Position numbers and translations under genes: made by a program. A stretch of DNA of 61,264 bases, counting the filler, from Candidatus Woesearchaeota archaeon (GTDB lineage: Archaea > Nanobdellota > Nanobdellia > Woesearchaeales > J072): NCBI GenBank assembly GCA_003695265.1. It is 13 parts of 13 records of this genome, joined end to end, with 100 filler letters (N's around TTAATTAATTAA, not from the genome) between each part and the next. Parts side by side here need not be neighbours in the genome. Positions count along the whole stretch, not along the records: positions 15,519 to 24,452 come from RFII01000029.1; positions 24,553 to 28,822 come from RFII01000030.1; positions 28,923 to 31,622 come from RFII01000031.1; positions 31,723 to 34,239 come from RFII01000005.1; positions 34,340 to 36,989 come from RFII01000032.1; positions 37,090 to 40,509 come from RFII01000033.1; positions 40,610 to 44,614 come from RFII01000006.1; positions 44,715 to 48,091 come from RFII01000034.1; 5 more parts are not named here. One strand, written 5' to 3'. This document shows, piece by piece, positions 1 through 61,264 of this stretch; within the stretch, counting starts at the first letter, position 1; every line of letters starts with the position of its first letter. Below the pieces are notes generated by a model. It saw only the letters and a list, made by a program, of their open reading frames with translations, did no database searches and was not told where the DNA came from.

Positions 1-150
1 AAAAACAAAGAAGAAGCAATAAAACAAATAGAACAAGCAAAACAACAAAAACAACAACAAGAACAACAACAAACCACACAAAAAAACGAACAACCAACAC
101 AGACTAATGACAAGCCATCAGCAACAGGAGAAGGTGAAGCAGCAGGATGA
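1..150 (+). CDS. C-terminal fragment of a Gln/Glu/Lys-rich low-complexity protein (5' truncated)
   Basis: Frame 1 is open from the window start (KNKEEAIKQIEQAKQQKQQQEQQQ...GEGEAAG) to TGA at 148-150. Confidence 0.5.
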   Translation, partial: KNKEEAIKQIEQAKQQKQQQEQQQTTQKNEQPTQTNDKPSATGEGEAAG

Positions 151-344
151 AAACAACAAATCACGACTTTTATGAGAAATACTTATTTTTTAGGGTTCAA
201 GATGAACAGGTCCATTATTGCGAAATACTAAGAATAAACTCTTATGAAAATTATGATTACAAAACAAAAGAAAAACAAAACGTTTTTTTGGGCTTTGCAA
301 ATGTGAAATATTTGCAAAACATTTTTAAAGAGAGTTATGCATAA

Positions 345-2111
345 GTGGTAATGATGGGAATACACCTGGAAGAGTACAGGCCGCCCGACGAGAGACCGAA
401 GCCAAGAAGGCTTTTTAACAAAGTGTCCCTCCTTTTGATATTCTTAATAGTCGGTCTTTCACTGGCTTTCTTTGTCAGGCCCGGCATTACAGGCCATGTC
501 AGCGCTATCAACAGCGTTGTCAGGATTGGAGAAAACCTAACAGGCAACATGACTTTCACGCTAGAAAACCCGGAAAACAAAACAATAAACATAAGCTCAA
601 TAAAAGTAAGCGGCAAGGTGATTGGAAACGGCAGCGTAAACATATTCCTTGAGGACCAGAATAAGAAAAGATACCTAATTTACACTAATAAGCCTGGAAA
701 AACTGGATTTGGAAGCATAACAGGGTTCTCTGTGCTATCAGTAACTGGTTCAACAGATGATTTAAAGATAGACCTTACTAAAGCAAGCGTTAGCCCTGAC
801 AACAAAGTTGTTTCAGGAATAGAAATCACAAATCTAGACACAACAAAAGCAGTTTCTATTGACAAGATAAGAGTCAGCTGGACTCCAGACAATGGAGAAA
901 AGCTGGAGGCTGTTGTGTTTGAGAACGAATTTAAGTTTTGGGATTACACAGGCATCACAGAAACTGTTGGGAAGCAGGGCTCAGGAAGCATGATAGAAGG
1001 AGTTGACTACCGCCTAAAAAAGGATGGATCAGTGAAGATTGACAAATTAGCCTTTGATAAGAACATGCTTGGAAAAAAGCTGACAATTGAGATTTTTTTC
1101 AGGATATACATGTCACAATTCATTTTGGGTGATGAGAAGAGCATCACAATCCAAATTCCAATAACAAAAGATTTGGGAAGCGTTGCAGAAGAAAAAGGGA
1201 AAGAATTGATTGAGAAAAAAGAAGCTGATTACTTAGACGTATTTGCATCTAAGTCCTTTTTGAGCCCAGATTTCACAAAAATTGAGAATTTGATTATAGA
1301 AAACACGAATGACGCCAAAAAAATAGGGATTGACAAGATAAAAGTCTTCTGGGAAACATACAATGGTGAGCTTATAGAAGAGATAATTATTGGAGGTAAG
1401 GTTTTCTGGAAGTATGAGTCAGTAGGAAAACCATTCGCAAAGCAGCCTAGAGGGGTCACTCTCGACGGTGAAGATTTTAACCTTGATGCAGGTTCTGTTT
1501 ATATTGTTGATAGTATAAGATTTGATTCTGTCATGAACGAAAAAAAGTTCAGGCTTGAGTTCATTATGAATGATGGCTCTGTTAAGGTAAAAGAATTTGC
1601 TGTGAAGACAAAAAAAGAAACTAATGAGACAAAAGTTACAACCACAGATAATGAAACTGTTTTGGGTAGCGGTATAGGTAAAAGTACAGGAGAAGCGCTG
1701 CCAGCAGGCCCGAAAGGGTACATTCCGCCGAATCCGAAGCAGAACCTTATAAAAGAAATAATATCTCCCGCGGGCAGAGTTACAGGAAACGTTGTTTTCA
1801 GGATGGATTCTTATGTTCCCCCAATTACTCCTGTTGAGAGTGTGGCATCTGGAGGCCATGCCCCTGCAGGAAGCGGGACTGCTGAAAGTGGTGGCACAGG
1901 AAGTTCTGGAAGGAAAAGCCAGAACAAAATTCCTGCAATCGGAAAGCAAATACAGGAATTGCCTGAATTGGCTAACAAGCCTAAAGAGGTTGATGTTGCG
2001 TGCGTTGATACGTGCGAGTTCCCAGAGCCATTAAGGCAGACCAGCTACAAAATCATATTTAACATTGATTATGGGACAATATTCCACCTTGACAAAATAA
2101 TTTATTATTAG
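345..2111 (+). CDS. Membrane-anchored surface/secreted protein with an internally duplicated domain
   Basis: 588-aa ORF with one N-terminal TM (SLLLIFLIVGLSLAFFV). Two similar repeats (SVSPDNKVVSGIEITN...IDKIRVSW / FLSPDFTKIENLIIEN...IDKIKVFW). True start is probably ATG 351 or 354. Confidence 0.75.
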   Translation: MVMMGIHLEEYRPPDERPKPRRLFNKVSLLLIFLIVGLSLAFFVRPGITGHVSAINSVVRIGENLTGNMTFTLENPENKTINISSIKVSGKVIGNGSVNIFLEDQNKKRYLIYTNKPGKTGFGSITGFSVLSVTGSTDDLKIDLTKASVSPDNKVVSGIEITNLDTTKAVSIDKIRVSWTPDNGEKLEAVVFENEFKFWDYTGITETVGKQGSGSMIEGVDYRLKKDGSVKIDKLAFDKNMLGKKLTIEIFFRIYMSQFILGDEKSITIQIPITKDLGSVAEEKGKELIEKKEADYLDVFASKSFLSPDFTKIENLIIENTNDAKKIGIDKIKVFWETYNGELIEEIIIGGKVFWKYESVGKPFAKQPRGVTLDGEDFNLDAGSVYIVDSIRFDSVMNEKKFRLEFIMNDGSVKVKEFAVKTKKETNETKVTTTDNETVLGSGIGKSTGEALPAGPKGYIPPNPKQNLIKEIISPAGRVTGNVVFRMDSYVPPITPVESVASGGHAPAGSGTAESGGTGSSGRKSQNKIPAIGKQIQELPELANKPKEVDVACVDTCEFPEPLRQTSYKIIFNIDYGTIFHLDKIIYY

Positions 2112-2121
2112 TGGTGTTCTT

Positions 2122-2565
2122 ATGGTAGTGATTAAAATCCCGAAAGATGATGAGATTGAAGCTGAGCTCCAGGAGCTGAAAGACCAGTTCAAGGAGATAA
2201 AAGAGGAGATGAGCGCTCTCAGGAAGATGGGCAAGGAAATTCCAGAAGCAGAGAACCTCGCCCTGACTTTTCAGCCAAGAATGAAAATAGCGTCTGTCAC
2301 CTATGATAGGAGAGACATAACAAAACTAAAAGAGCTTCTTATTGAGATAAGAGTTGAGCTTAACGCCGCAAAAAGGGGCTCTGACTTTGACCATATCCTC
2401 AGTGCTATAAGGGAGGCTTACGAATTCATAAGGCAGAAAAAGTTTTCTGAGGCAAAAGAGAAGTACAAGTACATAATGGAAAAGTACAAGGAGATTGACA
2501 GTGACTCAAGATCCTTGGTGTATGAGGCGTGCGTTGACATACACCACAAGCTCAAGGGAAAATAA
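2122..2565 (+). CDS. Hypothetical helical/coiled-coil protein
   Basis: 147-aa ORF in operon spacing with both neighbours. Confidence 0.7.
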   Translation: MVVIKIPKDDEIEAELQELKDQFKEIKEEMSALRKMGKEIPEAENLALTFQPRMKIASVTYDRRDITKLKELLIEIRVELNAAKRGSDFDHILSAIREAYEFIRQKKFSEAKEKYKYIMEKYKEIDSDSRSLVYEACVDIHHKLKGK

Positions 2566-2571
2566 TTTAAG

Positions 2572-3257
2572 ATGATGGAGCCAGAGGAGATTGACAACTG
2601 GTACGACGAAGAAAAAGAGAAGCTGACAGAAGAGTTCATAAAAAAAGTTAACCTGTACAAAGAAGCCCTGTTTGAGGGAATTGAGTTTAAGGGCAAGACA
2701 CCAAATGAGCTTGAGCCGATATATTTGAAGAAGCTTGAGGAGCTGCGATTAAAGAGGCAGAAGCTTTTCGATCAATACAGGAAAAGCCAGGAGCGCTCAA
2801 AAATAATCAAATTGATTAGAAGAATTCTTTTTTTCCCTTTTAGATTGTTATGGAAAGCTTTACAAGTACTGCTTTGGCCGTTCCGCAAGCCGTTGAGAAA
2901 GATGAAGAGTAAGCTAAAAACAAATTTTGACAACAGGATAAAGCCGTTTTTGCTCAAGTATTACTTCAAATTTATCTATTTTCTTGTGTTCAAAGTCAGG
3001 CCTGTTTTCCTTCCGGTTTACAGGCCCGTAAAGAGCTTTTTGAAGCGAATTATAGTAAGGCCCATAAAGAAGATAATCAGAAACATAAAAGCGCTAATAG
3101 ACAAAATAAAAAACATAATAATTGATTTTATAAAGAAAGTTGTTGATAAACTAATGAAATGGCTGAAAAAAGCCTTGGAATTCCTTAAAAAATATGGTGG
3201 GGTTGCTGCGAAATTCATAAGTAAATGGGTAAAGAAAATATCTAAAATTATAAAAAA
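2572..3257 (+). CDS. Hypothetical basic, Lys-rich protein (3' truncated by contig end)
   Basis: ORF runs into the N linker at 3258. Confidence 0.65.
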
Positions 3258-3357
3258 NNNNNNNNNNNNNNNNNNNNNNNNNNNNNNNNNNNNNNNNNNN
3301 NTTAATTAATTAANNNNNNNNNNNNNNNNNNNNNNNNNNNNNNNNNNNNNNNNNNNN
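3258..3357. other. Artificial contig linker (first of 12; others at 15419-15518, 24453-24552, 28823-28922, 31623-31722, 34240-34339, 36990-37089, 40510-40609, 44615-44714, 48092-48191, 51874-51973, 57378-57477)
   Basis: Identical 100-nt blocks of N with a central TTAATTAATTAA, which gives stops in all six frames. Confidence 0.98.
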
Positions 3358-3540
3358 AAACGCTTTTTACCAGATTTTGGCAAAAATCTGTTTCGAACCC
3401 GGATCGACGGCTTGGAAGGCCGTAATCATCTATGGCAACCGGTTGCGAACGTTAGTGAGCGCAGGCGGGTAAGCGAAGCGCATCCCGCCTCTTGCGTGTC
3501 GACCGAGCGTAACCAGTCGTAGCCATTAGACCACCGGCGC
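3358..3540 (-). tRNA. tRNA-Gly(TCC) with D-loop intron (3430-3520, 91 nt) and T-loop 59/60 intron (3391 to contig end); 3' end missing
   Basis: Minus strand reads GCGCCGGTGGTCTAATGGCT|intron|ATGATTACGGCCTTCCAAGCCGTCGATCCGGGTTCGAA|ACAGATTTTTGCC... The D-loop BHB has central helix ATGG:CCAT and bulges CTA/AGA. Confidence 0.9.
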
Positions 3541-3616
3541 AAATTTTTGGGAAAAATTTGATAAAAACCACTCATGTGGCATGTTCACTTCGTGAAATGC
3601 CACGAACCTTTACAGT
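3541..3616. mobile_element. Free-standing (non-intronic) copy of the T-loop intron element
   Basis: + strand AAATTTTTGGGAAAAATTTGATAAAAACCACTCATGTGGCATGTTCACTTCGTGAAATGCCACGAACCTTTACAGT aligns along its length with the tRNA-Gly(GCC) T-loop intron (51779-51853), with compensatory stem changes. Confidence 0.7.
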
Positions 3617-3643
3617 GGGGCTAAACTCTGCTTATGCCCCACA
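3615..3643 (-). promoter_or_regulatory. Conserved hairpin in the tRNA-Gly(TCC) 5' leader
   Basis: Minus strand GTGGGGCATAAGCAGAGTTTAGCCCCAC; homolog at 51522-51549. A TATA-like TTTATAAA lies near 3674-3681. Confidence 0.6.
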
Positions 3644-3795
3644 CAGCTTAAAAAAAGTGAGAAAATCATGTGTTTTATAAAGTTTTTGAATAAATTTGGT
3701 ATTAAGGAAAGGATATTTTTCTTTAAACAATTAAATAAAGGGAATAAGGTAAGCTGAAAGCAATTTTTAAGACTTAATAAATTTTTTATCCCAAA

Positions 3796-3894
3796 GTGCT
3801 GCCAACTTAAGTGAGAAAGCTTTCGTGCGTTGGGTGGTGTGGGTGGGACTAAAAAAATTTCATAATCTCTTAACTCAACAAAATTGGTTTAACC
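3796..3894 (+). mobile_element. MITE-like repeat, copy 1 of 5
   Basis: Core GGTGGTGTGGGTGGGACTAAAAA. Flanks TTATCCCAAA (3786-3795) and TTATCCCCAA (3895-3904). Confidence 0.8.
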
Positions 3895-4584
3895 TTATCC
3901 CCAATGGTCCAGCCTTATTTTGGAATGGTGGACGCCGTGCACTTCTAAGTCGTGCGTGACGTGGTTTATCATTGCTTGCGGCCCGCACATGTAGTAAGTT
4001 CTTTCGATGAAGTCTGGTACTTGCTCTAGAATGAAGTTCCAGTCTATGAAGCCTGTGTGCCATTGCCAGCCTTCCTTCCAATGATCGACGGTGAATGCTA
4101 TGTGAATATTGGCATTGTTGTCGTGTATTCTTTGAAGCTCTTCCCTGTACAGGATTTCGTCAGGGCTTCTTGAGCCGTAGAGCACTATTATGTTGTTGTC
4201 CAGCTTTTTGTCAACAACGTACCTTAACATGCTGATTATAGGAGTGATTCCTGTTCCTCCAACTACAAAGCACAGCTTTTTTATGCTTTCGTCAAAGTGG
4301 AAGTGGCCGAATGGCCCTCTAACCTTGAAAGTGTCTCCTTCTTTCATCTCAAAAATAATAGGGGAGACTTTTCCATGAGGGATTTTTCTTATGGTGAATT
4401 CAACGTACTCTTTTTGGGTGGGAGATGAGGCAATAGAATAAGCCCTCCTTTCAAGGACGCCGTCAATCTCAAGAGTTATTATGATGAACTGGCCTGGCGT
4501 GAAGTCGAGCGGCTTCTCGAGTTTGAAGCGGAAAGTCTTAACGTCAGGAGTCTGCTGAATCACTTTTATGATCTTAGCGTCCAT
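3895..4584 (-). CDS. FAD-dependent oxidoreductase, ferredoxin-NADP+ reductase (FNR) family
   Basis: RAYSIAS FAD motif, GPFG, GGTGITP and YMCGP NAD(P) motifs. Confidence 0.92.
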   Translation of the reverse strand: MDAKIIKVIQQTPDVKTFRFKLEKPLDFTPGQFIIITLEIDGVLERRAYSIASSPTQKEYVEFTIRKIPHGKVSPIIFEMKEGDTFKVRGPFGHFHFDESIKKLCFVVGGTGITPIISMLRYVVDKKLDNNIIVLYGSRSPDEILYREELQRIHDNNANIHIAFTVDHWKEGWQWHTGFIDWNFILEQVPDFIERTYYMCGPQAMINHVTHDLEVHGVHHSKIRLDHWG

Positions 4585-4688
4585 AGGTTATTATTTGCTT
4601 TTCTTGATTTATAAATGTTAGGAAATTTGATTACTACTTAGGAATGAACCATTAAGTTATTAAAGAGAGGCGTGCAGAATCTAAGTGT

Positions 4689-6422
4689 ATGAAGGTTGTT
4701 AACAAGCTGAGCTGGATGATTGGTGGCGAGGCAGGCTACGGCATAATGAACACGGGCCGCATCTTTGCCAAAACTTTTACTCGTGGAGGCCTCAACGTTT
4801 TTGGTTATAATGAGTATCCTTCTTTGGTGCGCGGAGGCCACAACGTTTACCACATAAGGGTTGAGGATGATCCTATAAATGCTGCTGTTAAGCCTGTTGA
4901 CCTTTTAGTAGCATTAAACCATGAGACTATAGACAGACATAAAGATGATTTGACAAACGGCGGTGGAGTGATTTATGATGAGGACGTGAACCTTGAGAAG
5001 CATGAGATTAAGTCAAAGGCGAGGCTTTACCCTGTGCCACTAATAAAAATAGCAAAGGACATTGCTGGGAAAGACTTGATGAAGAACACTGTTGCTTTAG
5101 GCGCTTCAGTTGCTTTGATCGGGTATGATTTTGAAATACTCGCTTCTGTTCTGAGGGACACTTTTAAGAAAAAAGGAAAAGCAATTGTTGAGAGCAACGT
5201 TAAATGCGCCAGGGCAGGTTATGATTATGTTAGTGAGAAAGGATGGCATGATGGCTTTACGCATAAGCTGCACAAAATAAGTGATAAGAAGAAAATATTA
5301 ATGACTGGCAATGAGGCTCTTGCTCTTGGCGCGATAGCAGGTGGCCTTGACTTTTATGTTGCTTACCCTATGACGCCGAGCTCCTCAATACTCCATTATA
5401 TGGTCGCGAAGCAGAAGGAGTACAAGTTTTTTGCAAAGCACGTTTGTGACGAGATTGAGGCTGTTAACATGGCTTTGGGAGCTAGCTATGCAGGCGCCAG
5501 GGCAATGGTAGGCACTGCCACGGGAGGCTTTGCCTTAATGGTTGAGACGCTGAGTTTTGCTGGTATGTGCGAAGTGCCCATAACCTTTGTTGTTTCGCAA
5601 AGGGGCGCTCCTGCCACTGGGCTGCCGACTTGGACGAGCCAGACTGACTTAAAATTTTTTATAAACGCAGGCCACGGCGAATTTCCGAGGATAGTGGTGG
5701 CTCCTGGAGATGCTAAAGAAACTTTTTACGTGGCAGCAGAGGCCATGAACTTAGCTGAGAAATTCCAGATTCCTGTAATCATTGCTTTGGACAAGTACCT
5801 TTCTGAAAGCGTGTACAGCATTGACCACCTTTACCCTAAAAGAGCAAGAATTGACCGCGGATTAATAGTTAAAAACCCGAAGAAAGGCTTTAAGAGGTAT
5901 GAGGTAACAAAAACAGGTGTTTCTCCCAGGACTTTGCCTGGAACGCCGAATGGTTTTTATGCGTGCAACAGCGACGAGCACAACGAGTTCGGCTACTCGA
6001 ATGAGGAGATAAAGAACAGGAACATGCAGTACAGCAAGAGGATGAAGAAGCTTAAGGAGATAAGGAAAGTCTTGCCGAAGCCTGTGCTTTACGGCAGCAG
6101 GAAAGCTGAACTCACCTTGATAACTTGGGGATCCACGAAAGGGGCTGCGTTGGATGCGATGCATTTCCTGAAGAATGAGGGTATTAACGTGAATGTTCTT
6201 CAAGTAACTTATGTTTTTCCATTCCCCACAAATGAGATTAACAGGGTTATGAAGAAGAACAAAGTTCTTGTTATAGAGAATAATTATACTGGTCAGTTCG
6301 CCTCTCTGATAAGGGAGCACACAGGCGTGAAAGTGAAGAACAGGCTGAACAAGTATGATGGAAGGCCGATTTATCCTGTTGAAATAATCCATAAGGTTCG
6401 TGAGGTTTTGCGAAATGGTTAA
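4689..6422 (+). CDS. 2-oxoacid:ferredoxin oxidoreductase alpha subunit (gamma-alpha fusion)
   Basis: GGEAGYG, VRGG, MTGNEA, YPMTPSS, GLPT, WGST motifs. Confidence 0.95.
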   Translation: MKVVNKLSWMIGGEAGYGIMNTGRIFAKTFTRGGLNVFGYNEYPSLVRGGHNVYHIRVEDDPINAAVKPVDLLVALNHETIDRHKDDLTNGGGVIYDEDVNLEKHEIKSKARLYPVPLIKIAKDIAGKDLMKNTVALGASVALIGYDFEILASVLRDTFKKKGKAIVESNVKCARAGYDYVSEKGWHDGFTHKLHKISDKKKILMTGNEALALGAIAGGLDFYVAYPMTPSSSILHYMVAKQKEYKFFAKHVCDEIEAVNMALGASYAGARAMVGTATGGFALMVETLSFAGMCEVPITFVVSQRGAPATGLPTWTSQTDLKFFINAGHGEFPRIVVAPGDAKETFYVAAEAMNLAEKFQIPVIIALDKYLSESVYSIDHLYPKRARIDRGLIVKNPKKGFKRYEVTKTGVSPRTLPGTPNGFYACNSDEHNEFGYSNEEIKNRNMQYSKRMKKLKEIRKVLPKPVLYGSRKAELTLITWGSTKGAALDAMHFLKNEGINVNVLQVTYVFPFPTNEINRVMKKNKVLVIENNYTGQFASLIREHTGVKVKNRLNKYDGRPIYPVEIIHKVREVLRNG

Positions 6423-7266
6423 GCCAGCTGACTTAAAAACAGATGAGGTTATAACGTTTTGCCCTGGCTGCGGCAATTATGGGATTCTGGCAGCTTTGAA
6501 GAACGCTGTTTCAGAGCTCGGCCTGAGAGAGGAGGACGTTGTAATAGTTTCAGGAGTTGGGTGCCACGGCCACATGGCAAATTTTGTAAGGGTTTACACT
6601 GTCCAAAGCCTCCACGGAAGGCCTGTCCCTTTTGCTATGGGAGTTAAGATAGCCAATAAGAAGCTTCACGTAATCGTGCTTTCTGGAGATGGGGACAGTT
6701 TTGGTGAGGGCTTAAACCACTTCATAAATGTTATGAGGGGCAACAGCAACATAACCTACATTTGCCATGATAATATTATTTACGGCTTGACAACAGGCCA
6801 GAGGTCTCCAACAGCAGACAAGTCAATGATAACAAAGAGCACTCCTTTCGGAGCTCCGGAAATAAGGATAATTCCTGTCAAGCTAGCATTGGTCAGCGGA
6901 GCAACATTCGTTGCTAGGAGCTACGCGGGAGACATAAGGCACTTAACAGATATTATAAAGCAGGGAATAAAGCATGAGGGCATATCATTCATTGATGTGC
7001 TGCAACCTTGCGTGACTTTCAACAAGATAAACACTTTTGACTTTTATAACAAGAGAGTGTACAAGCTGGAGAAGGCAAGGCATAACAAGAAAAGCCTTGC
7101 AAGCGCTCTGAAAAAAGCTGAGGAGTGGGGCGACAAAATACCCATCGGCGTTTTTTATCAGGAAAGAAGGGAAACCTTTGATGAGTTCTTCAAGCAAAAG
7201 CAGCCATTGATAAGCAGGAACAGGAGCAAGATTGACGTCTCAAAAACATTGGAAGAGCACAAATAG
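6415..7266 (+). CDS. 2-oxoacid:ferredoxin oxidoreductase beta subunit
   Basis: FCPGCG, SGVGC, HGR, TPP-binding GDGD, YGLTTGQ, QPCVTFN. ATG 6415 overlaps the end of the alpha gene. Confidence 0.95.
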   Translation: MVKPADLKTDEVITFCPGCGNYGILAALKNAVSELGLREEDVVIVSGVGCHGHMANFVRVYTVQSLHGRPVPFAMGVKIANKKLHVIVLSGDGDSFGEGLNHFINVMRGNSNITYICHDNIIYGLTTGQRSPTADKSMITKSTPFGAPEIRIIPVKLALVSGATFVARSYAGDIRHLTDIIKQGIKHEGISFIDVLQPCVTFNKINTFDFYNKRVYKLEKARHNKKSLASALKKAEEWGDKIPIGVFYQERRETFDEFFKQKQPLISRNRSKIDVSKTLEEHK

Positions 7267-7302
7267 AAAAGTTTTTTAAAAAATCAAACAAAATATGTTT
7301 TT

Positions 7303-7947
7303 ATGACCACAATACTCGTGTTTTGCGCGCATTCAGACGACCAAATATTTGGGCTGGGAGGCACGTTAGCGAAGTACGCGGAGGAAGGCGCGAGGATTTA
7401 CACTTACATTTTCTCTTTTGGAGAGCAAAGCCACCCATGGCTGAAGAGGCACGTTTCAGTAGAGATGAGAAAAAAGGAGAGTGAGAAAGCAGACAAAGTG
7501 ATTAAAGGGAGTGGAGTGAGGTTTTTTGATTTGAGGGAAGGCCACTTCCTTGAGGACGCTGAGAAAAAAGGGATAAAAGAAAAAGTCAAGGACATAATCA
7601 AGAAGAAGAAGCCTGACAAAATATTTATTCACTCAGAGGATGACCCTCATCCTGACCATAAGGCGATAAACAGCATAATACTTGACGTTGTTGATAGCCT
7701 GAGAGAGAAAATTGACGTTTATTCTTTTGATGTGTGGAATCCTGTAAAGCTCAGAAAAAGGGATTCTCCGAAAATGGTTGTTGACACTTCCTCAACTTTT
7801 AAGACAAAGATTAATGCTTTAAAGTGTTTTGCAAGCCAGAAAATGACCATGATTTTCCTATTGGTTCCTGGTGTTTACTTGAGAGATTTTTTTAACGGCT
7901 TGAACAACCATGCGAGGTTCGCAGAGGTGTTTAGGAAAGTAAGATGA
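7303..7947 (+). CDS. PIG-L/LmbE-family N-deacetylase
   Basis: AHSDD and HPDH metal-binding motifs; K..AL.CFASQ. Confidence 0.9.
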   Translation: MTTILVFCAHSDDQIFGLGGTLAKYAEEGARIYTYIFSFGEQSHPWLKRHVSVEMRKKESEKADKVIKGSGVRFFDLREGHFLEDAEKKGIKEKVKDIIKKKKPDKIFIHSEDDPHPDHKAINSIILDVVDSLREKIDVYSFDVWNPVKLRKRDSPKMVVDTSSTFKTKINALKCFASQKMTMIFLLVPGVYLRDFFNGLNNHARFAEVFRKVR

Positions 7948-9077
7948 AAAAGCTATTGATCGTGACAGACAATTACTTGCCGAGGTGGGACGGCATTGCC
8001 AGGTTTTTGCTAGAAATAGTACCTGAATTAACAAAACATTTCAAAGTGACAATAGTAGCGCCTGACTTCAAAATAAAGGGAATGCCTGGAAAGATAGAAG
8101 GAGTTAGGCTTGTACGCTTGAGAACGTATAATTTCAGGATCGGTGATTTTATTCCTGCAAGGTTCCACAAAAAAGAGCTTAGGAATGAGGTGAGAAAGAA
8201 TGAGTTGGTGTGGGCTCAGACTATTGGGCCTCTGGGAATAAGTGCCATAAAAGCAGCAAAGAAGTATCGCAAGCCGGTTGTTTCATTTGTGCACAGCATC
8301 GAATGGGATCTCGTAACAAAAAGCATCTCAAACTACAATCCTTTCAAGCATTTCGCCAATGTTTTCGTGAAGTTTTTTGCCAGGAGCATTTATAACAAAT
8401 GCGACCTTTTAATGATGCCAAGCGATGAGGTTGCGGACCTTTACATGTGGCAGGGCATCAAAACACGAAAAGTTGTTGTTAATCTTGGAGTGGACTGCAG
8501 TCGCTTCAGGCCTGCTGTGAGCAAGCCTAATGCCAAGCGCAGAATAGGCATAAACCCGAGCATGAAAGTAGTTGGATTCACTGGAAGGATTGGAAGGGAA
8601 AAGGACTTGATGACATTGCTGAGGGCTTTTGTCTGGCTGCAAAAAAGTTATGACAAAGCAGTCCTACTCATCGTTGGTGTCGGTCTCAAAGAGCTTGAAT
8701 CAAGTTTCAGGAAGAGGAAAAACGTGGTCCTCGCAGGCTCAACAGACAACGTTGTTCCTTTCCTTCAGGCAATGGATGTTTTCGTGCTTCCTTCGCTGAC
8801 AGAGACTTCTTCCTTGGCTACTATGGAGGCAATGGCTTGCGGGCTTCCAGTAGTGGCAACGCCTGTCGGCTATGTGAAGAGTTATGTTAAGAACGGTTAT
8901 AATGGTTATTTGTTTCCTTTAAGGAACTCGTATGCTTTGTACACAAGGCTAAGGAGTCTTCTTAAGAATGATAGCTTAAGGTCGAAGCTTGGAAGGAACG
9001 CAAGGGCAACAGCAACTCAGAGGTTTAGGTGGAAGGACACAAAAGAAAAAATTATTAGCATACTTAAGGAATATTAA
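7944..9077 (+). CDS. Glycosyltransferase family 4 (GT-B)
   Basis: GRIGREK, DVFVLPSLTETSSLATMEAMACGLPVV. Confidence 0.92.
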   Translation: MKKLLIVTDNYLPRWDGIARFLLEIVPELTKHFKVTIVAPDFKIKGMPGKIEGVRLVRLRTYNFRIGDFIPARFHKKELRNEVRKNELVWAQTIGPLGISAIKAAKKYRKPVVSFVHSIEWDLVTKSISNYNPFKHFANVFVKFFARSIYNKCDLLMMPSDEVADLYMWQGIKTRKVVVNLGVDCSRFRPAVSKPNAKRRIGINPSMKVVGFTGRIGREKDLMTLLRAFVWLQKSYDKAVLLIVGVGLKELESSFRKRKNVVLAGSTDNVVPFLQAMDVFVLPSLTETSSLATMEAMACGLPVVATPVGYVKSYVKNGYNGYLFPLRNSYALYTRLRSLLKNDSLRSKLGRNARATATQRFRWKDTKEKIISILKEY

Positions 9078-9092
9078 GGTTTTGGTTAAGTA

Positions 9093-12000
9093 TTATATTT
9101 TGAGGCTTACTGTTTTTGATATGCCATCCTCATTCATGGAGACTCCGTAAAGGTTGTCTGCTTCTGAGATTACTGAATCATTATGGCTTATTATGAGGTA
9201 CTGTGCTTTGTTGGAGTAGCTTCTTATCAGGCTTGCTAGTTTTTCAGAGTTTCTCTTGTCCAGCGCAGCGTCAACTTCATCCAGGATGTAAAATGATGCT
9301 GGCTCGAATTCCTGAACTGCGAACAAGAAAGCAAGGGCTGTCAGGGTTTTTTCTCCTCCTGACAAGGACCTCATGTCAATAAATTTCTTTCCTGTAAGCC
9401 TTACTTGTATTTCCAGGCCACCCTCGAATGGGTTTTCAGGGTTCTCAAGCTTCAGCAATGCTTCCCCTTTTGTAGTTAATTGTGAGAATATCTTCTTAAA
9501 GTTTTCCTCTAAGTGACGGAAGGTTTTCATAAATATGTCTTTCTTCTTTGTTTCTATCTCGTTCATCATTACTATAACATCCTCTTTTTCTACGAGCAGC
9601 TTTTCTTTTTTGTCAAGAAGAGCCTTGTATTCCTTCTCAACAACTTCATAGATTTCGAGAGCTTTCATGTTGATTGCGCCGAGCTTTTCCGCCATTCTCT
9701 CAAAGTCCCATATTTCCCTTTTGAGCTGCTCTTCTGTTTTTTCCTTGTTTATTGGAACGCCGTCAAACTGTTTGAATTCCTCGCGCAAAGCAGAAAGCTC
9801 TGCCTTGACCTTTGCCTCCTCAAGAGAAATGCTGTTTGTCTTTTGTTCTATTCCTCGAATTTCCTCCTCCTTAAGGATTATTTTGTTCTCGGCTTTTTGA
9901 AGCTCATCATTGGCTTTGTTTCTCTGGCTGAAAAGGCTTTTGAACTTTGACATGAACGTTTTTTCCTTTTCTTCTTTTTCCCGAAGGTCTTTCTCGTCTC
10001 TTTCTATTTGGGCTTTTAAGGATTCTTCCTCTTTCAGGAATTCCTCTTCTTCTTTTTCGTGCTGCTTTATTATCTTGTCTGTGTTCTCGATTTCTGGTTT
10101 TAGCATTGAGTCAATCTGGGCTGTGATGTTTTTTATTTCTGCATCGTATTTTATTATGCTCTCGCGGATTTCCTGCTTTTTCTGCTCGAAAGTGTTGAGC
10201 TCTGCAAGCAGGACTGGGTTTCGGAGCTGGCTCACCTTTTCCTTTAGCTTCTGCTTTTCAATCTTTATTTTTGCGAGCTCGCTGTTGGATGAGCTTATCT
10301 TTGTTTGTAGTGAAGAAAGCTTTTTTTCAACTTCTGCCAGGTCTTTTTTTAGTTCTTCTTTCAGCTTCTTATTAACGCTTAGGTCTGAAGAGTCGAGGTG
10401 AAGGCTTTTCTCTGCTTTTATTATTTCTCCTTCTAGTTCTGCTTTTTTCTCTCGGAGGCTTTGTATTTTTTTCTCGTTGTCGCTGCGCCTTTTTTCTAGC
10501 ACATTGATAAGCTTTTGCAAGTCTTCTTCTTCCTGCTCTTTTTTTGTGATGTCTGCCATTACCTCACTCTGCTGGAATCCGAACGGGAGCTTTTTCCTGT
10601 AGCCGCCGATCATGGCTCCGCTCTTCTCAACAAGGTCGCCGTCGAGAGTGGCTGCTCTTATTTCTCCGATGCCGAGCCTTCTAGCGACGTCAATGCTGTC
10701 AACTATTAGCGTGCTTCCGAAAACGTATTGGAAAGCTTTCTTGAGTTTCGGATCAAATTTTATTAGGTCTAAGGCGAGGCCTTCCACTCCGTTCGCCTTT
10801 GCAAGTTTTTTTGTCTTCTCATCTATGACTGGAGGCCTCAGCTTGTTTAATGGGAGAAAGGTTGCTGTGCCCAGCTTGTTTGCTTTCAAATACTTTATGC
10901 ATTCAGCTGCTGTTTTGTCATTGTCAACAACTATGCTTTTTATTCTAGGGCCTGCCGCGACTTCCAAGGCAGTTGCGTACTTGCTGCTCACTGTCCCGAG
11001 TTCGTGAACCTGTCCGAAAACGCCCGGAAACTTTTTCTTGTTTGATATTATTTTCTGCACGGCAAGGCTTCCTGAGATTTGCTCTTTCACGCCCATGTTG
11101 TGGGCTTTCAGCTTGGTTATTTCTTCCTGCACTTTGAGAAGCTTTGGCCTCGCGTTTCCCAGTTGCGATGCGAGTGATGAGTCCTCGTTCAAGGCCTTGT
11201 TGAGATCAAGAGTTATTTTTTTGAAGTCCTCCTTTTTCTTCTTCAGCTTGAGTATTTCTGCTTTGTGCTCTTTCTCTATCTCGAGAACCTTGCTTATTTT
11301 CTCGTCGGTTGTTTTTATCTGGAATTCTAAGCGGTCTTTTTCGCGCAGCAATTCCTGCTGCTCATGCCTTAATTCCTGAATTTCCTCTTGTATTTTCTCC
11401 GCTTTCTGGTCTGCTTCTTCTATTTCTTTTTCTATGTCTGCTGCGCTGCCAATCCTGTTTTTTTCCTTAAACTCTTTTATTCTCTTCTCAAAGCTTGCTA
11501 TTTCTTTTTCTCCTTTTTCTTTCTCGGCAATGTACTCTTGCTTTTCTTTCTCTAAGATTTTTATCTTATTGGCTATTTCCTCTTTGTTTTGGACTAGCTG
11601 TTTTTTTCTTTCTGCTAGCTTGGCAAGCTCGTTTTTTAATGAGTCAACCCTTGCCTTATTAGTTCCGAGCCTTACTTTCAGGGATTCGACCTCTTTGTGC
11701 AGGGCAACTTGTTCTTTTTCTCCTTTTTCTTCGATTTGCTTATTGATTTCGCTGATTTCCTCTTTTTTCTTTGATATTAATTCTCTTAAAGTGTTTATTT
11801 CTTTTTGGATTTCATCTATTTTGTCCTTGTGCTTCTTATTTCTCTTCTCAAAGCGCGCTTCTTCTGCCTCCTTTTTCTTTATTTGGTGAAAAAGGTAAGA
11901 TGCTTTGTTCTCGTTTATCTTGTCGCGCAATTCTTTGTACTTTAGGGCCTGGTCTCTTTCTTTCTTCAGCTCTGCAAGATAGGTTTTCCTCTCAGTAAGG

Positions 12001-12584
12001 ATTATGTTTGCTTCGTTGAGCCGGTTCTCAACGTTTTCCAGTTCTTTTACTGCTTTCTGCTTTTTTTCCTCGTAAATGCCGATGCCTGCTATTTCCTCAA
12101 CTATTTTCATTCTTTCTCTTGGAGTCATCTCAACAAGCTTCACAATGTCTCCCTGAAGTATTATGTTATAACCATCAGGGTTTATTTTTGCGGCAGCCAA
12201 GAAGTCAAGCACTTGGTTCCTTGTCCTAGTCTTATCATTTATCTTGTAGATGCTTTGGCCGTTTGACTTTATTATCCTGCTTATTTTTACAATTGGCTCG
12301 TCGCTCGGAAAATCCTTTTTTTTGTTGTCAAAGAATATTTCGACCATACCCTCTTTCATAGGGTTTTTTTTCTTACCGCCATTGTATATTAAGTTGGCTG
12401 ATTTCTCTGCTCTGAGGCTTTTGGACGAGCCTTTACCAAGAACAAAGCATATCGCATCCAACACGTTTGATTTTCCTGAGCCGTTTGGCCCTAGAATGCA
12501 GTTGAATTGGTCGCCAAACACTAGCTCAGTTTTGTTAGCGAATGACTTAAATCCCTTCATCACAAGTTTTTTCATTAGTGTCAT
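9093..12584 (-). CDS. smc: Chromosome segregation protein SMC
   Basis: GFKSF, Walker A GPNGSGKS, long coiled coils with a hinge, LSGGE signature, Walker B ILDEVD. Confidence 0.97.
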   Translation of the reverse strand: MTLMKKLVMKGFKSFANKTELVFGDQFNCILGPNGSGKSNVLDAICFVLGKGSSKSLRAEKSANLIYNGGKKKNPMKEGMVEIFFDNKKKDFPSDEPIVKISRIIKSNGQSIYKINDKTRTRNQVLDFLAAAKINPDGYNIILQGDIVKLVEMTPRERMKIVEEIAGIGIYEEKKQKAVKELENVENRLNEANIILTERKTYLAELKKERDQALKYKELRDKINENKASYLFHQIKKKEAEEARFEKRNKKHKDKIDEIQKEINTLRELISKKKEEISEINKQIEEKGEKEQVALHKEVESLKVRLGTNKARVDSLKNELAKLAERKKQLVQNKEEIANKIKILEKEKQEYIAEKEKGEKEIASFEKRIKEFKEKNRIGSAADIEKEIEEADQKAEKIQEEIQELRHEQQELLREKDRLEFQIKTTDEKISKVLEIEKEHKAEILKLKKKKEDFKKITLDLNKALNEDSSLASQLGNARPKLLKVQEEITKLKAHNMGVKEQISGSLAVQKIISNKKKFPGVFGQVHELGTVSSKYATALEVAAGPRIKSIVVDNDKTAAECIKYLKANKLGTATFLPLNKLRPPVIDEKTKKLAKANGVEGLALDLIKFDPKLKKAFQYVFGSTLIVDSIDVARRLGIGEIRAATLDGDLVEKSGAMIGGYRKKLPFGFQQSEVMADITKKEQEEEDLQKLINVLEKRRSDNEKKIQSLREKKAELEGEIIKAEKSLHLDSSDLSVNKKLKEELKKDLAEVEKKLSSLQTKISSSNSELAKIKIEKQKLKEKVSQLRNPVLLAELNTFEQKKQEIRESIIKYDAEIKNITAQIDSMLKPEIENTDKIIKQHEKEEEEFLKEEESLKAQIERDEKDLREKEEKEKTFMSKFKSLFSQRNKANDELQKAENKIILKEEEIRGIEQKTNSISLEEAKVKAELSALREEFKQFDGVPINKEKTEEQLKREIWDFERMAEKLGAINMKALEIYEVVEKEYKALLDKKEKLLVEKEDVIVMMNEIETKKKDIFMKTFRHLEENFKKIFSQLTTKGEALLKLENPENPFEGGLEIQVRLTGKKFIDMRSLSGGEKTLTALAFLFAVQEFEPASFYILDEVDAALDKRNSEKLASLIRSYSNKAQYLIISHNDSVISEADNLYGVSMNEDGISKTVSLKI

Positions 12585-12659
12585 CAAAAAAGCGCCTCTT
12601 TTGTTCTCTAAAGCATTCAGAATAAAGAAAAGAAATAGTATTTAAAGCTTATTGTTTAT

Positions 12660-13049
12660 TCAGTAAAAGACAAAGGAATGCCAGCATCCGTAATAGTACG
12701 GTCTTATTCTTAGGCCGCACTGGTAATTCCTGAACGAGTGGTAAGTGTAAAGTTTTCCTTTTTTAAAACCTATATTGTAACCTCTTTCGAGCCCGTCGTC
12801 AAAGCCAGTGATGTATCCTTGTGAGAATACTGACCTGTGGTGTCGTCTTGCCTCATTTCTTATTATTTCAAACTGCATTGATTCCGCGGCCCTGTTCGCG
12901 TAAAAGCCGTGAGGCATTGGAACATAATCTGTGTAATAATCAGCATTACCGCAGGGATCTTTTTTAGCAGAACAGCTGTTGCCTTCAAAGGCTAATGCTC
13001 CAAATGCCATTATCAAGAGCATTAAAGCAGTTATTATCAGTTTTTTCAT
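12660..13049 (-). CDS. Hypothetical secreted protein
   Basis: Signal peptide MKKLIITALMLLIMAFGALA; G(Y/F)xxG repeats. Confidence 0.6.
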   Translation of the reverse strand: MKKLIITALMLLIMAFGALAFEGNSCSAKKDPCGNADYYTDYVPMPHGFYANRAAESMQFEIIRNEARRHHRSVFSQGYITGFDDGLERGYNIGFKKGKLYTYHSFRNYQCGLRIRPYYYGCWHSFVFY

Positions 13050-13106
13050 ACAAAAAACACCCCGCAAATGTGTTATTACTAATGAATAATCAATTATATT
13101 TAAGCT

Positions 13107-13763
13107 TTACGGAGAGAATGAGTCCAGTGTGGACTGAAACTTTTTCTCCATGATTTTCTTGTAGGAAGCCCATGTTTTCCTGAATATCGCTGGGTAGTCA
13201 GAATGGTGTTTTTCCGCAAACCTTACTGTTTCAGGGTCGCTCGGGTAACCTGAGCCGAATCTTTTGCCTATTTTCTTCTGTATTTTCTCTATTTCGCGGT
13301 CTCTCGTGACTTTTGCAAGTATAGAGGCAGCAGCTACTGTAGGATGGTTTAAGTCTGCCTTGTGCTCGGCAATTATTTCAACGCTCACGTTGAGGAGTTT
13401 TTTAATGTATTCAAGGTAGGACTTTATGTTCGTGCTAGGCGCGTCAAGGATTGCCTTTTTTGGCTTTAGATCGTTTATTATTTGCGCTGTTTTCAAAGCC
13501 TCAAGCCAGTTGAGGTTTAAGTCGTCAGAACTCAGGGCATCGTCTATTTCTCTGGGCTCAACTATTATTATTTTATATTTTTTAACAGTATTGATTATTT
13601 TATTAAAAAGCTGTTCTCTCTGCTTCGGCGTCAAAAGCTTGGAATCAGTTACGCCTATTTTTCTGAGCTTTGGCCCGTCTTTCTCATTAATAAGAACTCC
13701 GCAAATCACCAAAGGCCCTATCATAGGCCCACGGCCAGCCTCATCTATCCCACAAATCAGCAT
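13107..13763 (-). CDS. rnhB: Ribonuclease HII
   Basis: GIDEAGRGP, DSK, HKAD, AASILAKVTRD, GSGYPSDP. Confidence 0.96.
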   Translation of the reverse strand: MLICGIDEAGRGPMIGPLVICGVLINEKDGPKLRKIGVTDSKLLTPKQREQLFNKIINTVKKYKIIIVEPREIDDALSSDDLNLNWLEALKTAQIINDLKPKKAILDAPSTNIKSYLEYIKKLLNVSVEIIAEHKADLNHPTVAAASILAKVTRDREIEKIQKKIGKRFGSGYPSDPETVRFAEKHHSDYPAIFRKTWASYKKIMEKKFQSTLDSFSP

Positions 13764-13915
13764 AACAGTTGTTTTTTTAGCTGAATTTATATGTTTTTCT
13801 AAAGAAAATGCCAAAAAATTGCTTTTTTTGGAGTGAGTGAGATGTTAGGAATCCTAATGAAGAATACTTCGCAGTTAAGAGCATGTCTTTTAAGTTATAT
13901 TTAATCAAATCTTAA

Positions 13916-15202
13916 TTATGCTCTGTAAACATTACCATTTTTTCTTGCCAACTCCCGCATTTCCCTGAAGCTCATCCCTAATGTTTCATAGAATGCCTTT
14001 CCTGCTCCCCCGTATTGTTCTGAAAGTGCGTGAATTGTGTCAACGCAGCTTCTTATTTTTCTTTGGAAGTATGCTGAGAATGGTATTCTTGTCAGTTTGT
14101 GCGCTGATTTTATAAGCATCGCAGTCCCTAAGATTTTCGGGATTGGGTGGTCAAAGCCGGCCAGCCATGCGCCGAAGAACGCGTTTAGAAGAGCGCTTTG
14201 ATAATTTTCATAGATGCTGCCATAACCTCTTAATGGCGCTTTTAAGTACCCTTCTTGTATTATTGCCTTGCTGAACCTCGTGTTCATTTCCCTGAATGAT
14301 TCCTTTATTTTTTCAAGATCATCATCGCAAAGCCGGACTCTTCCTCTGCTCCTAACCTGAGTTGCAGCCTGGTCAAGGACATAATTTGTGTATTCGTCTA
14401 ATCCAACTTTGTAAGCGAGAGACTCGCTCTCAACAGTAAAGTTGAATCTCCTTGCTTTTACAAAATTTCCGATGACAGGGAAATAGTTTAAGATTATTTC
14501 AGCAACGCTTCTTAGTTTTGCCGGCTTCTTGTTTTTTCTTCTTCCATACCTATGGTTATTGAAGTGGTTGGCATGGATTCCCTCGTGAAGCTTGAGGAAA
14601 GTCTCGTTATTCAAGAATTGTGAATACATTGTCTGGTACATGTTGCTTAGTGGAGAACCATTATTTAATCCTGCTTCTTCAAAGACTTTTTTCATACGAG
14701 GAGAGAGATCATCTCCAGCCACATCAACGCGCTCACCGAGGATAATTCTTTCAAGGTTTAATGCCGTTGTTCTTATTAGTTCGCTTCTGTTATCAGGAAG
14801 GTCTTGTGTTACAGTAACAGCAGAGCCGTCTGGCTCTCCGAATGCAAATCCTCCAGCGCCTAACAGGGTCATAATTCCTTTTCCTTTTGCCTCATAGGAG
14901 TCTATAGGCTCTCTTCTTATTCCAAGAAACCTTTCTGTTATTTCCTGAACCTCATCTGTTACAGGATCTGGGTGAACGAAACCAGCTTGGAGCAATAATC
15001 CTGATAATGTTTGCTCATTAGGCTTGCTCTTACCATAAACTGTTTCTTGAACTCTTCGCTCAAACTCTTCAATTGGTTCGCCCTTTGCAGGCACTAAGCC
15101 GAATTCTCTTTTGACAGCTTCCAGCCATTCGGGAGATTTCTTTTTGCTAGACTTTTCCAATCCTTTTTTTATGTATTCTACAAGTGGTATTGCAAGCATC
15201 AT
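13916..15202 (-). CDS. Hypothetical protein with HExxH motif (possible zinc metallopeptidase)
   Basis: 428-aa ORF containing LHEGIH with a downstream E (ESESLAY). Confidence 0.65.
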   Translation of the reverse strand: MMLAIPLVEYIKKGLEKSSKKKSPEWLEAVKREFGLVPAKGEPIEEFERRVQETVYGKSKPNEQTLSGLLLQAGFVHPDPVTDEVQEITERFLGIRREPIDSYEAKGKGIMTLLGAGGFAFGEPDGSAVTVTQDLPDNRSELIRTTALNLERIILGERVDVAGDDLSPRMKKVFEEAGLNNGSPLSNMYQTMYSQFLNNETFLKLHEGIHANHFNNHRYGRRKNKKPAKLRSVAEIILNYFPVIGNFVKARRFNFTVESESLAYKVGLDEYTNYVLDQAATQVRSRGRVRLCDDDLEKIKESFREMNTRFSKAIIQEGYLKAPLRGYGSIYENYQSALLNAFFGAWLAGFDHPIPKILGTAMLIKSAHKLTRIPFSAYFQRKIRSCVDTIHALSEQYGGAGKAFYETLGMSFREMRELARKNGNVYRA

Positions 15203-15351
15203 TTTTCGCCCTCCCTTTTCAGAACATCTATTGTGAGCTTGACTACAGTTTGCGGCCTTAGGTCATCCTGAAGTATTTTAGGTATGACTATTATGGATTG
15301 GCTGCCATGCTTGGCAATTTTCTTTGTTATGACGAATTTTTTCACGTCCAT
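15199..15351 (-). CDS. Small AbrB/MazE/SpoVT-like DNA-binding protein (50 aa, absent from the ORF track)
   Basis: MDVKKFVITKKIAKHGSQSIIVIPKILQDDLRPQTVVKLTIDVLKREGEK; K..K.G.....IPK pattern. The stop overlaps the next start (ATGA). Confidence 0.7.
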   Translation of the reverse strand: MDVKKFVITKKIAKHGSQSIIVIPKILQDDLRPQTVVKLTIDVLKREGEK

Positions 15352-15537
15352 TTTTTACATAAAAAATACATAAGATATGTTATTATTAAGTAGTAGTAAT
15401 ATAACCACTATATAAATCNNNNNNNNNNNNNNNNNNNNNNNNNNNNNNNNNNNNNNNNNNNNTTAATTAATTAANNNNNNNNNNNNNNNNNNNNNNNNNN
15501 NNNNNNNNNNNNNNNNNNCTTTTTAAATGTTATCATA

Positions 15538-15617
15538 TTTTACAATGGGACTTGCAGTTCCCTTAAACCGCTCGCGTCGAAGAGGGGGTTCAAGGGGGCA
15601 TAGCCCCCATTGTAAAA
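15538..15617. repeat. 80-bp structured element with 12-bp terminal inverted repeats; partial identical copies upstream of both tRNA-Glu genes
   Basis: TTTTACAATGGG (15538-15549) and CCCATTGTAAAA (15606-15617), with internal stem CCCTTAAACC/GGTTCAAGGG. 15519-15586 matches 57310-57377 and the reverse complement of 48192-48259. Confidence 0.75.
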
Positions 15618-15647
15618 AAAATTATTTTTTTTCAAAAAGAAATCAAA

Positions 15648-15821
15648 TGGGCTCAGAGGGATTTGAACCCCCGACCTATCGGTCTCTTCCAAAGGTTAAG
15701 AGCCGATTGCTCTAGTTGCCCAAGCAATACCAGGTTATTCTTATACGGCTAAGCTTATGCAATAAGCATTGCCATACAACTCTAAAACCTGGTAATGTTT
15801 ACCAGACTGAGCTATGAGCCC
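15648..15821 (-). tRNA. tRNA-Lys(CTT) with D-loop intron (15716-15801, 86 nt) and canonical intron (15684-15696, 13 nt)
   Basis: GGGCTCATAGCTCAGTCTGG|...GGGCAA|CTAGAGCAATCGGCTCTTA|...|ACCGATAGGTCGGGGGTTCAAATCCCTCTGAGCCCA. Confidence 0.9.
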
Positions 15822-15910
15822 GTCCGGAAAAAGAATTACAAAATGATTTAAAAACCTTTCTCTAAAATTCTTCAGTTAAGCTTAAATAATCATGCCCAAA
15901 TCCTTTTTTT

Positions 15911-16972
15911 ATGAAAGAAAAGGTTGTTGTCGGAATGTCGGGAGGGGTTGACTCTTCAGTAGCCTTGATGCTGTTAAAAAAACAAGGGTTTGAGCCTGTT
16001 GGTGTTTCCCTTAAGCTGCCTGTCTGGCAGGACAAATGCAATAGGATTCGTGACAATATTTGCTGCAGTGAGGAGTCTTTGCGCACTGCGAAATCTGTAT
16101 GCAAAAAATTCGGCGTGCCTTACCACATAATTGATGTCCAAAAAGAATTCAAGAAAGAGGTTATCGAGTACCTGAAAAGGAATATAAAGCAGGGCAGAAC
16201 ACCCAATCCCTGCGTTATATGCAACAGGCACCACAAGTTTCGCGAATTATTAAGGTTTGCTGACAAGCATAGAATAAAGTATGTTGCTACAGGGCATTAC
16301 GCCAAAGTCGTTTTTGACAAAAAATCAAAGAAATACCTGTTGAAGAGGCCTAAGGACAAGGATAAGGACCAGACTTATGGCTTGTCTTTTCTGACACAAA
16401 AGCAGCTTAGCCGAATACTCTTGCCTTTAGGAAACTTAACAAAAGAAGAGGTTTTTAAAATTGCCGAGAAAGAAGGCTTTGAAGTTTTCTTAAAGAAAAA
16501 GGAAAGCCAAGACTTCTGCTTTGTTTCAAACAAGTCATTTTCAAAGTTCATTGAGAAAGAAATAGGTGTGAAAAAAGGAAAAATAATTGATGTGAACGGC
16601 AGAGTTCTCGGAGAGCATAAGGGAATGCAATTTTTCACAATAGGGCAGAAGAAAGGGCTTAACCTGCCAGGCACATTTTACGTCGTGAAAAAGAAAGGAA
16701 GCAGCCTTGTTGTAAGCAAGGACATAAACGACACTTACAGCTCTGAGCTAATCCTTAGCAGAGTAAACTTTATCTCCGGGGAAAAACCTGCAAAGCCAAT
16801 AAATGTGAGGGCAAAAATAAGGTATAGGCAGAAGCTGAGCCCGGCAAAGCTGGTCCCTCTCGGAAACAAGTTTAAGATTGTTTTTAAGAAGCCACAGCAC
16901 GCAATAACTCCTGGGCAGTTCTGCGTTTTTTATGAAAAAGACGTTTGTTTAGGAGCAGGCATAATTGCGTAG
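15911..16972 (+). CDS. mnmA: tRNA U34 2-thiouridylase MnmA
   Basis: SGGVDS PP-loop, TPNPCVICN, ATGHY, KDQTY, ESQDFCF, TIGQKKG, ITPGQ. Confidence 0.95.
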   Translation: MKEKVVVGMSGGVDSSVALMLLKKQGFEPVGVSLKLPVWQDKCNRIRDNICCSEESLRTAKSVCKKFGVPYHIIDVQKEFKKEVIEYLKRNIKQGRTPNPCVICNRHHKFRELLRFADKHRIKYVATGHYAKVVFDKKSKKYLLKRPKDKDKDQTYGLSFLTQKQLSRILLPLGNLTKEEVFKIAEKEGFEVFLKKKESQDFCFVSNKSFSKFIEKEIGVKKGKIIDVNGRVLGEHKGMQFFTIGQKKGLNLPGTFYVVKKKGSSLVVSKDINDTYSSELILSRVNFISGEKPAKPINVRAKIRYRQKLSPAKLVPLGNKFKIVFKKPQHAITPGQFCVFYEKDVCLGAGIIA

Positions 16973-17091
16973 GGCAAAGTCAACTTATGTGAGATAAGTT
17001 TTAGTGAAAGGGTGGTGTGGGCGGGACTAAAAAAATTTACGTATTTACATAAAAATTTTTTACAATTCAACACAACAAAGTTGACTTAACC
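16973..17091 (+). mobile_element. MITE-like repeat, copy 2 of 5
   Basis: Core GGGTGGTGTGGGCGGGACTAAAAA; subterminal inverted repeat AAGTCAACTT/AAGTTGACTT. Flanks ATTGCGTAG (16964-16972) and ATTGCATAG (17092-17100). Confidence 0.8.
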
Positions 17092-17128
17092 ATTGCATAG
17101 CAACCTTTATAAATAATTATTTTTTTTT

Positions 17129-17545
17129 ATGTATCTTATGTTGTCGGGTGGAGAAGAAGATTTGTCTTTAGTTGGCAAAATCCTTTCTGCAGTGTGTGGG
17201 CCTGTTACAGGAATGCTGCCCCCAAGATTGCAGATGAGGTTGTCAAGGGATAATACCCTGGCAGCTTCTATCATGAGCACATCTTCTCGCGCGTTTAATA
17301 TTGCTTGGTCCGCCTATTCTGCGGTTTCTTTGATTGGAAGGGCTTTTGGTATGGATATTGATCCGACTCCAGGAAATGCTGCGACATTACTAGGTCTTGG
17401 TGTTGCTGCAGACACAGCTGTTAGAGAAGTTTGTTATGGGCTTCATTATTACATGAACCATCCAAACAGCACTTACAGTGACCCTTGGGGTGAGCCAATC
17501 CTATCCCTTATTGATGCTAATAGGCATCCTGAATGGTACCATTAA
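17129..17545 (+). CDS. Hypothetical protein, possibly membrane-associated
   Basis: 138-aa ORF downstream of a TATA-like TTTATAAA; hydrophobic segments. Confidence 0.6.
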   Translation: MYLMLSGGEEDLSLVGKILSAVCGPVTGMLPPRLQMRLSRDNTLAASIMSTSSRAFNIAWSAYSAVSLIGRAFGMDIDPTPGNAATLLGLGVAADTAVREVCYGLHYYMNHPNSTYSDPWGEPILSLIDANRHPEWYH

Positions 17546-17627
17546 TAAAAACTTAATCTGCGTGCAGCTCAAAAAGCAGATTATTGATATTCTCTTAATA
17601 AAAAACATGTTCTTATAAAGAATTTAA

Positions 17628-17840
17628 CGCCGCAGCCCGGACTTTCACAAACTTTTGCCAAAGTTTGACCAAATGCAGTTAAGTGAGACATTCACTTCGT
17701 GAAGTCTCACGAACTTCTTGGCAAAAACCTGTTTTGAACCGGGACATCCCAGAGGGAAACCAGCTGTTCGTATTACGCAGATGAAGAGCTTTCACCTGAA
17801 AACTCCAAGCTGGCGCAATACCAGGTTATGCGACTGCGGC
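17628..17840 (-). tRNA. tRNA-Ser(GGA) with canonical intron (17766-17802, 37 nt) and T-loop intron (17642-17732, 91 nt)
   Basis: Acceptor GCCGCAG:CTGCGGC, discriminator G, long variable arm TTTCCCTCTGGGATGT. T-loop BHB TTCA:TGAA with bulges AAA/AGT. Confidence 0.92.
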
Positions 17841-17892
17841 ATTAAATCTGAAAACGAAAATTAAAACGTTTTTATAAAACTTACCATAAAAA

Positions 17893-19125
17893 CTAATAAT
17901 GCGATGGCAGATCAGGAATATCAGGATAACCTTCCCTCCTCAACAATCCGCGAGCCATGGCAATGTACCTTAACATTTCTTTTGCAGTAATGTTCTTTCC
18001 TACTTTTTGGTCTGAAGGTATTTTTGCGCACACCGTGTTAATAACATCGTAAGCTATTTGTTCCATTACGAGTTCAGGCTCCACATCATGTTGCTCAGTA
18101 TAACTTATATATTTCCTAACATTACTAATAACAAGCCTGAAGCTCGGCATGTGGCCTTCAAGCTTGTTAAACCTTGATATACCAAGTGCCTCCCTGAAAT
18201 CGTCTGGAAGCGCGTTTGACCCTTTCCTTATGACCTCTTTCACATCATGTATAAACTCAGCAAGGTTAGATATAACCTGATAATAACGATTTGCCCTCTC
18301 ATTATCTGTTGTTAACTTTTGATCTCCCGAGCCTTTATAAAAGAAATAAGTGTGAAGCTTTCCCTGAGGCTCAACTCTCTCAGCTTTTCCATACTTGTAC
18401 CAATACCCATCATTACCCTTTACAAGGAATCTGAATCTTTTCTTGCCACCTTCATCAATAACTTCTATTGCGCGTTCTTCCATGTCCTCATCAACTATTT
18501 CATCAGTGGTTAATAATCCTGCCTTGACCATTGCAACCCTTATTTGGAAGTCTTTTGGCTGGTCCTCAAAACGAATGTATTCGCACCTGTCAAAAACAGC
18601 TGGCTCTATGTCTTCCAAGTCTGTTCCCGTGCCCGGGTTGTAAGCCATTATGTAACAAGTTTCATCATGCGCTCTCTGCTCTTTTCCATCAATTCTGTAT
18701 GTTGAAGTGTCCTCAAGAATGCTGTTAAGACCTTTTTGTACGCCATGCCTCAGCTTGTTGAACTCATCAAGATAAGCGATTTCGCCACGCTCCATTGCAG
18801 GAACCATCTCTCCTTTTTTGAATCCTGTTGCTGTCGCTTTTTGCTGACCCTCCTCACCAACGGCAATTAAGGTTTCATGGCCTAAAAGGTCAGCAACCTC
18901 TTTTTCAGGCTCACAAACTATTCTGTGAATGGGCTTTCCAAGTATTCTGCTCAGAAACTTTGCCAGTTGTGTTTTTCCAGAACCCGGATCACCACCCATA
19001 AGTATTGGCTTTCTTTGCTCATAAGCCATAATGACGCGCTGGACTTCATCAAAAGGGCCCTCCTGCTGGTTTGCTATATACAAAAACTCCCTACTTGTTT
19101 TATCCTCTAAACTTTCAGCCATCAT
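17893..19125 (-). CDS. MoxR-family AAA+ ATPase (CbbQ/NirQ/NorQ-like)
   Basis: Walker A GDPGSGKT, DLLG, Walker B YLDEFN, sensor MAYNP, FDRC arginine finger. Confidence 0.9.
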   Translation of the reverse strand: MMAESLEDKTSREFLYIANQQEGPFDEVQRVIMAYEQRKPILMGGDPGSGKTQLAKFLSRILGKPIHRIVCEPEKEVADLLGHETLIAVGEEGQQKATATGFKKGEMVPAMERGEIAYLDEFNKLRHGVQKGLNSILEDTSTYRIDGKEQRAHDETCYIMAYNPGTGTDLEDIEPAVFDRCEYIRFEDQPKDFQIRVAMVKAGLLTTDEIVDEDMEERAIEVIDEGGKKRFRFLVKGNDGYWYKYGKAERVEPQGKLHTYFFYKGSGDQKLTTDNERANRYYQVISNLAEFIHDVKEVIRKGSNALPDDFREALGISRFNKLEGHMPSFRLVISNVRKYISYTEQHDVEPELVMEQIAYDVINTVCAKIPSDQKVGKNITAKEMLRYIAMARGLLRREGYPDIPDLPSHY

Positions 19126-19132
19126 TAACACC

Positions 19133-20437
19133 TCATTTTCTTAGTGATTTGTAAATGTCAACTATTTCATAAATTAAAGACTCAACATCGTTGAAAGCCC
19201 GCGCGTAGCTTGCAGGCTCCGACAATGTCCTAAAATAAGATGGCTCTGGGTCAATGGTTAAAAGCACAACCCTTATGCCTGCTTCCTCTGCCTCCTCAAT
19301 CGCCTTTCTCGTGTCCATAATATCATACTCCTCAGAGGTCTCCTTAAGATATTCTGGTCTACCATCAGTGATTATGATTAACACCTTATTTTTCTGCTTT
19401 CTCCTTTCCAAGTCTTCTATTGCTACCCTTATTGCCACTCCGCTAGGTGTTTTACTACCCTCAACATAATCCAAAGAAGCAACAATTTCTTTTTTTTCTT
19501 CATCCCAAGGCTCATAATGCCTCTTTATGTATTCTATCAAATTATGTTCAGAATAGTAATCAGTTTGAAAAGAAGCAACAGAGAAACTATCTCCAAGCTC
19601 AGCTAATGCTTCTGCTAATATAAGCGCAGTATACTTTTCAACTTGAATTCTTGTATGATTTTCAACGCGATAGCGTGTTGAGCTACTCCTGTCAATTAGT
19701 ATAGCAACAGTGTAATCTCTCTCCCGCTCTTTGCTTTTAATGTAAATATCTCCTTTCGGCTCTTTTCCTGAGATAACGCGGGTCACTTCTTCCCTAGCTC
19801 TGCGCTGATGAATCCTTGATCCTCTTTTCGTGCCTTTCACTTTCTCCCTCTTCCTTTTCTTCAATTTTCTCAATTCTTCTCTCACAGATTCTACGAGATG
19901 CCCAAAATTCTCACGGAAGAACTCATAATCCCTTGAAGATCCTTGTGATAGTGTTCTTATAACGTAAGTTGCGCGGTTATGGTAAGACTGCTCTTCATAA
20001 TCCCACTCCCTCATCATTCCTTCTTCCCCATCCTCAAAAGTAGTTTCGCTTGTATCAATATCTAAAAGTGATTCAACGCCTTGCTCTCTGCTTTCATTTT
20101 TTCTTTCCACAAAAATCCTGTCAATTATGTCTTCTGGAGATACGCGCGGAGGTTCTTCAGACTTTATCTTCCCTCTCTTTCCCCCAGAAACTTTCTTCCC
20201 ACCCATTCCTCTTTTTGATTTCTTACCAGTGGAGGGTGGTTGCTGAGATGCTTCTTGCTTCTTTCCGTTTTCTTGACCTACTTGTTGCTCTCCTCCAAGT
20301 CCTCCTTGTACTTTCTGCTGAGATTGTTGTTGTTCTTTCAAGCGTTTGTATTCCTCAAGTATCTCACGAACATCGTCGGCTTCTTCTCTGCCAAACCTCT
20401 TCTTTATGTATCTATATATATTTTTTATAAAGCTCAT
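19133..20437 (-). CDS. von Willebrand factor A domain protein (CbbO/NorD C-terminal-like)
   Basis: MIDAS DRSSS, then T in KTP and D in IITDGRP; the EWDY motif resembles CbbO/NorD proteins. Confidence 0.88.
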   Translation of the reverse strand: MSFIKNIYRYIKKRFGREEADDVREILEEYKRLKEQQQSQQKVQGGLGGEQQVGQENGKKQEASQQPPSTGKKSKRGMGGKKVSGGKRGKIKSEEPPRVSPEDIIDRIFVERKNESREQGVESLLDIDTSETTFEDGEEGMMREWDYEEQSYHNRATYVIRTLSQGSSRDYEFFRENFGHLVESVREELRKLKKRKREKVKGTKRGSRIHQRRAREEVTRVISGKEPKGDIYIKSKERERDYTVAILIDRSSSTRYRVENHTRIQVEKYTALILAEALAELGDSFSVASFQTDYYSEHNLIEYIKRHYEPWDEEKKEIVASLDYVEGSKTPSGVAIRVAIEDLERRKQKNKVLIIITDGRPEYLKETSEEYDIMDTRKAIEEAEEAGIRVVLLTIDPEPSYFRTLSEPASYARAFNDVESLIYEIVDIYKSLRK

Positions 20438-20441
20438 TTTA

Positions 20442-21809
20442 CTATTCTGGATTAAGGTTGTTAGCTATTTCCTCTGCCTTTTGAGGAGAATAACCTCTCT
20501 CTTCCAATTTTCTTCTTACAAATTCTTTCAAGGGATCAAAATCAGCTCCTGAAAAACCACTTATTTGAGATTGTTTGTTATCTTCTTGTTTCTGCTTATC
20601 ACCACGCATTCCTTTTAATTTATTAATCAGCCACTTAACATAGTCTCCAACATTTCTTCCTTTTTTATTTTTAGGACTCTTTGGTTTTGGCGGCTCATAA
20701 CCTTCAGGTAATTCACCTTCCTCCCTCATCCTTTCAATTTCTTTCTCAATATCCTTTTGCTTAACGTCCATTCTCTTCTTTTGTTTTTCATACTCCTTCC
20801 TGAACTTGCTTCTCTTATCCTCAGAAGTGATGTCTTCTTTTCGCTCCAATCTAATTCTTCCCGTGTCAAAGCTGTGCTGAGTCATTGTCTCAGGCATCTC
20901 TGCTTCGCTTAATTCATCACCAAAAGCGTCGTGCAATTTTCTATATATTCTTTCGGCTATTTCAATGCTGTCAAAAACAGTCGCATCTGCTCTCTTTACT
21001 TGCTCAACTTCATCAAGCAACTCCACAAAAAGCTCCGCATAAGACCTTTTACCTTCAGGGCTTTTGTATTTCTTCTTAAGGAACTTTTTCTCACCTCTCG
21101 TTTTTTTGTTAAGCTCACCATGAGTGTATCCTGAGATCGCCTTTTGTGTAAGCATTACAATTAATCGTGTAAAATCACTGTCTATGTTGTCAGTGTCCAT
21201 GATCTTAACAAGGTATCTTTCTGTCTGAACCAATGGTTTTACCCTTTTAGGATCATCAATGAACTCTTTTTTAAACAGGTATTCAACCCGGACATCTTCA
21301 ACAATGTTTAGTATTGTTCTCATTATTTCTGGGCTTTCAAACTGCTGCACATAATCTGAGATATCAATTAGGAAGCTGCCATAACGAATGTGTGCTGCTT
21401 CATGAAATAGACTCCCAACATAAAGAGTTAGATTAGGATCGTTGCCGGCATTTTCTCCCTTTCTTCTTTTATACTTAATAAAGGATATTATTTGAGGCAA
21501 ATAAATTGCCTTGCCGTCTGTGTTTGGAACAGGGTTTCCAGAATGAAGACCAACATTTACTCTTCCAAGAATGCCAAGCTTCTCAATTGAAAGAATTGGG
21601 CTGGCCTCATCAAAGGTTACCCCATAACCCTCTTCTTCTCTTGAGTCAACTTTCTCCAACACATATGGTTCTACATGAATAAACTCACCATCAGGACATT
21701 TTACGTGATAACCCTCACCGCATTCTTTTGTGATAATCCCTTTTGTTCCTTTTTCATAGCCTGATACATCCTCTGTGAGCTTGACTACGTCTCCAATGTT
21801 ATAACTCAT
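20442..21809 (-). CDS. HExxH metallopeptidase-like protein resembling the N-terminal domain of CobT/CbbO-type vWA proteins
   Basis: TDGKAIYLP, HEAAH, NIVEDVRVE; small SH3/KOW-like N-terminus (IGDVVKL...GTKGII). Confidence 0.75.
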   Translation of the reverse strand: MSYNIGDVVKLTEDVSGYEKGTKGIITKECGEGYHVKCPDGEFIHVEPYVLEKVDSREEEGYGVTFDEASPILSIEKLGILGRVNVGLHSGNPVPNTDGKAIYLPQIISFIKYKRRKGENAGNDPNLTLYVGSLFHEAAHIRYGSFLIDISDYVQQFESPEIMRTILNIVEDVRVEYLFKKEFIDDPKRVKPLVQTERYLVKIMDTDNIDSDFTRLIVMLTQKAISGYTHGELNKKTRGEKKFLKKKYKSPEGKRSYAELFVELLDEVEQVKRADATVFDSIEIAERIYRKLHDAFGDELSEAEMPETMTQHSFDTGRIRLERKEDITSEDKRSKFRKEYEKQKKRMDVKQKDIEKEIERMREEGELPEGYEPPKPKSPKNKKGRNVGDYVKWLINKLKGMRGDKQKQEDNKQSQISGFSGADFDPLKEFVRRKLEERGYSPQKAEEIANNLNPE

Positions 21810-21906
21810 TTTACCTAAAATATTTTTTACTCTTAACCCTTATAAATTTTGCTGTTTCTGAGCTAAGCCAACCTAAGAAGATTGGCTTAACTCTCTTTCT
21901 TCATCT

Positions 21907-22689
21907 TCATCCCAAAAGCTCCTCTATCTCTCTCATGTATGTTTCTCCTCCTACATTAATGATAATTTTTCCTCCTTCTTCCCTCAACCCACCTATGCTG
22001 AGGTAGTCCTTTGTTACCTTTGAATCAGTAATCACCTCATGCATTAGCTCGCCATCTTTATTTTCCCATACAAGATAAACAGTGTCAAAGCCGTATGTTG
22101 AGCCGTTCTCTGTTCCGAAGACTATTGCAGCCACATTCCTTCCTGGCAATCTTTTGACGTCCCTAACATAATCATACCCGAGCCTTGGCGCTATTCTCTT
22201 AACAAGGTTTTCTGCTTGTTCAACAAAATCCAAGTCCTTGGGCTCTTCAATTCTTCCATCAAGAGTTATCTTCACTTTTGTTTTTGCAAACGTTCCGCCT
22301 TCAGCTCCTTCCGGAGTGATCTCTGCGATAACCCCATCCTCTAAAAGCTCGCACAAGGAGATAGAGGCGTCTCTGCCACGAGAACCTGTGAGTGCACTAA
22401 CACTGTTTCTTATCCATGCATGATCCTCATAAATCATTCTTGGCGCGTTGTTGCCTTCAACATACCAAACCGAGTACCTGTACTGGTCGCCAAGCCATCC
22501 TTCTCCTTCTGGCGTGCACCTGTCAGTATCTATCTGCTCAAAGAGTACAAAGGCTGCTCTTTCATTCTCAGAATCAATAATCTGGTGATGTATCCTTGTT
22601 TCTTGATACAACGGGTGGTCGTGCTGGTGAGTCCTAACAACATTATCCATTGCTTCCTTCACCTTTCTTTCAAATTCTGATTCAGACAT
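21907..22689 (-). CDS. Hypothetical protein
   Basis: About 260-aa ORF; no family recognised. Confidence 0.7.
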   Translation of the reverse strand: MSESEFERKVKEAMDNVVRTHQHDHPLYQETRIHHQIIDSENERAAFVLFEQIDTDRCTPEGEGWLGDQYRYSVWYVEGNNAPRMIYEDHAWIRNSVSALTGSRGRDASISLCELLEDGVIAEITPEGAEGGTFAKTKVKITLDGRIEEPKDLDFVEQAENLVKRIAPRLGYDYVRDVKRLPGRNVAAIVFGTENGSTYGFDTVYLVWENKDGELMHEVITDSKVTKDYLSIGGLREEGGKIIINVGGETYMREIEELLG

Positions 22690-22774
22690 TTTTATCAACC
22701 CCCTTACTTTGTTCTTTTAGTATCCTTTTTTGGTTCCTTATCCTATTCTTTAACGTTTTCTGACTTATATTTTG

Positions 22775-23326
22775 CTAGCCATCAACCTCTACCTCAAGCC
22801 CATAATTCCTAAGTATTTCAGCGACTTCGTCATGGTTTGCTCTGCCAAAATCTACTGAGCGACCATAAACACTAATTCTTCCGTTTTTGTAGAGTAGCCA
22901 ACCACCTCCCCTTACTTCTAATTTTCTGCCAAGAACTTTTTCGATTCTTTCTCTGATTTGGTAATGCATACCAAGGTCGGGAAAGCAGGCAATAATGTCT
23001 CTTCTCCCATCAGAAAGCCTCAAGTACTTTAATGGTTCTCCCTCTTCAGCAATAAGTACTAATCTCTCTGTTGGTGAATTATGATTGATTAATATTCTAT
23101 ACTTCCCATGATTGTCCTGAAGCTGAGAATCCTTAAGTGCGCTGATGCAATAATCTTCCAACTTCTTATATTTTAAGCTATCAATTGTCTCACGGAATGA
23201 GTCAATAACTCCATATTCTGGGAGTATTCCCCTTACTTCTTTATACTCTCTTACAAAATCCATTATTTCTCCTGCTATTCCTATCCTTGTCAGGGCCTCA
23301 TTTACTAAGTCTGTTAAGCTCATCAT
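22775..23326 (-). CDS. Protein with a C-terminal Janus/Ocnus (PHPT1 phosphohistidine phosphatase)-like domain
   Basis: H..I...GGG.L....I.VYG.S..FG.A.H pattern (MHYQI...RGGGWLLYKNGRISVYGRSVDFGRANH). Confidence 0.65.
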   Translation of the reverse strand: MMSLTDLVNEALTRIGIAGEIMDFVREYKEVRGILPEYGVIDSFRETIDSLKYKKLEDYCISALKDSQLQDNHGKYRILINHNSPTERLVLIAEEGEPLKYLRLSDGRRDIIACFPDLGMHYQIRERIEKVLGRKLEVRGGGWLLYKNGRISVYGRSVDFGRANHDEVAEILRNYGLEVEVDG

Positions 23327-23820
23327 AAAACACCTCTATTGTTACCACTTTGTAATAAGTAATATTTATATAAGAAAGTTTACATCAAAAAATACGTAAA
23401 AACCGAAATATTCATGCATTATAATCATGTTATACTAATTATGACCAATGTATTTCATGAGAGAGGTGTAAAAGATGTGAAGCTTTACTTCAAGGACAAA
23501 ATTATTGCTGTGCTTGAAAAACAGCAGAACAACCTTCACAAATAGCAAAAAAGTGGCATTAATTAGGGATGCTGTTCGTTACAAGATTGAGCGAATGAAA
23601 AATAATAATATCAAAGTAAAAACTCATTTATGCCCATAAGATCATTATTCAGCATTGTTTCAAAAAATGTTTGAATCTTTTAAATCAGATAATAAAAGTA
23701 ATGTTTGAAAGTAGCTTTAAGAAGTATGACACACTGTTGACCTACAAAGAATACAAATATAAAATGTCTCTGTTAAACTTTAGTTCATTGCCTCAATAAT
23801 AAAACATTAGCACTGAAGAA

Positions 23821-24450
23821 TTACCTTGTAAGAATAGATGAAACAAATTGCTCCATTTTATCATAAACTCTCTGGGCTTTTGAATAAAGCTCATCAATCT
23901 TTTCTCCTTTTATCTCTTTAATCTCTCCATGTTCCACTTTTTTATAGTATTCAAAAACCTCCTCGATCATTTGAGAGTAAACTCGAGGTATCTTATTCTT
24001 AAATCTGAGTGCTAATTCCTCATCAACCCTTCTTTGATGAGGAACAGGGTGATTTTCTGCCATTAAAGTAGCTTGGCCTGCACAAATAACTGCATCAGAT
24101 AGTTTTTCTAATAATTGGACTTTCATGGAATTTATTTTTTTTAGTCTTAAAGCAACACTTTTCTTTAGGTTTTCCAAGGATTTTGGAAGTCCTATAACTC
24201 CCCCTCTCCCAGCAATTCTTTTTAGGGGCAACACGAATCCTGCGGGGTCATAAATAGGTATGGAAACCTCCAACTCCCTGAATGTGTTAAGGCTCCCATG
24301 CATTACCTCACTAAAATAATGTGTAATATAATAAAAGCCTGTGTGCAGCTTGACTTTTGCTGTTTTCCTAATAGATTCTTCCTTTCTTTGACAGTCATCC
24401 ATCAAGCTTCTTATGATTTTTTTGCTCGCTTTAATATCATCAACAAGTAT
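23821..24450 (-). CDS. Nucleotidyltransferase-like protein with a helical (HEPN-like) C-terminus, 5' truncated
   Basis: Frame is open to the contig edge and starts ILVDD, like the tail of the NTase DxD strand; PIYDP motif. Confidence 0.55.
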   Translation of the reverse strand: MLVDDIKASKKIIRSLMDDCQRKEESIRKTAKVKLHTGFYYITHYFSEVMHGSLNTFRELEVSIPIYDPAGFVLPLKRIAGRGGVIGLPKSLENLKKSVALRLKKINSMKVQLLEKLSDAVICAGQATLMAENHPVPHQRRVDEELALRFKNKIPRVYSQMIEEVFEYYKKVEHGEIKEIKGEKIDELYSKAQRVYDKMEQFVSSILTR

Positions 24451-24746
24451 CANNNNNNNNNNNNNNNNNNNNNNNNNNNNNNNNNNNNNNNNNNNNTTAA
24501 TTAATTAANNNNNNNNNNNNNNNNNNNNNNNNNNNNNNNNNNNNNNNNNNNNATTAAATAAACAACAATAATAGCACCTATTACTTTCAGAATTCCTCTC
24601 TTTTTCTTAGCGGTTTCCCTCATTTTTAATTAGTATCATGTCTTTACTTATATAATATTTTTTCTTATATCAACCAATAAAACAATTAATACAACAAATT
24701 TTTTTTTTGCGTTAAGTTTTTATATGAAGCGCTTATTTTGAGATTT

Positions 24747-25043
24747 ATGCAAAGCATTTCAGTAAGGGAAATGATTAATTATTCTGAAGGTGGGATCATC
24801 AGTAAGGTTGTTTCTAAAGGTGTAATTGAAGTAACTCTCTTTTGCATGGCTGCAGGCACTTCAATTGGTGAGCACACCTCAACTAAGAAAGGCTGCGTGT
24901 ATGTTATTGAGGGAAAAGGAGTTTTTAATCTTGATGGCAAAGACATTGTTATGGAAGAAGGTGTTATTATTGAGATAGCCAGGAATGCAAAGCATTCGCT
25001 GAAGGCAGAGAAAAACACTAGTTTTTTGCTCTTTTTAACATGA
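24747..25043 (+). CDS. Cupin-domain protein
   Basis: GTSIGEH...YVIEGKG...NAKHSLKA. Confidence 0.85.
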   Translation: MQSISVREMINYSEGGIISKVVSKGVIEVTLFCMAAGTSIGEHTSTKKGCVYVIEGKGVFNLDGKDIVMEEGVIIEIARNAKHSLKAEKNTSFLLFLT

Positions 25044-25169
25044 AAAAATATTCATTGTAAGAATTATGAAAAATTAAGGGTTAAAACGTGATGTAACACT
25101 TATTATTGATCCTTTCACTGGACATTTGCCGTCGCACTCCTTATTAATAAAAAAACCTTATTCTCATTC

Positions 25170-26249
25170 ATGAACCTGTTCCAAAAAGCCAAAATACTCG
25201 GTGAAGCAGGCCGTTACGACAGCTGCGGCCCAAAAATGTGCGAAGTAAAAATAGGCTCAGGGCTTAATGGGATTTACCATGCAAGGGCAGAGCACAAAAC
25301 GTGCCGCTTATTCAAAACCCTTATGAGCAATGCCTGCTCGTTCGACTGCAAGTACTGCAGCAACGCAAATAATTGCACGAAAAAGAAAGCAAAATTCGAG
25401 CCTAAAGAGTTAGCAACGCTGTTTAACCATCTGAACAAAAAATTAGGGGTTCACGGGCTTTTCTTAAGCTCAGCAGTCTCAGGCAATCCTGACAGGGTCA
25501 CTGAGGAAATGATTGAAGCAGTCGAGATTCTTAGGTATAAATACAACTTCAATGGTTACATACACTTTAAAGTCCTGCCGGGAACCTCAAGGCATCTAAT
25601 AAAACACGCGGCTGAGCTTTCAACAAGGATGAGCATAAACATAGAGGCGCCGAGCAGCTCGGTGATGAGCGAGCTTAGCAGCTGCAAAGACTTCAAAATA
25701 GACATTCTGAGAAGGCAGGCATGGATTTCTAGAATGAACTTGTCAGGAGGCCAGACAACGCAGCTTATTCTTAACAGCCTTGCAACTGACAAAGAAGTAT
25801 TAAGAATGGTTCGCTGGGAATACGATGAGCTAAAACTGAAAAGGGTTTATTACTCATCCTTCAGACCAGTGAAAGGTACTCCTCTTGAAAATGAGCCTGC
25901 AGAGCCTTTGCAGAGGCAAAACCGCCTTTACAATGTTGACTTCCTGCTGAGAAAATACCAATTCAGGATAAAAGAGTTTCATAAAATAATGATTGACGGC
26001 ATGCTTCCAAAGGAGGATCCTAAGACGGCTTTGGCAAGGCTTTACTTTGACAAGCCTGTTGACATAAACGAAGCTAGCTATGAGGAGCTGATAAGAATTC
26101 CTGGAATAGGCCCAAAAACCGCGGGGAAAATAAAAAGGACAAAAATCACGAAATACGAGCAACTGCACAAACTAGGCGGCCAAATAAAAAAAGCAATGCC
26201 TTTCATAATCATTGATGGCAAAAGGCAGACTATGATAAAAGAGTTCTGA
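25170..26249 (+). CDS. Putative DNA modification/repair radical SAM protein with helix-hairpin-helix
   Basis: CSFDCKYC, GLFLSS, GYIHFK, SINIE, RVYYS, LIRIPGIGPK. Confidence 0.9.
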   Translation: MNLFQKAKILGEAGRYDSCGPKMCEVKIGSGLNGIYHARAEHKTCRLFKTLMSNACSFDCKYCSNANNCTKKKAKFEPKELATLFNHLNKKLGVHGLFLSSAVSGNPDRVTEEMIEAVEILRYKYNFNGYIHFKVLPGTSRHLIKHAAELSTRMSINIEAPSSSVMSELSSCKDFKIDILRRQAWISRMNLSGGQTTQLILNSLATDKEVLRMVRWEYDELKLKRVYYSSFRPVKGTPLENEPAEPLQRQNRLYNVDFLLRKYQFRIKEFHKIMIDGMLPKEDPKTALARLYFDKPVDINEASYEELIRIPGIGPKTAGKIKRTKITKYEQLHKLGGQIKKAMPFIIIDGKRQTMIKEF

Positions 26250-26250
26250 T

Positions 26251-26781
26251 TCAGGCTGTTTTGAAAACCCTGCTTTTTGGAATTTCTTCTCTTTTAGCAT
26301 AATGCTTATCAACTTCGCAACCAAGGTCTTTAAGGGGGTATACAGGAACTTCACTATCATAGAACTCAATTGTTTCTTTGCTTAGTCCAAACATACTGGC
26401 TATTCTGAACGCAGTATCCTCATTCCATTCATACAGTTCCTGTGATTCTAAATAAAATTCTTCTGGATAAAAATTTGAATTATAAAAAGGGAAATCTATC
26501 TGCCCATCATCCCAAACACCAGGATGCCTAAACCCTTTGTCAACCACTTTCGGCAGCTCTGTTATCATTACATACTTACCTTTCCTAACCAGCCTAGTTC
26601 CAATACTTGCCTCGCTAAAAGCAAAGTAGCCATCCCTATTTTTTATGATAAATTTAGGCACTCTGAGCCTTATAAAGAAAACGTTCTCATCAACCCTCTC
26701 ATAAGTAAGGTTTCCATAATCATGCTCATTTTCTTCATAAGTTCTTATTATTTCTTCCAGGAACTGCTCAAAACTTTCCAT
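26251..26781 (-). CDS. Hypothetical protein with a weak E2/UBC-like motif
   Basis: PKV...HPGVWDDGQIDF resembles UBC HPNV...G.IC but lacks the Cys. Confidence 0.55.
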   Translation of the reverse strand: MESFEQFLEEIIRTYEENEHDYGNLTYERVDENVFFIRLRVPKFIIKNRDGYFAFSEASIGTRLVRKGKYVMITELPKVVDKGFRHPGVWDDGQIDFPFYNSNFYPEEFYLESQELYEWNEDTAFRIASMFGLSKETIEFYDSEVPVYPLKDLGCEVDKHYAKREEIPKSRVFKTA

Positions 26782-26899
26782 GAAAATAATAATCAAATTA
26801 TCCTTTAAATCAATTATTAAAAAATTCTTGAAAAACTTCTGAACTTTCTGAAAAAAGTCCGGCGCAAATTATTTAAGTGACAAAAACGTTTTTTGTTTT

Positions 26900-27702
26900 A
26901 TGACTAATAAGATTGTTCTGCCTCAGGATAAATACGAAACCCAATGTTGGAATGCGGAAATGGCCAGGAGAGGCCAGATAATGAGACAATTAATCAATCC
27001 TGAAGAGAGGGATTTATTGGTTTATTACCCCGCAGCTGGTTTTGATACAATCATCTCAAGGCTTATCGGTGCTGGGACTCAGGTACAGGTGGAAAAAAGC
27101 CATGAGCAGTGCAAAGATTTTGATCCAAACCCATGGACTCCAAATGAATGGGATGGAAGAAGGACAGAATACTATGTTCAATGGCTTCATATCATAGACT
27201 ATTGGTATGACGCTTTTCAGCTTAGGCCGCCAGAGATTCATGACGGATTTGATGTTTACATAGATAAACATGGCATAAAAATATCTAATAATACCTCGTA
27301 CAAAGCTTATGTTTATAATCTTCTTAGGGAGGGAGGATTCCTAATCTCTGAGGGCACACAAAATTTTTTTGTAGGTTTTGAGCCAGAATTATTCGGGTTA
27401 GAAATGATTCTTAATAAAGAGGACAGACCTAGTTGTAAAGGACAGCCTTCTCATCTTAGTGTTTGGGCAAAAGAAACGGGCTGTTTCTGCCTGAAGACTT
27501 CTTCAAGGCTGATTTGGTTTTGGGACAGGTTAGAAATGACAGAAGAAGTGCAAAATTTTATGCTTCAAGAGGCTGGACGCATTTCTCTCCAGAAATTGAT
27601 GAGAATATTGCAAGAGAAAAAATTAACATGTTTTTATCAAATATAAACAGTCATGAACTTTCTGAAATCGCAATGCCTTATTTGGAAAACTTTTTTTCTT
27701 AG
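26900..27702 (+). pseudogene. SAM-dependent methyltransferase-like gene with a probable single frameshift near 27468-27472
   Basis: VYYPAAGFD resembles motif I. Adding one A to GCAAAAG joins ORF 26900-27646 to the 27463-27702 frame (LSVWAKRNGLFLPE...). May be a sequencing error. Confidence 0.45.
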
Positions 27703-27724
27703 CAAATGCAAACATTTTTAATAG

Positions 27725-28381
27725 ATGAGTTTTACTCGTTTTAGAATGAGTTGGGAAAAGATTAAGAAATCATGGAAGAAAATATGGTACTTCATATGGG
27801 AGGATGATTCTGGGTGGAGCTGGATAGCTAACATTATACTGGCATTTGTTCTGATAAAGTATATAGTTTATCCTGGCTTGGGCTTGCTGATGGGAACATC
27901 TTACCCAATCGTTGCTGTAGTCTCAACTAGCATGGAGCACCCCGGGACTTTTGATGAGTGGTGGCAGTCACCTGCCTCTTGCAACAAGGAGATGTGCACT
28001 CAGGCTGATTTCTATGCGAATTATAACATAACAAGAGAGCAGTTTGAGTCATTCCGCTTCAAGAACGGATTTAACATGGGCGACATAATGGTGCTGCATG
28101 GTGTTAAGCCAAAGGACGTGCAGCAGGGTGATGTGATTGTTTTCAAAAGCAACAGGCCAGACCCAATAATTCACAGGGTTATAAAAACACAGGAGATTAA
28201 TGGGGTTTACCATTTTACAACAAAAGGGGACCACAACAAAAACATTCACCCGGGCATTGCAGAAAGTGACATTAGGGAAGACAGGCTTATAGGAAAAGCA
28301 TTGATAAGGGTTCCTCTGCTTGGATGGATAAAAATAGGATTTATGAGGCTTGTTCAAATGTTAGGGGTTGTTTTAAAATGA
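27725..28381 (+). CDS. Signal peptidase I (archaeal Sec11 type)
   Basis: TM followed by STSMEH, GDIM, IIHRV, TKGDHN. Confidence 0.92.
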   Translation: MSFTRFRMSWEKIKKSWKKIWYFIWEDDSGWSWIANIILAFVLIKYIVYPGLGLLMGTSYPIVAVVSTSMEHPGTFDEWWQSPASCNKEMCTQADFYANYNITREQFESFRFKNGFNMGDIMVLHGVKPKDVQQGDVIVFKSNRPDPIIHRVIKTQEINGVYHFTTKGDHNKNIHPGIAESDIREDRLIGKALIRVPLLGWIKIGFMRLVQMLGVVLK

Positions 28382-28692
28382 TGTTTTGCCCGAAATGCGG
28401 CTCACTGCTGAAGCCGGCAACAAAAAAAGGAAAGACAATAATGGCTTGTAGCTGCGGTTTTTCTGACATGGACACTGACAAGGCAAAATTAAAGGAAGAA
28501 TTCAAAGAAGAAAACAAAATTGAGGTTGTGGAAAAAGAGGCAGAAGCGCTTCCTTTAGTTGATGCAACATGTGAGAAGTGCGGCCATAAAAAAGCTTATT
28601 TCTGGAGCGTCCAGACAAGGGCTGGAGACGAGCCAGAGACAAGGTTCTTTAAATGCGAAAAATGCAAGCACACCTGGCGAGAGTACAAGTAG
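28378..28692 (+). CDS. tfs: Transcription factor S (TFS)
   Basis: Two zinc ribbons (FCPKCG; CEKC...CEKC) and catalytic QTRAGDEPET. Confidence 0.93.
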   Translation: MMFCPKCGSLLKPATKKGKTIMACSCGFSDMDTDKAKLKEEFKEENKIEVVEKEAEALPLVDATCEKCGHKKAYFWSVQTRAGDEPETRFFKCEKCKHTWREYK

Positions 28693-28822
28693 AGCAGCTA
28701 ATAAAAAACCGTCAGCTCAGGATTATTGTAAAACCAAACCACAACACCAACACGATTCTTGGAATAGAAGAAGGTATTGTAAAAGTCGGAGTAAAAGCGC
28801 CGCCTGACAAGAACAAGGCAAA
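28653..28822 (+). CDS. DUF167/YggU family protein (3' truncated)
   Basis: IIVKPN...VKVGVKAPPDKNKA; start uncertain. Confidence 0.8.
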
Positions 28823-28922
28823 NNNNNNNNNNNNNNNNNNNNNNNNNNNNNNNNNNNNNNNNNNNNTTAATTAATTAANNNNNNNNNNNNNNNNNNNNNN
28901 NNNNNNNNNNNNNNNNNNNNNN

Positions 28923-29395
28923 AGGTAATACAAAGGGGCTTAATACAGTCAAAGATGTCAAGGTACGGCACACTAGCAACAATTCTTGTGGTGTCAGCAA
29001 ATTTTTCGCTTATGCATTACATGCTTGGGGCTCCTAAAATCCACATATGGAGCGCTGTAATATCTGTGTTCTTTGGGTCTATCGTGGTAGTTCTTCTCTT
29101 TGAGAAGACAAGAAACCTTTTTTTAACAATACTCGTGCATTTAGTTTATAATTGCGCTGTTGCATACCAAATATACTTGCATGCTGTAAATAATACTGCT
29201 GCAGAAATTGTTTTTTGGACTGTTTATGGCATTGTTTTTTTGCTAACGGCAAAACACTCTTGGAAAATATTGAAAGGATACGCTTGGCTTGGAAAAGATT
29301 TTTCTGTTCTTGATTGGATTATACTGCCGGCTTACGGAGTAATATTCCCACTGCTATTAGTGTTCTGGACGCAGGTTAAAGCATTCTTGTTTTAG
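28923..29395 (+). CDS. CPBP/Abi (CAAX) family intramembrane protease, 5' truncated
   Basis: F...H motif (FSLMH), HLVYN, several TM segments. Confidence 0.75.
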
Positions 29396-29439
29396 AAATG
29401 ATTTTAGAGATAATTTGCTTTAGAAAACAATGTTTAAAA

Positions 29440-29563
29440 CCCTGGCAGACCCTGCCGAAGCAGAGCCTGCTGGGGAAAAAGAGGTGATTTTAAGTTTCTT
29501 AGTGGGTTTGTTTGCAATACCGCAGTAAGCGTGATAAATGATTGACTTTCCACCTACCCCGAC
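29440..29563 (-). ncRNA. Candidate structured ncRNA of unknown class
   Basis: TATA-like TTTAAAT about 28 nt upstream on the minus strand. GGGGTAGGTG can pair with CACCT...CCCC. 11-bp hairpin with a C(UUCG)G loop (29445-29470) whose G-U pairs work only on the minus strand. Confidence 0.35.
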
Positions 29564-29712
29564 TTATATTTTATAGTAAACAAAACTCATATTTAAACCT
29601 TTCGATTTTTTAAGTATTCAAGAGTAGTAACAATTTTTTAGTCGATAATTCGTGGTTTTAACGGTTTTTTAATGCTAACGCTTAACAATGAAAATAAGAG
29701 AATTATAAAGCA

Positions 29713-30669
29713 ATGCTTAAAAAACAATTACTTGTCTTAATAATAATAGCCTTTTTTGGCTGCGGCAAGCAATTGCCAGCAGAAAACGGGTTTATAAATG
29801 TTTATTTCTGCCCGAGAGATGATTGCGAGGACAAGCTCCTTTTTCTTATTGAAATGTCAAACAAGTCAATTGACTGCGCTTTTTTTGACATTGACCTTGA
29901 AAAAGTGATAATGGCTTTAGAAGAAAAGCAGGACATTGCAAGGCTTGTCATTGATAACAACAATTTTGACAAAGTAAATGGGTTGAATTTTGTTAAGAAA
30001 GACGACGACAGGCAGTTAAGCCATAACAAGTTTTGCGTGTTTGACAAGAAGGTTGTGCTGACTGGCAGCTGGAATCCTACTGTGAGAGGCACTTTTCACA
30101 ACAACAATAATATGATAATAATAAAATCAAAGTTTTTGAGCAAAAACTATGAGGATGAGTTTGAAGAATTATGGCAGGGAAAATTTGGAGCTGGAAGGAA
30201 AGTAAAAGACCCAATTGTTGTTTTTAACGGATTCGAGATTGAGAACTACTTCTGCCCTGAGGACAACTGTGAAGAAAAACTGGTAAAGGCACTGATGAAG
30301 GCAAACAATTCAATAAAGTTCATGGTCTTCTCATTCACATCAGATGATGTTGGCGATGCGATAATCAAAAAGGCTGAGGAAGGCGTGAAAGTTGAGGGTG
30401 TTTTTGAAAAGTTTCAGAACAGCAGGTGGTCTGAATACGAGAAGATGAAAGAAAACAGCCTGAAAGTAGTGTTTGACAACAACAAGGGTTTCATGCACCA
30501 CAAAGTGTTCATAATAGATGAGAAGGTAACTGTTACTGGCTCTTACAATCCAACAAGAAATGGCAATGAGAAGAATGATGAGAACATGTTAATAATCCAC
30601 GACAAAAACCTAACTGCAAGCTTTCTGGAAGAGTTTGAATTTGTCAGATCTCAACCCATTCAATCTTGA
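29713..30669 (+). CDS. Phospholipase D superfamily protein (two HKD motifs), probable lipoprotein
   Basis: HNKFCVFD...TGSWN and HHKVFIID...TGSYN; N-terminal FFGC. Confidence 0.92.
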   Translation: MLKKQLLVLIIIAFFGCGKQLPAENGFINVYFCPRDDCEDKLLFLIEMSNKSIDCAFFDIDLEKVIMALEEKQDIARLVIDNNNFDKVNGLNFVKKDDDRQLSHNKFCVFDKKVVLTGSWNPTVRGTFHNNNNMIIIKSKFLSKNYEDEFEELWQGKFGAGRKVKDPIVVFNGFEIENYFCPEDNCEEKLVKALMKANNSIKFMVFSFTSDDVGDAIIKKAEEGVKVEGVFEKFQNSRWSEYEKMKENSLKVVFDNNKGFMHHKVFIIDEKVTVTGSYNPTRNGNEKNDENMLIIHDKNLTASFLEEFEFVRSQPIQS

Positions 30670-31198
30670 CGTGTTTTTGGCCGAAGCGGTCTGCCAAGAT
30701 ATAAGCTATGTCAAACAATAATATTGACAGCCAGATTACCCAAACGCCTGTGAAGACAGAGATTATGAGCGCGGACACTTCTAAAAAAGGCCTGAGTGAC
30801 AATATTTTTTTAAGGTGCTTGTTCTTAACAAGGCTTTCGCCCTGCTTTGAAGCAAAGAATTCGTCAAAGCAGGAGAATATTGTGAACGCAGCCAAGAAAA
30901 AAGTATTTAGTTCTGGAATTCCAAACAGGGAAACAAAAAAAAGCGTTGAGGCCAGCCCGACGTAATGCCCCTCTGCATCAATTTTTCTAAGAGCAACAAC
31001 TCCAATTATTCCACCAATCCAGAGAGGTGCCACTTCAGGAACAAAAGATATCAGGAGGGCTATTAAGAAACCATAGAATCCTCCAAGAATCATGTTTAGA
31101 TTGTAAGGCAGCTTTAGGTTGTTGTCGTGATGGAGGTCAACTATTTTAGTAAGTGCTCCTGTCACAAAAGCCGTTATTAAGGTTAAAGCAATGTTCAT
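30644..31198 (-). CDS. Integral membrane protein of unknown function
   Basis: Multiple TM segments; KID...H motif. Confidence 0.7.
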   Translation of the reverse strand: MNIALTLITAFVTGALTKIVDLHHDNNLKLPYNLNMILGGFYGFLIALLISFVPEVAPLWIGGIIGVVALRKIDAEGHYVGLASTLFFVSLFGIPELNTFFLAAFTIFSCFDEFFASKQGESLVKNKHLKKILSLRPFLEVSALIISVFTGVWVIWLSILLFDIAYILADRFGQKHVKIEWVEI

Positions 31199-31622
31199 GT
31201 GAATTCCTCCTTCATCGCCATTGCAAGCAAAGGGAAAACGATTGTTGCGTCTGCCTCAACGCAGACATGGTTTGAGTCTTCCTGCAATTTGCTCCACGAG
31301 ATTGCTTCTCTTGGCCTGGCTCCTGACAAAGAGCCGTCTGATTCTGTTGCGGTTGTTATGTAAACAGCATAGTCTAAGCCACCCCTCAAAATGTTTACGC
31401 CTATGAGATGATGTTTTGCTATTCCTCCACCAAGAATAATGCCTGCTGTGCTGTCCGCGTTCAGCACTAAATCTGCAAGATCATTCATGTCCGCGCTCAC
31501 ATCAATCCCGAAGTCAGGGTGCTTCTGTTTAAAAAAGTATAATTGCAGGCCAAGAGCTCCGTCAGTTATGCCAGGGCAGAATATGGGTATTTTGTTTTTT
31601 GTAGCCCAGTAAAGTATTGAAT
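31195..31622 (-). CDS. dys: Deoxyhypusine synthase, C-terminal part (5' truncated)
   Basis: PIFCPGITDG, LGGGIAKHH, DGSLSGARPREAISWSK, ADATIVFPL. Confidence 0.93.
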
Positions 31623-31723
31623 NNNNNNNNNNNNNNNNNNNNNNNNNNNNNNNNNNNNNNNNNNNNTTAATTAATTAANNNNNNNNNNNNNNNNNNNNNN
31701 NNNNNNNNNNNNNNNNNNNNNNC

Positions 31724-31906
31724 TTAATTGGCATAACCCTTGCCCTCATGCAAAAGCACTTCCCAATCGGCAAGCTGCCAGGAGACATAACCCTCCGCAC
31801 GCGAACAACAACAATCTACATCCCGCTTGCCACTTCCCTCCTGCTAAGCCTGCTGCTCAGCATCCTCCTGTCAATAGTTTGGTTTGTTGTTCATAAGTTA
31901 AGCTAA
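31724..31906 (+). CDS. DUF2905-like small membrane protein (5' truncated)
   Basis: IGKLPGDI...IYIPLATSLLLSLLLS. Confidence 0.75.
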   Translation, partial: LIGITLALMQKHFPIGKLPGDITLRTRTTTIYIPLATSLLLSLLLSILLSIVWFVVHKLS

Positions 31907-32166
31907 TAACGCAGAAGGTTTAACACTGAAATAAAAGATAACATAAACACTTTGCCTTTTTAACGCGTGATTGAGAATATTAGAAATCCAGCAAAGCTAA
32001 GCCAAAAAACTCCAACATTCACAAAATTCTAAGACAACAGATAAAAAGTTAGGGACAGAAAGCAAGATTGCATAGTAAGCCCCTAGCGACCGTTCCTAAA
32101 AACAGAAAGATTTAAATAAGCCGATTTAGTTGAATAACTACTAAAAAATAAAAACAAGGCTAAAAA

Positions 32167-33075
32167 ATGAAAGGAAAACGGAAGCAAAAGGGAGCGCAAA
32201 CAGAAGGTATAGAAACAGCTTTAGCAGTTAGAGAGCAACAAGGAAATAGCCCATTAGTTTCTTTGGTAAAAAACTATAGAAAAGTTTCTGAGTATTTTGA
32301 AGAAATTAAACAAGCTGAATATCAACTATCTGGTCTTATAAGAAGCATGCAGCTTTATGAGCATCCCGAAAGCACACTTGACAAGATGTTGCGTCCGTTC
32401 CAAAGGTTAATAGCAAGAGCAAGCGGGCTGCCTGCTGTAAGAGATTTTATAGAGGATGGTTTGCCTGTTTATGAAAAATTGGAAGAATCACTTAGGGATG
32501 CAGTAGTAAAAACAGCTCAATCAGTTGATAATATCGTAGAGCATTATCGCGAAGAGCAGCGACAAATAGCTGAAATGGAAAGATTTCTCAGAAAAAACCC
32601 GACCCGTGAACAACTATTAAATTACATCGAAGGAACGACAGCAACCCCGATCTCAGAAAATATACGGATGATACTAGAAGAGTCTCCTGTGCAACACGAC
32701 TATAGAGCTATTGTTGAAGGTGTACTCCAAATGAGAAAAAAGACTGCTGAAACAGCCGGTGGAATTGCAGTATCAGCAGCACACTCATTCCATGAGGCAC
32801 AAGTTAATCTATTTAGGTACCTGAATATCAAAGATTCATTAATAGTTATGTCAGAAGCAAGAAGAGCAATTGATGTTTCCTCCCAATTATCTGAGGGTCT
32901 AATGAACTTTTTATCCAATGTCTTGCCCACCTATCAACAAACTGTAATGGCATCTTTGTTAGACATTATTGAACGAGAGAAGGAATGGGGCAAATTTATA
33001 GAGAGAACTCAGGATCAACCAAATCTCTTTGAAGAATTAGAAAAACTTCCTTCTCCCCAACCAACATCTGAGTAA
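32167..33075 (+). CDS. Hypothetical coiled-coil protein
   Basis: 302-aa helical ORF. Confidence 0.7.
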   Translation: MKGKRKQKGAQTEGIETALAVREQQGNSPLVSLVKNYRKVSEYFEEIKQAEYQLSGLIRSMQLYEHPESTLDKMLRPFQRLIARASGLPAVRDFIEDGLPVYEKLEESLRDAVVKTAQSVDNIVEHYREEQRQIAEMERFLRKNPTREQLLNYIEGTTATPISENIRMILEESPVQHDYRAIVEGVLQMRKKTAETAGGIAVSAAHSFHEAQVNLFRYLNIKDSLIVMSEARRAIDVSSQLSEGLMNFLSNVLPTYQQTVMASLLDIIEREKEWGKFIERTQDQPNLFEELEKLPSPQPTSE

Positions 33076-33097
33076 AGTCTCACCTAGTGCAAGCACG

Positions 33098-34048
33098 ATG
33101 AAAGCGAAAAGCCAATTAGCTGAAGTGAGAAGAAATATTTTAACAGGTGAAGAAGCAGTAAGCTACTTAGACAGAATACTTGCATTAATTCCTGAGTCAG
33201 GTTTAAGAAATGCATTAATTTCTGCAAAACTGTTATTTAAAAAACCGCCCGAGAGATTAGCAGTATATGTCAGTCCATTAACAGGATTTCCCTCTATACC
33301 CTCGCTTAAATCTGACTCAAAAGCTGGCATAGATGCAAACAGGCATGAATTAGGAGATGTCAGAGGATTGGAAAGAGTAGTTAAAGGCGAATGGGGACCA
33401 GAAGAAATAGCTGTAATGGTAAACAGAGAAGGTAATAGAGTAAAAACACAAGAACTGACAGTACTTGATGAGGAAACAGGAAGTGAATTCAAATACTGGC
33501 CCCCGCCACCGCTACAATTGAATGGACAACCATCTAACCTCTTACTAACCTATTCGCCAAGAGAAAGGAAATATATTTTCTTCTCCGACTCTGTCTCAGA
33601 ATCTTTGAGACAATTAGAAAGAAATCTAAGGTTTATAGAAGTAATAAGAGGGAGAAGAATTTGCAAGGACTTCCTAAAAGATTGTTTATTTGGTGAAAGA
33701 GGGTTTGATAGAACTGCTGAAAGAGTCGCGAGAACAGCAGAGTATGTTAAGGAAATTTTAGAACATTTTGAAAAAGTTTATTCATCTGAAAGAGATTCTC
33801 CAGAAATGGCAGCACAATCATTGTCTGAAATAAGGGAAAAGGCAAGGAGCGAGTGCGGGATATTTTTTAGATACACGCAAGAAAGCGGTTTTGTAAGGAA
33901 TGTAAAAAAGAGAGCGCATGAAGAAGTGCGTGGAGACCCGCGGCGAGGCTGGAGGCACATTTTGTATGAGACAGAAGTAACCAAAACTTATTTAGATCAT
34001 CATGCATTATATTTGGGAAGTATCAAAAGTTTTAATAAAGTTAGTTGA
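33098..34048 (+). CDS. Hypothetical protein
   Basis: 316-aa ORF co-oriented with the upstream gene. Confidence 0.7.
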   Translation: MKAKSQLAEVRRNILTGEEAVSYLDRILALIPESGLRNALISAKLLFKKPPERLAVYVSPLTGFPSIPSLKSDSKAGIDANRHELGDVRGLERVVKGEWGPEEIAVMVNREGNRVKTQELTVLDEETGSEFKYWPPPPLQLNGQPSNLLLTYSPRERKYIFFSDSVSESLRQLERNLRFIEVIRGRRICKDFLKDCLFGERGFDRTAERVARTAEYVKEILEHFEKVYSSERDSPEMAAQSLSEIREKARSECGIFFRYTQESGFVRNVKKRAHEEVRGDPRRGWRHILYETEVTKTYLDHHALYLGSIKSFNKVS

Positions 34049-34197
34049 GAAACTAACACACTACGTTCACTCGTGCTATGCAAAACGTCCTAACTTTGCA
34101 TATAGTTGCTTCTCATTCTTATGCTTAAAGTCAGTTAAGCCGCGCCTTCGGCGCGCCAACACTAGCCTTTGCTCTGATAAAAACCTTTACTTCAAAA

Positions 34198-34239
34198 TGC
34201 GCCGTGCGGGAATCGAACCCGCGCCGCAAGCTTGGGAAG
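34198..34239 (-). tRNA. tRNA-Gly(CCC), 3' half only (contig end); no anticodon or T-loop intron
   Basis: CTTCCCAAGCTTGCGGCGCGGGTTCGATTCCCGCACGGCGCA. Confidence 0.85.
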
Positions 34240-34339
34240 NNNNNNNNNNNNNNNNNNNNNNNNNNNNNNNNNNNNNNNNNNNNTTAATTAATTAANNNNN
34301 NNNNNNNNNNNNNNNNNNNNNNNNNNNNNNNNNNNNNNN

Positions 34340-35332
34340 CTTTTCGTTCGAAGAACTAGCTGTTTTCATTCTGTCCCTGTCCAAGAATTCCAAAGGAGGA
34401 GCTGATTTCCTAATGATGTGGTAATTCCTAATACTAGGGTGATAAGCCCTTGCCTCAACGCCTGCAGGAATGTCGGGATTATGAAATGTTGTGTTGTAAA
34501 TCGTAGGATCAACGACACGCCAATGACCATCACAAAAGACCATGCTTAACGCATGTTCTCCTATAAGATTGTTATCCATACTAAAATAATTATAACCTGC
34601 AAGAGGAAGATTCAATGTTCCTAAAATGGTTCTAAAGGCTAAATGATCAAAAAAGCCTCCTGCAACGAAAACCATTCTCTCAAAAATCTCAGTGAAATGC
34701 TCGCAGCAGCCAGACCCGTCAATAAGCGCCTGCGAATACGTTCTGGTTTTTCCCTCTAAGGTATATCTCATCTCATGCTTCAAGAATTCAAGAATCTTTA
34801 AGACAGAAGAAAAACTGAATTTTTCCCGCTCATCATCACTCGCAAAGCGCCTGTCCTCAAGGCCGAGCTCTCTTACTTTGGCAACTAACAGGTCTGAAAG
34901 GCGTTCTTGAGGGGATAATAAGTCCTTTGCTTGGCCCATGTAAGGAGAACATTTCAATTCGTCCGACACCACAACTGCCTCAACAATTAATGGGCGCTCA
35001 GGAGTGAACAAAACCCTGCCACGCAGGCCTTGATTGTCTGTTTCCAAATCATAGTTGCTCCTAACAATATGTATTGACGGGTTAGTTTTAATCATTACGT
35101 TTTCAGGCCTGCAAAAATCATCAATTTCTGAAGGGTCAAACACCAGCTTAACTCTTACTTCAGAATCATAACCCAGAATCCCAGAAAGATGACCTTTAGA
35201 ATTTATAATGATTCCATTATGATAAGTGTAGGCATGATTTCTGAAATCACTAATTTTTCCGCTTTTCGACAGTGCTTCCTGAACTCTTTCATGCAGGTCA
35301 GGAATCTCCCGCATCAACTCCAAAATAGCCAT
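34340..35332 (-). CDS. Transglutaminase-like (Cys-His-Asp) protein, 3' truncated
   Basis: GCCEHF, EHAL, WRVVDPT. Confidence 0.8.
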
Positions 35333-35378
35333 TATTAACATGAAAAAATTTTTAAACTTATAAAATTAAGCATTATTC

Positions 35379-35885
35379 ATGAAAGATGAAATTGAAGTCA
35401 GGAAGCCAAGAGAGGACGAGCTTAGCGAATTAGTTCCTATTTACAGAAAAGTGTTTAAGAAGCACAACATTTTTCAGGGAGAAGACAATGAGATAAAGGA
35501 GTATTTGCAAAGAAAATACAGGGAGGAGCCGGAGCTTGGGTTTTTAGTAGCGTTAAAAAACAACAAGATTGTAGGAGGTCTTTTGCTAAGAAAAGTTGGC
35601 GGTGATGAGAAGCATTGGAACATCAGGTTGAATCATTTTGCGATTGACGAGGCTTTCAGAGGCCAAGGTATTGGAACTGCCCTTATTGATTCTGTTGACG
35701 AGCTTATTCTTGACTTGAAAGGTAAAGGGAAGCTCGAATCAGCAAAGATTGAGACGCGTGTAAGCGAGAATGAAAAAAGAGCGATAGAGTTTTTCAAGAA
35801 GTTCGGCTACGAAACAGAAGGTGAGTCCAAAAGCCATTACAGGAAGGGAGAATCAGCTTATTTTCTGGGAAAGGAAATTGATTAA
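35379..35885 (+). CDS. GNAT family N-acetyltransferase
   Basis: FRGQGIGTAL acetyl-CoA motif; N..AI.FF.K.GY. Confidence 0.9.
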   Translation: MKDEIEVRKPREDELSELVPIYRKVFKKHNIFQGEDNEIKEYLQRKYREEPELGFLVALKNNKIVGGLLLRKVGGDEKHWNIRLNHFAIDEAFRGQGIGTALIDSVDELILDLKGKGKLESAKIETRVSENEKRAIEFFKKFGYETEGESKSHYRKGESAYFLGKEID

Positions 35886-36507
35886 GGCAATTATCTTTGA
35901 CTGTTGGGACACAATACTTGATAATGGGACGAGTGCTTTGAAAGAAGTCAGAAAAATACTTGGAGTAAAATTTGATGGTTTTGCAGAAAAATTTGAGAAC
36001 GCCTTTATGAAGCAGTGGTTCAAGACAGAAGAAGAAGGATTTAGGAAAGTATGCATGGCATTTGGAATAGAGCCGAAAGAGGAGCTTGTAAAAAAGCTTG
36101 CTGAGATGTGGCGCAGAAAAGATTCTTCAGCGAAGCCTTACAGCGATACGATACCTGTTCTTTCAAGAATAAGAAAAAAATACAAGACTGCACTGATATC
36201 AAACACTGACTGTTTTGTTCACCCAATCTTAAAGAAGTACAGTTTGGAAGAACTTTTTGATGTTGTGAAGCTTTCATGCGACTCGAAACTGCTAAAGCCT
36301 GATAAGAAGCTGTTTGAGGCAGTGTGCGAAGAGCTTGGAGTGAAAAAAGATGAGGCTGTCATGGTTGGAGACAGCCTTAGGGTTGACATAATGGGCGCAA
36401 AAAACGCCGGCCTAAAATATGTGTTGATAGACAGAAAATGCAAAAGTGATTTCTCCCCTAAAATAAAAAGCCTGAAGGAATTGGAAAAGGCGCTGAGCAT
36501 GATTTAA
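35878..36507 (+). CDS. HAD-superfamily hydrolase
   Basis: IIFDCWDT, ISN, KPD, MVGDSLRVDIMGA; probable TTG start. Confidence 0.9.
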   Translation: MIKAIIFDCWDTILDNGTSALKEVRKILGVKFDGFAEKFENAFMKQWFKTEEEGFRKVCMAFGIEPKEELVKKLAEMWRRKDSSAKPYSDTIPVLSRIRKKYKTALISNTDCFVHPILKKYSLEELFDVVKLSCDSKLLKPDKKLFEAVCEELGVKKDEAVMVGDSLRVDIMGAKNAGLKYVLIDRKCKSDFSPKIKSLKELEKALSMI

Positions 36508-36959
36508 GGGAGGATTACTCCATTTTCTTTGGCAGTGCTTATTACTATCATGCTTTCTGTCCTCTCAACGCCTTCCCAAGACCTTAGACCTCCAACGGCA
36601 AGTGCTAGCTTGGAGAGCTCTTCTAAATTTCTAAGGTGAGTCTTAACAACTATGTCAATCGGCCCGGACACAATGTAAATTTCCTCAAAAAGATCGTTTT
36701 TCTTTAGACGCTCCACAATACTCATCGGCATCTTCTTTGAAGAGATTACAATATTGATGAAGACTGTTATTGGCCTGCCCACTTTTTTTGGCTCAACAAT
36801 AGCCTTATACTTTCTTATTACGCCTGTTCTTTCAAGCTTCTTTATGCGGTTGTGTATTGTTGTCCTGGGAGCATTAATGACTTTTGCGAGCTGCGAAGTG
36901 GTCCTCTTAGAATTAATTTGAAGCTCATAAAGGATTTTTTTGTCAATTTCGTCTAGCAT
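36504..36959 (-). CDS. Lrp/AsnC family transcriptional regulator
   Basis: LDEIDKKIL, HTH, RIKKLE..GVI, C-terminal RAM domain. Confidence 0.92.
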   Translation of the reverse strand: MLDEIDKKILYELQINSKRTTSQLAKVINAPRTTIHNRIKKLERTGVIRKYKAIVEPKKVGRPITVFINIVISSKKMPMSIVERLKKNDLFEEIYIVSGPIDIVVKTHLRNLEELSKLALAVGGLRSWEGVERTESMIVISTAKENGVILP

Positions 36960-37279
36960 TTTAATATGTAAGGTCATTATGTTTAAATANNNNNNNNNNN
37001 NNNNNNNNNNNNNNNNNNNNNNNNNNNNNNNNNTTAATTAATTAANNNNNNNNNNNNNNNNNNNNNNNNNNNNNNNNNNNNNNNNNNNNAATTAGAATAA
37101 ATAGAAGCATTTAAAAACAAACATTGTTTTCTAGCTGTTAATTGCGCTTTATAACATATTTAGTACTGCAGATTCTGCAAGAAAGTTTTGTTATTGGCGT
37201 TTGGCGAACCAGAAAAGAAACCAGTAATTGCTAACAGAGGGATTAACAATGAACGTAATGGTTTGTAAGGAGGAAAAAA

Positions 37280-37534
37280 ATGAAAGGAACAGTAAAGTTC
37301 TTTAACGAGCAGAAAAGGTTCGGATTTATTGCTGCTGAAGATGGCAAGGATTACTTTGTCCATCAAACAGCATTGCAAGAAGGTGATGTCCTAAAGGACA
37401 ATGATCCGGTCACTTTTGACGTTGAAGAAGGAGACAGAGGCCCAAAAGCGGTTAACGTAAAAGTCGGACTCGCTGAAAAGGCTTCTGAAAATGCTTCCCA
37501 GGAAGAACCAGAAGAAGATCAAGAAGCAGCATAA
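37280..37534 (+). CDS. Cold-shock protein (CspA family) with acidic tail
   Basis: [23 protein letters not shown]. Confidence 0.95.
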
Positions 37535-37658
37535 TCAAGGACTTCTTTTTTTTTACAAAATTATTTTTTTCTTTTTTTAGGTTTATTTGGTTATCTTAAT
37601 CTTTAATATAAATTAATTTCAAAACCTTTTTAAACCATTTAACACATCTTTTTTTAGT

Positions 37659-38468
37659 ATGGTATTGGAAGCTATTGTGAATCCTTACAAATCAAGGAAG
37701 AACCCATGGGAAATGTTCTTTGTCGGATTTGGTTACAGCACAGTGGCCATTGTCATTTCTTTGTTTGTGTTCACAGACTTCGCAAGCCTAGTATCCATAT
37801 TCCTTACGGCAATGCTCTGCATCCCGTTAATTTACAACACAATCCGTTTGGAAGAGAAAAAAGGGATTCAGGCAGAGAAAAAATTTTTGCTGAAAGAGCA
37901 TGGCCCAACTTTGGAATACTTCACTTTTCTGTTTTTCGGATTTATTGTTTCATTCACATTCTGGTTTGTAACACTGCCTCCTGAAACAGCTTCCTCATTA
38001 TTCTCTGTCCAGATAAATACTATTGAGAAAATCAACAATCCATTAACAGGAAACTTCATAAATTCCTCAGCAGTTGTCACAATCCTATTGAATAATCTTA
38101 AAGTTCTTGTCTTTTGTTTATTATTCTCTTTCTTTTTTGGCTTCGGCGCTATTTTTATATTAGCATGGAATGCTTCTGTAATAGGTGTTGCTATAGGACA
38201 ATACATCTCAACGAGCTTATCAGAAGGCTTGTTTAGCGCTGTCTCGCTCGGTTTTGGAAAGTTCATACTTCATGGCATGCCTGAAATAATCGCTTATTTC
38301 ATAGCAGGCTTGGCAGGGGGTATAATAAGCATTGCAGTGATAAGACATGATTTTGGCGGAGGCAAATTCAAAAAAGTCTTGGTAGATTCAGTTGACCTCA
38401 TACTTTTTGCTGTTCTTATATTGCTCCTTGCTGCAATTACAGAAGTTCATGTCTCATCTCTTGTTTAA
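37659..38468 (+). CDS. SpoIIM/DUF95-family membrane protein
   Basis: ILLNNLKV...WNA..IG...HGMPEI...AAITE. Confidence 0.85.
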   Translation: MVLEAIVNPYKSRKNPWEMFFVGFGYSTVAIVISLFVFTDFASLVSIFLTAMLCIPLIYNTIRLEEKKGIQAEKKFLLKEHGPTLEYFTFLFFGFIVSFTFWFVTLPPETASSLFSVQINTIEKINNPLTGNFINSSAVVTILLNNLKVLVFCLLFSFFFGFGAIFILAWNASVIGVAIGQYISTSLSEGLFSAVSLGFGKFILHGMPEIIAYFIAGLAGGIISIAVIRHDFGGGKFKKVLVDSVDLILFAVLILLLAAITEVHVSSLV

Positions 38469-40271
38469 TTCGCTTACTAATTCTATGAACATAGCGCTGC
38501 TCCACGCCTGCGCCAAGCAGCCTCGCGGCTTTAAGGAGGAGGCAGAGCTTATTTCAGAATGGTGGCCTAGCAATCCCATGAAAAGGATTTCTCTTGTACT
38601 TGTCTCAAGAATATGGCTTATTTGATCTTTGTATCTAGTTTTGTCTGTCCTGCTGAGAACAATTGCTGCTAAGTTATTTATCCAGAACCATGAGTCACCA
38701 TTGTGGTAACTTTTATTGTTTTCTCCTGTACTGTTAAAGCAGAACCTTTGATCCTTCACATCAATGCTTGAAAGTCCACCATAGCCTAGCCATAATCTTT
38801 CCAATGCGTAATCAAAGCATTTTACCCACTCATTTTTTGATAGCAAGTTTGGGTAAATATAAGCTGCTATGAAAATATTTGGCCTTACAGTGAAGTCGCC
38901 GGCGCTGTCAGCAAGCCAGTTGTTGTTCCAGAATTCTCCTCTAACTTTCTCCAGCGTTCTCATCTCCTTTTCCTTGTACTCTTTCTTTCTGGTGAGTTCG
39001 TAAAGCATTCTGAGCATGTAAAGGTACATTGCCTGTATCTCAATGCATGCTCCCTTTCTTGGAGTGTGTGCTGTGTCCATCCATGTTTCCATGCTGTCAT
39101 TGAATATAAGGCCATCTTTCAAATAGTTTGATTCAAGTTTTTGCAGGGACTTTTCAAGCTTATTAACTATATCATGCAATGCTTCTGCGTAAAAGTACTC
39201 ATTCACAAGCTTTTTATGGTACAGCATTCCAATAATGTCAGCCCATCTCTTGAAATGCCAGCCTATGCTGTCAGCGCTTTCTAATTCTGAATTAGGCACC
39301 CTGTTGGGCAGGCGTCCTTTTTCATCAATCATTGAGAGCTGCTTTAACAATATATCCTTTGCCAACGCGAATTCCTTTTCAATCATTAATGCTTTTAATG
39401 ATACTGCCTCATCCCTGCTCCACACCTGGAAAAACCATGGCAGGCCTGCAAAAACTCCCCACTCCTTTTTATTCCTCATAATAAGCCCATCCAAGCTGTT
39501 CACAGAGCAGTTATACGCAAACTCAACTTTGTCGTTTGTGAAATCTTTCAAGTCAGCTTCAACATATCTTTTGTGCACTTTCTTGAACTTTTCCAAGTTG
39601 TCAAGGACATACCTTGACTCAGCCAAAGCTTTTTCTTTTGTTGAAGCAACAGAAACAACAATCCTTTTAGAATTTATTTCTAACGCTTCATAAACGTACC
39701 TTTCAAAAGGGAAAGAATTCCTTTCCTTATCAAATAGGTATTCTTTCTTCACCCAGTTGTTAAGCTGCTTGTAATCAAGGTTTCCGCCTGGTCTTACAGC
39801 AACGTAAACCCTGTATTCCTCAACATTATTGCTTGCGTCCTCCCTTTGGTCTGTTTTTTTTGTAAAAGTTACTAAAACAGCTTTGTCTTCCTCGCTCACC
39901 TCATACTCTCTTCCCCATTCCCTGTTGTCATAAGCCTCTTTAACGTCGAATTCAAGAACAATTGGCTTTATGCCTTCCAGCTCGTAAACCATGCTGTTTG
40001 TGTGGATTGGCACAAAAAATGTTTCTGTAATACCATTCTTTTCCTGCTGTACGTTCCAGAAATTGTTAATTATTTTGTTGGGAACACCCCTTACGCCTAT
40101 GTTGTCAAGGATCTTTAATTGTTTTCCACCAATATTAACCATAAATCCGGAATACCTGCTGGGAATCCCCAATGATAAGAAGCCGCCGACCTTGTTTGAC
40201 AGGAGAAACCCTGCAAATCCTTCAGAACTGCCACTAACCTCTTTTTTTCTCAGCCTATGAACAACCTTCAT
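38454..40271 (-). CDS. Amylo-alpha-1,6-glucosidase (glycogen debranching enzyme-like)
   Basis: AGLPWF...WSRD, TWMD, YHNG, QAWS. Confidence 0.9.
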   Translation of the reverse strand: MKVVHRLRKKEVSGSSEGFAGFLLSNKVGGFLSLGIPSRYSGFMVNIGGKQLKILDNIGVRGVPNKIINNFWNVQQEKNGITETFFVPIHTNSMVYELEGIKPIVLEFDVKEAYDNREWGREYEVSEEDKAVLVTFTKKTDQREDASNNVEEYRVYVAVRPGGNLDYKQLNNWVKKEYLFDKERNSFPFERYVYEALEINSKRIVVSVASTKEKALAESRYVLDNLEKFKKVHKRYVEADLKDFTNDKVEFAYNCSVNSLDGLIMRNKKEWGVFAGLPWFFQVWSRDEAVSLKALMIEKEFALAKDILLKQLSMIDEKGRLPNRVPNSELESADSIGWHFKRWADIIGMLYHKKLVNEYFYAEALHDIVNKLEKSLQKLESNYLKDGLIFNDSMETWMDTAHTPRKGACIEIQAMYLYMLRMLYELTRKKEYKEKEMRTLEKVRGEFWNNNWLADSAGDFTVRPNIFIAAYIYPNLLSKNEWVKCFDYALERLWLGYGGLSSIDVKDQRFCFNSTGENNKSYHNGDSWFWINNLAAIVLSRTDKTRYKDQISHILETSTREILFMGLLGHHSEISSASSLKPRGCLAQAWSSAMFIELVSELNKR

Positions 40272-40329
40272 AGCTCACCCCTCAAAAATTAGCGTGTCAG
40301 AAATACTTTATAAATTTTTGGGTTAATCA

Positions 40330-40426
40330 GTGCTGTCAGCTTAAGTGAGAAAGCTTTCATGCTTGGGTGGCGTGGGTGGGACTAAAAATCTTTATAATTT
40401 TTTAACTCAACAAACCTGACTTAACC
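40330..40426 (+). mobile_element. MITE-like repeat, copy 3 of 5
   Basis: Core GGGTGGCGTGGGTGGGACTAAAAA. Exact 9-bp flanking direct repeat GGTTAATCA (40321-40329, 40428-40436). Confidence 0.85.
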
Positions 40427-40609
40427 AGGTTAATCATATGCTCTGGAATAATCAAAGTAATAATAATTTTTTTTCTAGCTTAAGAAGCGTTTTAAGATTC
40501 TTTTTCTTCNNNNNNNNNNNNNNNNNNNNNNNNNNNNNNNNNNNNNNNNNNNNTTAATTAATTAANNNNNNNNNNNNNNNNNNNNNNNNNNNNNNNNNNN
40601 NNNNNNNNN

Positions 40610-41797
40610 AAGCTCATAATCGCCATTCTCATACATTGTTGTGTTCATTTCCCATTCAAAATCTGAGTAGGCAGTATGCACAAGCGTGCCATTAAGGAAA
40701 AACTCCACTTTTTCAACGCCTGTATTGTCTGACACGTTTGCAACAAATCTTACTGTCCCGTTATAAACACCCGGATCAATTATGCTTATCTGTGGGGGAA
40801 CAGAATCTTCTATTGGTAGAGTTTCAAATTTTACGTCTTGGCTGGCAACAGTGTTCATGCTATGATCTGTTGATTCTGCGACGAAATGATAAGTCGTTGA
40901 TGGTTGCAGGCTGTTAATTGTTATTATGTGGCGTGTGATGAAAGTGGAGTCTTTTTTTTCAAAGCTGTACACTCCAGCCTTTTTGTCATATTTAACCGTG
41001 CTGTCGCTGTTTTCATCAGTTTCCCAGAAAATTGTGGCTGAGTCTTGAGTGAGAGATATTATTTGGGGCCCTGAAACAATTTTTGGGGCATCTGTGTCGC
41101 ACACCCAGCTTTCCTGGCGCTCATTATTTGTTTCATTGCTTTCATTCACGTAATTGCCAAAATCTGCGTACACACTTATGTTGTCGTCAAAACCAGTACA
41201 TCTCCATGCATAGTTAAAGCACAGGTCTGCCCTGTCGCCGGGCATGAGTGCAACGCTTATTGTGCTGTTGGACTCTTGAACGCCATCAATTGTTAAAGGG
41301 GTGTAATGACCTATAGGGGCTGTTTCGCCCCCAATATTTCTCACTTGGTAACATATAGAATTGTTTTCATTCCAAAAGTCAGTAACTATGAGGTCTGGCT
41401 CGCACGCGTCTCCTTTGCCGTCGCCGTCTGAATCCTCCTGGCCCGGATTGAATTTATAAGCGCAATTATCACAAGCATCACCAAAACCGTCACTGTCTGT
41501 GTCGTTCTGGTCTGAATTTGGCACGCTTAAGCAATTGTCACACAAATCACCTATATTATCTGAGTCTGTGTCGTTCTGGTAAGGGTTGTACTGCGTAGGG
41601 CAATTATCAGAAGAATCAGGAATTCCATCACCGTCTGTGTCATTGCCACTTATTAAGTTTTGATTATTAAAAGATTTTTTATTATTAAAGGATTTAATAT
41701 TAAAAGAAGCAATATCAGAAGAAGCAGCAAAAACAAGTGAAAGGCACAAGATTCCCAGTAAAGAGAATAATATCAGCCAAGATGATGTTTTCTTCAT
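40610..41797 (-). CDS. Secreted/surface protein: thrombospondin type 3 repeats, CARDB-like, FN3-like and Ig-like domains (3' truncated)
   Basis: Signal peptide; repeated D.D.DG.GD.CDNC...N..Q; PDL.V...[26 protein letters not shown]. Confidence 0.85.
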
Positions 41798-41913
41798 CAA
41801 ACCCCCCTAAAAACCTAAGTTCTGATAATTAAAATTTTAATATTTAAAAATGTTTCGCAGAACAACGAATTTTTGCAATCTTACAGAACAGAATCGGCTT
41901 AGCCATTAAATCA

Positions 41914-42022
41914 GAAAGTTAATTTGGTTGTGTTGGGAAATTATAAAAATTATAAAATTTTTTTAGTCCCACCCACACCACCCCCTCACCACCAAGAATC
42001 ATCACAATTAAGCTTACTTTAC
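41914..42022 (-). mobile_element. MITE-like repeat, copy 4 of 5 (diverged)
   Basis: + strand TTTTTAGTCCCACCCACACCACC. Flanking ATTAAATC at 41905-41912 and 42024-42031. Confidence 0.7.
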
Positions 42023-42067
42023 AATTAAATCGCAAGGTTTTTAAATAAAAGCCTTTTCCTCACGTCT

Positions 42068-42325
42068 ATGGAAGGAGTAATTACAAGTTATAGGCGCGGC
42101 AGGACAACGCAATATGACAACCAGATGATAATAGCAGTTAATGGTATAAACTCAAAAGACAAGGCAGCTGATTTAATCAGGAAGAAAGTTGTTTGGAAGA
42201 GCCCTGCCGGCAAGGAAATAAAAGGAGAGGTTAGAAGCACGCATGGCAGAAAAGGATGCATTAGAGTTCTTTTCGAGAAAGGCATGCCGGGCCAGTCCCT
42301 GGGAAAAAAAGTGGAAATAATTTAA
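42068..42325 (+). CDS. rpl35ae: 50S ribosomal protein L35Ae
   Basis: GVITSYRRG, KKVVWKSP.G..I.G....HG..G...V.F..G.PGQ.LG. Confidence 0.93.
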   Translation: MEGVITSYRRGRTTQYDNQMIIAVNGINSKDKAADLIRKKVVWKSPAGKEIKGEVRSTHGRKGCIRVLFEKGMPGQSLGKKVEII

Positions 42326-42359
42326 GAGAATTAAATTAAAAAAAATTCTTATAAAAAAA

Positions 42360-42728
42360 TTATTGAGCCTTAAATGCTGCTATTACGAGCAGAATTCCTT
42401 CTAAGATGAAGATTATATTGTATAATGTGACGCTTAGAAAGGGGATTGCGAAGCTGATAACACCAAAGCTGTTAAGCAAAGGAATCACACCTATAGCTAG
42501 GATTATCAAGCCTACAATAATAGTTATTATTTTCACACCCTCATCTTCCATGAAGCCCTCAATTATCAGCCACAGCGCAGCTATTGAGATAATGTAAGAG
42601 ACAAACTGCATTATTGGCAAAAAGTTAAGGCCAAAACTGACAATCCCAAACTTGTTCAAGAAAGGTATTACTCCAAGCACTAAGAGTATTAATCCAAGAA
42701 TAAGGGTAAACCAGTCTTTTCCCTCCAT
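42360..42728 (-). CDS. Small membrane protein with an internal duplication
   Basis: GLILLVLGVIPFLNKFGIVSF / GLIILAIGVIPLLNSFGVISF. Confidence 0.75.
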   Translation of the reverse strand: MEGKDWFTLILGLILLVLGVIPFLNKFGIVSFGLNFLPIMQFVSYIISIAALWLIIEGFMEDEGVKIITIIVGLIILAIGVIPLLNSFGVISFAIPFLSVTLYNIIFILEGILLVIAAFKAQ

Positions 42729-42783
42729 GAGTATCACCTCTTTATATTGTTCTTATTGGATATCATGCTATTTAAACTTTTTG

Positions 42784-44614
42784 CTACTTATTATTCATTG
42801 CCAACTTTTTTCTCATCTGTTTGATAAAGGTGTATTCTCCTATTGCAAATGTAAAGGTTGAGAGTAATTTGTAAAGCTGGGCGAGAGGCCCGGGATTTTT
42901 TAGTTTTAGTGTTTTGTACTCGAAAAGCTCAGGGAATCCTGATCTCATGTTTTTTACTTTACCAGCCCATAATTTTTGATGAAGCCAGATATGGCATTCA
43001 GCCCAAAAATTCTGGTTCCTGAACCAACCAACAGGAAGCACGACAGCAAACCTTAATGATTTAAACCTTGATTTAATCCTTGCAATCTCTGATTTTGTCA
43101 TACCAGCCTTTTCCAAGTTGTCATACCAGTGCTTCCCTCTAGCTTCCTTTCCGGTAAATTCAGTTAATATTTCATCCACTTTTTCGATGATTCTTGGAGC
43201 TTTTCCCCATTCTTCCTCTAGCCGATCAACGTACTCAGAGAATTTTTTTATTATATCAGAAACCTTTCTTCCTTCAGAGTCCTTTGCGTTTTTGTTTCTC
43301 TTAAGAATATCATCATCTTTTATTAGGTCTCTTATCTGTTTCATCCTCTCAATCCAAGGCTCCAACTTGCCAAGGGTGATTGATCCTAAAGGAATATTTG
43401 GCCATTGCTCATAAGCCCAACTGCTTCCTGAAAAAGCAACTTTAGCAATTTGTCCCACCAAGCTGAAATCAGACTCAGGAAGGTTAATCTTCTTAAACAA
43501 GGCATTAATGCTTACAGGTATTGGCGGCAGAACAGGAAAGTCTTTGATAATTGTTACACTGTGAACATCTGACGAGTATTCTTTCCCATTAATTTTAACC
43601 ACAAGGATAAAATAGTTCCTGCCCTGTCTGAGCTCATTAACTTGCTTTTCAAACAAAACAGTTGTCAAGGTGTCTGGCCGCATATTCCCCCTTTCAAACA
43701 ACTCCCACTTTCCCCTTGCAGAATACTTAACTCTCCACTCATATTCATAGGCTCCTCTAGGAACACCCCTTATCCAGCCTGAGAACTGTACTGGAGTTGT
43801 TTCTTCTGGTAATCTCCTAAATTCATTTTTCTCAGGCAAGTCAATGCCGACCTTGATTTTAGCTTCTCCAATCTCAAACTCAAACTCTGTCTGCGCAACA
43901 GAGCCTTTTGTTGGAACACCAAGAAGTTTCAGGACTGCTTTGTATTTTCCTTTGCCACCGAGCTCTTTGCCTGTTTTGCTGACTTTTTTGGTTAAAGGGT
44001 CTTTGTTTGTGAATGAAATTAATTTTGTTGGTTCCTTGCCATTCTTGCTAACCCACCACTCATACTTGTACTTTCCTTTGTAACCAGTTGGTATGTTCTC
44101 AAAGTGGCCCTCAAAGTCAATAACCTCATCAACTCCGTAATTCCTGTTCGGGCTGTCAATAATTACTTTTGGATTATCAGCACTTTCATCAGTAATCTTA
44201 ATCACAAGCTCTTCAGAATCAACTGGCTCACCGCCCACAGTCACAAAAAACCTTAGTATGAAGCGATGCTCTCCAACACCGAATTCACTGGCATCTTTAT
44301 CAAAAGGCTTGGTCTCATTAGTATCAGTAAAGTTATAATCAATTTGTTCCCATTTCTTTTTAGATTCAGAATAATGCAGCCAAGAGTACCTCATCTTAGA
44401 CCTAAGTGTTGTAAAGTTTTCCAAATGGCCCTTAAAAGTGAATTTGTGACTTAAAGGATACTCGCCCGCACTAGGCTCATCAATAATTGATTTTAGCTCA
44501 CCAATTTCTTTTTTAAGTGGAACAACAACGTTGTCTATCTTAAATCCTGGAGTCACGTCAATGTCATTCGGCGGGTGGCCTCCAGGATCAGTATGAACTC
44601 CATCCTCATAACCA
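42784..44614 (-). CDS. Hypothetical protein with about three Ig/PKD-like repeats (5' truncated)
   Basis: Repeats I..P...F.G...Y.W three times, then a helical C-terminus; frame is open to the contig edge. Confidence 0.65.
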
Positions 44615-44887
44615 NNNNNNNNNNNNNNNNNNNNNNNNNNNNNNNNNNNNNNNNNNNNTTAATTAATTAANNNNNNNNNNNNNNNNNNNNNNNNNNNNNN
44701 NNNNNNNNNNNNNNACAATATATTGTATATACAATATTAAAATGATTAAGATTTGTTAAAAATCATGAAAAAATAAAAGGATATCAAAAAAAATCCTTTC
44801 TTCGACGATAAATCAAAAAATTGGTTTTTGCCAAAGTGAGTAATTTGTGAAAAGTATAAAACAAGCTAAAAAAACCAAAAAAATATC

Positions 44888-45398
44888 ATGAATGAGGTCG
44901 AAGTGAAGATTCTGGAGATTGACGCTGAAAAAGTAAGGAAAAAGTTGGAGGAATTGGGTGCAAAAAAGGTTTATGAGGGCAAAGTTGATTCAATAATTCA
45001 TGATTTCGACGATGAAAGGCTAAAAAGTGAGGGTTTAATGCTAAGGTTAAGATCTTTTGGGAAAAAAGATTATTGACATTCAAGAGGAAGATAGCAAAAA
45101 AAGAAGAGAAGATCACTGAAGAGCATGAAATAGAAGTGGATGATCCTGAGAAAGTGAGGATAATCCTTGAGGGGATTGGGTTAAAGAAAAGAGTGGCTTA
45201 TTCTAAGCGCAGAATCCATTATGTTTTAGCGATGTGAGCTTTGAAATAGACACGTTTAAAGAATCCCCTTACCTTGAGATAGAGTCAAATACAAAAGAAA
45301 AAGTGAGGGCTCTGGTTAAGAAATTGGGCTATGAGATGAAAGACGCAAAGCCCTGGTCGAGCAGGCAGGTCATAGAATATTATGAGAAGATTAGTTAA
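44888..45398 (+). pseudogene. cyaB: CYTH-domain (CyaB class IV adenylate cyclase-like) gene broken by three apparent frameshifts
   Basis: EVEVK and LRLR, then LTFK...EHEIEV, DVSFEIDTF and PYLEIE in successive frames; shifts near 45073, 45229 and 45263. Confidence 0.8.
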
Positions 45399-45915
45399 AC
45401 CTTTTCACTGTTCTCAAGCCAACTATGTCGCGTTTAGCCTGCTGATACCTGAATTCATCGTCTATTTTTAGTGATACGCGGCCGTTCTTGTAAGCCTTTA
45501 TTATGGGCACGCCTTTTGCTATCATCGTTGTGACGTAATTCATGACAAGCGCTTCTGAAAAGCCCGTGTTGCGCGCAAGGTTTTGGTAGGTTACTGTGCC
45601 TTTGTCGCCGTTAAGCTTGTAAAGCTCGAGAAAAACCTCTTTTTCATGGGGCGTGAGTTGTATTGATTCTGGAAAGTCGTGAAGCCCGGGAATTTTTGAT
45701 TTCAGAGCGTGGTGAAACATCATTTTAAGCTCGTCAATCTGCTCGGACAGCTTGTCTATTTTAGCGTCGAGCTTGCAGATGTACTCATAGTTTGACTGAA
45801 TCTCATTAGTGTTCTCGTTAATAGCATTCAAATGATCGTCAAACTCTTCTTTTATCTTAGAAAAAGCGCACTGAAGTCTTTTATGAATTCCTCTCAAATC
45901 ACTCCTTTTAAACAA
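45391..45915 (-). CDS. Coiled-coil plus winged-HTH hypothetical protein
   Basis: N-terminal heptads; LTPHEKEVF...TYQNLA...KGVPIIK. Confidence 0.7.
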   Translation of the reverse strand: MFKRSDLRGIHKRLQCAFSKIKEEFDDHLNAINENTNEIQSNYEYICKLDAKIDKLSEQIDELKMMFHHALKSKIPGLHDFPESIQLTPHEKEVFLELYKLNGDKGTVTYQNLARNTGFSEALVMNYVTTMIAKGVPIIKAYKNGRVSLKIDDEFRYQQAKRDIVGLRTVKRFN

Positions 45916-46057
45916 GCCTCATCACCCACGACAAGGAATTAAATGGAACGAGCTAGTATAAATAGTTTTCGAAACAACAAAGCAATTTCGTAAAGCTTCC
46001 GAGAGATTGTGTAGTGACAGCAAGATTATTAAACAAATTATGATTTAGCAGCATAAA

Positions 46058-46672
46058 ATGTTCTCGAAATCAAAGCTTGCAATACTGTTGTCAAGGCTCA
46101 AGGACTTTGAAAGACCTAATGTTAAGCTCGAGCAATACTCCACGCCGAGCGAAATAGCAGCAGAAGTAGTTTATCGAGCAGCAGAATTAGGTGACATAAA
46201 GGGAAAAAGCATTCTTGACCCTGCCTGCGGCCCAGGGTTTTTAGGAATTGCAGCGCTGCTTTTAGGAGCAAAAAAAGTCAATTTTTTAGACGCGAGCAAA
46301 GAAGCAATTGCTCTCTGCAGAGAAAACGTAAGAAGCATTAGCAAAGAATATAATATTGGAAAAGCAGAGTTCACACTCTCAAGAATCCAGGATTTTTCTG
46401 GCAAGTATGATGTTGTTGTGCAAAACCCACCTTTCGGAACTAAGATAAGGCACCATGACAGGGATTTTTTAATAAAGGCTTTTGAGACTGCTAGCGTGGT
46501 TTACAGCTTTCACAAGGTAGAAAGCAGGGATTTCCTTTACAGGATAAGCGCTGACAACAATTTTAGAATAACCCATGCGTGGCTTTTTGATTTCGCGCTT
46601 CCAGCATCACAAAAGTTTCACAAAAGAAGAATTCATAGGATAAGGGTCGGGTGCTGGCGCTTTAAAAAATAG
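46058..46672 (+). CDS. METTL5-like N6-adenine RNA methyltransferase
   Basis: LEQYSTP, DPACGPG, QNPPFG, VYSFHK, FH. Confidence 0.9.
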   Translation: MFSKSKLAILLSRLKDFERPNVKLEQYSTPSEIAAEVVYRAAELGDIKGKSILDPACGPGFLGIAALLLGAKKVNFLDASKEAIALCRENVRSISKEYNIGKAEFTLSRIQDFSGKYDVVVQNPPFGTKIRHHDRDFLIKAFETASVVYSFHKVESRDFLYRISADNNFRITHAWLFDFALPASQKFHKRRIHRIRVGCWRFKK

Positions 46673-46757
46673 TGTTAAGCCAATTTTGTTGAGTTAGGAG
46701 ATTATAATGTTTAGTCCCACCACACCACTAAAACTTTCTTACTTAAGCTGACAGCAC
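46673..46757 (-). mobile_element. MITE-like repeat, copy 5 of 5
   Basis: + strand TTTAGTCCCACCACACCAC...CTTAAGCTGACAGCAC. Exact 9-bp flanking repeat AAAAAATAG (46664-46672, 46759-46767). Confidence 0.85.
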
Positions 46758-46812
46758 CAAAAAATAGAAAATAATTTAAATAGTTTGAGTTTCCCAGTCA
46801 AAAGGTGATTCC

Positions 46813-47091
46813 ATGGAAGTCAAAGTTCTGGAAGAGACAAAAAACAAGATTGTCTTTGAGCTGAAAGGGGAAGGTGAGGCTTTCTGCAACGCACTCAAAG
46901 ACGAGCTTTGGAGAGACAAGCACGTAAAAACAGCAGGTTACCATATTGAGCATCCTCTAGAAGGGATTCCAAAAATCATTGTGGAAACAGACGGAAAAGA
47001 AAAGCCGAGAGCAGCTTTGCTCGCGTCAATAACTCGCCTGAAAAAGACAAATGAGAAGTTCTCCAAGGAATTCACCAAGTCAGTGAGATGA
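46813..47091 (+). CDS. rpoL: RNA polymerase subunit Rpo11 (L)
   Basis: GE...FCNALK.EL....V..AGY.IEHPL...P. Confidence 0.92.
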   Translation: MEVKVLEETKNKIVFELKGEGEAFCNALKDELWRDKHVKTAGYHIEHPLEGIPKIIVETDGKEKPRAALLASITRLKKTNEKFSKEFTKSVR

Positions 47092-47672
47092 TACAATTAA
47101 ATGACGCAAAACTTTTGATGCAATTGGCAAAAAGAGCTGTTTACACTGTCTTCTCAAGCGAAACTATAAATGTGAGCGACGAAATAAAGGCAAAGTTCTC
47201 GAACAAGCAAGGGGTTTTTGTGACTATAAAGCTCGACGGAAAGCTGCGCGGATGCATAGGATACCCATATCCGGAGTTCCCGCTTTACAGGGCAGTGATT
47301 CAGGCAGCTAGAGGAGCGGCTTTCGACGACCCAAGGTTTCCTCCGATGAGGATAGATGAAATGAAAAATTCAGAATTTGAATTGTCAATACTCTCAGTCC
47401 CAAAGCTTATCAATGTGAAAAAACCAGAAGAGTACATTAACCACATCCAAATAGGAAAAGACGGCCTCATAATAAAAGGAAGGATGAACGCTGGGCTGCT
47501 CCTTCCACAAGTAGCAACGGAATACGGGTGGGATGAAACAGAATTCTTGAACCAAGTATGCGTAAAGGCAGGCATGCACCCAAACGCGTGGCACGACCTA
47601 ACCAACAGAGTATACCATTTCCAAGCTCAAGTTTTCAAGGAAGAGAATGGAGATGTTGTCGAGGAAATCTAA
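47088..47672 (+). CDS. AMMECR1-domain protein
   Basis: GVFVT, LRGCIG, AAFDDPRF, GLLLPQV, CVKAG. Confidence 0.93.
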   Translation: MIQLNDAKLLMQLAKRAVYTVFSSETINVSDEIKAKFSNKQGVFVTIKLDGKLRGCIGYPYPEFPLYRAVIQAARGAAFDDPRFPPMRIDEMKNSEFELSILSVPKLINVKKPEEYINHIQIGKDGLIIKGRMNAGLLLPQVATEYGWDETEFLNQVCVKAGMHPNAWHDLTNRVYHFQAQVFKEENGDVVEEI

Positions 47673-48091
47673 ATGGACATCAAAAAAATCCTAAAGGAAT
47701 ACCAGCCAATAATTGACAAGAAGATAAAAGAATTAGTCCCTACAAAAATAGACCAGAAATGGATAAACAAGTATGTGAAGAAAATAAGATGGCAGTTTGA
47801 GTATGACTCAATAAACAAAGGCTTGGTAAACCCTATTTGGAATTTTTTAAACCGCGGCGGAAAAAGGTGGAGGCCTGTTTTACTGTTGCTGTGCTGCGAA
47901 ATCGTGGGCGGCAATGAGAAAGACGCAATAGACTTTGTTGCCTTGCCAGAACTCATCCACAATGGAACCCTGCTGGTTGATGACATAGAGGACAAATCAA
48001 GCTTTAGGAGAGGCAAAAAAAGCCTGCACTTGATTTATGGAGAGGACATTGCAATAAACACTGGAAACGCAATGTACTACTTGCCAACACT
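47673..48091 (+). CDS. Polyprenyl (GGPP) synthase, N-terminal part (3' truncated)
   Basis: GGKRWRP, ELIH, DDIED, RRG. Confidence 0.92.
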
Positions 48092-48191
48092 NNNNNNNNN
48101 NNNNNNNNNNNNNNNNNNNNNNNNNNNNNNNNNNNTTAATTAATTAANNNNNNNNNNNNNNNNNNNNNNNNNNNNNNNNNNNNNNNNNNNN

Positions 48192-48285
48192 CCCTCTTCG
48201 ACGCGAGCGGTTTAAGGGAACTGCAAGTCCCATTGTAAAATATGATAACATTTAAAAAGAAGTCTTAAAAACCATATTAACTATT
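48192..48285 (+). repeat. 94-bp upstream region identical to the upstream region of tRNA-Glu(CTC) (57284-57377, reverse strand)
   Basis: Base-by-base match; contains TATA-like TTTAAAAA and part of the 15538-15617 element. Confidence 0.9.
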
Positions 48286-48541
48286 GCCCCGTTAGTGTAG
48301 TCCGGCAAGCTTTTACCCATAACAATTGAAAAGGTAAGAGTTCGGCAACAATCATACAGCCCTTTCGAGGCTGTGACCCGGGTTCAAAACAATCCTTTCG
48401 CCGATTGTGCTCAGAAATCTTAGAAGATTTCTGGCACCCCAAAACGCTTTGCGTTTTGATGGGGAGCAATGTGCGAAGTGCGCTCACTCCGCTCGCTTAG
48501 CCCCCTTCAACAAAAGGTTTGTGAAAGTCCCGGACGGGGCA
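48286..48541 (+). tRNA. tRNA-Glu(TTC) with D-loop intron (48307-48348, 42 nt) and T-loop intron (48389-48527, 139 nt)
   Basis: GCCCCGTTAGTGTAGTCCGGC|...CGGCAA|CAATCATACAGCCCTTTCGAGGCTGTGACCCGGGTTCAAA|...TGAAAG|TCCCGGACGGGGCA. Confidence 0.92.
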
Positions 48542-48874
48542 TATTACTATTTTATATAATTGTCGGGATTCTTATGCAGGAGAAAACAATTCTTTACTTC
48601 CAAACATGAATTATCCATTCCTTAGCAATCCTCACATCGATAAATGAAATCCTGGCTGAAGAAAAGATTAAATTCTTCATTTCTTTTTTTCTTAAATCTT
48701 GGCTTTGATTTGAAACCAAATATTACAAACAGAACTAATGCCAAAAAAGGCCTTTTCATTTGATCAACACGAATCATAAAAAACCACTCCTTAATAACAA
48801 TTAATAATTCTTGTCGATTATATTAATTTTTCTCAAAAAACAGATTATTTGAACATGATAATTAAGATTAACAC

Positions 48875-49609
48875 TTATTCTTTTACCCTCCATTCCCTGA
48901 ACTTTTCCATTACTTCCCTGTCACTAAGAATCTTGTATCTTTTGTGGTGAATGTCAAACTTGTTGTACGCAGGATCAACTAGAATTTCGCGTCCGTCAAT
49001 GTAAACAACAGAGCATGCGTGCATTACTTTTTTCCAGCGGTCGTCCCTGTCAACGAGAACTATATTTGAAGTCAGACCTACGCTTCTGGCCATTGTCGTG
49101 TAGAGGAATGCCATTTCGCCACAGAGTCCTTTCTTTGCGTGTAGGACTTCTTCGCTGTTGTTGTACCTGAATTTTCCCCTTATTTCGCCGTATTTTATGT
49201 TGTCGTGAATCCAGTCATAAATTGCTCTTGCTTTTTCCAAGTCTGTAGCGCAGTTTCTTGTGTGCTTTCTGATTATCCTTACTAACTCCTCATTTATTAT
49301 GAAAGGGTTGTAATGGTCTTTCTCAGTTAGCACCACTGTGTACTGGCTGTCAATTGCAGAAACGTCTAAGGAGGGATTATCAACTTCCTCAGTTTCTCTC
49401 TTTTCTCTTTTTATAGTGCTTATTATGAGTCTTGTTTCATTATGGTTTATTCCCAGAATTTTCTCTATTGTTTTTGAGCTGTAATGTCTTGGCGATTGCT
49501 TTATTCTTCTTATAAGCTCTGGATTAACTAATTGTGTTTGCGTGCCAGCATGGAAATAACTGCTTTTACTGTTTCTCAGCCTTCTGACTATTTCCTCTAA
49601 CATAGTCAT
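48875..49609 (-). CDS. Transglutaminase-like (Cys-His-Asp) protein
   Basis: KARAIYDWIHDNIKY, GLCGE, HAC, LVDP. Confidence 0.88.
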   Translation of the reverse strand: MTMLEEIVRRLRNSKSSYFHAGTQTQLVNPELIRRIKQSPRHYSSKTIEKILGINHNETRLIISTIKREKRETEEVDNPSLDVSAIDSQYTVVLTEKDHYNPFIINEELVRIIRKHTRNCATDLEKARAIYDWIHDNIKYGEIRGKFRYNNSEEVLHAKKGLCGEMAFLYTTMARSVGLTSNIVLVDRDDRWKKVMHACSVVYIDGREILVDPAYNKFDIHHKRYKILSDREVMEKFREWRVKE

Positions 49610-49619
49610 TTTAGAACGC

Positions 49620-50228
49620 TCATTTCAGGCTGCCTTTCATCATGTCCTCAATTTCTTTTTGCGTTGGCGGCTTTGTGTCCCTCAGTTTTTTAGGAGGCGG
49701 CTCTGGCAGCCACTTGTCATAAAAAGCAATTATCACTCCATTTAATTCTTTTCTTTCAGCCAAGTCAGCTCCGAGAATGTTCGCGTTTGTGCCCAAGCCG
49801 TTCTGCCCCATTTCGTCAAGCATGCTCCTTGTCTCTTCACCAACTCTTGCGAACAAGCAGTACCCGAATTTGTCTGAGACTGGAACATTAAACTCGAAGT
49901 ATCCCATCGGCGAGCCTTGGCTGGGCTTCCATTCTGGGACTTGGTAAGGCTTAAAATAGTCTAATTTGTCGCTTAGCTCATTCCACACATCAAGGTGGTT
50001 TTGCTCTAATCTTCTTGCGTCTTCCTCATTTCCAGGATCAAAGTACTCTTCACCAATCGCAACTTTAATAAAAACACTTGCTGGAAATAATGGGCGCGTG
50101 TATTTGCCTTCATTGTAACCCATTACAAAGCCGCTTATCATAGCGTTTTCCTTCTTGTTCTCAAATCTTCTTCTGTTTTTTTCCCTCAGTTTTCTAAGGA
50201 GTTTATTATCCAATGTTTCGTCTTCCAT
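49620..50228 (-). CDS. Hypothetical protein
   Basis: 202-aa ORF in a three-gene operon. Confidence 0.7.
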   Translation of the reverse strand: MEDETLDNKLLRKLREKNRRRFENKKENAMISGFVMGYNEGKYTRPLFPASVFIKVAIGEEYFDPGNEEDARRLEQNHLDVWNELSDKLDYFKPYQVPEWKPSQGSPMGYFEFNVPVSDKFGYCLFARVGEETRSMLDEMGQNGLGTNANILGADLAERKELNGVIIAFYDKWLPEPPPKKLRDTKPPTQKEIEDMMKGSLK

Positions 50229-50233
50229 TTTTT

Positions 50234-51322
50234 TTAAGCGTTGTAAGAGGACCTCTCAGCTGCCATGTTTGCTCGGTAATTGCTTGACTGAACGTCCTCA
50301 ACCAGTCTTTGGAGCTGGCTGCTCTGTGTTCCTATCAAAACGTTTGTGCTTGAAGCACCGTTTATTATGCTACCCATTCTTTCTAGGCCTTCAACGAGTG
50401 TGTTGTGTACTTCTCTCGTGTAGTCTGACAATATTGTGACGCCTTCGTTGATCGCGGCAACTGCTTGGACAAGGTCTCCTATTGATTGGTATGTTCTCTT
50501 TGTCTTCCAGAGGGTATCCTCAATAAGTCTTGCCTTGCTTGATATTCTTTCTGCTGTGAAGAGGGCTATAGTTAATAGTCTTTCCATGTTTTCAAGATAA
50601 TTTTCTTCGTCAGACAGGTGAGCTCTCTTGTCTGTTAATATGAGATAATCTTTTTCTAATTGTGACAATCTTCTTTCAAGAGCGCGGTGTTTTCTCTTAG
50701 CTTGGAAATAGCCTGGGTCTGATTCGCTCATGCCCTTAAGCTTGTCAGTTAACGCGTTTAGCTCTGCTATTGTCTCTGGTATTACTGATTCCGCGTATTC
50801 CCTGTTCTTGTGTGTTCTTTCGTTTGACACTGATATTTCATCAACATGGCCTTGCACTGACGCAAGTTCGCGCCTAGAAGTTGAGATTATGTTACTAAGA
50901 TAATAATTCATGTCACCAAGGTTTATAAGCTGGACTTCAAACAACTCATCGATTGTTGTGCTAGGAGCTTGTTTTCCTAAAAATTTTGTGTAAAAAGCAT
51001 TTCTTGCGGCAATCCATGCTCTGTAGGGAGCAGAGACTCCGCTTCTGACGATCTGCTCAAATTTTTCTTGGACAGCCTGCATTTTCTCAACAGTTTCTGC
51101 AAGCTCTTTGTAGCCTGTGCCTGTTATTGCTTTTTTCCGCGTGCTCTCCATAATCCTGTTTCTTGCGTCTTGGACTTGGCTTACTAATGATCTTTGCTCG
51201 CTTTCTATTGGGATTATTGCAGGCATTCCTGTTTGCGTTTTCTTATGGCTTGCTGTTTTTGCTGATGATGTCCTGTTTTTCTCTTTTAGTTTTGAGAGCA
51301 GCCTGTTATTTATTTCATTCAT
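50234..51322 (-). CDS. Hypothetical long coiled-coil protein
   Basis: 362-aa helical ORF with an RBS-like GGTGAG upstream. Confidence 0.72.
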   Translation of the reverse strand: MNEINNRLLSKLKEKNRTSSAKTASHKKTQTGMPAIIPIESEQRSLVSQVQDARNRIMESTRKKAITGTGYKELAETVEKMQAVQEKFEQIVRSGVSAPYRAWIAARNAFYTKFLGKQAPSTTIDELFEVQLINLGDMNYYLSNIISTSRRELASVQGHVDEISVSNERTHKNREYAESVIPETIAELNALTDKLKGMSESDPGYFQAKRKHRALERRLSQLEKDYLILTDKRAHLSDEENYLENMERLLTIALFTAERISSKARLIEDTLWKTKRTYQSIGDLVQAVAAINEGVTILSDYTREVHNTLVEGLERMGSIINGASSTNVLIGTQSSQLQRLVEDVQSSNYRANMAAERSSYNA

Positions 51323-51472
51323 ATCAACTCACCATATAAAAATAATGAAAACAAAGTGAATTTTTTTAATAAGCATTGCCCAAAAAAAGCTGGAATCTAT
51401 TCGTAAAAATCAGAGATTTTACGTCTTTCTTGATAAACTATTTAAAGAAGTGTGTTTTTCAAAGTCAAGTTC

Positions 51473-51560
51473 GGGCCTGTAGTCTAGTAGCAAATGGTTG
51501 CTCATTTGATACGCAGGCCATGTGGGGTGTAAGCAAAGCTTAACCCCACGGTAAAAATTT
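51473..51560 (+). ncRNA. Structured leader of tRNA-Val beginning with a 16-nt duplicate of the tRNA 5' end
   Basis: GGGCCTGTAGTCTAGT at 51473-51488 and 51561-51576. Hairpins GGCCTG/CAGGCC and GTGGGG/CCCCAC. TATA-like TTTAAA at 51441-51446. Confidence 0.6.
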
Positions 51561-51647
51561 GGGCCTGTAGTCTAGTGGTTATGACGTCGCCCTTACAATT
51601 ATTAATTAGAAAGGCGGAGGTCCCCGGTTCGAGTCCGGGCGGGCCCA
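51561..51647 (+). tRNA. tRNA-Val(TAC) with canonical intron (51598-51611, 14 nt)
   Basis: Complete cloverleaf after removing ATTATTAATTAGAA. Confidence 0.92.
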
Positions 51648-51703
51648 TCAAAAATTATAAATAGTAGGTAAAAAGTTTTTAATTAAAATTTTAATTAAAT
51701 TTT

Positions 51704-51873
51704 GCGGCAGTAGTCCAGTGGTTAAGATACGGCCTTGCCATGCTTGGGCGTAAAGAGGCTGTGACCCGGGTTCAAAACAGATTTTTGCCAAAATCTGGTA
51801 AAAAGCGTTTAAGTGAGACGTTCACTGCGTGAAGTCTCACGAACCTCAACGGTAAAATCTGTTGAAAGTCCCG
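51704..51873 (+). tRNA. tRNA-Gly(GCC) with canonical intron (51741-51755, 15 nt) and T-loop intron (51777-51868, 92 nt); 3' acceptor strand cut by contig end
   Basis: GCGGCAGTAGTCCAGTGGTTAAGATACGGCCTTGCCA|...|AGGCTGTGACCCGGGTTCAAA|...TGAAAG|TCCCG; BHB helix TTGC:GTAA. Confidence 0.9.
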
Positions 51874-52081
51874 NNNNNNNNNNNNNNNNNNNNNNNNNNN
51901 NNNNNNNNNNNNNNNNNTTAATTAATTAANNNNNNNNNNNNNNNNNNNNNNNNNNNNNNNNNNNNNNNNNNNNATATTATAGAGCAATAAACGGATTAAA
52001 ATATATTATACAGACAGTCTTATGATTTTCTTAAATTTCAGTTAATTTTTTAAAGAAAAATTATTTTCTTTGATTCTTAAT

Positions 52082-52200
52082 GGGCTCGTGGTCTAACGGT
52101 ATGACGCTCCATTGGCTGTGGGGAGACTCCGGGTTCAATAACAGCGTTCAGAGTTCTGAACGCAGAACGCTAAACGCTGTTGAAAGTCCCGGCGAGTCCA
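52082..52200 (+). tRNA. tRNA-Ala(GGC) with T-loop intron (52140-52186, 47 nt)
   Basis: G3:U70 pair; strict BHB GGG-TTCA-ATA-ACAGCGTT / AACGCTGT-TGAA-AGT-CCC. Confidence 0.92.
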
Positions 52201-52269
52201 TTTTCTTCTTATTAGATAAATATTTAAAAACAATAATTCACTCCCAACATTGAGAAGTTTGACAAAAAT

Positions 52270-52456
52270 GGGCTTGTGGTCTAATGGTATGACGCCGCCT
52301 TCGCATCCTAGAGAAAAAGGCGGAGACTCCGGGTTCAATAACAGCGTTCGGAGCGCGGTGTTCAGAACGCAGCAAGCGCACTCAGCACTGCTGGGTTCTA
52401 TCGCTGAGCACTGATAACTGATTAGCTGAACGCTGTTGAAAGTCCCGGCAAGTCCA
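52270..52456 (+). tRNA. tRNA-Ala(CGC) with canonical intron (52306-52317, 12 nt) and T-loop intron (52340-52442, 103 nt)
   Basis: G3:U70 pair; same strict T-loop BHB as Ala(GGC). Confidence 0.92.
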
Positions 52457-52461
52457 TAAAA

Positions 52462-53016
52462 ATGAGAATAATCTACCTGACAGGAAACAAGAACAAGTTT
52501 CGAGAAGCTCAAGGAATTTTATCAGGTCATGAGCTCGAACTAAAGAAAATTGACCTTGATGAGATTCAAGAAATTAATATTGATAAAATAATAATCCACA
52601 AGGTTAAGCAAGGCTACAATATCATTAAAAAACCATTAATTGTTGATGACACAGGAATTTTTTTTGAGGGACTTAATGGCCTGCCAGGAGGCCTGGTAAA
52701 ATGGTTTCTTGAAAGGCTTGGGCCGGGCGGACTTTATGAGCTGGTAAAGGATAAAAGCACAAATGCTCATGTCGAATGCTGCGTCGGATACACAAACGAC
52801 GGCATAAATGTTCATGTGTTCAAAGGCATTGTTTATGGGAAAATTGTCAGTCCTCGCGGAAAAGAAGGTTTTCATTTTGACAAAATATTTGTTCCAGAAG
52901 GCTATGATAAAACATACAGCCAAATGAGTGCTGAAGAAAAAAACAAGATAAGCCACAGATGCATTGCACTTAAAAAATTAGAGAAATTCCTCAGAGGTGA
53001 GAAAAATGGGAAATGA
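52462..53016 (+). CDS. rdgB: Non-canonical purine NTP pyrophosphatase (RdgB/HAM1)
   Basis: TGNKNK, EIQ, DDTG, GFHFD.IF, KNKISHR. Confidence 0.94.
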   Translation: MRIIYLTGNKNKFREAQGILSGHELELKKIDLDEIQEINIDKIIIHKVKQGYNIIKKPLIVDDTGIFFEGLNGLPGGLVKWFLERLGPGGLYELVKDKSTNAHVECCVGYTNDGINVHVFKGIVYGKIVSPRGKEGFHFDKIFVPEGYDKTYSQMSAEEKNKISHRCIALKKLEKFLRGEKNGK

Positions 53017-53416
53017 TTGTATTTTTTGCAAAATTGTGAAAGGCGAACTGCCATGCTCAAAGCTTTATGAGGACGAAATGTTTTTAGCGTTTCTTGATTT
53101 ATACCCTGTAAAAAAAGGCCACGCATTAGTGATTCCAAAAGAGCATTACGAAACTATTTTTGACGTTCCAGAAAACGTTCTAGAAAAATACCTTTCAGTT
53201 ATTAAGAAAGTGGCAGTAGCTGTAAAAAAAGGCACAGATGCAAAAGGCATTAACCTCGCGCAGGCAAACCACAAAGCAGCAAACCAGGCAATCCCACACA
53301 TTCATTTTCACGTTATACCAAGAGATGAAGGGGATGGCCTTGGAAGCTGGCCGCAGGGCAAATATGAAGACAGGGAAATGGACGAATTCAGGGAAAAAAT
53401 AGCAGAACACATCTGA
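53006..53416 (+). CDS. HIT family hydrolase
   Basis: CIFCKI, GHALVIPK, HIHFHVIPR. Confidence 0.95.
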   Translation: MGNDCIFCKIVKGELPCSKLYEDEMFLAFLDLYPVKKGHALVIPKEHYETIFDVPENVLEKYLSVIKKVAVAVKKGTDAKGINLAQANHKAANQAIPHIHFHVIPRDEGDGLGSWPQGKYEDREMDEFREKIAEHI

Positions 53417-53462
53417 TTTTAGCAAAACCTTTTTATAAGTTTTATAATTTTTTGATTGTCAC

Positions 53463-53601
53463 GCCGGTGTAGCTCAGCCTGGAGGTTGTTTCGGGCAATT
53501 AGAGCGCTAGACTCATATTAAATGAGTGATGAGGCAAATGCCGATGAATTAGCATTTAGCGCGAAATCTAGAGGTCCCGGGTTCAGATCCCGGCACCGGC
53601 A
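53463..53601 (+). tRNA. tRNA with CAT anticodon (probably elongator Met), D-loop intron (53483-53498, 16 nt) and canonical intron (53518-53565, 48 nt)
   Basis: GCCGGTGTAGCTCAGCCTGG|AGGTTGTTTCGGGCAA|TTAGAGCGCTAGACTCATA|...|ATCTAGAGGTCCCGGGTTCAGATCCCGGCACCGGCA. G1:C72 argues against initiator; Ile2 is not formally excluded. Confidence 0.88.
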
Positions 53602-53644
53602 CTTTTTCTAAAAATTTATAAAGGAAAACCACAACTGATTGGTT

Positions 53645-54589
53645 ATGATTCGCGCTTTTGCGTACCATAAAAAGAGGTTCAAGGAGCTGAAAGAATTATC
53701 TTCTGTAAACGGTAATTTGTGGATTTCAGTTATCTCTCCGAAGAAGCACGAAATTGAGAAGTTAGAAAAAGTTTTTGGCCTGCACCCAACAACGGTAGAG
53801 GATGTCTCAACCCACCAAACAAGGATAAAATACGAAGAGTTTGACGAATACACATTAATAGTTTTTAGCGGGATAAAAGAGATTACTGGAACAAAATCTG
53901 ATTGGCGCTCAATTTATTTCATTCTCGGCAAGAACTTCCTCATAACGATTTGCGAAGAGCCTTTCGACACTATCAATAACTTTCTTTCTGAGTATAAAAA
54001 GATAGAGCCTGTCTTAAAAAAAGGAGCTGACTTAATGCTTTACCACATTCTTGACGCAGAAATAGACAAGTATTTAGATATAAGAGAAAAACTTTTTGAA
54101 GACTTGATAAACGTGGAAAACCAAATTCTAAGAAACCCTGATAAAGAGCTTCTTGACAAATTGTTCAAGAAAGAAATATTAACCCTTGATATAAAGCAGA
54201 AAGTTGAGTCTGTAGCAGAGGTTTGCTTCAGGCTGCAGAAAGCTTCTGAAAAATTTATTAATAATTCTCTTTTGCCTTATTATAGGGATATCTATGACCA
54301 TATCCTCAGGGTTGATGAGCGGCTGAGAAACATTTTAGACAGGTTGGACAGCATGGGCAATGCTTACATGTCCATGGTGTCAAACAAGATGAATGAGACC
54401 ATAAGGGTTCTTACCATAATCACTGTTATTATTATGCCACTGACCTTTATTACAGGCTTTTACGGGATGAATATTCTTCTCCCAATCCAAAGGAACCCTT
54501 TGGCATGGATTATTCTCTCTGTGCTTATGCTTGTTCTGATGCTTATAATGGTTCTTATTTTTAAGAGAAAGAATTGGATTGGGAAGTAA
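53645..54589 (+). CDS. corA: Magnesium/cobalt transporter CorA
   Basis: LHP...ED, YYRDIYDH, PLTFITGFYGMN, two C-terminal TMs. Confidence 0.95.
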   Translation: MIRAFAYHKKRFKELKELSSVNGNLWISVISPKKHEIEKLEKVFGLHPTTVEDVSTHQTRIKYEEFDEYTLIVFSGIKEITGTKSDWRSIYFILGKNFLITICEEPFDTINNFLSEYKKIEPVLKKGADLMLYHILDAEIDKYLDIREKLFEDLINVENQILRNPDKELLDKLFKKEILTLDIKQKVESVAEVCFRLQKASEKFINNSLLPYYRDIYDHILRVDERLRNILDRLDSMGNAYMSMVSNKMNETIRVLTIITVIIMPLTFITGFYGMNILLPIQRNPLAWIILSVLMLVLMLIMVLIFKRKNWIGK

Positions 54590-54590
54590 G

Positions 54591-54729
54591 CGCCAGCGCC
54601 CGGACTTTCATCAGCGGTCAGAACGCCGCCGCTTTGACCGCTGTCTTTGAACCGGGACATCCCAGAGGGAAAGCGGTTATCTCTAAAATTATTCGAGACC
54701 GCCGCAATACCAGATTATGCGACGCTGGC
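54591..54729 (-). tRNA. tRNA-Ser(CGA) with canonical intron (54679-54691, 13 nt) and T-loop intron (54605-54645, 41 nt)
   Basis: Acceptor GCCAGCG:CGCTGGC, discriminator G, same variable arm as Ser(GGA); T-loop intron ends TGAAAG. Confidence 0.92.
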
Positions 54730-54767
54730 GCAGCAAGACGTAACCTGAACTTACTTAAATATTTTTT

Positions 54768-55511
54768 TTATGCTAAACTAATATTTTTTCCTGAAAGTTT
54801 CTGACCTTTCAGAACATTTTCTAGGCAGTACTCCTTAATATCATCAATACGAATCTTGTTACAGAAAGAAGTGTTAAGTGTTCTAATAGCAACGTTTGAA
54901 TTGCATATGTCCATCCAAGGACCTATTGACATCTGATTGCATATCTTGTCATCCCTATTATTTATTGCCAATCTTATGAAACATTTGTTTCTTTGCATGC
55001 TGTCCTTTATTTTGACGCATACTATCGTGCTGTTTGCCTTTTTCGCAAGTTCTATAAAGCATTGCTCTTGCATGTGTTCTAAAGGTATTTGCTCGCAGAG
55101 TTGGATATCTTCAAAAACTTGTGCTAAGTCTCTCAGACAGACCCCTTTCCAGTAATCATCACTTATCAGCTTGCATGACTCTGTATCATTTGTTTCAAAA
55201 GAAATCTCTGAAATGCAATAATAAAATGTTTTATTATTTTTTATATTGCTGCAAATAGAGCTGTTTTTTTTCATCAATGCTACTTCTGAGAGGCAGGCGT
55301 CTCTGAAATCCTCATTCTTCATTAAGGAGCAAACTGACTCGTTTTTTGATGAAATGGCCTGTTTTCTTAGTGAGTTATCACGGCTTTGCTGTTCTAGAAC
55401 ACTTATTTTCCTTGGCAGGAAAAGCAGAGCTAGAAATATTAAGATTAACAAAAATATTAATATGTTTGTTTTTACAGAATCCACACTCTTATTTTTATTC
55501 TTTTTGGGCAT
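54768..55511 (-). CDS. Membrane-anchored protein with about seven Cys-pair repeats
   Basis: N-terminal TM; about 26-aa repeat C..I.......C...(L/V)A. Confidence 0.75.
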   Translation of the reverse strand: MPKKNKNKSVDSVKTNILIFLLILIFLALLFLPRKISVLEQQSRDNSLRKQAISSKNESVCSLMKNEDFRDACLSEVALMKKNSSICSNIKNNKTFYYCISEISFETNDTESCKLISDDYWKGVCLRDLAQVFEDIQLCEQIPLEHMQEQCFIELAKKANSTIVCVKIKDSMQRNKCFIRLAINNRDDKICNQMSIGPWMDICNSNVAIRTLNTSFCNKIRIDDIKEYCLENVLKGQKLSGKNISLA

Positions 55512-55613
55512 ATAAACCATTCTTTCTGATGTTATTAATAAATATTTCTGCATTCTAATAATTAGATAATTTTATATACCAAATAATATTTTATCAAACC
55601 TAAGGTGGTGTAA

Positions 55614-56504
55614 ATGAGAAAATTAATTATTGTCATTTCTTTGCTTGTGGTCCTGTTTGGATGCACAGCTCCTAAAACAGTACTCGAGCCTGACAAGCAT
55701 ATTACTGCTGATAATAATACCAAAAAAATATCTGAAGAAGACATAATTGAAGACCAAGAAAAGCCAAAAAAAGTTGAGGAAGAAAATCCGGTTGAGGAAA
55801 AAATATCAAAAGAGGTATCAGAAGAATCGCTCTCAAAAGAGGAACCCAGCCAGTTTCAACTGCGTGATATCCAGTATGAGCTTGATTCAACAGGCGAATC
55901 TTTTAAGCTTACAAATCTTAGACTAATAATTGATAATCCAACAGACAAGAATCTTGACACGACTGCAAAAATATACGTTGATAACGAGCTGTATGATGAG
56001 ATTAATCCTCACAGCATTGAGGAATTCAGCACTCTTAACCAGACTTTCACGATAAGTGGTGTAAAGTTGCCTTTCTCAGAGAACAAAGAAATAAAAGTGA
56101 AGATTTATGAAGGAAATCGCGTGATCTCTGAGCTGAAACAATTGCTGAAACTTTCCTCTGGCCCGAGTGTTAACGCAAACATTACAAAAATAGGTTTCAG
56201 AGTGGAAGATGATAAATTCTGGGTGGAAAACGTAACAATAAGGGTTGAGAACCACGTAGGAGACCACCTACTCTGGACTGCAAAATTCTACGCTTTTGAT
56301 GAGTCAGATCCAAGCGCTCTTAAAAGCATTCCTTATGACGAGTTTGAGCTTCCTTTAATATTAAGTAATCAGACTTTAGAAGAGACTTTTCCAGTTGAGG
56401 GAAGAAGTATTGGAAATCTTGGAGCAAATAAGACATTTATACTCAGGCTTTATGATAAGAATGTTCTGAAGAAAGAGGTCACATTATATCAGGTGGTTGG
56501 ATGA
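55614..56504 (+). CDS. Putative lipoprotein with two similar beta-rich domains
   Basis: Lipobox-like LFGC; repeated TAK(I/F)Y...YDE...NQT pattern. Confidence 0.72.
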   Translation: MRKLIIVISLLVVLFGCTAPKTVLEPDKHITADNNTKKISEEDIIEDQEKPKKVEEENPVEEKISKEVSEESLSKEEPSQFQLRDIQYELDSTGESFKLTNLRLIIDNPTDKNLDTTAKIYVDNELYDEINPHSIEEFSTLNQTFTISGVKLPFSENKEIKVKIYEGNRVISELKQLLKLSSGPSVNANITKIGFRVEDDKFWVENVTIRVENHVGDHLLWTAKFYAFDESDPSALKSIPYDEFELPLILSNQTLEETFPVEGRSIGNLGANKTFILRLYDKNVLKKEVTLYQVVG

Positions 56505-57001
56505 GTTTAAAATTTGTTGTCTTGCTTTTATTTGTCATAGGATGCTCATCCAACATGCAAAAAGAATTAACTTTTGATGATTTTAAGGAAAAAATAGTTC
56601 CAGAGATGAAACAATTAACCCAGGACATTTCAGAAGTAGAAGCAAAATACAAGGAAATAATTGAGACTAAGGACATTGACGAATGTAACCATATAGGTAA
56701 TATCTCCCAAAGCTCAGCAATACTCACAGCATACAGGGAAGTGGGCGTTAACTTTTACAATGATAATAAGGAATACTTTGACAAGTATTGTGACCAAACC
56801 CCTGGCTGTGACGTTGTCGAAACGAATGTTGGTGTTTGGGAGGAGAACATTGACCTTTACAATGATTTTATGGACAAAAATAATGATATCCTAAAAGGAT
56901 GCGGCTACACGTTCACAATGGAAGAACTTCTTGACGAGGCAAGGGTTATCGTTGATGATTACTTGGAGGAAAGAGGGGATATTTTAAATGTTTCTTCTTA
57001 A
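56501..57001 (+). CDS. Putative lipoprotein
   Basis: Lipobox-like VIGC; acidic mature region. Confidence 0.7.
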   Translation: MSLKFVVLLLFVIGCSSNMQKELTFDDFKEKIVPEMKQLTQDISEVEAKYKEIIETKDIDECNHIGNISQSSAILTAYREVGVNFYNDNKEYFDKYCDQTPGCDVVETNVGVWEENIDLYNDFMDKNNDILKGCGYTFTMEELLDEARVIVDDYLEERGDILNVSS

Positions 57002-57058
57002 TGTTTCCTGCTTGACAACTTAATAATGTTTTTGATTACTAAATATGAAAATTATGAA

Positions 57059-57283
57059 TGCCCCCGTCGGGACTTTCACCAGATTCTGCCGTTTGAAGTT
57101 TGTGAGACTTCACGCAGTTAACATCTCACTAAAACGCTTTTTACCAGATTTTGGCAAAAAATCTGTTTTGAACCCGAGTCATTGCCTTTCTCCAAACACT
57201 TGCGAGAGGGCAATATGATTGTTGCCGAGCTTTTACCTTTTTAATGGTTTTGGTAAAAGTTTGCCGGACTACACCACGGGGGC
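57059..57283 (-). tRNA. tRNA-Glu(CTC) with three introns: D-loop (57222-57262, 41 nt), canonical (57188-57202, 15 nt), T-loop (57073-57166, 94 nt)
   Basis: Spliced product GCCCCCGTGGTGTAGTCCGGC-CAATCATATTGCCCTCTCG-AGGCAATGACTCGGGTTCAAA-TCCCGACGGGGGCA folds as a standard cloverleaf. Confidence 0.92.
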
Positions 57284-57479
57284 AATAGTTAATATGGTTT
57301 TTAAGACTTCTTTTTAAATGTTATCATATTTTACAATGGGACTTGCAGTTCCCTTAAACCGCTCGCGTCGAAGAGGGNNNNNNNNNNNNNNNNNNNNNNN
57401 NNNNNNNNNNNNNNNNNNNNNTTAATTAATTAANNNNNNNNNNNNNNNNNNNNNNNNNNNNNNNNNNNNNNNNNNNNAT

Positions 57480-58193
57480 TTAAATATTATGCTGTGCTGC
57501 TTTTCTGACAGCATTCTCAGTGTAAGCCTGCAAACGAGAATACATTTCTTTATATATTGAAGGAAGTGCATGACCCCAAGCGTTCTCAACAGGTTTTTCC
57601 TCACCAACAAACTCGTGCAGAGTTGTAACGACTGCTGGCAAGCCTTTTAGGATTTCCCTTGCTCGGCCAGCATTCCTCGGGTCCATTGCAAGGAACAAGT
57701 CAATGGTTTCGTCAGCAACTGTTGGCTTTCCTGTTTCTCCCAGTTCAAGCCCTTGCTCTCTTAAGTAAATTCCTCTTTGTTCATGCTCGTATGAGCTGAG
57801 AGCCACTGCGGTTTTTCTAATAAGAGAATCAATAATTTCTCTGAGTTCCTCACTGGAATTGTAGTGATCTTCTGTTACTCTTCTACTAATGACACTCCTC
57901 ACTAAATCTTTTTCTGTAGGAGTATAAATAGGGCTTCCTTTGCCAGGCTCGGCCTTGGATTCATCTTCAGCTTCAGAATTATAATCTAAGCCTTTGTCAA
58001 GAACGTACAACATTCCGTTCCAGTCATAATTCCTATTATTAATTGATTCTGCCTGTGTTCCTGAGGAGCTGACATCCAGTCTGTCTTCAAGACCTAATTC
58101 CTTAATAGCCCTTCTTGCAATGGCCTCAGCTACAGGGCTTCTTCCTTGGTTAGCAGTGCAGGCGAATTGAATGTGAAGTTTTCCATCTTTCAT
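57480..58193 (-). CDS. Low-molecular-weight protein tyrosine phosphatase/ArsC-like protein with a large insertion
   Basis: P-loop FACTANQGRSPVAE, SSGT, DLFLAMD. Confidence 0.8.
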   Translation of the reverse strand: MKDGKLHIQFACTANQGRSPVAEAIARRAIKELGLEDRLDVSSSGTQAESINNRNYDWNGMLYVLDKGLDYNSEAEDESKAEPGKGSPIYTPTEKDLVRSVISRRVTEDHYNSSEELREIIDSLIRKTAVALSSYEHEQRGIYLREQGLELGETGKPTVADETIDLFLAMDPRNAGRAREILKGLPAVVTTLHEFVGEEKPVENAWGHALPSIYKEMYSRLQAYTENAVRKAAQHNI

Positions 58194-58275
58194 AACGATG
58201 ATTATAAGAAAATATTATTTAAATGTTTCGATTTTTTACCATTAAATAGTGATAATAATGTAAATTTTTTCAATT

Positions 58276-58680
58276 TTATTTTTTGCCAGAAAGCTTTTTC
58301 CTCAGCAAGGTTGACTTGTAAACTTTCGGCTGGAAAGGGCTTATCCTGACAATTTTTATGCCTAGCTCCTCAAGATTTTCTGTGAAGTGAGTCTGGTCAT
58401 AGCCAAGAGCAATAATGTCCGGGTTAATCTCTTTTACAATGTCAAGCTTATCACCTTCAAGGTTCCCAAGCCTCGCCTCATCAACGTACACTAGGTTTGC
58501 AACCCTTCTCAGGCGCTCCTCCTCAGTATGTATTGGAATCAAGTGCTTAACGCTCTCAACAGTCTTGTCCCTGGCAACAACGACAACGAGGTAGTCTCCA
58601 AGCTTTTTTGCTTCGCGAAGGTAATGCTTGTGACCTCTGTGCAGGATGTCAAAAGTGCCGAAAGCAAGGACTTTTTTCAT
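58276..58680 (-). CDS. ribL: Archaeal FAD synthase (cytidylyltransferase family)
   Basis: GTFDILHRGH, VVVARD, PDIIALGYDQ. Confidence 0.85.
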   Translation of the reverse strand: MKKVLAFGTFDILHRGHKHYLREAKKLGDYLVVVVARDKTVESVKHLIPIHTEEERLRRVANLVYVDEARLGNLEGDKLDIVKEINPDIIALGYDQTHFTENLEELGIKIVRISPFQPKVYKSTLLRKKLSGKK

Positions 58681-58733
58681 CTTAGTCTTTTGCTTTATAT
58701 AATTCAAACTTAAAAATGTTTTGATTAAGAAAA

Positions 58734-59273
58734 TTAGACAACACGAACCTTAAAATATTTGTTTCTAATCAAACCGCCCATGTAATCATGATAGAAAACA
58801 GTCTTTCCATTCCATGTTATTTCTTCGCTTCCAGTGAATCTTTTTATATCACCATTCCAAGAAGTCCTGTAAACAAATTCCCCTCTAAACAATTTACCGT
58901 CAAATTCAAACTCGTTTAAAGAGAAAACAGGAGGCCCTCTTACAGGAAAATCATGTGGGAGGCTCATCAAGGCTTGTTTTAAGAATGCTGTTATTGGCTC
59001 TGCAATGTCCCAAAAAGGCTCAAGAGTTCCTCCTCTGTACTGCATAGACCACACTAAAACCATGTCAAAATAAACATCTTCGGTGCCGCGCTCCATAGTA
59101 TTCCCATTGTAAGACTCTGTGAACAGCCATGGAAGCTCTCTGTTGGAATAAAGTGAGCTGCCGTCCGACTGGCTTACTTTAATGTCAGTTGCGGCAAAAC
59201 ATTTTCTCTTTGAGCGGAAAATAAAATCAACAAGTTCATCAAGTTTAAGCTCGATTTCATTACCAAAATTCAT
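58734..59273 (-). CDS. DUF5680-like protein
   Basis: G.E.V.....VWSM.Y.G, FLK.AL, P.RGP, F.G.E.I, Y.GG pattern, recognised from memory of the family. Confidence 0.7.
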   Translation of the reverse strand: MNFGNEIELKLDELVDFIFRSKRKCFAATDIKVSQSDGSSLYSNRELPWLFTESYNGNTMERGTEDVYFDMVLVWSMQYRGGTLEPFWDIAEPITAFLKQALMSLPHDFPVRGPPVFSLNEFEFDGKLFRGEFVYRTSWNGDIKRFTGSEEITWNGKTVFYHDYMGGLIRNKYFKVRVV

Positions 59274-60100
59274 TTTTTAAAACCTCCATGATGAAAGTAT
59301 AATTTGCATTTTAACCCATGTTTACGACAGTAATCAAGAACTTCTTCTCTTATAGGATTCCAGCTTTGAGGATTACTTCTGAGCTCATTGTAGAAAGTGA
59401 TGAGGTCTGGCTGGAATTCTTCAAGAAAAGAGTAAACAGCGTTAATATTGTTTGCCCTTATATTGAGGTTCTCAAACATGACCTCTTCAACATAATCTTT
59501 CGAGGCAAAGACTAATTCTTGGTATTCTGATATTCCCGGCATTAAGGGTGAAACAAAAAGGTAAGTTCTTACGCCTTCCTCATGTATTCTTCTTAATGAT
59601 TCTAACCGCGCAGAAGGGCTTGAAGAGAACGGCTCAATCCTCCTTGAGATTTTATGATTTAAAACACTAACTGAGACGCCAACCCTGATATTTGGGATTT
59701 GTTTAAAAATATCAATATCTCTTTTTACAAGCGCTGATTTTGTTAAGACATCAATCCTTGCGCTTGACCCAATAAACCTCTCAAGGACTCTTCTTGTTAT
59801 TTTATATTTTGCTTCAAGAGGCTGATAAGGGTCGGTCACTGAGCTTAAAAGAATTCTCATCCCGTCAAATTTGTGAGGGTTAATCCTGTCAAAATCGAAT
59901 TGTTTAACATCAACAAAAGAGCCCCATTCTTCTGGGGAATGCCCTGTGAACCTCCTCATAAAGTCGGCATAACAGTATATGCAGCCATGCTGGCATCCAA
60001 CGTAAGGGTTTATGACGAAGTCTGCGTCAGGAAGACTGCTTTTTGTTATTATGCTTTTTACCCTTACAACTTCGACTTTCACTTTATCCTCTAATCCCAT
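59270..60100 (-). CDS. Radical SAM protein, spore-photoproduct-lyase-like family
   Basis: INPYVGCQHGCIYCYA, SSVTDPYQPLE, LTKS, IEP...R; probable start ATG 60100. Confidence 0.9.
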   Translation of the reverse strand: MGLEDKVKVEVVRVKSIITKSSLPDADFVINPYVGCQHGCIYCYADFMRRFTGHSPEEWGSFVDVKQFDFDRINPHKFDGMRILLSSVTDPYQPLEAKYKITRRVLERFIGSSARIDVLTKSALVKRDIDIFKQIPNIRVGVSVSVLNHKISRRIEPFSSSPSARLESLRRIHEEGVRTYLFVSPLMPGISEYQELVFASKDYVEEVMFENLNIRANNINAVYSFLEEFQPDLITFYNELRSNPQSWNPIREEVLDYCRKHGLKCKLYFHHGGFKK

Positions 60101-61193
60101 CTTTATTATATAAATAATCTTTTTTTTGAAATAACGCGTCAGGACTTCCCGGATTGGCGTTAAGGAAGGCGAACACTTTGCAGTGCCCAAAATTCTCGTC
60201 TGCTCTTGCCATAATCCTCTGTGCTTTCTCTCCAAAGTAAATAGTTTTAATGTCTTCTTTTTTAAGATCGCCTAAGACGAACTGCTCGTCAAGTGGTTGG
60301 CCGATGTGATTGTATGCCCAAGGACTTGCCAAAACAATTCCTAAAGAGGTTATTCCTAACGAAGATCTAACAGAATCACAAGGATTGCCCTTGTTTTTGT
60401 TGGGAAACAAATGCTTTAATGCGCACTGAAGCCTAACTTTTGGTATGCCATATTTCTTTTCAAGTTGCTTGTATTCATGAATAGCGCTCACGTATTCCTC
60501 CAGGGTTGGGAGAGTAATATTGTTTTTTATACCCCTACCAACAGGGAATGTTCTTAAAAGTAATAACTCAGGAATTCTTGCTTCATGAAGATCCAAATAA
60601 ATACTTCTGATAATATCTGGATTCATATTCTCTCTGTAAAGAGGTGTCTGCGCTTTTGTTTTCACACCTAATTGAGTAAATAATTTTGCTTTGCGTAAAT
60701 TTGAAGTATTGTAACCTGCAGGCCTGTTGTTTTGGTTTTTTCCGTTAGTATTATCATATGTAAAATCTAATTTCCCAATAATATCACAAAGTTTAGAGGG
60801 ATCCACTCTTGAGAGGCCAGCACCTGTTGGAGTTATGGATATGTTGCCTCTTCCAAAATACTGGCTTGCTCTTCTTATAACTTCAAGGTTTTCATGGTTT
60901 AGTAGAGGGTCCCCTCCTGAGAAATCGATTTCACAGTTGAAAGGAAGAAGATTCTCAAGAATTGTAAGTTTGTCTTTTAATGTTAATTCAAGACCTAGTT
61001 CTTGGAGCTTTCTAAGCGCAGATTCAAAAACGTTTCCGTTATTTGTTGTCTCGATTGTTTTTTCCAAACCACCAAGCCTTATCCTTGTGGCTCTATCAAC
61101 GCTTGAAACGTGATATGAGTCTGTGCAGCAAAACCCGCAATCCCACGCGCATAATCTTGTGATGTTCCAAATCAGATCAATTTTTTGTTTCAT
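60084..61193 (-). CDS. Radical SAM protein with a SPASM/twitch-like C-terminus
   Basis: WNITRLCAWDCGFCC, FSGGDPL, C-terminal Cys residues and LGDL. Confidence 0.88.
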   Translation of the reverse strand: MKQKIDLIWNITRLCAWDCGFCCTDSYHVSSVDRATRIRLGGLEKTIETTNNGNVFESALRKLQELGLELTLKDKLTILENLLPFNCEIDFSGGDPLLNHENLEVIRRASQYFGRGNISITPTGAGLSRVDPSKLCDIIGKLDFTYDNTNGKNQNNRPAGYNTSNLRKAKLFTQLGVKTKAQTPLYRENMNPDIIRSIYLDLHEARIPELLLLRTFPVGRGIKNNITLPTLEEYVSAIHEYKQLEKKYGIPKVRLQCALKHLFPNKNKGNPCDSVRSSLGITSLGIVLASPWAYNHIGQPLDEQFVLGDLKKEDIKTIYFGEKAQRIMARADENFGHCKVFAFLNANPGSPDALFQKKDYLYNKDGIRG

Positions 61194-61264
61194 TTTTTAT
61201 AGTTACATCTAATTTGAATTAATCCAGTTTAAAGCAGATAATTGGCAAAAATGTTTAAAAGAGA

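What the first reader, a model, noticed from the sequence alone, without database searches (positions are those of the whole stretch)
3541..3616. Free-standing copy of the intron element in a tRNA leader, with an apparent empty site at tRNA-Val
Seen: directly 5' of tRNA-Gly(TCC) lies a near-full-length diverged homolog of the T-loop element, without the TGAAAG tail and with a swapped stem (GTGGCAT/ATGCCAC instead of GTGAGAC/GTCTCAC). In tRNA sense the Gly leader reads CCCCACTGTAAA-[element]-AAAAATTT-tRNA. The Val leader reads CCCCACGGTAAAAATTT-tRNA, which is the same context without the insert. Inference: the element exists independently of splicing and favours regions that are removed from pre-tRNA (leaders and introns).
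Basis: partly seen in the sequence, partly recalled or inferred. Interest (0 to 1): 0.8.

Follow-up and report, generated by a model that had tools for sequence, protein, structure and literature searches.

The report
Hairpin mini-element seeding archaeal tRNA introns
The copy in front of this tiny archaeon's glycine tRNA is real and belongs to a roughly 66-base mobile DNA element that ends up either as a spliced-out intron or, with a duplicated piece of the gene it hit, as a leader or trailer, which may show how archaeal tRNA genes gain introns; the valine tRNA is not an empty site.

Summary
The homology is confirmed (0 of 2000 shuffles reach the score against each of three full intronic copies). 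The leader copy (3540-3606) is antisense to the tRNA and is the second half of an inverted pair of hairpin modules inserted between promoter and tRNA. The Val 'empty site' is wrong: that leader holds its own variant plus a duplicate of the tRNA's first 16 bases.

The genome has 23 modules, all at tRNA genes or inside RNase P RNA. The family was found in 33 of 150 other genomes of the order, also in 16S introns and at protein-gene ends. Copies outside introns show a direct duplication of the upstream flank (28 of 52; 0 of 32 introns). Intronic copies show an inverted closing arm instead (16 of 32; 0 of 52).

Best reading: a non-autonomous element whose insertion survives either by rebuilding the gene end or by becoming a spliceable intron. 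No mobilising enzyme was found. It fails defining tests for IS200/IS605, PATE, REP, MITE and integrase scars. I did not find it in print (six searches). The scan reported similar elements on other archaeal DNA before.

The parts
3540..3606 (+). Element A, leader copy (antisense to the tRNA): hairpin 1 3540-3560, purine-rich linker 3561-3571, 4-base tag 3572-3575, bulged hairpin 2 3576-3603, 3' tag; its first base is the complement of tRNA G+1
3615..3642 (-). Variant (B-type) hairpin 2, same 7 bp + 1-base bulge + 5 bp build, tail-to-tail with element A; its hairpin 1 is missing
   Evidence: (E 0.012)
3639..3647 (-). Place where the ancestral tRNA +1 is expected (34 bases from the TATA box); possibly an eroded stub of the old 5' end (weak in sequence, inferred)
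3673..3687 (-). BRE/TATA-like box, now 141 bases upstream of tRNA +1 instead of 30-35
3358..3540 (-). tRNA-Gly(TCC), cut by the contig end (3' end on contig C26), with a D-loop intron (about 3519-3429, two-hairpin module of a sister family) and a T-loop intron (element A from 3390)
51473..51488 (+). Exact duplicate of the first 16 bases of tRNA-Val(TAC), 34 bases behind a TATA box: the stranded original 5' end
51491..51552 (+). B-type element in the Val leader (hairpin 1 51491-51508, hairpin 2 51522-51549): the supposed empty site is occupied
51561..51648 (+). tRNA-Val(TAC) with anticodon-loop intron (called tRNA-Asn by ARAGORN without intron search)
17648..17713 (+). Element A, inverted, in the T-loop intron of tRNA-Ser(GGA) (tRNA on minus strand; isotype read by eye)
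51778..51843 (+). Element A in the T-loop intron of tRNA-Gly(GCC), followed by a closing arm
57099..57165 (-). Element A in the T-loop intron of tRNA-Glu(CTC)

Best explanation
The segment is a copy of a non-autonomous, about 66-base, two-hairpin mobile element of Woesearchaeota-like (DPANN) archaea. Shown: the anatomy, the dispersed copies in both orientations, and two mutually exclusive kinds of junction. Inferred: the element is joined by its hairpin-1 end to a nick in a stem-loop of the target (tRNA D-loop on the sense strand, T-loop on the antisense strand, also gene starts and ends), most likely as folded single-stranded DNA, and its other end is resolved by DNA synthesis with a template switch. 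If synthesis restarts upstream on the target, 13-45 or more bases are duplicated directly and the gene end is rebuilt, leaving the element in a leader (removed by RNase P) or trailer. If an inverted copy of the left junction is made or soon selected, it closes the insert into a stem next to a bulge-helix-bulge-like site and the element becomes an intron for the splicing endonuclease. Once intronic, copies also spread between tRNAs, probably by gene conversion. At Gly(TCC), a B-type module inserted first or together with a reverse A partner as an inverted doublet, and the stranded old 5' end has since eroded. The enzyme is unknown.
For: Direct duplication above the 99th percentile of a cross-genome null in 28 of 52 non-intron copies and 0 of 32 intronic copies; inverted closing arm at or above the 95th percentile in 16 of 32 intronic and 0 of 52 non-intron copies. 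The same Gly(TCC) D-loop junction is seen in relatives empty, as a duplicated-end leader (L224, L219, L241) and as an intron holding the element (L245). The TATA box lies 30-35 bases from +1 in 21 of 22 relatives' loci with a detected box, 34 bases from the dead Val copy, but 141 bases from Gly +1 here. Doublets flanked by a duplicated tRNA end occur in G047 (L164, L165) and in this genome's His leader. Duplicated protein-gene starts flank copies in L138, L148, L163, where no intron ancestor is possible. Hairpin 2 is 98.7% paired with 7 of 12 pairs changing on both sides. Hairpin 1 and the linker co-vary three ways at three positions (19 of 19, 19 of 21, 21 of 23 informative rows), as an antiparallel purine-motif triple helix would, which points to DNA.
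Against: No candidate enzyme: this genome (94.6% complete) has no Y1 transposase, TnpB, reverse transcriptase, GIY-YIG, DUF559 or Cas1 match, and none of 125 ORFs near 64 homolog loci is a transposase or RT. The copy in the finding itself shows neither a direct duplication nor a closing arm (scores 4.5 and 7.0); its history is inferred from the His and G047 parallels. 24 of 52 non-intron copies show no significant duplication and 16 of 32 introns no significant arm. At least 2 of the 28 direct hits are element-to-element similarity, not junction repeats. Context labels were set by eye, relatives are not independent, and a closing stem is required of any surviving intron, so the arm could be selected later. 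No close relative with the pre-insertion allele exists (the family has one genome), and no allele without the insert was seen in the one run that holds the DNA.
Confidence: 0.55

Rival explanations
1. No dedicated mobility: the modules are intron cores spread by gene conversion through T-arm homology, and leader or trailer copies are relics left when a recombination or replication slip duplicated the gene end and stranded an old intron.
For: T-loop copies in Gly(GCC), Gly(CCC), Gly(TCC) are 97-98% identical and Cys/Leu 96%. Related loci carry different variants at the same tRNA (L060 vs L063/L064: downstream flanks 278 of 300 identical, introns 61-62%). The RNase P copy ends at a junction resembling the intron 3' junction and is 81% like the inverted Ser copy. 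No transposase found.
Against: Copies with duplicated flanks at protein-gene starts and ends and three different 16S rRNA sites share no T-arm homology. Leader and trailer copies lack the closing arm a former intron should have (0 of 52). Trailer copies are mostly antisense, whereas 11 of 12 T-loop copies here are sense.
Confidence: 0.2
2. A PATE/REP-like derivative of IS200/IS605 ends, moved in trans by a Y1 (HUH) transposase.
For: Bulged hairpin with a conserved 4-base tag at its 5' foot and 2 conserved bases at its 3' foot matches the described anatomy of IS200/IS605 ends and REPs (PMC6006769). Inverted doublets and tandem units resemble REPINs (PMC3116915). A 16-18-base palindrome like the inner stem sits at the stop codon of one IS200 clade (L116, L118, L120; E 0.055-0.07).
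Against: PATEs and IS605-type elements cause no target duplication (PMC3119063). Flanks show no fixed target tetranucleotide. Y1 genes are in 14 of 33 element-bearing and 42 of 117 element-free genomes, and absent from the three of four highest-copy genomes checked (G000, G047, G114). No significant element match at 32 Y1 loci.
Confidence: 0.12
3. RNA-mediated spread: excised or circular intron RNA is reverse-spliced or reverse-transcribed at a nick (SINE-like target-primed insertion), giving variable duplications.
For: Variable-length direct duplications with one sharp and one ragged junction fit target-primed insertion; copies are transcribed within tRNA precursors.
Against: No reverse transcriptase in this genome or near homologs; both orientations occur relative to transcription; the three-way covariation fits a purine-motif triplex, for which RNA strands are reported to be excluded (title of Semerad and Maher 1994 in the reference list of PMC7583470; not read).
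Confidence: 0.08
4. One reading: the element is steered to, or kept in, removable pre-tRNA regions as a regulatory or processing structure, with Val as its empty site.
For: All 23 modules in this genome lie at tRNA or RNase P genes although about 89 kb is outside ORFs and another repeat has 54 intergenic copies. The Gly leader folds better than shuffles (z -2.5).
Against: Val is occupied; 23 of 26 relatives' Gly(TCC) leaders have no insert; the copy is antisense here and sense elsewhere; copies occur at protein genes in relatives.
Confidence: 0.05

Closest known systems
Transposed tRNA introns of Thermoproteales (Fujishima et al. 2010, known here only through PMC4090602 and 10.64898/2026.10.13.758758)
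   Same: Near-identical introns in different tRNA types at non-canonical positions such as 59/60; mechanism unknown.
   Different: Here the intron core is a defined element that also exists outside introns, in both orientations, in 16S rRNA, RNase P RNA and at protein-gene ends, with target duplications.
REP / REPIN / BIME elements with TnpA-REP (PMC3116915, PMC6006769)
   Same: Short tagged hairpins, bulged stem, inverted doublets, tandem units with flanking DNA.
   Different: Tag is TYAW, not GT[AG]G; two unlike hairpins; no flanked transposase gene found; the paper reports only subclass 1.1 (IS200-type) in Archaea; inserts inside stable-RNA genes.
PATEs of Haloquadratum (PMC3119063)
   Same: Archaeal, transposase-free, no terminal inverted repeats, two sub-terminal palindromes.
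   Different: PATEs cause no target duplication and resemble IS605 ends; this element has long variable duplications and no significant match to Y1 loci tested.
Insertion with long target duplication (Nobusato et al. 2000; PMC2853133)
   Same: Long, variable direct duplication without other mobile-element genes.
   Different: Described for kilobase restriction-modification gene inserts in bacteria; here a 66-base non-coding unit.
Integrase att scars at archaeal tRNAs (PMC3293823)
   Same: A duplicated tRNA 5' fragment upstream of a restored tRNA; proposed link to intron gain.
   Different: There a 1.8-kb insert with a recombinase; here 60-110 bases, many different tRNAs and non-tRNA targets.
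Intrastrand triplex repeats (PMC4666352, abstract seen)
   Same: Hairpin plus mirror-symmetric third strand, dispersed, linked to genomic variability.
   Different: Bacterial G/C-rich motif without a second bulged hairpin or intron link.
Rickettsia palindromic elements (recalled; one search returned no passage)
   Same: Palindromic repeat tolerated inside genes, recalled to include RNA genes.
   Different: Not tested for homology; no splicing route.

Membership tests
IS200/IS605 derivative (PATE) | No target duplication | tested here: not met
   28 of 52 non-intron copies have a direct duplication; definition from PMC3119063
IS200/IS605 derivative (PATE) | Fixed tetranucleotide target 5' of the left end | tested here: not met
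   Flanks before hairpin 1 vary freely, read by eye
IS200/IS605 derivative (PATE) | Hairpins homologous to ends of a TnpA-bearing IS | tested here: inconclusive
   Best E 0.055 at 32 Y1 loci, loci reach only 1.5 kb each side
IS200/IS605 derivative (PATE) | Sub-terminal imperfect hairpins with a conserved 4-base foot | tested here: met
   TCAA 24, TTAA 14, TCAT 11, TTTA 1 of 50 distinct hairpins; partly imposed by the search pattern
REP/REPIN | GT[AG]G guide tetranucleotide at the 5' foot | tested here: not met
   definition from PMC6006769
REP/REPIN | Cognate TnpA-REP gene flanked by the repeats | tested here: not met
   limited to the genomes and loci searched
REP/REPIN | Inverted doublets and tandem units | tested here: met
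   Gly and His leaders, L027/L040/L042 introns, L164/L165, L205
MITE | Terminal inverted repeats and short fixed duplication | tested here: not met
   0 of 52 free copies have an inverted arm; duplications 13-45+ bases, variable
tRNA-targeting integrative element (att scar) | Integrase gene and one specific att core | tested here: not met
   Inserts are 60-110 bases without ORF; targets include many tRNAs and protein genes; the single tyrosine recombinase of the genome has no element within its locus
Archaeal BHB tRNA intron (intronic copies only) | Splice motif at the junctions and a splicing endonuclease in the genome | tested here: met
   T-loop junctions form a 4-bp helix with bulges, read by eye; EndA present, best PDB match 3iey_A
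Archaeal BHB tRNA intron (intronic copies only) | Actually excised from the RNA | not testable with these tools
   No RNA holder listed
Non-LTR/SINE-like retroelement | Reverse transcriptase partner | tested here: not met
   genome 94.6% complete
Known Rfam family | Score above gathering threshold | tested here: not met

The most novel reading that the evidence does not exclude
A previously undescribed class of single-stranded-DNA mini-elements (triplex hairpin plus bulged hairpin), moved by an unidentified enzyme, whose insertion reaction itself writes either a direct duplication that rebuilds the gene end or an inverted duplication that creates the splice stem, so that it is a direct source of new archaeal tRNA and rRNA introns.
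Probability: 0.35. Interest if true: 0.9.

Novelty: new variant of a known kind. Interest (0 to 1): 0.7.

Why it matters
[quoted passage not shown] Here a defined element is caught in all states at the same tRNA site (empty, leader with duplicated 5' end, intron), which gives concrete substrates for binding, cleavage and splicing tests. It also explains why standard tRNA finders miss most tRNAs of this genome (ARAGORN found one gene in the window and misnamed it) and shows a selfish element tolerated inside RNase P RNA.

Tried and rejected
Val as empty site: rejected. Y1 transposase as partner: no match in this genome, no association over 150 genomes, no significant match at 32 Y1 loci. TnpB, RT, GIY-YIG, DUF559, Cas1: none in this genome. 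Viral contigs: 0 matches with three patterns. Strand preference from G-T versus A-C mismatches in hairpin 2 (4 vs 10): too few to decide. First triplex test mixed two registers and was redone. A splice motif around the RNase P copy: the bulges have the wrong handedness by eye, so I read it as a P3 extension. Expression: no RNA holder listed, no evidence either way. Reads: one run holds the stretch and may be its source; no joint skipping the element. Scan look-up by sequence found nothing, so identity with the earlier notes' elements is by description only. ARAGORN with relaxed score and introns gave mostly false calls; tRNA isotypes were read by eye. Three rows were dropped before the count (L166, L182, C84:3587; flanks too short or masked). 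The order-wide tally (132 of 401) includes unpublished genome G315; no claim here rests on it, and the 150-genome cross-count excludes it. Supplements of the bioRxiv preprint could not be seen; they could list intron families bearing on novelty.

Full report
Setting. The window is a concatenation of contigs of a 1.06-Mb, 94.6% complete genome. Named records that match the element are titled Woesearchaeota, Nanoarchaeia or Nanoarchaeota for the most part, and the splicing endonuclease is closest to PDB chain 3iey_A, so I infer a Woesearchaeota-like DPANN archaeon. Its family holds only this genome, so there is no close relative.

Observation. 3541-3616 aligns to the three full intronic copies in the window with scores 77, 86 and 76; 0 of 2000 shuffles reach them, and a profile made only of 11 intronic copies finds it at E 3.8e-11. 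The element is about 66 bases: hairpin 1 (8-9 bp), a purine-rich linker, a 4-base tag, and hairpin 2 (7 bp, one bulged purine, 5 bp), then GA. The leader copy spans 3540-3606, is antisense to tRNA-Gly(TCC), abuts G+1 and is most like the Thr(TGT) T-loop copy (84%). Rfam has no family for it.

The Val leader is not empty. It holds a duplicate of the tRNA's first 16 bases, then a variant element whose hairpin 2 has the same bulged build with a different inner stem, then the intact tRNA. The same variant hairpin lies at 3615-3642 in the Gly leader, tail-to-tail with the copy in the finding, and in the His and Gln leaders. The TATA box is 34 bases before the dead Val copy, the spacing seen in 21 of 22 relatives' Gly loci with a detected box (30-35), but 141 bases before Gly +1. 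About 107 bases have therefore been inserted in front of this tRNA.

Census of this genome. The covariance model gives 21 hits at E below 0.05, two of them the same locus on overlapping contigs; with the His variant and two diverged T-loop copies there are 23 modules: 12 in T-loop introns (one inverted), 1 in a D-loop intron, 9 in leaders (Gly 2, His 3, Thr 2, Val 1, Gln 1) and 1 extending a stem just before the conserved GAGGAAAGUCC of RNase P RNA. The reversed-genome control peaks at E 0.22. None lies away from a stable-RNA gene, although about 89 kb is outside ORFs and an unrelated repeat has 54 intergenic copies.

Relatives. An exact pattern found 5 of 400 other genomes of the order, 13 genome loci, 68 metagenome loci and no viral contig. 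The model found 33 of 150 other genomes of the order and 20 of 150 in a phylum sample, all of the same order. Contexts are tRNA T-loop, D-loop and anticodon introns, 16S rRNA introns at three sites, tRNA leaders and trailers, and protein-gene starts and ends. Hairpin 2 is 98.7% paired with 7 of 12 pairs changing on both sides; the two stem positions that my pattern left free pair in 18 of 22 and 21 of 22 distinct stems. In the long form of hairpin 1, the linker follows the stem as a mirror image: A-T with A and G-C with G at three positions (19 of 19, 19 of 21, 21 of 23 informative rows among 23 distinct forms; offset controls show no such rule). I took the triple-helix reading from an earlier scan note (e1-7008500) and tested it here; related sequences are not independent, so the P values overstate.

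Two kinds of junction. For 85 copies with usable flanks (3 dropped), I compared the 45 bases upstream with the 78 downstream against a cross-genome null. Direct duplication: 28 of 52 non-intron copies, 0 of 32 intronic. Inverted copy of the left junction: 16 of 32 intronic, 0 of 52 non-intron. The RNase P copy reached neither threshold. At least two direct hits are element self-similarity, labels were manual, and the copy in the finding shows neither feature. Duplications cover the tRNA 5' end when the element is sense at the D-loop, the 3' end when it is antisense at the T-loop, and the start codon region in L138, L148 and L163. Among 26 relatives' Gly(TCC) loci, 23 have no leader insert, 3 have a duplicated 5' end with a two-hairpin insert (read by eye; the model did not score them), and one of the 23 carries the element at the same D-loop junction as an intron. 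Inverted doublets bracketed by a duplicated tRNA end (L164, L165; His here) place the reverse partner's hairpin 1 against the rebuilt gene end, exactly as at Gly.

Mechanism. Shown: mobility across unrelated sites, the two junction types, their dependence on context. Inferred: joining of the folded element at a nick in a target stem-loop, repair synthesis with a template switch, and survival only if the gene end is rebuilt or a splice stem forms. The closing arm may instead be selected after insertion into an existing small intron; short T-loop introns without the element are common here. Later spread among T-loops by gene conversion is likely (97-98% identical copies, different variants at the same tRNA in related loci). 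No enzyme was found, and Y1 transposases are no commoner in element-bearing genomes (14 of 33) than in others (42 of 117).

Comparison with what is known. It works like a REP/PATE-type non-autonomous element but fails their defining tests (membership table). Papers seen: 10.64898/2026.10.13.758758 (abstract, section 2.5, Discussion); PMC3293823 (abstract, Discussion part 1); PMC4666352 (abstract); passages of PMC12558985, PMC3116915, PMC3119063, PMC6006769, PMC4090602, PMC2853133, PMC7583470. Fujishima 2010 and Nobusato 2000 were not read; Rickettsia palindromic elements are recalled. Searches returned no description of such an element in DPANN tRNA genes; the library lacks most subscription journals.

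Earlier scan notes describe similar hairpin elements with long duplications or shared intron modules in other archaea; they are unchecked and are not counted as support. What this locus adds is the mutually exclusive junction types, the three states at one tRNA site, the doublet reading of the leader and the RNase P copy.

Verdict. Real, well beyond chance, mis-framed in one respect (Val). New variant of a known kind, interest 0.7; about one chance in three that it is a new class that directly writes introns.

Noticed in passing
window 3795-3894, 16973-17091, 40329-40426: A second, unrelated dispersed repeat of about 100 bases with paired ends and a G-rich core; 54 copies genome-wide at E below 0.01, intergenic, no Rfam hit.
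   Followed up: partly
G000 C44:19343-19439 (L203): Element inserted into the RNase P RNA gene as a long stem before the conserved P4 strand; probably retained in the mature RNA.
   Followed up: partly
window 52122-52170, 52322-52370 and G000 C22, C27, C86: At least two further families of T-loop intron modules shared between tRNAs, and a third nested into the loop of hairpin 1 in relatives.
   Followed up: no
window 3429-3519: The Gly(TCC) D-loop intron is itself a two-hairpin module whose first hairpin recurs in the Gln leader and other D-loop introns, suggesting module shuffling.
   Followed up: partly
L113, L115-L120, L122, L128-L131: A clade of IS200-like Y1 transposases (about 184 aa) with a long conserved left end and a right end that seems to stop inside the gene; three carry a palindrome at the stop codon like the inner stem of hairpin 2.
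   Followed up: partly
L024 (about 1250-1600): An intron-less tRNA-Ser followed by a duplicated 3' end that carries the element as a T-loop intron.
   Followed up: no
L205:1350-1565: Tandem array of three or more near-identical element copies behind a tRNA-Pro.
   Followed up: no
window 41426-41644: Three 69-base tandem units inside an ORF, probably a protein repeat.
   Followed up: no
window contig ends (3358, 15519, 51873, 57377): Several contigs break at the repeated tRNA introns, so copy counts in draft genomes are lower bounds.
   Followed up: partly

What the first reader, a model, noticed from the sequence alone, without database searches (positions are those of the whole stretch)
17642..57166. 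One palindrome-ended element is the T-loop intron of four tRNAs, in both orientations: mobile DNA hiding in tRNA introns
Seen: the 59/60 introns of Gly(GCC) (51777-51868), Glu(CTC) (57073-57166) and Gly(TCC) (3358-3391, truncated; its 34 nt equal the Gly(GCC) intron start) read ACAGATTTTT(T)GCC...GTGAGA...TCTCAC in tRNA sense. The Ser(GGA) intron holds the same element reverse-complemented. + strand 17647-17732 aligns ungapped to + strand 51777-51862 at 67 of 86 positions (manual count), yet the two tRNAs are on opposite strands. Stem changes are compensatory (CAAACTTT/AAAGTTTG vs CAGATTTT/AAAATCTG). The inverted ends supply the intron helix in either orientation, while the BHB tail TGAAAG stays in tRNA sense. 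Known: intron sharing among archaeal tRNAs has been described in Thermoproteales and is usually explained by reverse splicing or gene conversion, both of which keep orientation. Inference: the element moves or inverts at the DNA level and the splicing endonuclease makes it harmless. I do not know of a description of this.
Basis: partly seen in the sequence, partly recalled or inferred. Interest (0 to 1): 0.92.

Follow-up and report, generated by a model that had tools for sequence, protein, structure and literature searches.

The report
Flippable hairpin cassette in tRNA introns
A small hairpin-forming DNA cassette fills the T-loop introns of many tRNA genes in this tiny hot-spring archaeon, once back to front, and also sits in tRNA leaders, RNase P RNA and (in related archaea) ribosomal RNA introns, which gives a concrete handle on how archaeal tRNA introns spread.

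Summary
Window 17647-17732 and 51777-51862 match at 67 of 86 positions without gaps. The tRNA-sense comparison gives 34 of 85, the level of shuffled sequence. A profile built only from nine sense copies hits the Ser(GGA) intron full length on the antisense strand (58.8 bits against about 7). An independent contig bridges the locus.

It is more than four introns. The genome holds 18 copies of a two-hairpin cassette, all in or beside stable-RNA genes:
- 9 T-loop introns in sense, and Ser(GGA) antisense
- a D-loop intron
- five tRNA leaders, in both orientations
- the P3 arm of RNase P RNA

The 30-nt core hairpin recurs in Woesearchaeota and Nanoarchaeota-type genomes, in 16S rRNA introns, tRNA introns in both orientations, leaders and trailers. 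It was found in only 27 of 151 genomes of the order.

The splice signal is a strict bulge-helix-bulge. It is built from T-loop bases, a 6-nt tail and the cassette's inverted ends, so flipping does no harm.

Best reading (0.5): a non-autonomous cassette copied and flipped at the DNA level and neutralised by RNA processing. I found no transposase, no conserved termini and no link to HUH enzymes. A protein-binding functional hairpin remains a serious rival.

The parts
17628..17840 (-). tRNA-Ser(GGA) gene with a 37/38 intron and a 59/60 intron
   Evidence: Own T-arm/acceptor scan. ARAGORN calls Ser(gga) with one canonical intron once the 91 nt are removed.
17642..17732 (-). 59/60 intron of Ser(GGA): cassette antisense to the tRNA (orientation B) plus the sense tail TGAAAG (17642-17647)
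   Evidence: 67 of 86 antisense, 34 of 85 sense. A contig bridges it. It can form T stem / AGU bulge / UUCA:UGAA / AAA bulge / 16-bp closing helix (by reading).
17683..17712 (+). Core hairpin of the Ser copy (outer stem GTGAGAC/GTCTCAC, 1-nt bulge, inner stem TTCAC/GTGAA), written on the cassette's own strand
   Evidence: Alignment A2. Best hit of covariance model R1, 63.7 bits.
51704..51873 (+). tRNA-Gly(GCC): 5' part, 37/38 intron and 59/60 intron (51777-51868, orientation A). The contig ends 5 nt into the 3' exon, and the rest is at the start of contig C65.
   Evidence: C84 end and C65 start share the 92-nt intron at 100%.
57060..57283 (-). tRNA-Glu(CTC), anticodon read by hand, with D-arm and 37/38 introns and a 59/60 intron (57073-57166, orientation A)
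   Evidence: (score 72 against Gly).
3358..3539 (-). tRNA-Gly(TCC): 5' part with a D-loop intron. The first 34 nt of its 59/60 intron (3358-3391, orientation A) are cut by the contig start, and the remainder is on contig C26.
3540..3615 (+). Cassette copy abutting the 5' end of tRNA-Gly(TCC), antisense to it (leader copy, orientation B)
   Evidence: nhmmer E 4.8e-14, R1 60.9 bits, sequence read. The same arrangement lies upstream of tRNA-Gly(TCC) in another genome, L041.

Best explanation
**What it is.** The four introns are copies of a 70-90-nt non-coding cassette. It has a short terminal hairpin, a spacer of about 14 nt, and a 30-nt bulged hairpin with a conserved core (GTG-N4-N-TTCAC-N3-GTGAA-N4-CAC-GA). 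In T-loop introns a terminal inverted repeat closes it. The cassette belongs to a dispersed family of DPANN (Woesearchaeota/Nanoarchaeota-type) archaea. Copies lie in parts of stable-RNA genes that are cut away (BHB introns of tRNA and 16S rRNA, 5' leaders, 3' trailers) or that tolerate insertions (P3 of RNase P RNA).

**How it most likely works.** I think it is a non-autonomous, selfish or nearly neutral DNA module. Recombination-type events copy it between such sites at the DNA level, and it can flip between its own inverted ends. RNA processing makes it harmless. At position 59/60 the splice signal is a strict hBHBh': T stem, a 3-nt bulge AGU, the 4-bp helix UUCA:UGAA, a 3-nt bulge AAA, then the closing helix. 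That signal is built from T-loop bases, the 6-nt sense tail and the cassette's inverted ends, so it is the same in either orientation. EndA and RtcB then remove the intron.

**Shown:** the homology, the inversion, the copy census, the contexts, the predicted BHB geometry, the patchy distribution, and the lack of known transposase partners.

**Inferred:** copying and flipping at the DNA level, actual splicing, and the absence of an RNA function.
For: 1. **Inversion is real.**
2. **Census in this genome.** All 18 model hits lie in or next to stable-RNA genes. There are 9 T-loop introns in sense (one counted twice across a contig break), Ser(GGA) antisense, one D-loop intron in sense, leaders of Gly(TCC), His and an unknown RNA antisense, two tandem leader copies in sense, and RNase P P3 antisense.
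3. **Recent copying.** The Gly(GCC) and Gly(CCC) T-loop introns are 90 of 92 identical. The rest of the two genes is 58 of 87 identical and their 37/38 introns are unrelated. Contigs break inside copies.
4. **New site.** RNase P RNAs of 3 of 3 relatives have a P3 of 14-49 nt. Here a 104-nt whole cassette takes its place. It matches the Ser intron at 40 of 41 nt.
5. **Turnover at one site.** The 59/60 intron of tRNA-Ser(TGA) holds the core in sense (L022), antisense (L025) or not at all (this genome, C52).
6. **Patchy with bursts.** 27 of 151 genomes of the order have a hit. Copy numbers are 18 and 14 in two genomes and 1-5 elsewhere.
7. **Footprints of DNA rearrangement.** A 17-21-nt copy of the tRNA 5' end, then the cassette, then the whole tRNA, occurs in this genome (C32) and in three others (L148, L151, L152). 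A copy of a tRNA 3' end lies before a trailer cassette in L139.
8. **Splicing apparatus and signal.** Strict BHB in MFE folds. EndA and RtcB are encoded. tRNAs are recovered in 23 of 24 candidates after in-silico removal.
Against: - No mobilising enzyme was found. Y1 HUH, TnpB, reverse transcriptase and LAGLIDADG_3 are absent from the 94.6%-complete genome. HUH presence is unrelated to cassette presence (11 of 27 against 45 of 124).
- The termini are not conserved between lineages, while the core is. That is the reverse of a TIR transposon.
- A selfish repeat with no recognising factor should not keep a 30-nt core, with covariation in all 4 free pairs, across distant lineages.
- Some sites look old and stable: the leader of tRNA-Gly(TCC) in two genomes, one 16S position in 7 or more sequence clusters, and the antisense Ser intron shared at 74 of 89 with another genome.
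- Orientation in introns is strongly biased. About 42 T-loop introns are sense against 8 antisense in the public harvest, and 17 of 17 16S introns are sense.
- No copy was found inside or beside protein genes in this genome.
- No RNA data exist to show splicing.
Confidence: 0.5

Rival explanations
1. The core hairpin is a functional binding site, as RNA or as an extruded DNA hairpin, for a conserved factor that acts on stable-RNA precursors. Possible roles are processing, chaperoning, disposal of excised pieces, or regulation. Copies persist because they are used. Both orientations work because a hairpin's stems read the same on either strand.
For: - The core is deeply conserved. In 68 distinct copies, 97.7% of cells pair and all 4 unconstrained outer-stem pairs covary, with 94 double changes (0 of 500 shuffles reach this).
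- In this genome the copies are restricted to stable-RNA genes (18 of 18).
- Copies persist at orthologous sites: the Gly(TCC) leader, the 16S position GGATTAGAT|ACCC, and the Ser intron.
- Some copies stand alone behind TATA-like boxes (L045, L084, L108, L117; read).
Against: - The element was found in only 27 of 151 genomes of the order, and in 17 of 115 that are at least 90% complete.
- Copy number ranges from 1 to 18.
- Loop and bulge bases vary freely.
- Antisense copies keep the flanks and bulge side of the DNA strand, not of the RNA.
- Paralogous Ser tRNAs do without it.
- No Rfam family and no K-turn or C/D motif was seen (motifs checked by eye).
- Covariation in a palindrome can also arise from arm-to-arm correction.
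Confidence: 0.25
2. This is a classical DNA transposon derivative: a MITE, or a hairpin element of the REP/PATE kind moved as single-stranded DNA by an HUH (IS200/IS605 or RAYT) transposase supplied in trans.
For: - It is short, non-coding, multi-copy and found in both orientations.
- It has a bulged hairpin with covarying stems and strand-specific flanks.
- Y1 transposases are common in the order (56 of 151 genomes).
Against: - Y1 genes do not co-occur with the element (11 of 27 against 45 of 124). The two genomes with 18 and 14 copies have none.
- The termini vary between lineages.
- The two hairpins are unlike each other.
- There is no target duplication at intron copies.
- Insertions avoid ordinary intergenic DNA in this genome.
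Confidence: 0.08
3. This is an ordinary intron family kept alike by gene conversion between tRNA genes, plus one old inversion of the Ser intron between its own inverted ends. There is no movement to new sites.
For: - The Ser intron has a 16-bp inverted repeat at its ends (fold).
- The antisense Ser intron is shared with another genome, so a single old flip fits.
- Small inversions between hairpin arms are well known (recalled; no call made).
Against: - It does not explain copies in leaders and trailers in both orientations, the D-loop, 37/38 and 53/54 introns, 16S rRNA introns, or the RNase P P3 insertion that 3 of 3 relatives lack.
- It does not explain antisense copies in T-loop introns of non-Ser tRNAs, such as Lys(TTT) in L063.
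Confidence: 0.07
4. The inverted Ser intron is an assembly artefact.
For: The bin is fragmented, and contigs break in this repeat family.
Against: - A second assembler's contig bridges 17300-17841 with no difference.
- The Ser copy is only 78% identical to the others, so it is not a misjoined copy of them.
- Homologous antisense Ser introns exist in other genomes.
Confidence: 0.01

Closest known systems
Transposed BHB tRNA introns of Thermoproteales (Fujishima et al. 2010). I saw this only as summarised in passages of PMC4090602 and PMC4033280.
   Same: Near-identical introns sit in tRNA genes of different identity and at non-canonical positions. Spread is limited by the need for a BHB motif. 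The mechanism is unknown and thought to act at the DNA level.
   Different: Here the shared unit is a defined two-hairpin cassette with a core conserved across distant DPANN lineages. It also occurs in 16S rRNA introns, tRNA leaders and trailers and RNase P P3, and in both orientations. Neither review passage mentions orientation.
tRNA gene disruption by an integrating element in Caldiarchaeum subterraneum (Sugahara et al. 2012, PMC3293823; abstract read)
   Same: A copy of the tRNA 5' fragment lies upstream of the intact gene with foreign DNA between them. The authors take this as evidence that intron gain and fragment scattering follow DNA integration and recombination.
   Different: There the insert is 1.8 kb and encodes a recombinase. 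Here it is about 70 nt without any ORF, and no integrase link was shown.
MITEs and hairpin repeats moved by HUH enzymes (REP/RAYT, IS200/IS605 PATEs); features recalled, not taken from a call
   Same: They are small, non-coding, multi-copy and hairpin-forming, occur in either orientation, and have strand-specific asymmetry.
   Different: There are no conserved ends, the two hairpins differ, Y1 transposases do not co-occur, and copies are confined to stable-RNA genes in this genome.
Small inversions between hairpin arms (chloroplast non-coding DNA; quasipalindrome template switching); recalled, no call
   Same: A segment between short inverted repeats flips without any dedicated enzyme, which would suffice for the Ser inversion.
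   Different: This explains only the flip, not the spread to other sites.
Non-canonical BHB introns at 59/60 in DPANN/ARMAN and broad-specificity EndA types (PMC3239211, PMC5829648; search listings and abstract starts only)
   Same: The intron position in the T-loop and removal by EndA.
   Different: Those papers concern enzyme specificity, not a shared intron cargo. The motif here is strict, not relaxed.

Membership tests
Archaeal BHB (protein-spliced) intron | Helix / 3-nt bulge / 4-bp helix / 3-nt bulge / helix at the exon-intron junctions | tested here: met
   MFE folds of T arm plus intron for Gly(CCC) and Thr(TGT) give T stem / AGU / UUCA:UGAA / AAA / closing helix. For Ser(GGA) the MFE leaves the UUCA:UGAA helix open, but the same pairing is available by reading.
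Archaeal BHB (protein-spliced) intron | Removal restores a cloverleaf tRNA | tested here: met
   After the T-loop insert was removed in silico, ARAGORN found a tRNA in 23 of 24 candidates, including Ser(gga), Gly(ccc) and Thr(tgt). Anticodon calls for genes with further non-canonical introns are unreliable.
Archaeal BHB (protein-spliced) intron | Splicing endonuclease and RtcB ligase encoded | tested here: met
   PF01974 at 101 bits. PF01139 at 587 bits.
Archaeal BHB (protein-spliced) intron | Spliced or circular products seen in RNA | not testable with these tools
   No RNA run holds the locus.
Transposed tRNA intron family (Thermoproteales type) | The same intron sequence in tRNAs of different identity, more alike than the exons | tested here: met
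   Gly(GCC) against Gly(CCC): introns 90 of 92 identical, rest of the gene 58 of 87. Copies also lie in Glu, Val, Thr, Leu and Cys genes.
MITE / TIR transposon | Terminal inverted repeats conserved among copies | tested here: not met
   The ends differ between lineages (ACAGATTTT.., AACTGTTTACG.., TGCCTGCTACACTAGG.., AATAATTGG..), while the core is conserved.
MITE / TIR transposon | Target-site duplication of fixed length | tested here: inconclusive
   None at intron copies. Some leader and trailer copies have 14-21-nt copies of tRNA ends beside them. A CTTAAC repeat in RNase P overlaps the core's own flank.
MITE / TIR transposon | Autonomous partner or transposase in the genome | tested here: not met
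   No hit to PF01797, PF07282, PF00078 or PF14528 in a 94.6%-complete genome. DDE and tyrosine/serine recombinase families were not searched.
REP/RAYT or IS200/IS605-derived hairpin element | Co-occurrence with a Y1 HUH transposase | tested here: not met
   Y1 is present in 11 of 27 genomes with the element and 45 of 124 without. It is absent from the two genomes with most copies (cross-tabulated by hand from the two tables).
Any Rfam family | Match to a curated covariance model | tested here: not met
   Nothing over the element at E up to 10. Only tRNA, RNase P and SSU rRNA hosts are recognised.

The most novel reading that the evidence does not exclude
The conserved bulged hairpin is the recognition handle of an undescribed mobilisation system of DPANN archaea. 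That system inserts small cassettes, in either orientation, at the ends and loops of stable-RNA genes. BHB splicing and end-trimming act as the host's built-in tolerance. This would be a new class of mobile element and a direct, observable route by which archaeal tRNA and rRNA introns are born.
Probability: 0.25. Interest if true: 0.9.

Novelty: new variant of a known kind. Interest (0 to 1): 0.74.

Why it matters
How archaeal protein-spliced introns arrive in tRNA and rRNA genes is an open question. Reviews call the mechanism unknown (PMC4090602, passages), and a 2026 Asgard census found no general route (10.64898/2026.10.13.758758, abstract and passages).

Here one recognisable cassette is seen in several states at once:
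- intron at four tRNA positions
- 16S rRNA intron
- 5' leader and 3' trailer
- an insertion in RNase P RNA
- both orientations
- near-identical recent copies alongside old shared ones

That makes the birth, flipping and turnover of introns traceable by comparative genomics. It also makes them testable: splice both orientations with EndA, and look for a hairpin-binding factor.

The work also warns annotators. Only 8 tRNA genes of this 94.6%-complete genome pass the Rfam tRNA cut-off, because most carry such inserts.

Tried and rejected
- **Rfam.** There was no family for the element and nothing for the RNA downstream of the C27 leader copy.
- **BLAST in relatives.** The 92-nt intron gave only 2 weak partial hits in 40 relatives, so I changed to a pattern and a covariance model.
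- **RNA evidence.** No RNA holder was listed, and only contigs, not raw reads, could be laid. Mixed orientations in the population could therefore not be tested.
- **Antisense copies as one subfamily.** The tree of 17 copies is unresolved. The antisense copies need 3 changes, and 34 of 500 shuffles do as well. I do not claim this.
- **A and B copies pairing in trans like split-tRNA leaders.** The outer stems of leader and intron copies do not match each other, and the tRNAs behind the antisense leaders are complete. Dropped.
- **Cassette as a promoter.** AT-rich stretches lie at varying distances from tRNA 5' ends (read by eye). This was not convincing.
- **K-turn, C/D box, H/ACA or hammerhead motifs.** I looked by eye and found none.
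- **A BHB that would splice the cassette out of RNase P RNA.** None was found by reading. It more likely stays as an enlarged P3.
- **16S rRNA of this genome.** It is not assembled, so rRNA introns could be seen only in other genomes.
- **Loose-motif calls.** Three 'SSU, antisense' calls (L097, L112, L117) showed no rRNA flanks on reading.
- **Literature.** Searches found no description of an orientation-flipped intron cassette, or of a core shared by tRNA introns, rRNA introns, leaders and RNase P. The library holds open-access papers only. Fujishima 2010 itself could not be read, and bioRxiv supplements are closed.


Full report
**Setting.** The window is not one molecule. It is 13 contigs (C74-C85 and C88) of a 103-contig, 1.06-Mb, 40% GC genome bin, joined by N44-TTAATTAATTAA-N44 linkers. 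The bin is 94.6% complete with 0.6% contamination. The only DNA run holding the Ser locus is a hot-spring metagenome. Strand relations between loci on different contigs are therefore arbitrary, and I judged orientation only relative to each host RNA. ARAGORN and Rfam find one tRNA in the window. In the whole genome only 8 tRNA genes pass the Rfam cut-off, because most tRNA genes here carry two or three inserts.

**The observation.**
- In tRNA sense the Gly(GCC) and Glu(CTC) introns align end to end (score 72).
- Gly against Ser aligns poorly in sense (13, gapped) and well in antisense (37, core ungapped).
- Gly against its own reverse complement scores -4.
- The manual count is exact: 67 of 86. 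The sense comparison gives at best 34 of 85. Shuffles give a mean of 29 and a maximum of 38 in 2000.
- A profile built from nine sense copies without Ser finds the Ser intron on the strand antisense to the tRNA over its full length (58.8 bits, E 3.7e-16). The sense strand gives about 7 bits.
- The asymmetric features all agree with an inversion of everything except the 6-nt tail: the side of the 1-nt bulge, the flanks TTAA...GAAC, and the position of the small terminal hairpin.
- A Logan contig from what is probably the same sample bridges 17300-17841 without a difference.
- With the 91 nt removed, ARAGORN calls tRNA-Ser(gga).

**The splice signal.** MFE folds of T arm plus intron for Gly(CCC) and Thr(TGT) give a textbook hBHBh'. 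The T stem comes first, then a 3-nt bulge AGU on the 3' strand. The 4-bp helix UUCA:UGAA follows, made of T-loop bases and the tail. A 3-nt bulge AAA on the 5' strand comes next, and then the intron's closing helix. For Ser(GGA) the MFE omits the 4-bp helix, but the same pairing is available, with a 16-bp closing helix. The closing helix is made by the cassette's inverted ends and the tail is outside the inverted unit, so both orientations give the same signal. EndA and RtcB are encoded. Actual splicing is inferred.

**Census in this genome.** BLAST, a profile HMM and a covariance model agree. The 18 model hits are:
- T-loop introns in sense in Gly(GCC) (two hits, because the gene spans the C84/C65 contig break), Gly(TCC), Gly(CCC), Glu(CTC), Val(CAC), Thr(TGT), Leu(TAG), Cys(GCA) and a second Leu-like gene
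- the antisense Ser(GGA) intron
- a D-loop intron in sense (C33:162-218)
- antisense copies abutting the 5' ends of tRNA-Gly(TCC) (window 3540-3615) and tRNA-His, and one in front of an unidentified RNA on C27
- two tandem sense copies in front of a tRNA on C32, each preceded by a 21-nt copy of that tRNA's 5' end
- an antisense copy inside RNase P RNA

Anticodons of multi-intron genes were read by hand and are tentative. A further long T-loop intron at the starts of C33, C72 and C91 has a weaker hit. No copy with E below 1e-3 lies away from a stable-RNA gene. Other T-loop introns, including those of Ser(TGA) and Ser(CGA), are filled by a different hairpin family.

**RNase P.** Rfam aligns the RNase P RNA at L001 19390-19079 (101.6 bits). 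Relatives G114, G098 and G001 begin GTAGGGAAGC-ACTTAAC (P1-P2), followed by a P3 of 14, 36 and 49 nt before GGAAAGTCC. This genome has the same P1-P2 followed by 104 nt that are a whole cassette, antisense to the RNA. Its 3' part matches the Ser intron at 40 of 41 nt. I found no BHB around it. The cassette's closing helix would simply make a long P3.

**Beyond this genome.** An exact 30-nt pattern of the core found 23 loci in species-representative genomes and 94 in metagenome contigs. Of the 117 matches, 102 form at least 3 of the 4 unconstrained outer-stem pairs, where about 15% would do so by chance. The other 15 are mostly bacterial coding sequence. Three of the 102 (L033, L039, L047) also look like bacterial or coding chance hits, and I dropped them before the alignment.

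Record titles name Woesearchaeota, Nanoarchaeota, 'archaeon', and several MAGs labelled Methanosarcinales. One contig labelled Bdellovibrio carries an archaeal-type tRNA-Ser(GCT).

Contexts, by an automatic scan plus reading:

| Context | Count | Basis |
|---|---|---|
| T-loop intron, sense | about 42 | 30 strict, 10 with a variant tail, 2 by reading |
| T-loop intron, antisense | 8 | L025, L036, L053, L056, L063, L074, L082, L115; Ser, Lys and other tRNAs, seven from one lineage |
| 16S rRNA intron, sense, at two positions | 17 | four confirmed by Rfam, the rest by flanking motifs |
| 37/38 intron | 1 | L102 |
| Leaders, trailers, copies behind TATA-like boxes, unassigned | remainder | reading |

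These counts are loci, not independent events, and the pattern favours one consensus.

In 68 distinct copies the hairpin pairs in 97.7% of cells, and all four free pairs covary. The inner stem TTCAC/GTGAA and the flanks are nearly invariant, while loop and bulge bases vary. The terminal helix and the small hairpin differ between lineages.

**Distribution and partners.** The covariance model hits 27 of 151 genomes sampled from the order, and 17 of 115 that are at least 90% complete. There are 18 copies here, 14 in G047, and 1-5 elsewhere (strict filters, fragmented bins).

In G047 and others, copies sit 0-11 nt after tRNA 3' ends or just before 5' ends, in both orientations. The arrangement of tRNA 5' fragment, cassette, then whole tRNA recurs in G110, G128 and G042. 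G065 has the D-loop intron, G098 the 16S intron, and G047 an intron at 53/54.

This genome has no Y1 HUH transposase, TnpB, reverse transcriptase or LAGLIDADG_3. Y1 transposases are common in the order (56 of 151) but unrelated to the element: 11 of 27 genomes with it against 45 of 124 without.

**Age of the inversion.** The antisense Ser(GGA) intron aligns over its whole length (74 of 89) with the antisense T-loop intron of a tRNA-Ser(TGA) in another genome (L025). The flipped form is therefore old or transferable, not a private accident. Within this genome the antisense copies do not form a supported clade.

**Interpretation.** Homology, inversion, contexts, BHB geometry and patchiness are shown. 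I infer a non-autonomous cassette that is copied between tolerant sites of stable-RNA genes at the DNA level, can flip between its inverted ends, and is neutralised by splicing, end-trimming or structural tolerance.

The evidence for copying:
- Gly isoacceptor introns are far more alike than their genes.
- An RNase P insertion is missing from relatives.
- One intron site occurs in three states.
- tRNA ends are duplicated beside copies.
- Two genomes show copy bursts.

The evidence against a purely selfish reading:
- The core is deeply conserved, with no known enzyme to recognise it.
- Some sites are long-lived.
- Introns show a strong sense bias.

A functional protein-binding hairpin therefore remains a serious rival, and the two readings are not exclusive. 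A TIR or HUH transposon in the strict sense is not supported.

**Literature.**
- Similar introns across tRNA genes are known from Thermoproteales. The mechanism is unknown and presumed to act at the DNA level (PMC4090602 and PMC4033280, passages).
- Integration of a recombinase-bearing element was proposed for Caldiarchaeum (PMC3293823, abstract).
- A 2026 Asgard census found no general arrival route and does not mention orientation (abstract and passages).
- My six searches found no description of this cassette.
- Earlier notes of this scan describe comparable hairpin modules in other Woesearchaeota-type genomes. I read them after forming this view. They are unchecked AI notes, two of which partly fell, and I do not count them as support.

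Noticed in passing
whole window; contig joints at 3258-3357, 51874-51973 and others: The window is 13 contigs joined by N44-TTAATTAATTAA-N44 linkers. Several contig ends fall inside cassette copies (C84 end/C65 start, C75 start/C26 end, and the starts of C33, C72 and C91), so the repeat breaks the assembly.
   Followed up: yes
L001 (G000:C44) 19079-19460, - strand: RNase P RNA carries a whole cassette (104 nt, antisense) where three relatives have a P3 of 14-49 nt. It is unclear whether the mature RNA keeps it.
   Followed up: partly
G000:C32:3340-3598: There are two tandem units, each a 21-nt copy of the tRNA 5' end followed by a cassette in sense, in front of a complete tRNA. The same layout occurs in G110 (L148), G128 (L151) and G042 (L152). 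It could be a footprint of insertion, of recombination, or of D-loop intron loss.
   Followed up: partly
window 52082-52199, 52270-52455, 54592-54729, 48286-48540: Other tRNA genes in the window have T-loop introns of 41-139 nt built from a different hairpin family (GTTCAGAACGC-type palindromes). That family also fills D-arm introns of class II tRNAs elsewhere in the genome.
   Followed up: no
window about 3420-3525 (- strand): The D-loop intron of tRNA-Gly(TCC) contains a third module (GGTTACGCTCGGTCGACACGCAAGAG-like). It recurs beside the core hairpin in long antisense T-loop introns of another lineage (L036, L062, L115).
   Followed up: no
L051 / L038: A complete tRNA is followed by a cassette and then by what reads as the tail plus 3' exon of a second tRNA, with no matching 5' T arm in between. 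This may be a split or rearranged tRNA gene.
   Followed up: no
L035 (contig RFKI01000264.1, labelled Bdellovibrio sp.): This 2.2-kb contig holds an archaeal-type tRNA-Ser(GCT) whose T-loop intron is almost the same as the Thr(TGT) intron of this genome. It is probably a mis-binned DPANN contig.
   Followed up: no
L025; L136 (G047:C32): In L025 the T stem runs straight into the intron with no TTCAAA before it. In L136 the intron lies between the T stem and an intact TTCAAAT (position 53/54). The cassette is thus not tied to 59/60.
   Followed up: no
L139 (G047:C10): A tRNA is followed within 2 nt by an antisense core. About 100 nt further on lies a 14-17-nt copy of the tRNA's own 3' end, followed by a sense cassette. 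This gives two copies in opposite orientation around a duplicated tRNA end.
   Followed up: no
window 51560-51649: ARAGORN calls this tRNA 'Asn, anticodon att', while Rfam scores it 57 bits as a tRNA. The odd anticodon is probably a mis-parse of an intron-bearing gene.
   Followed up: no
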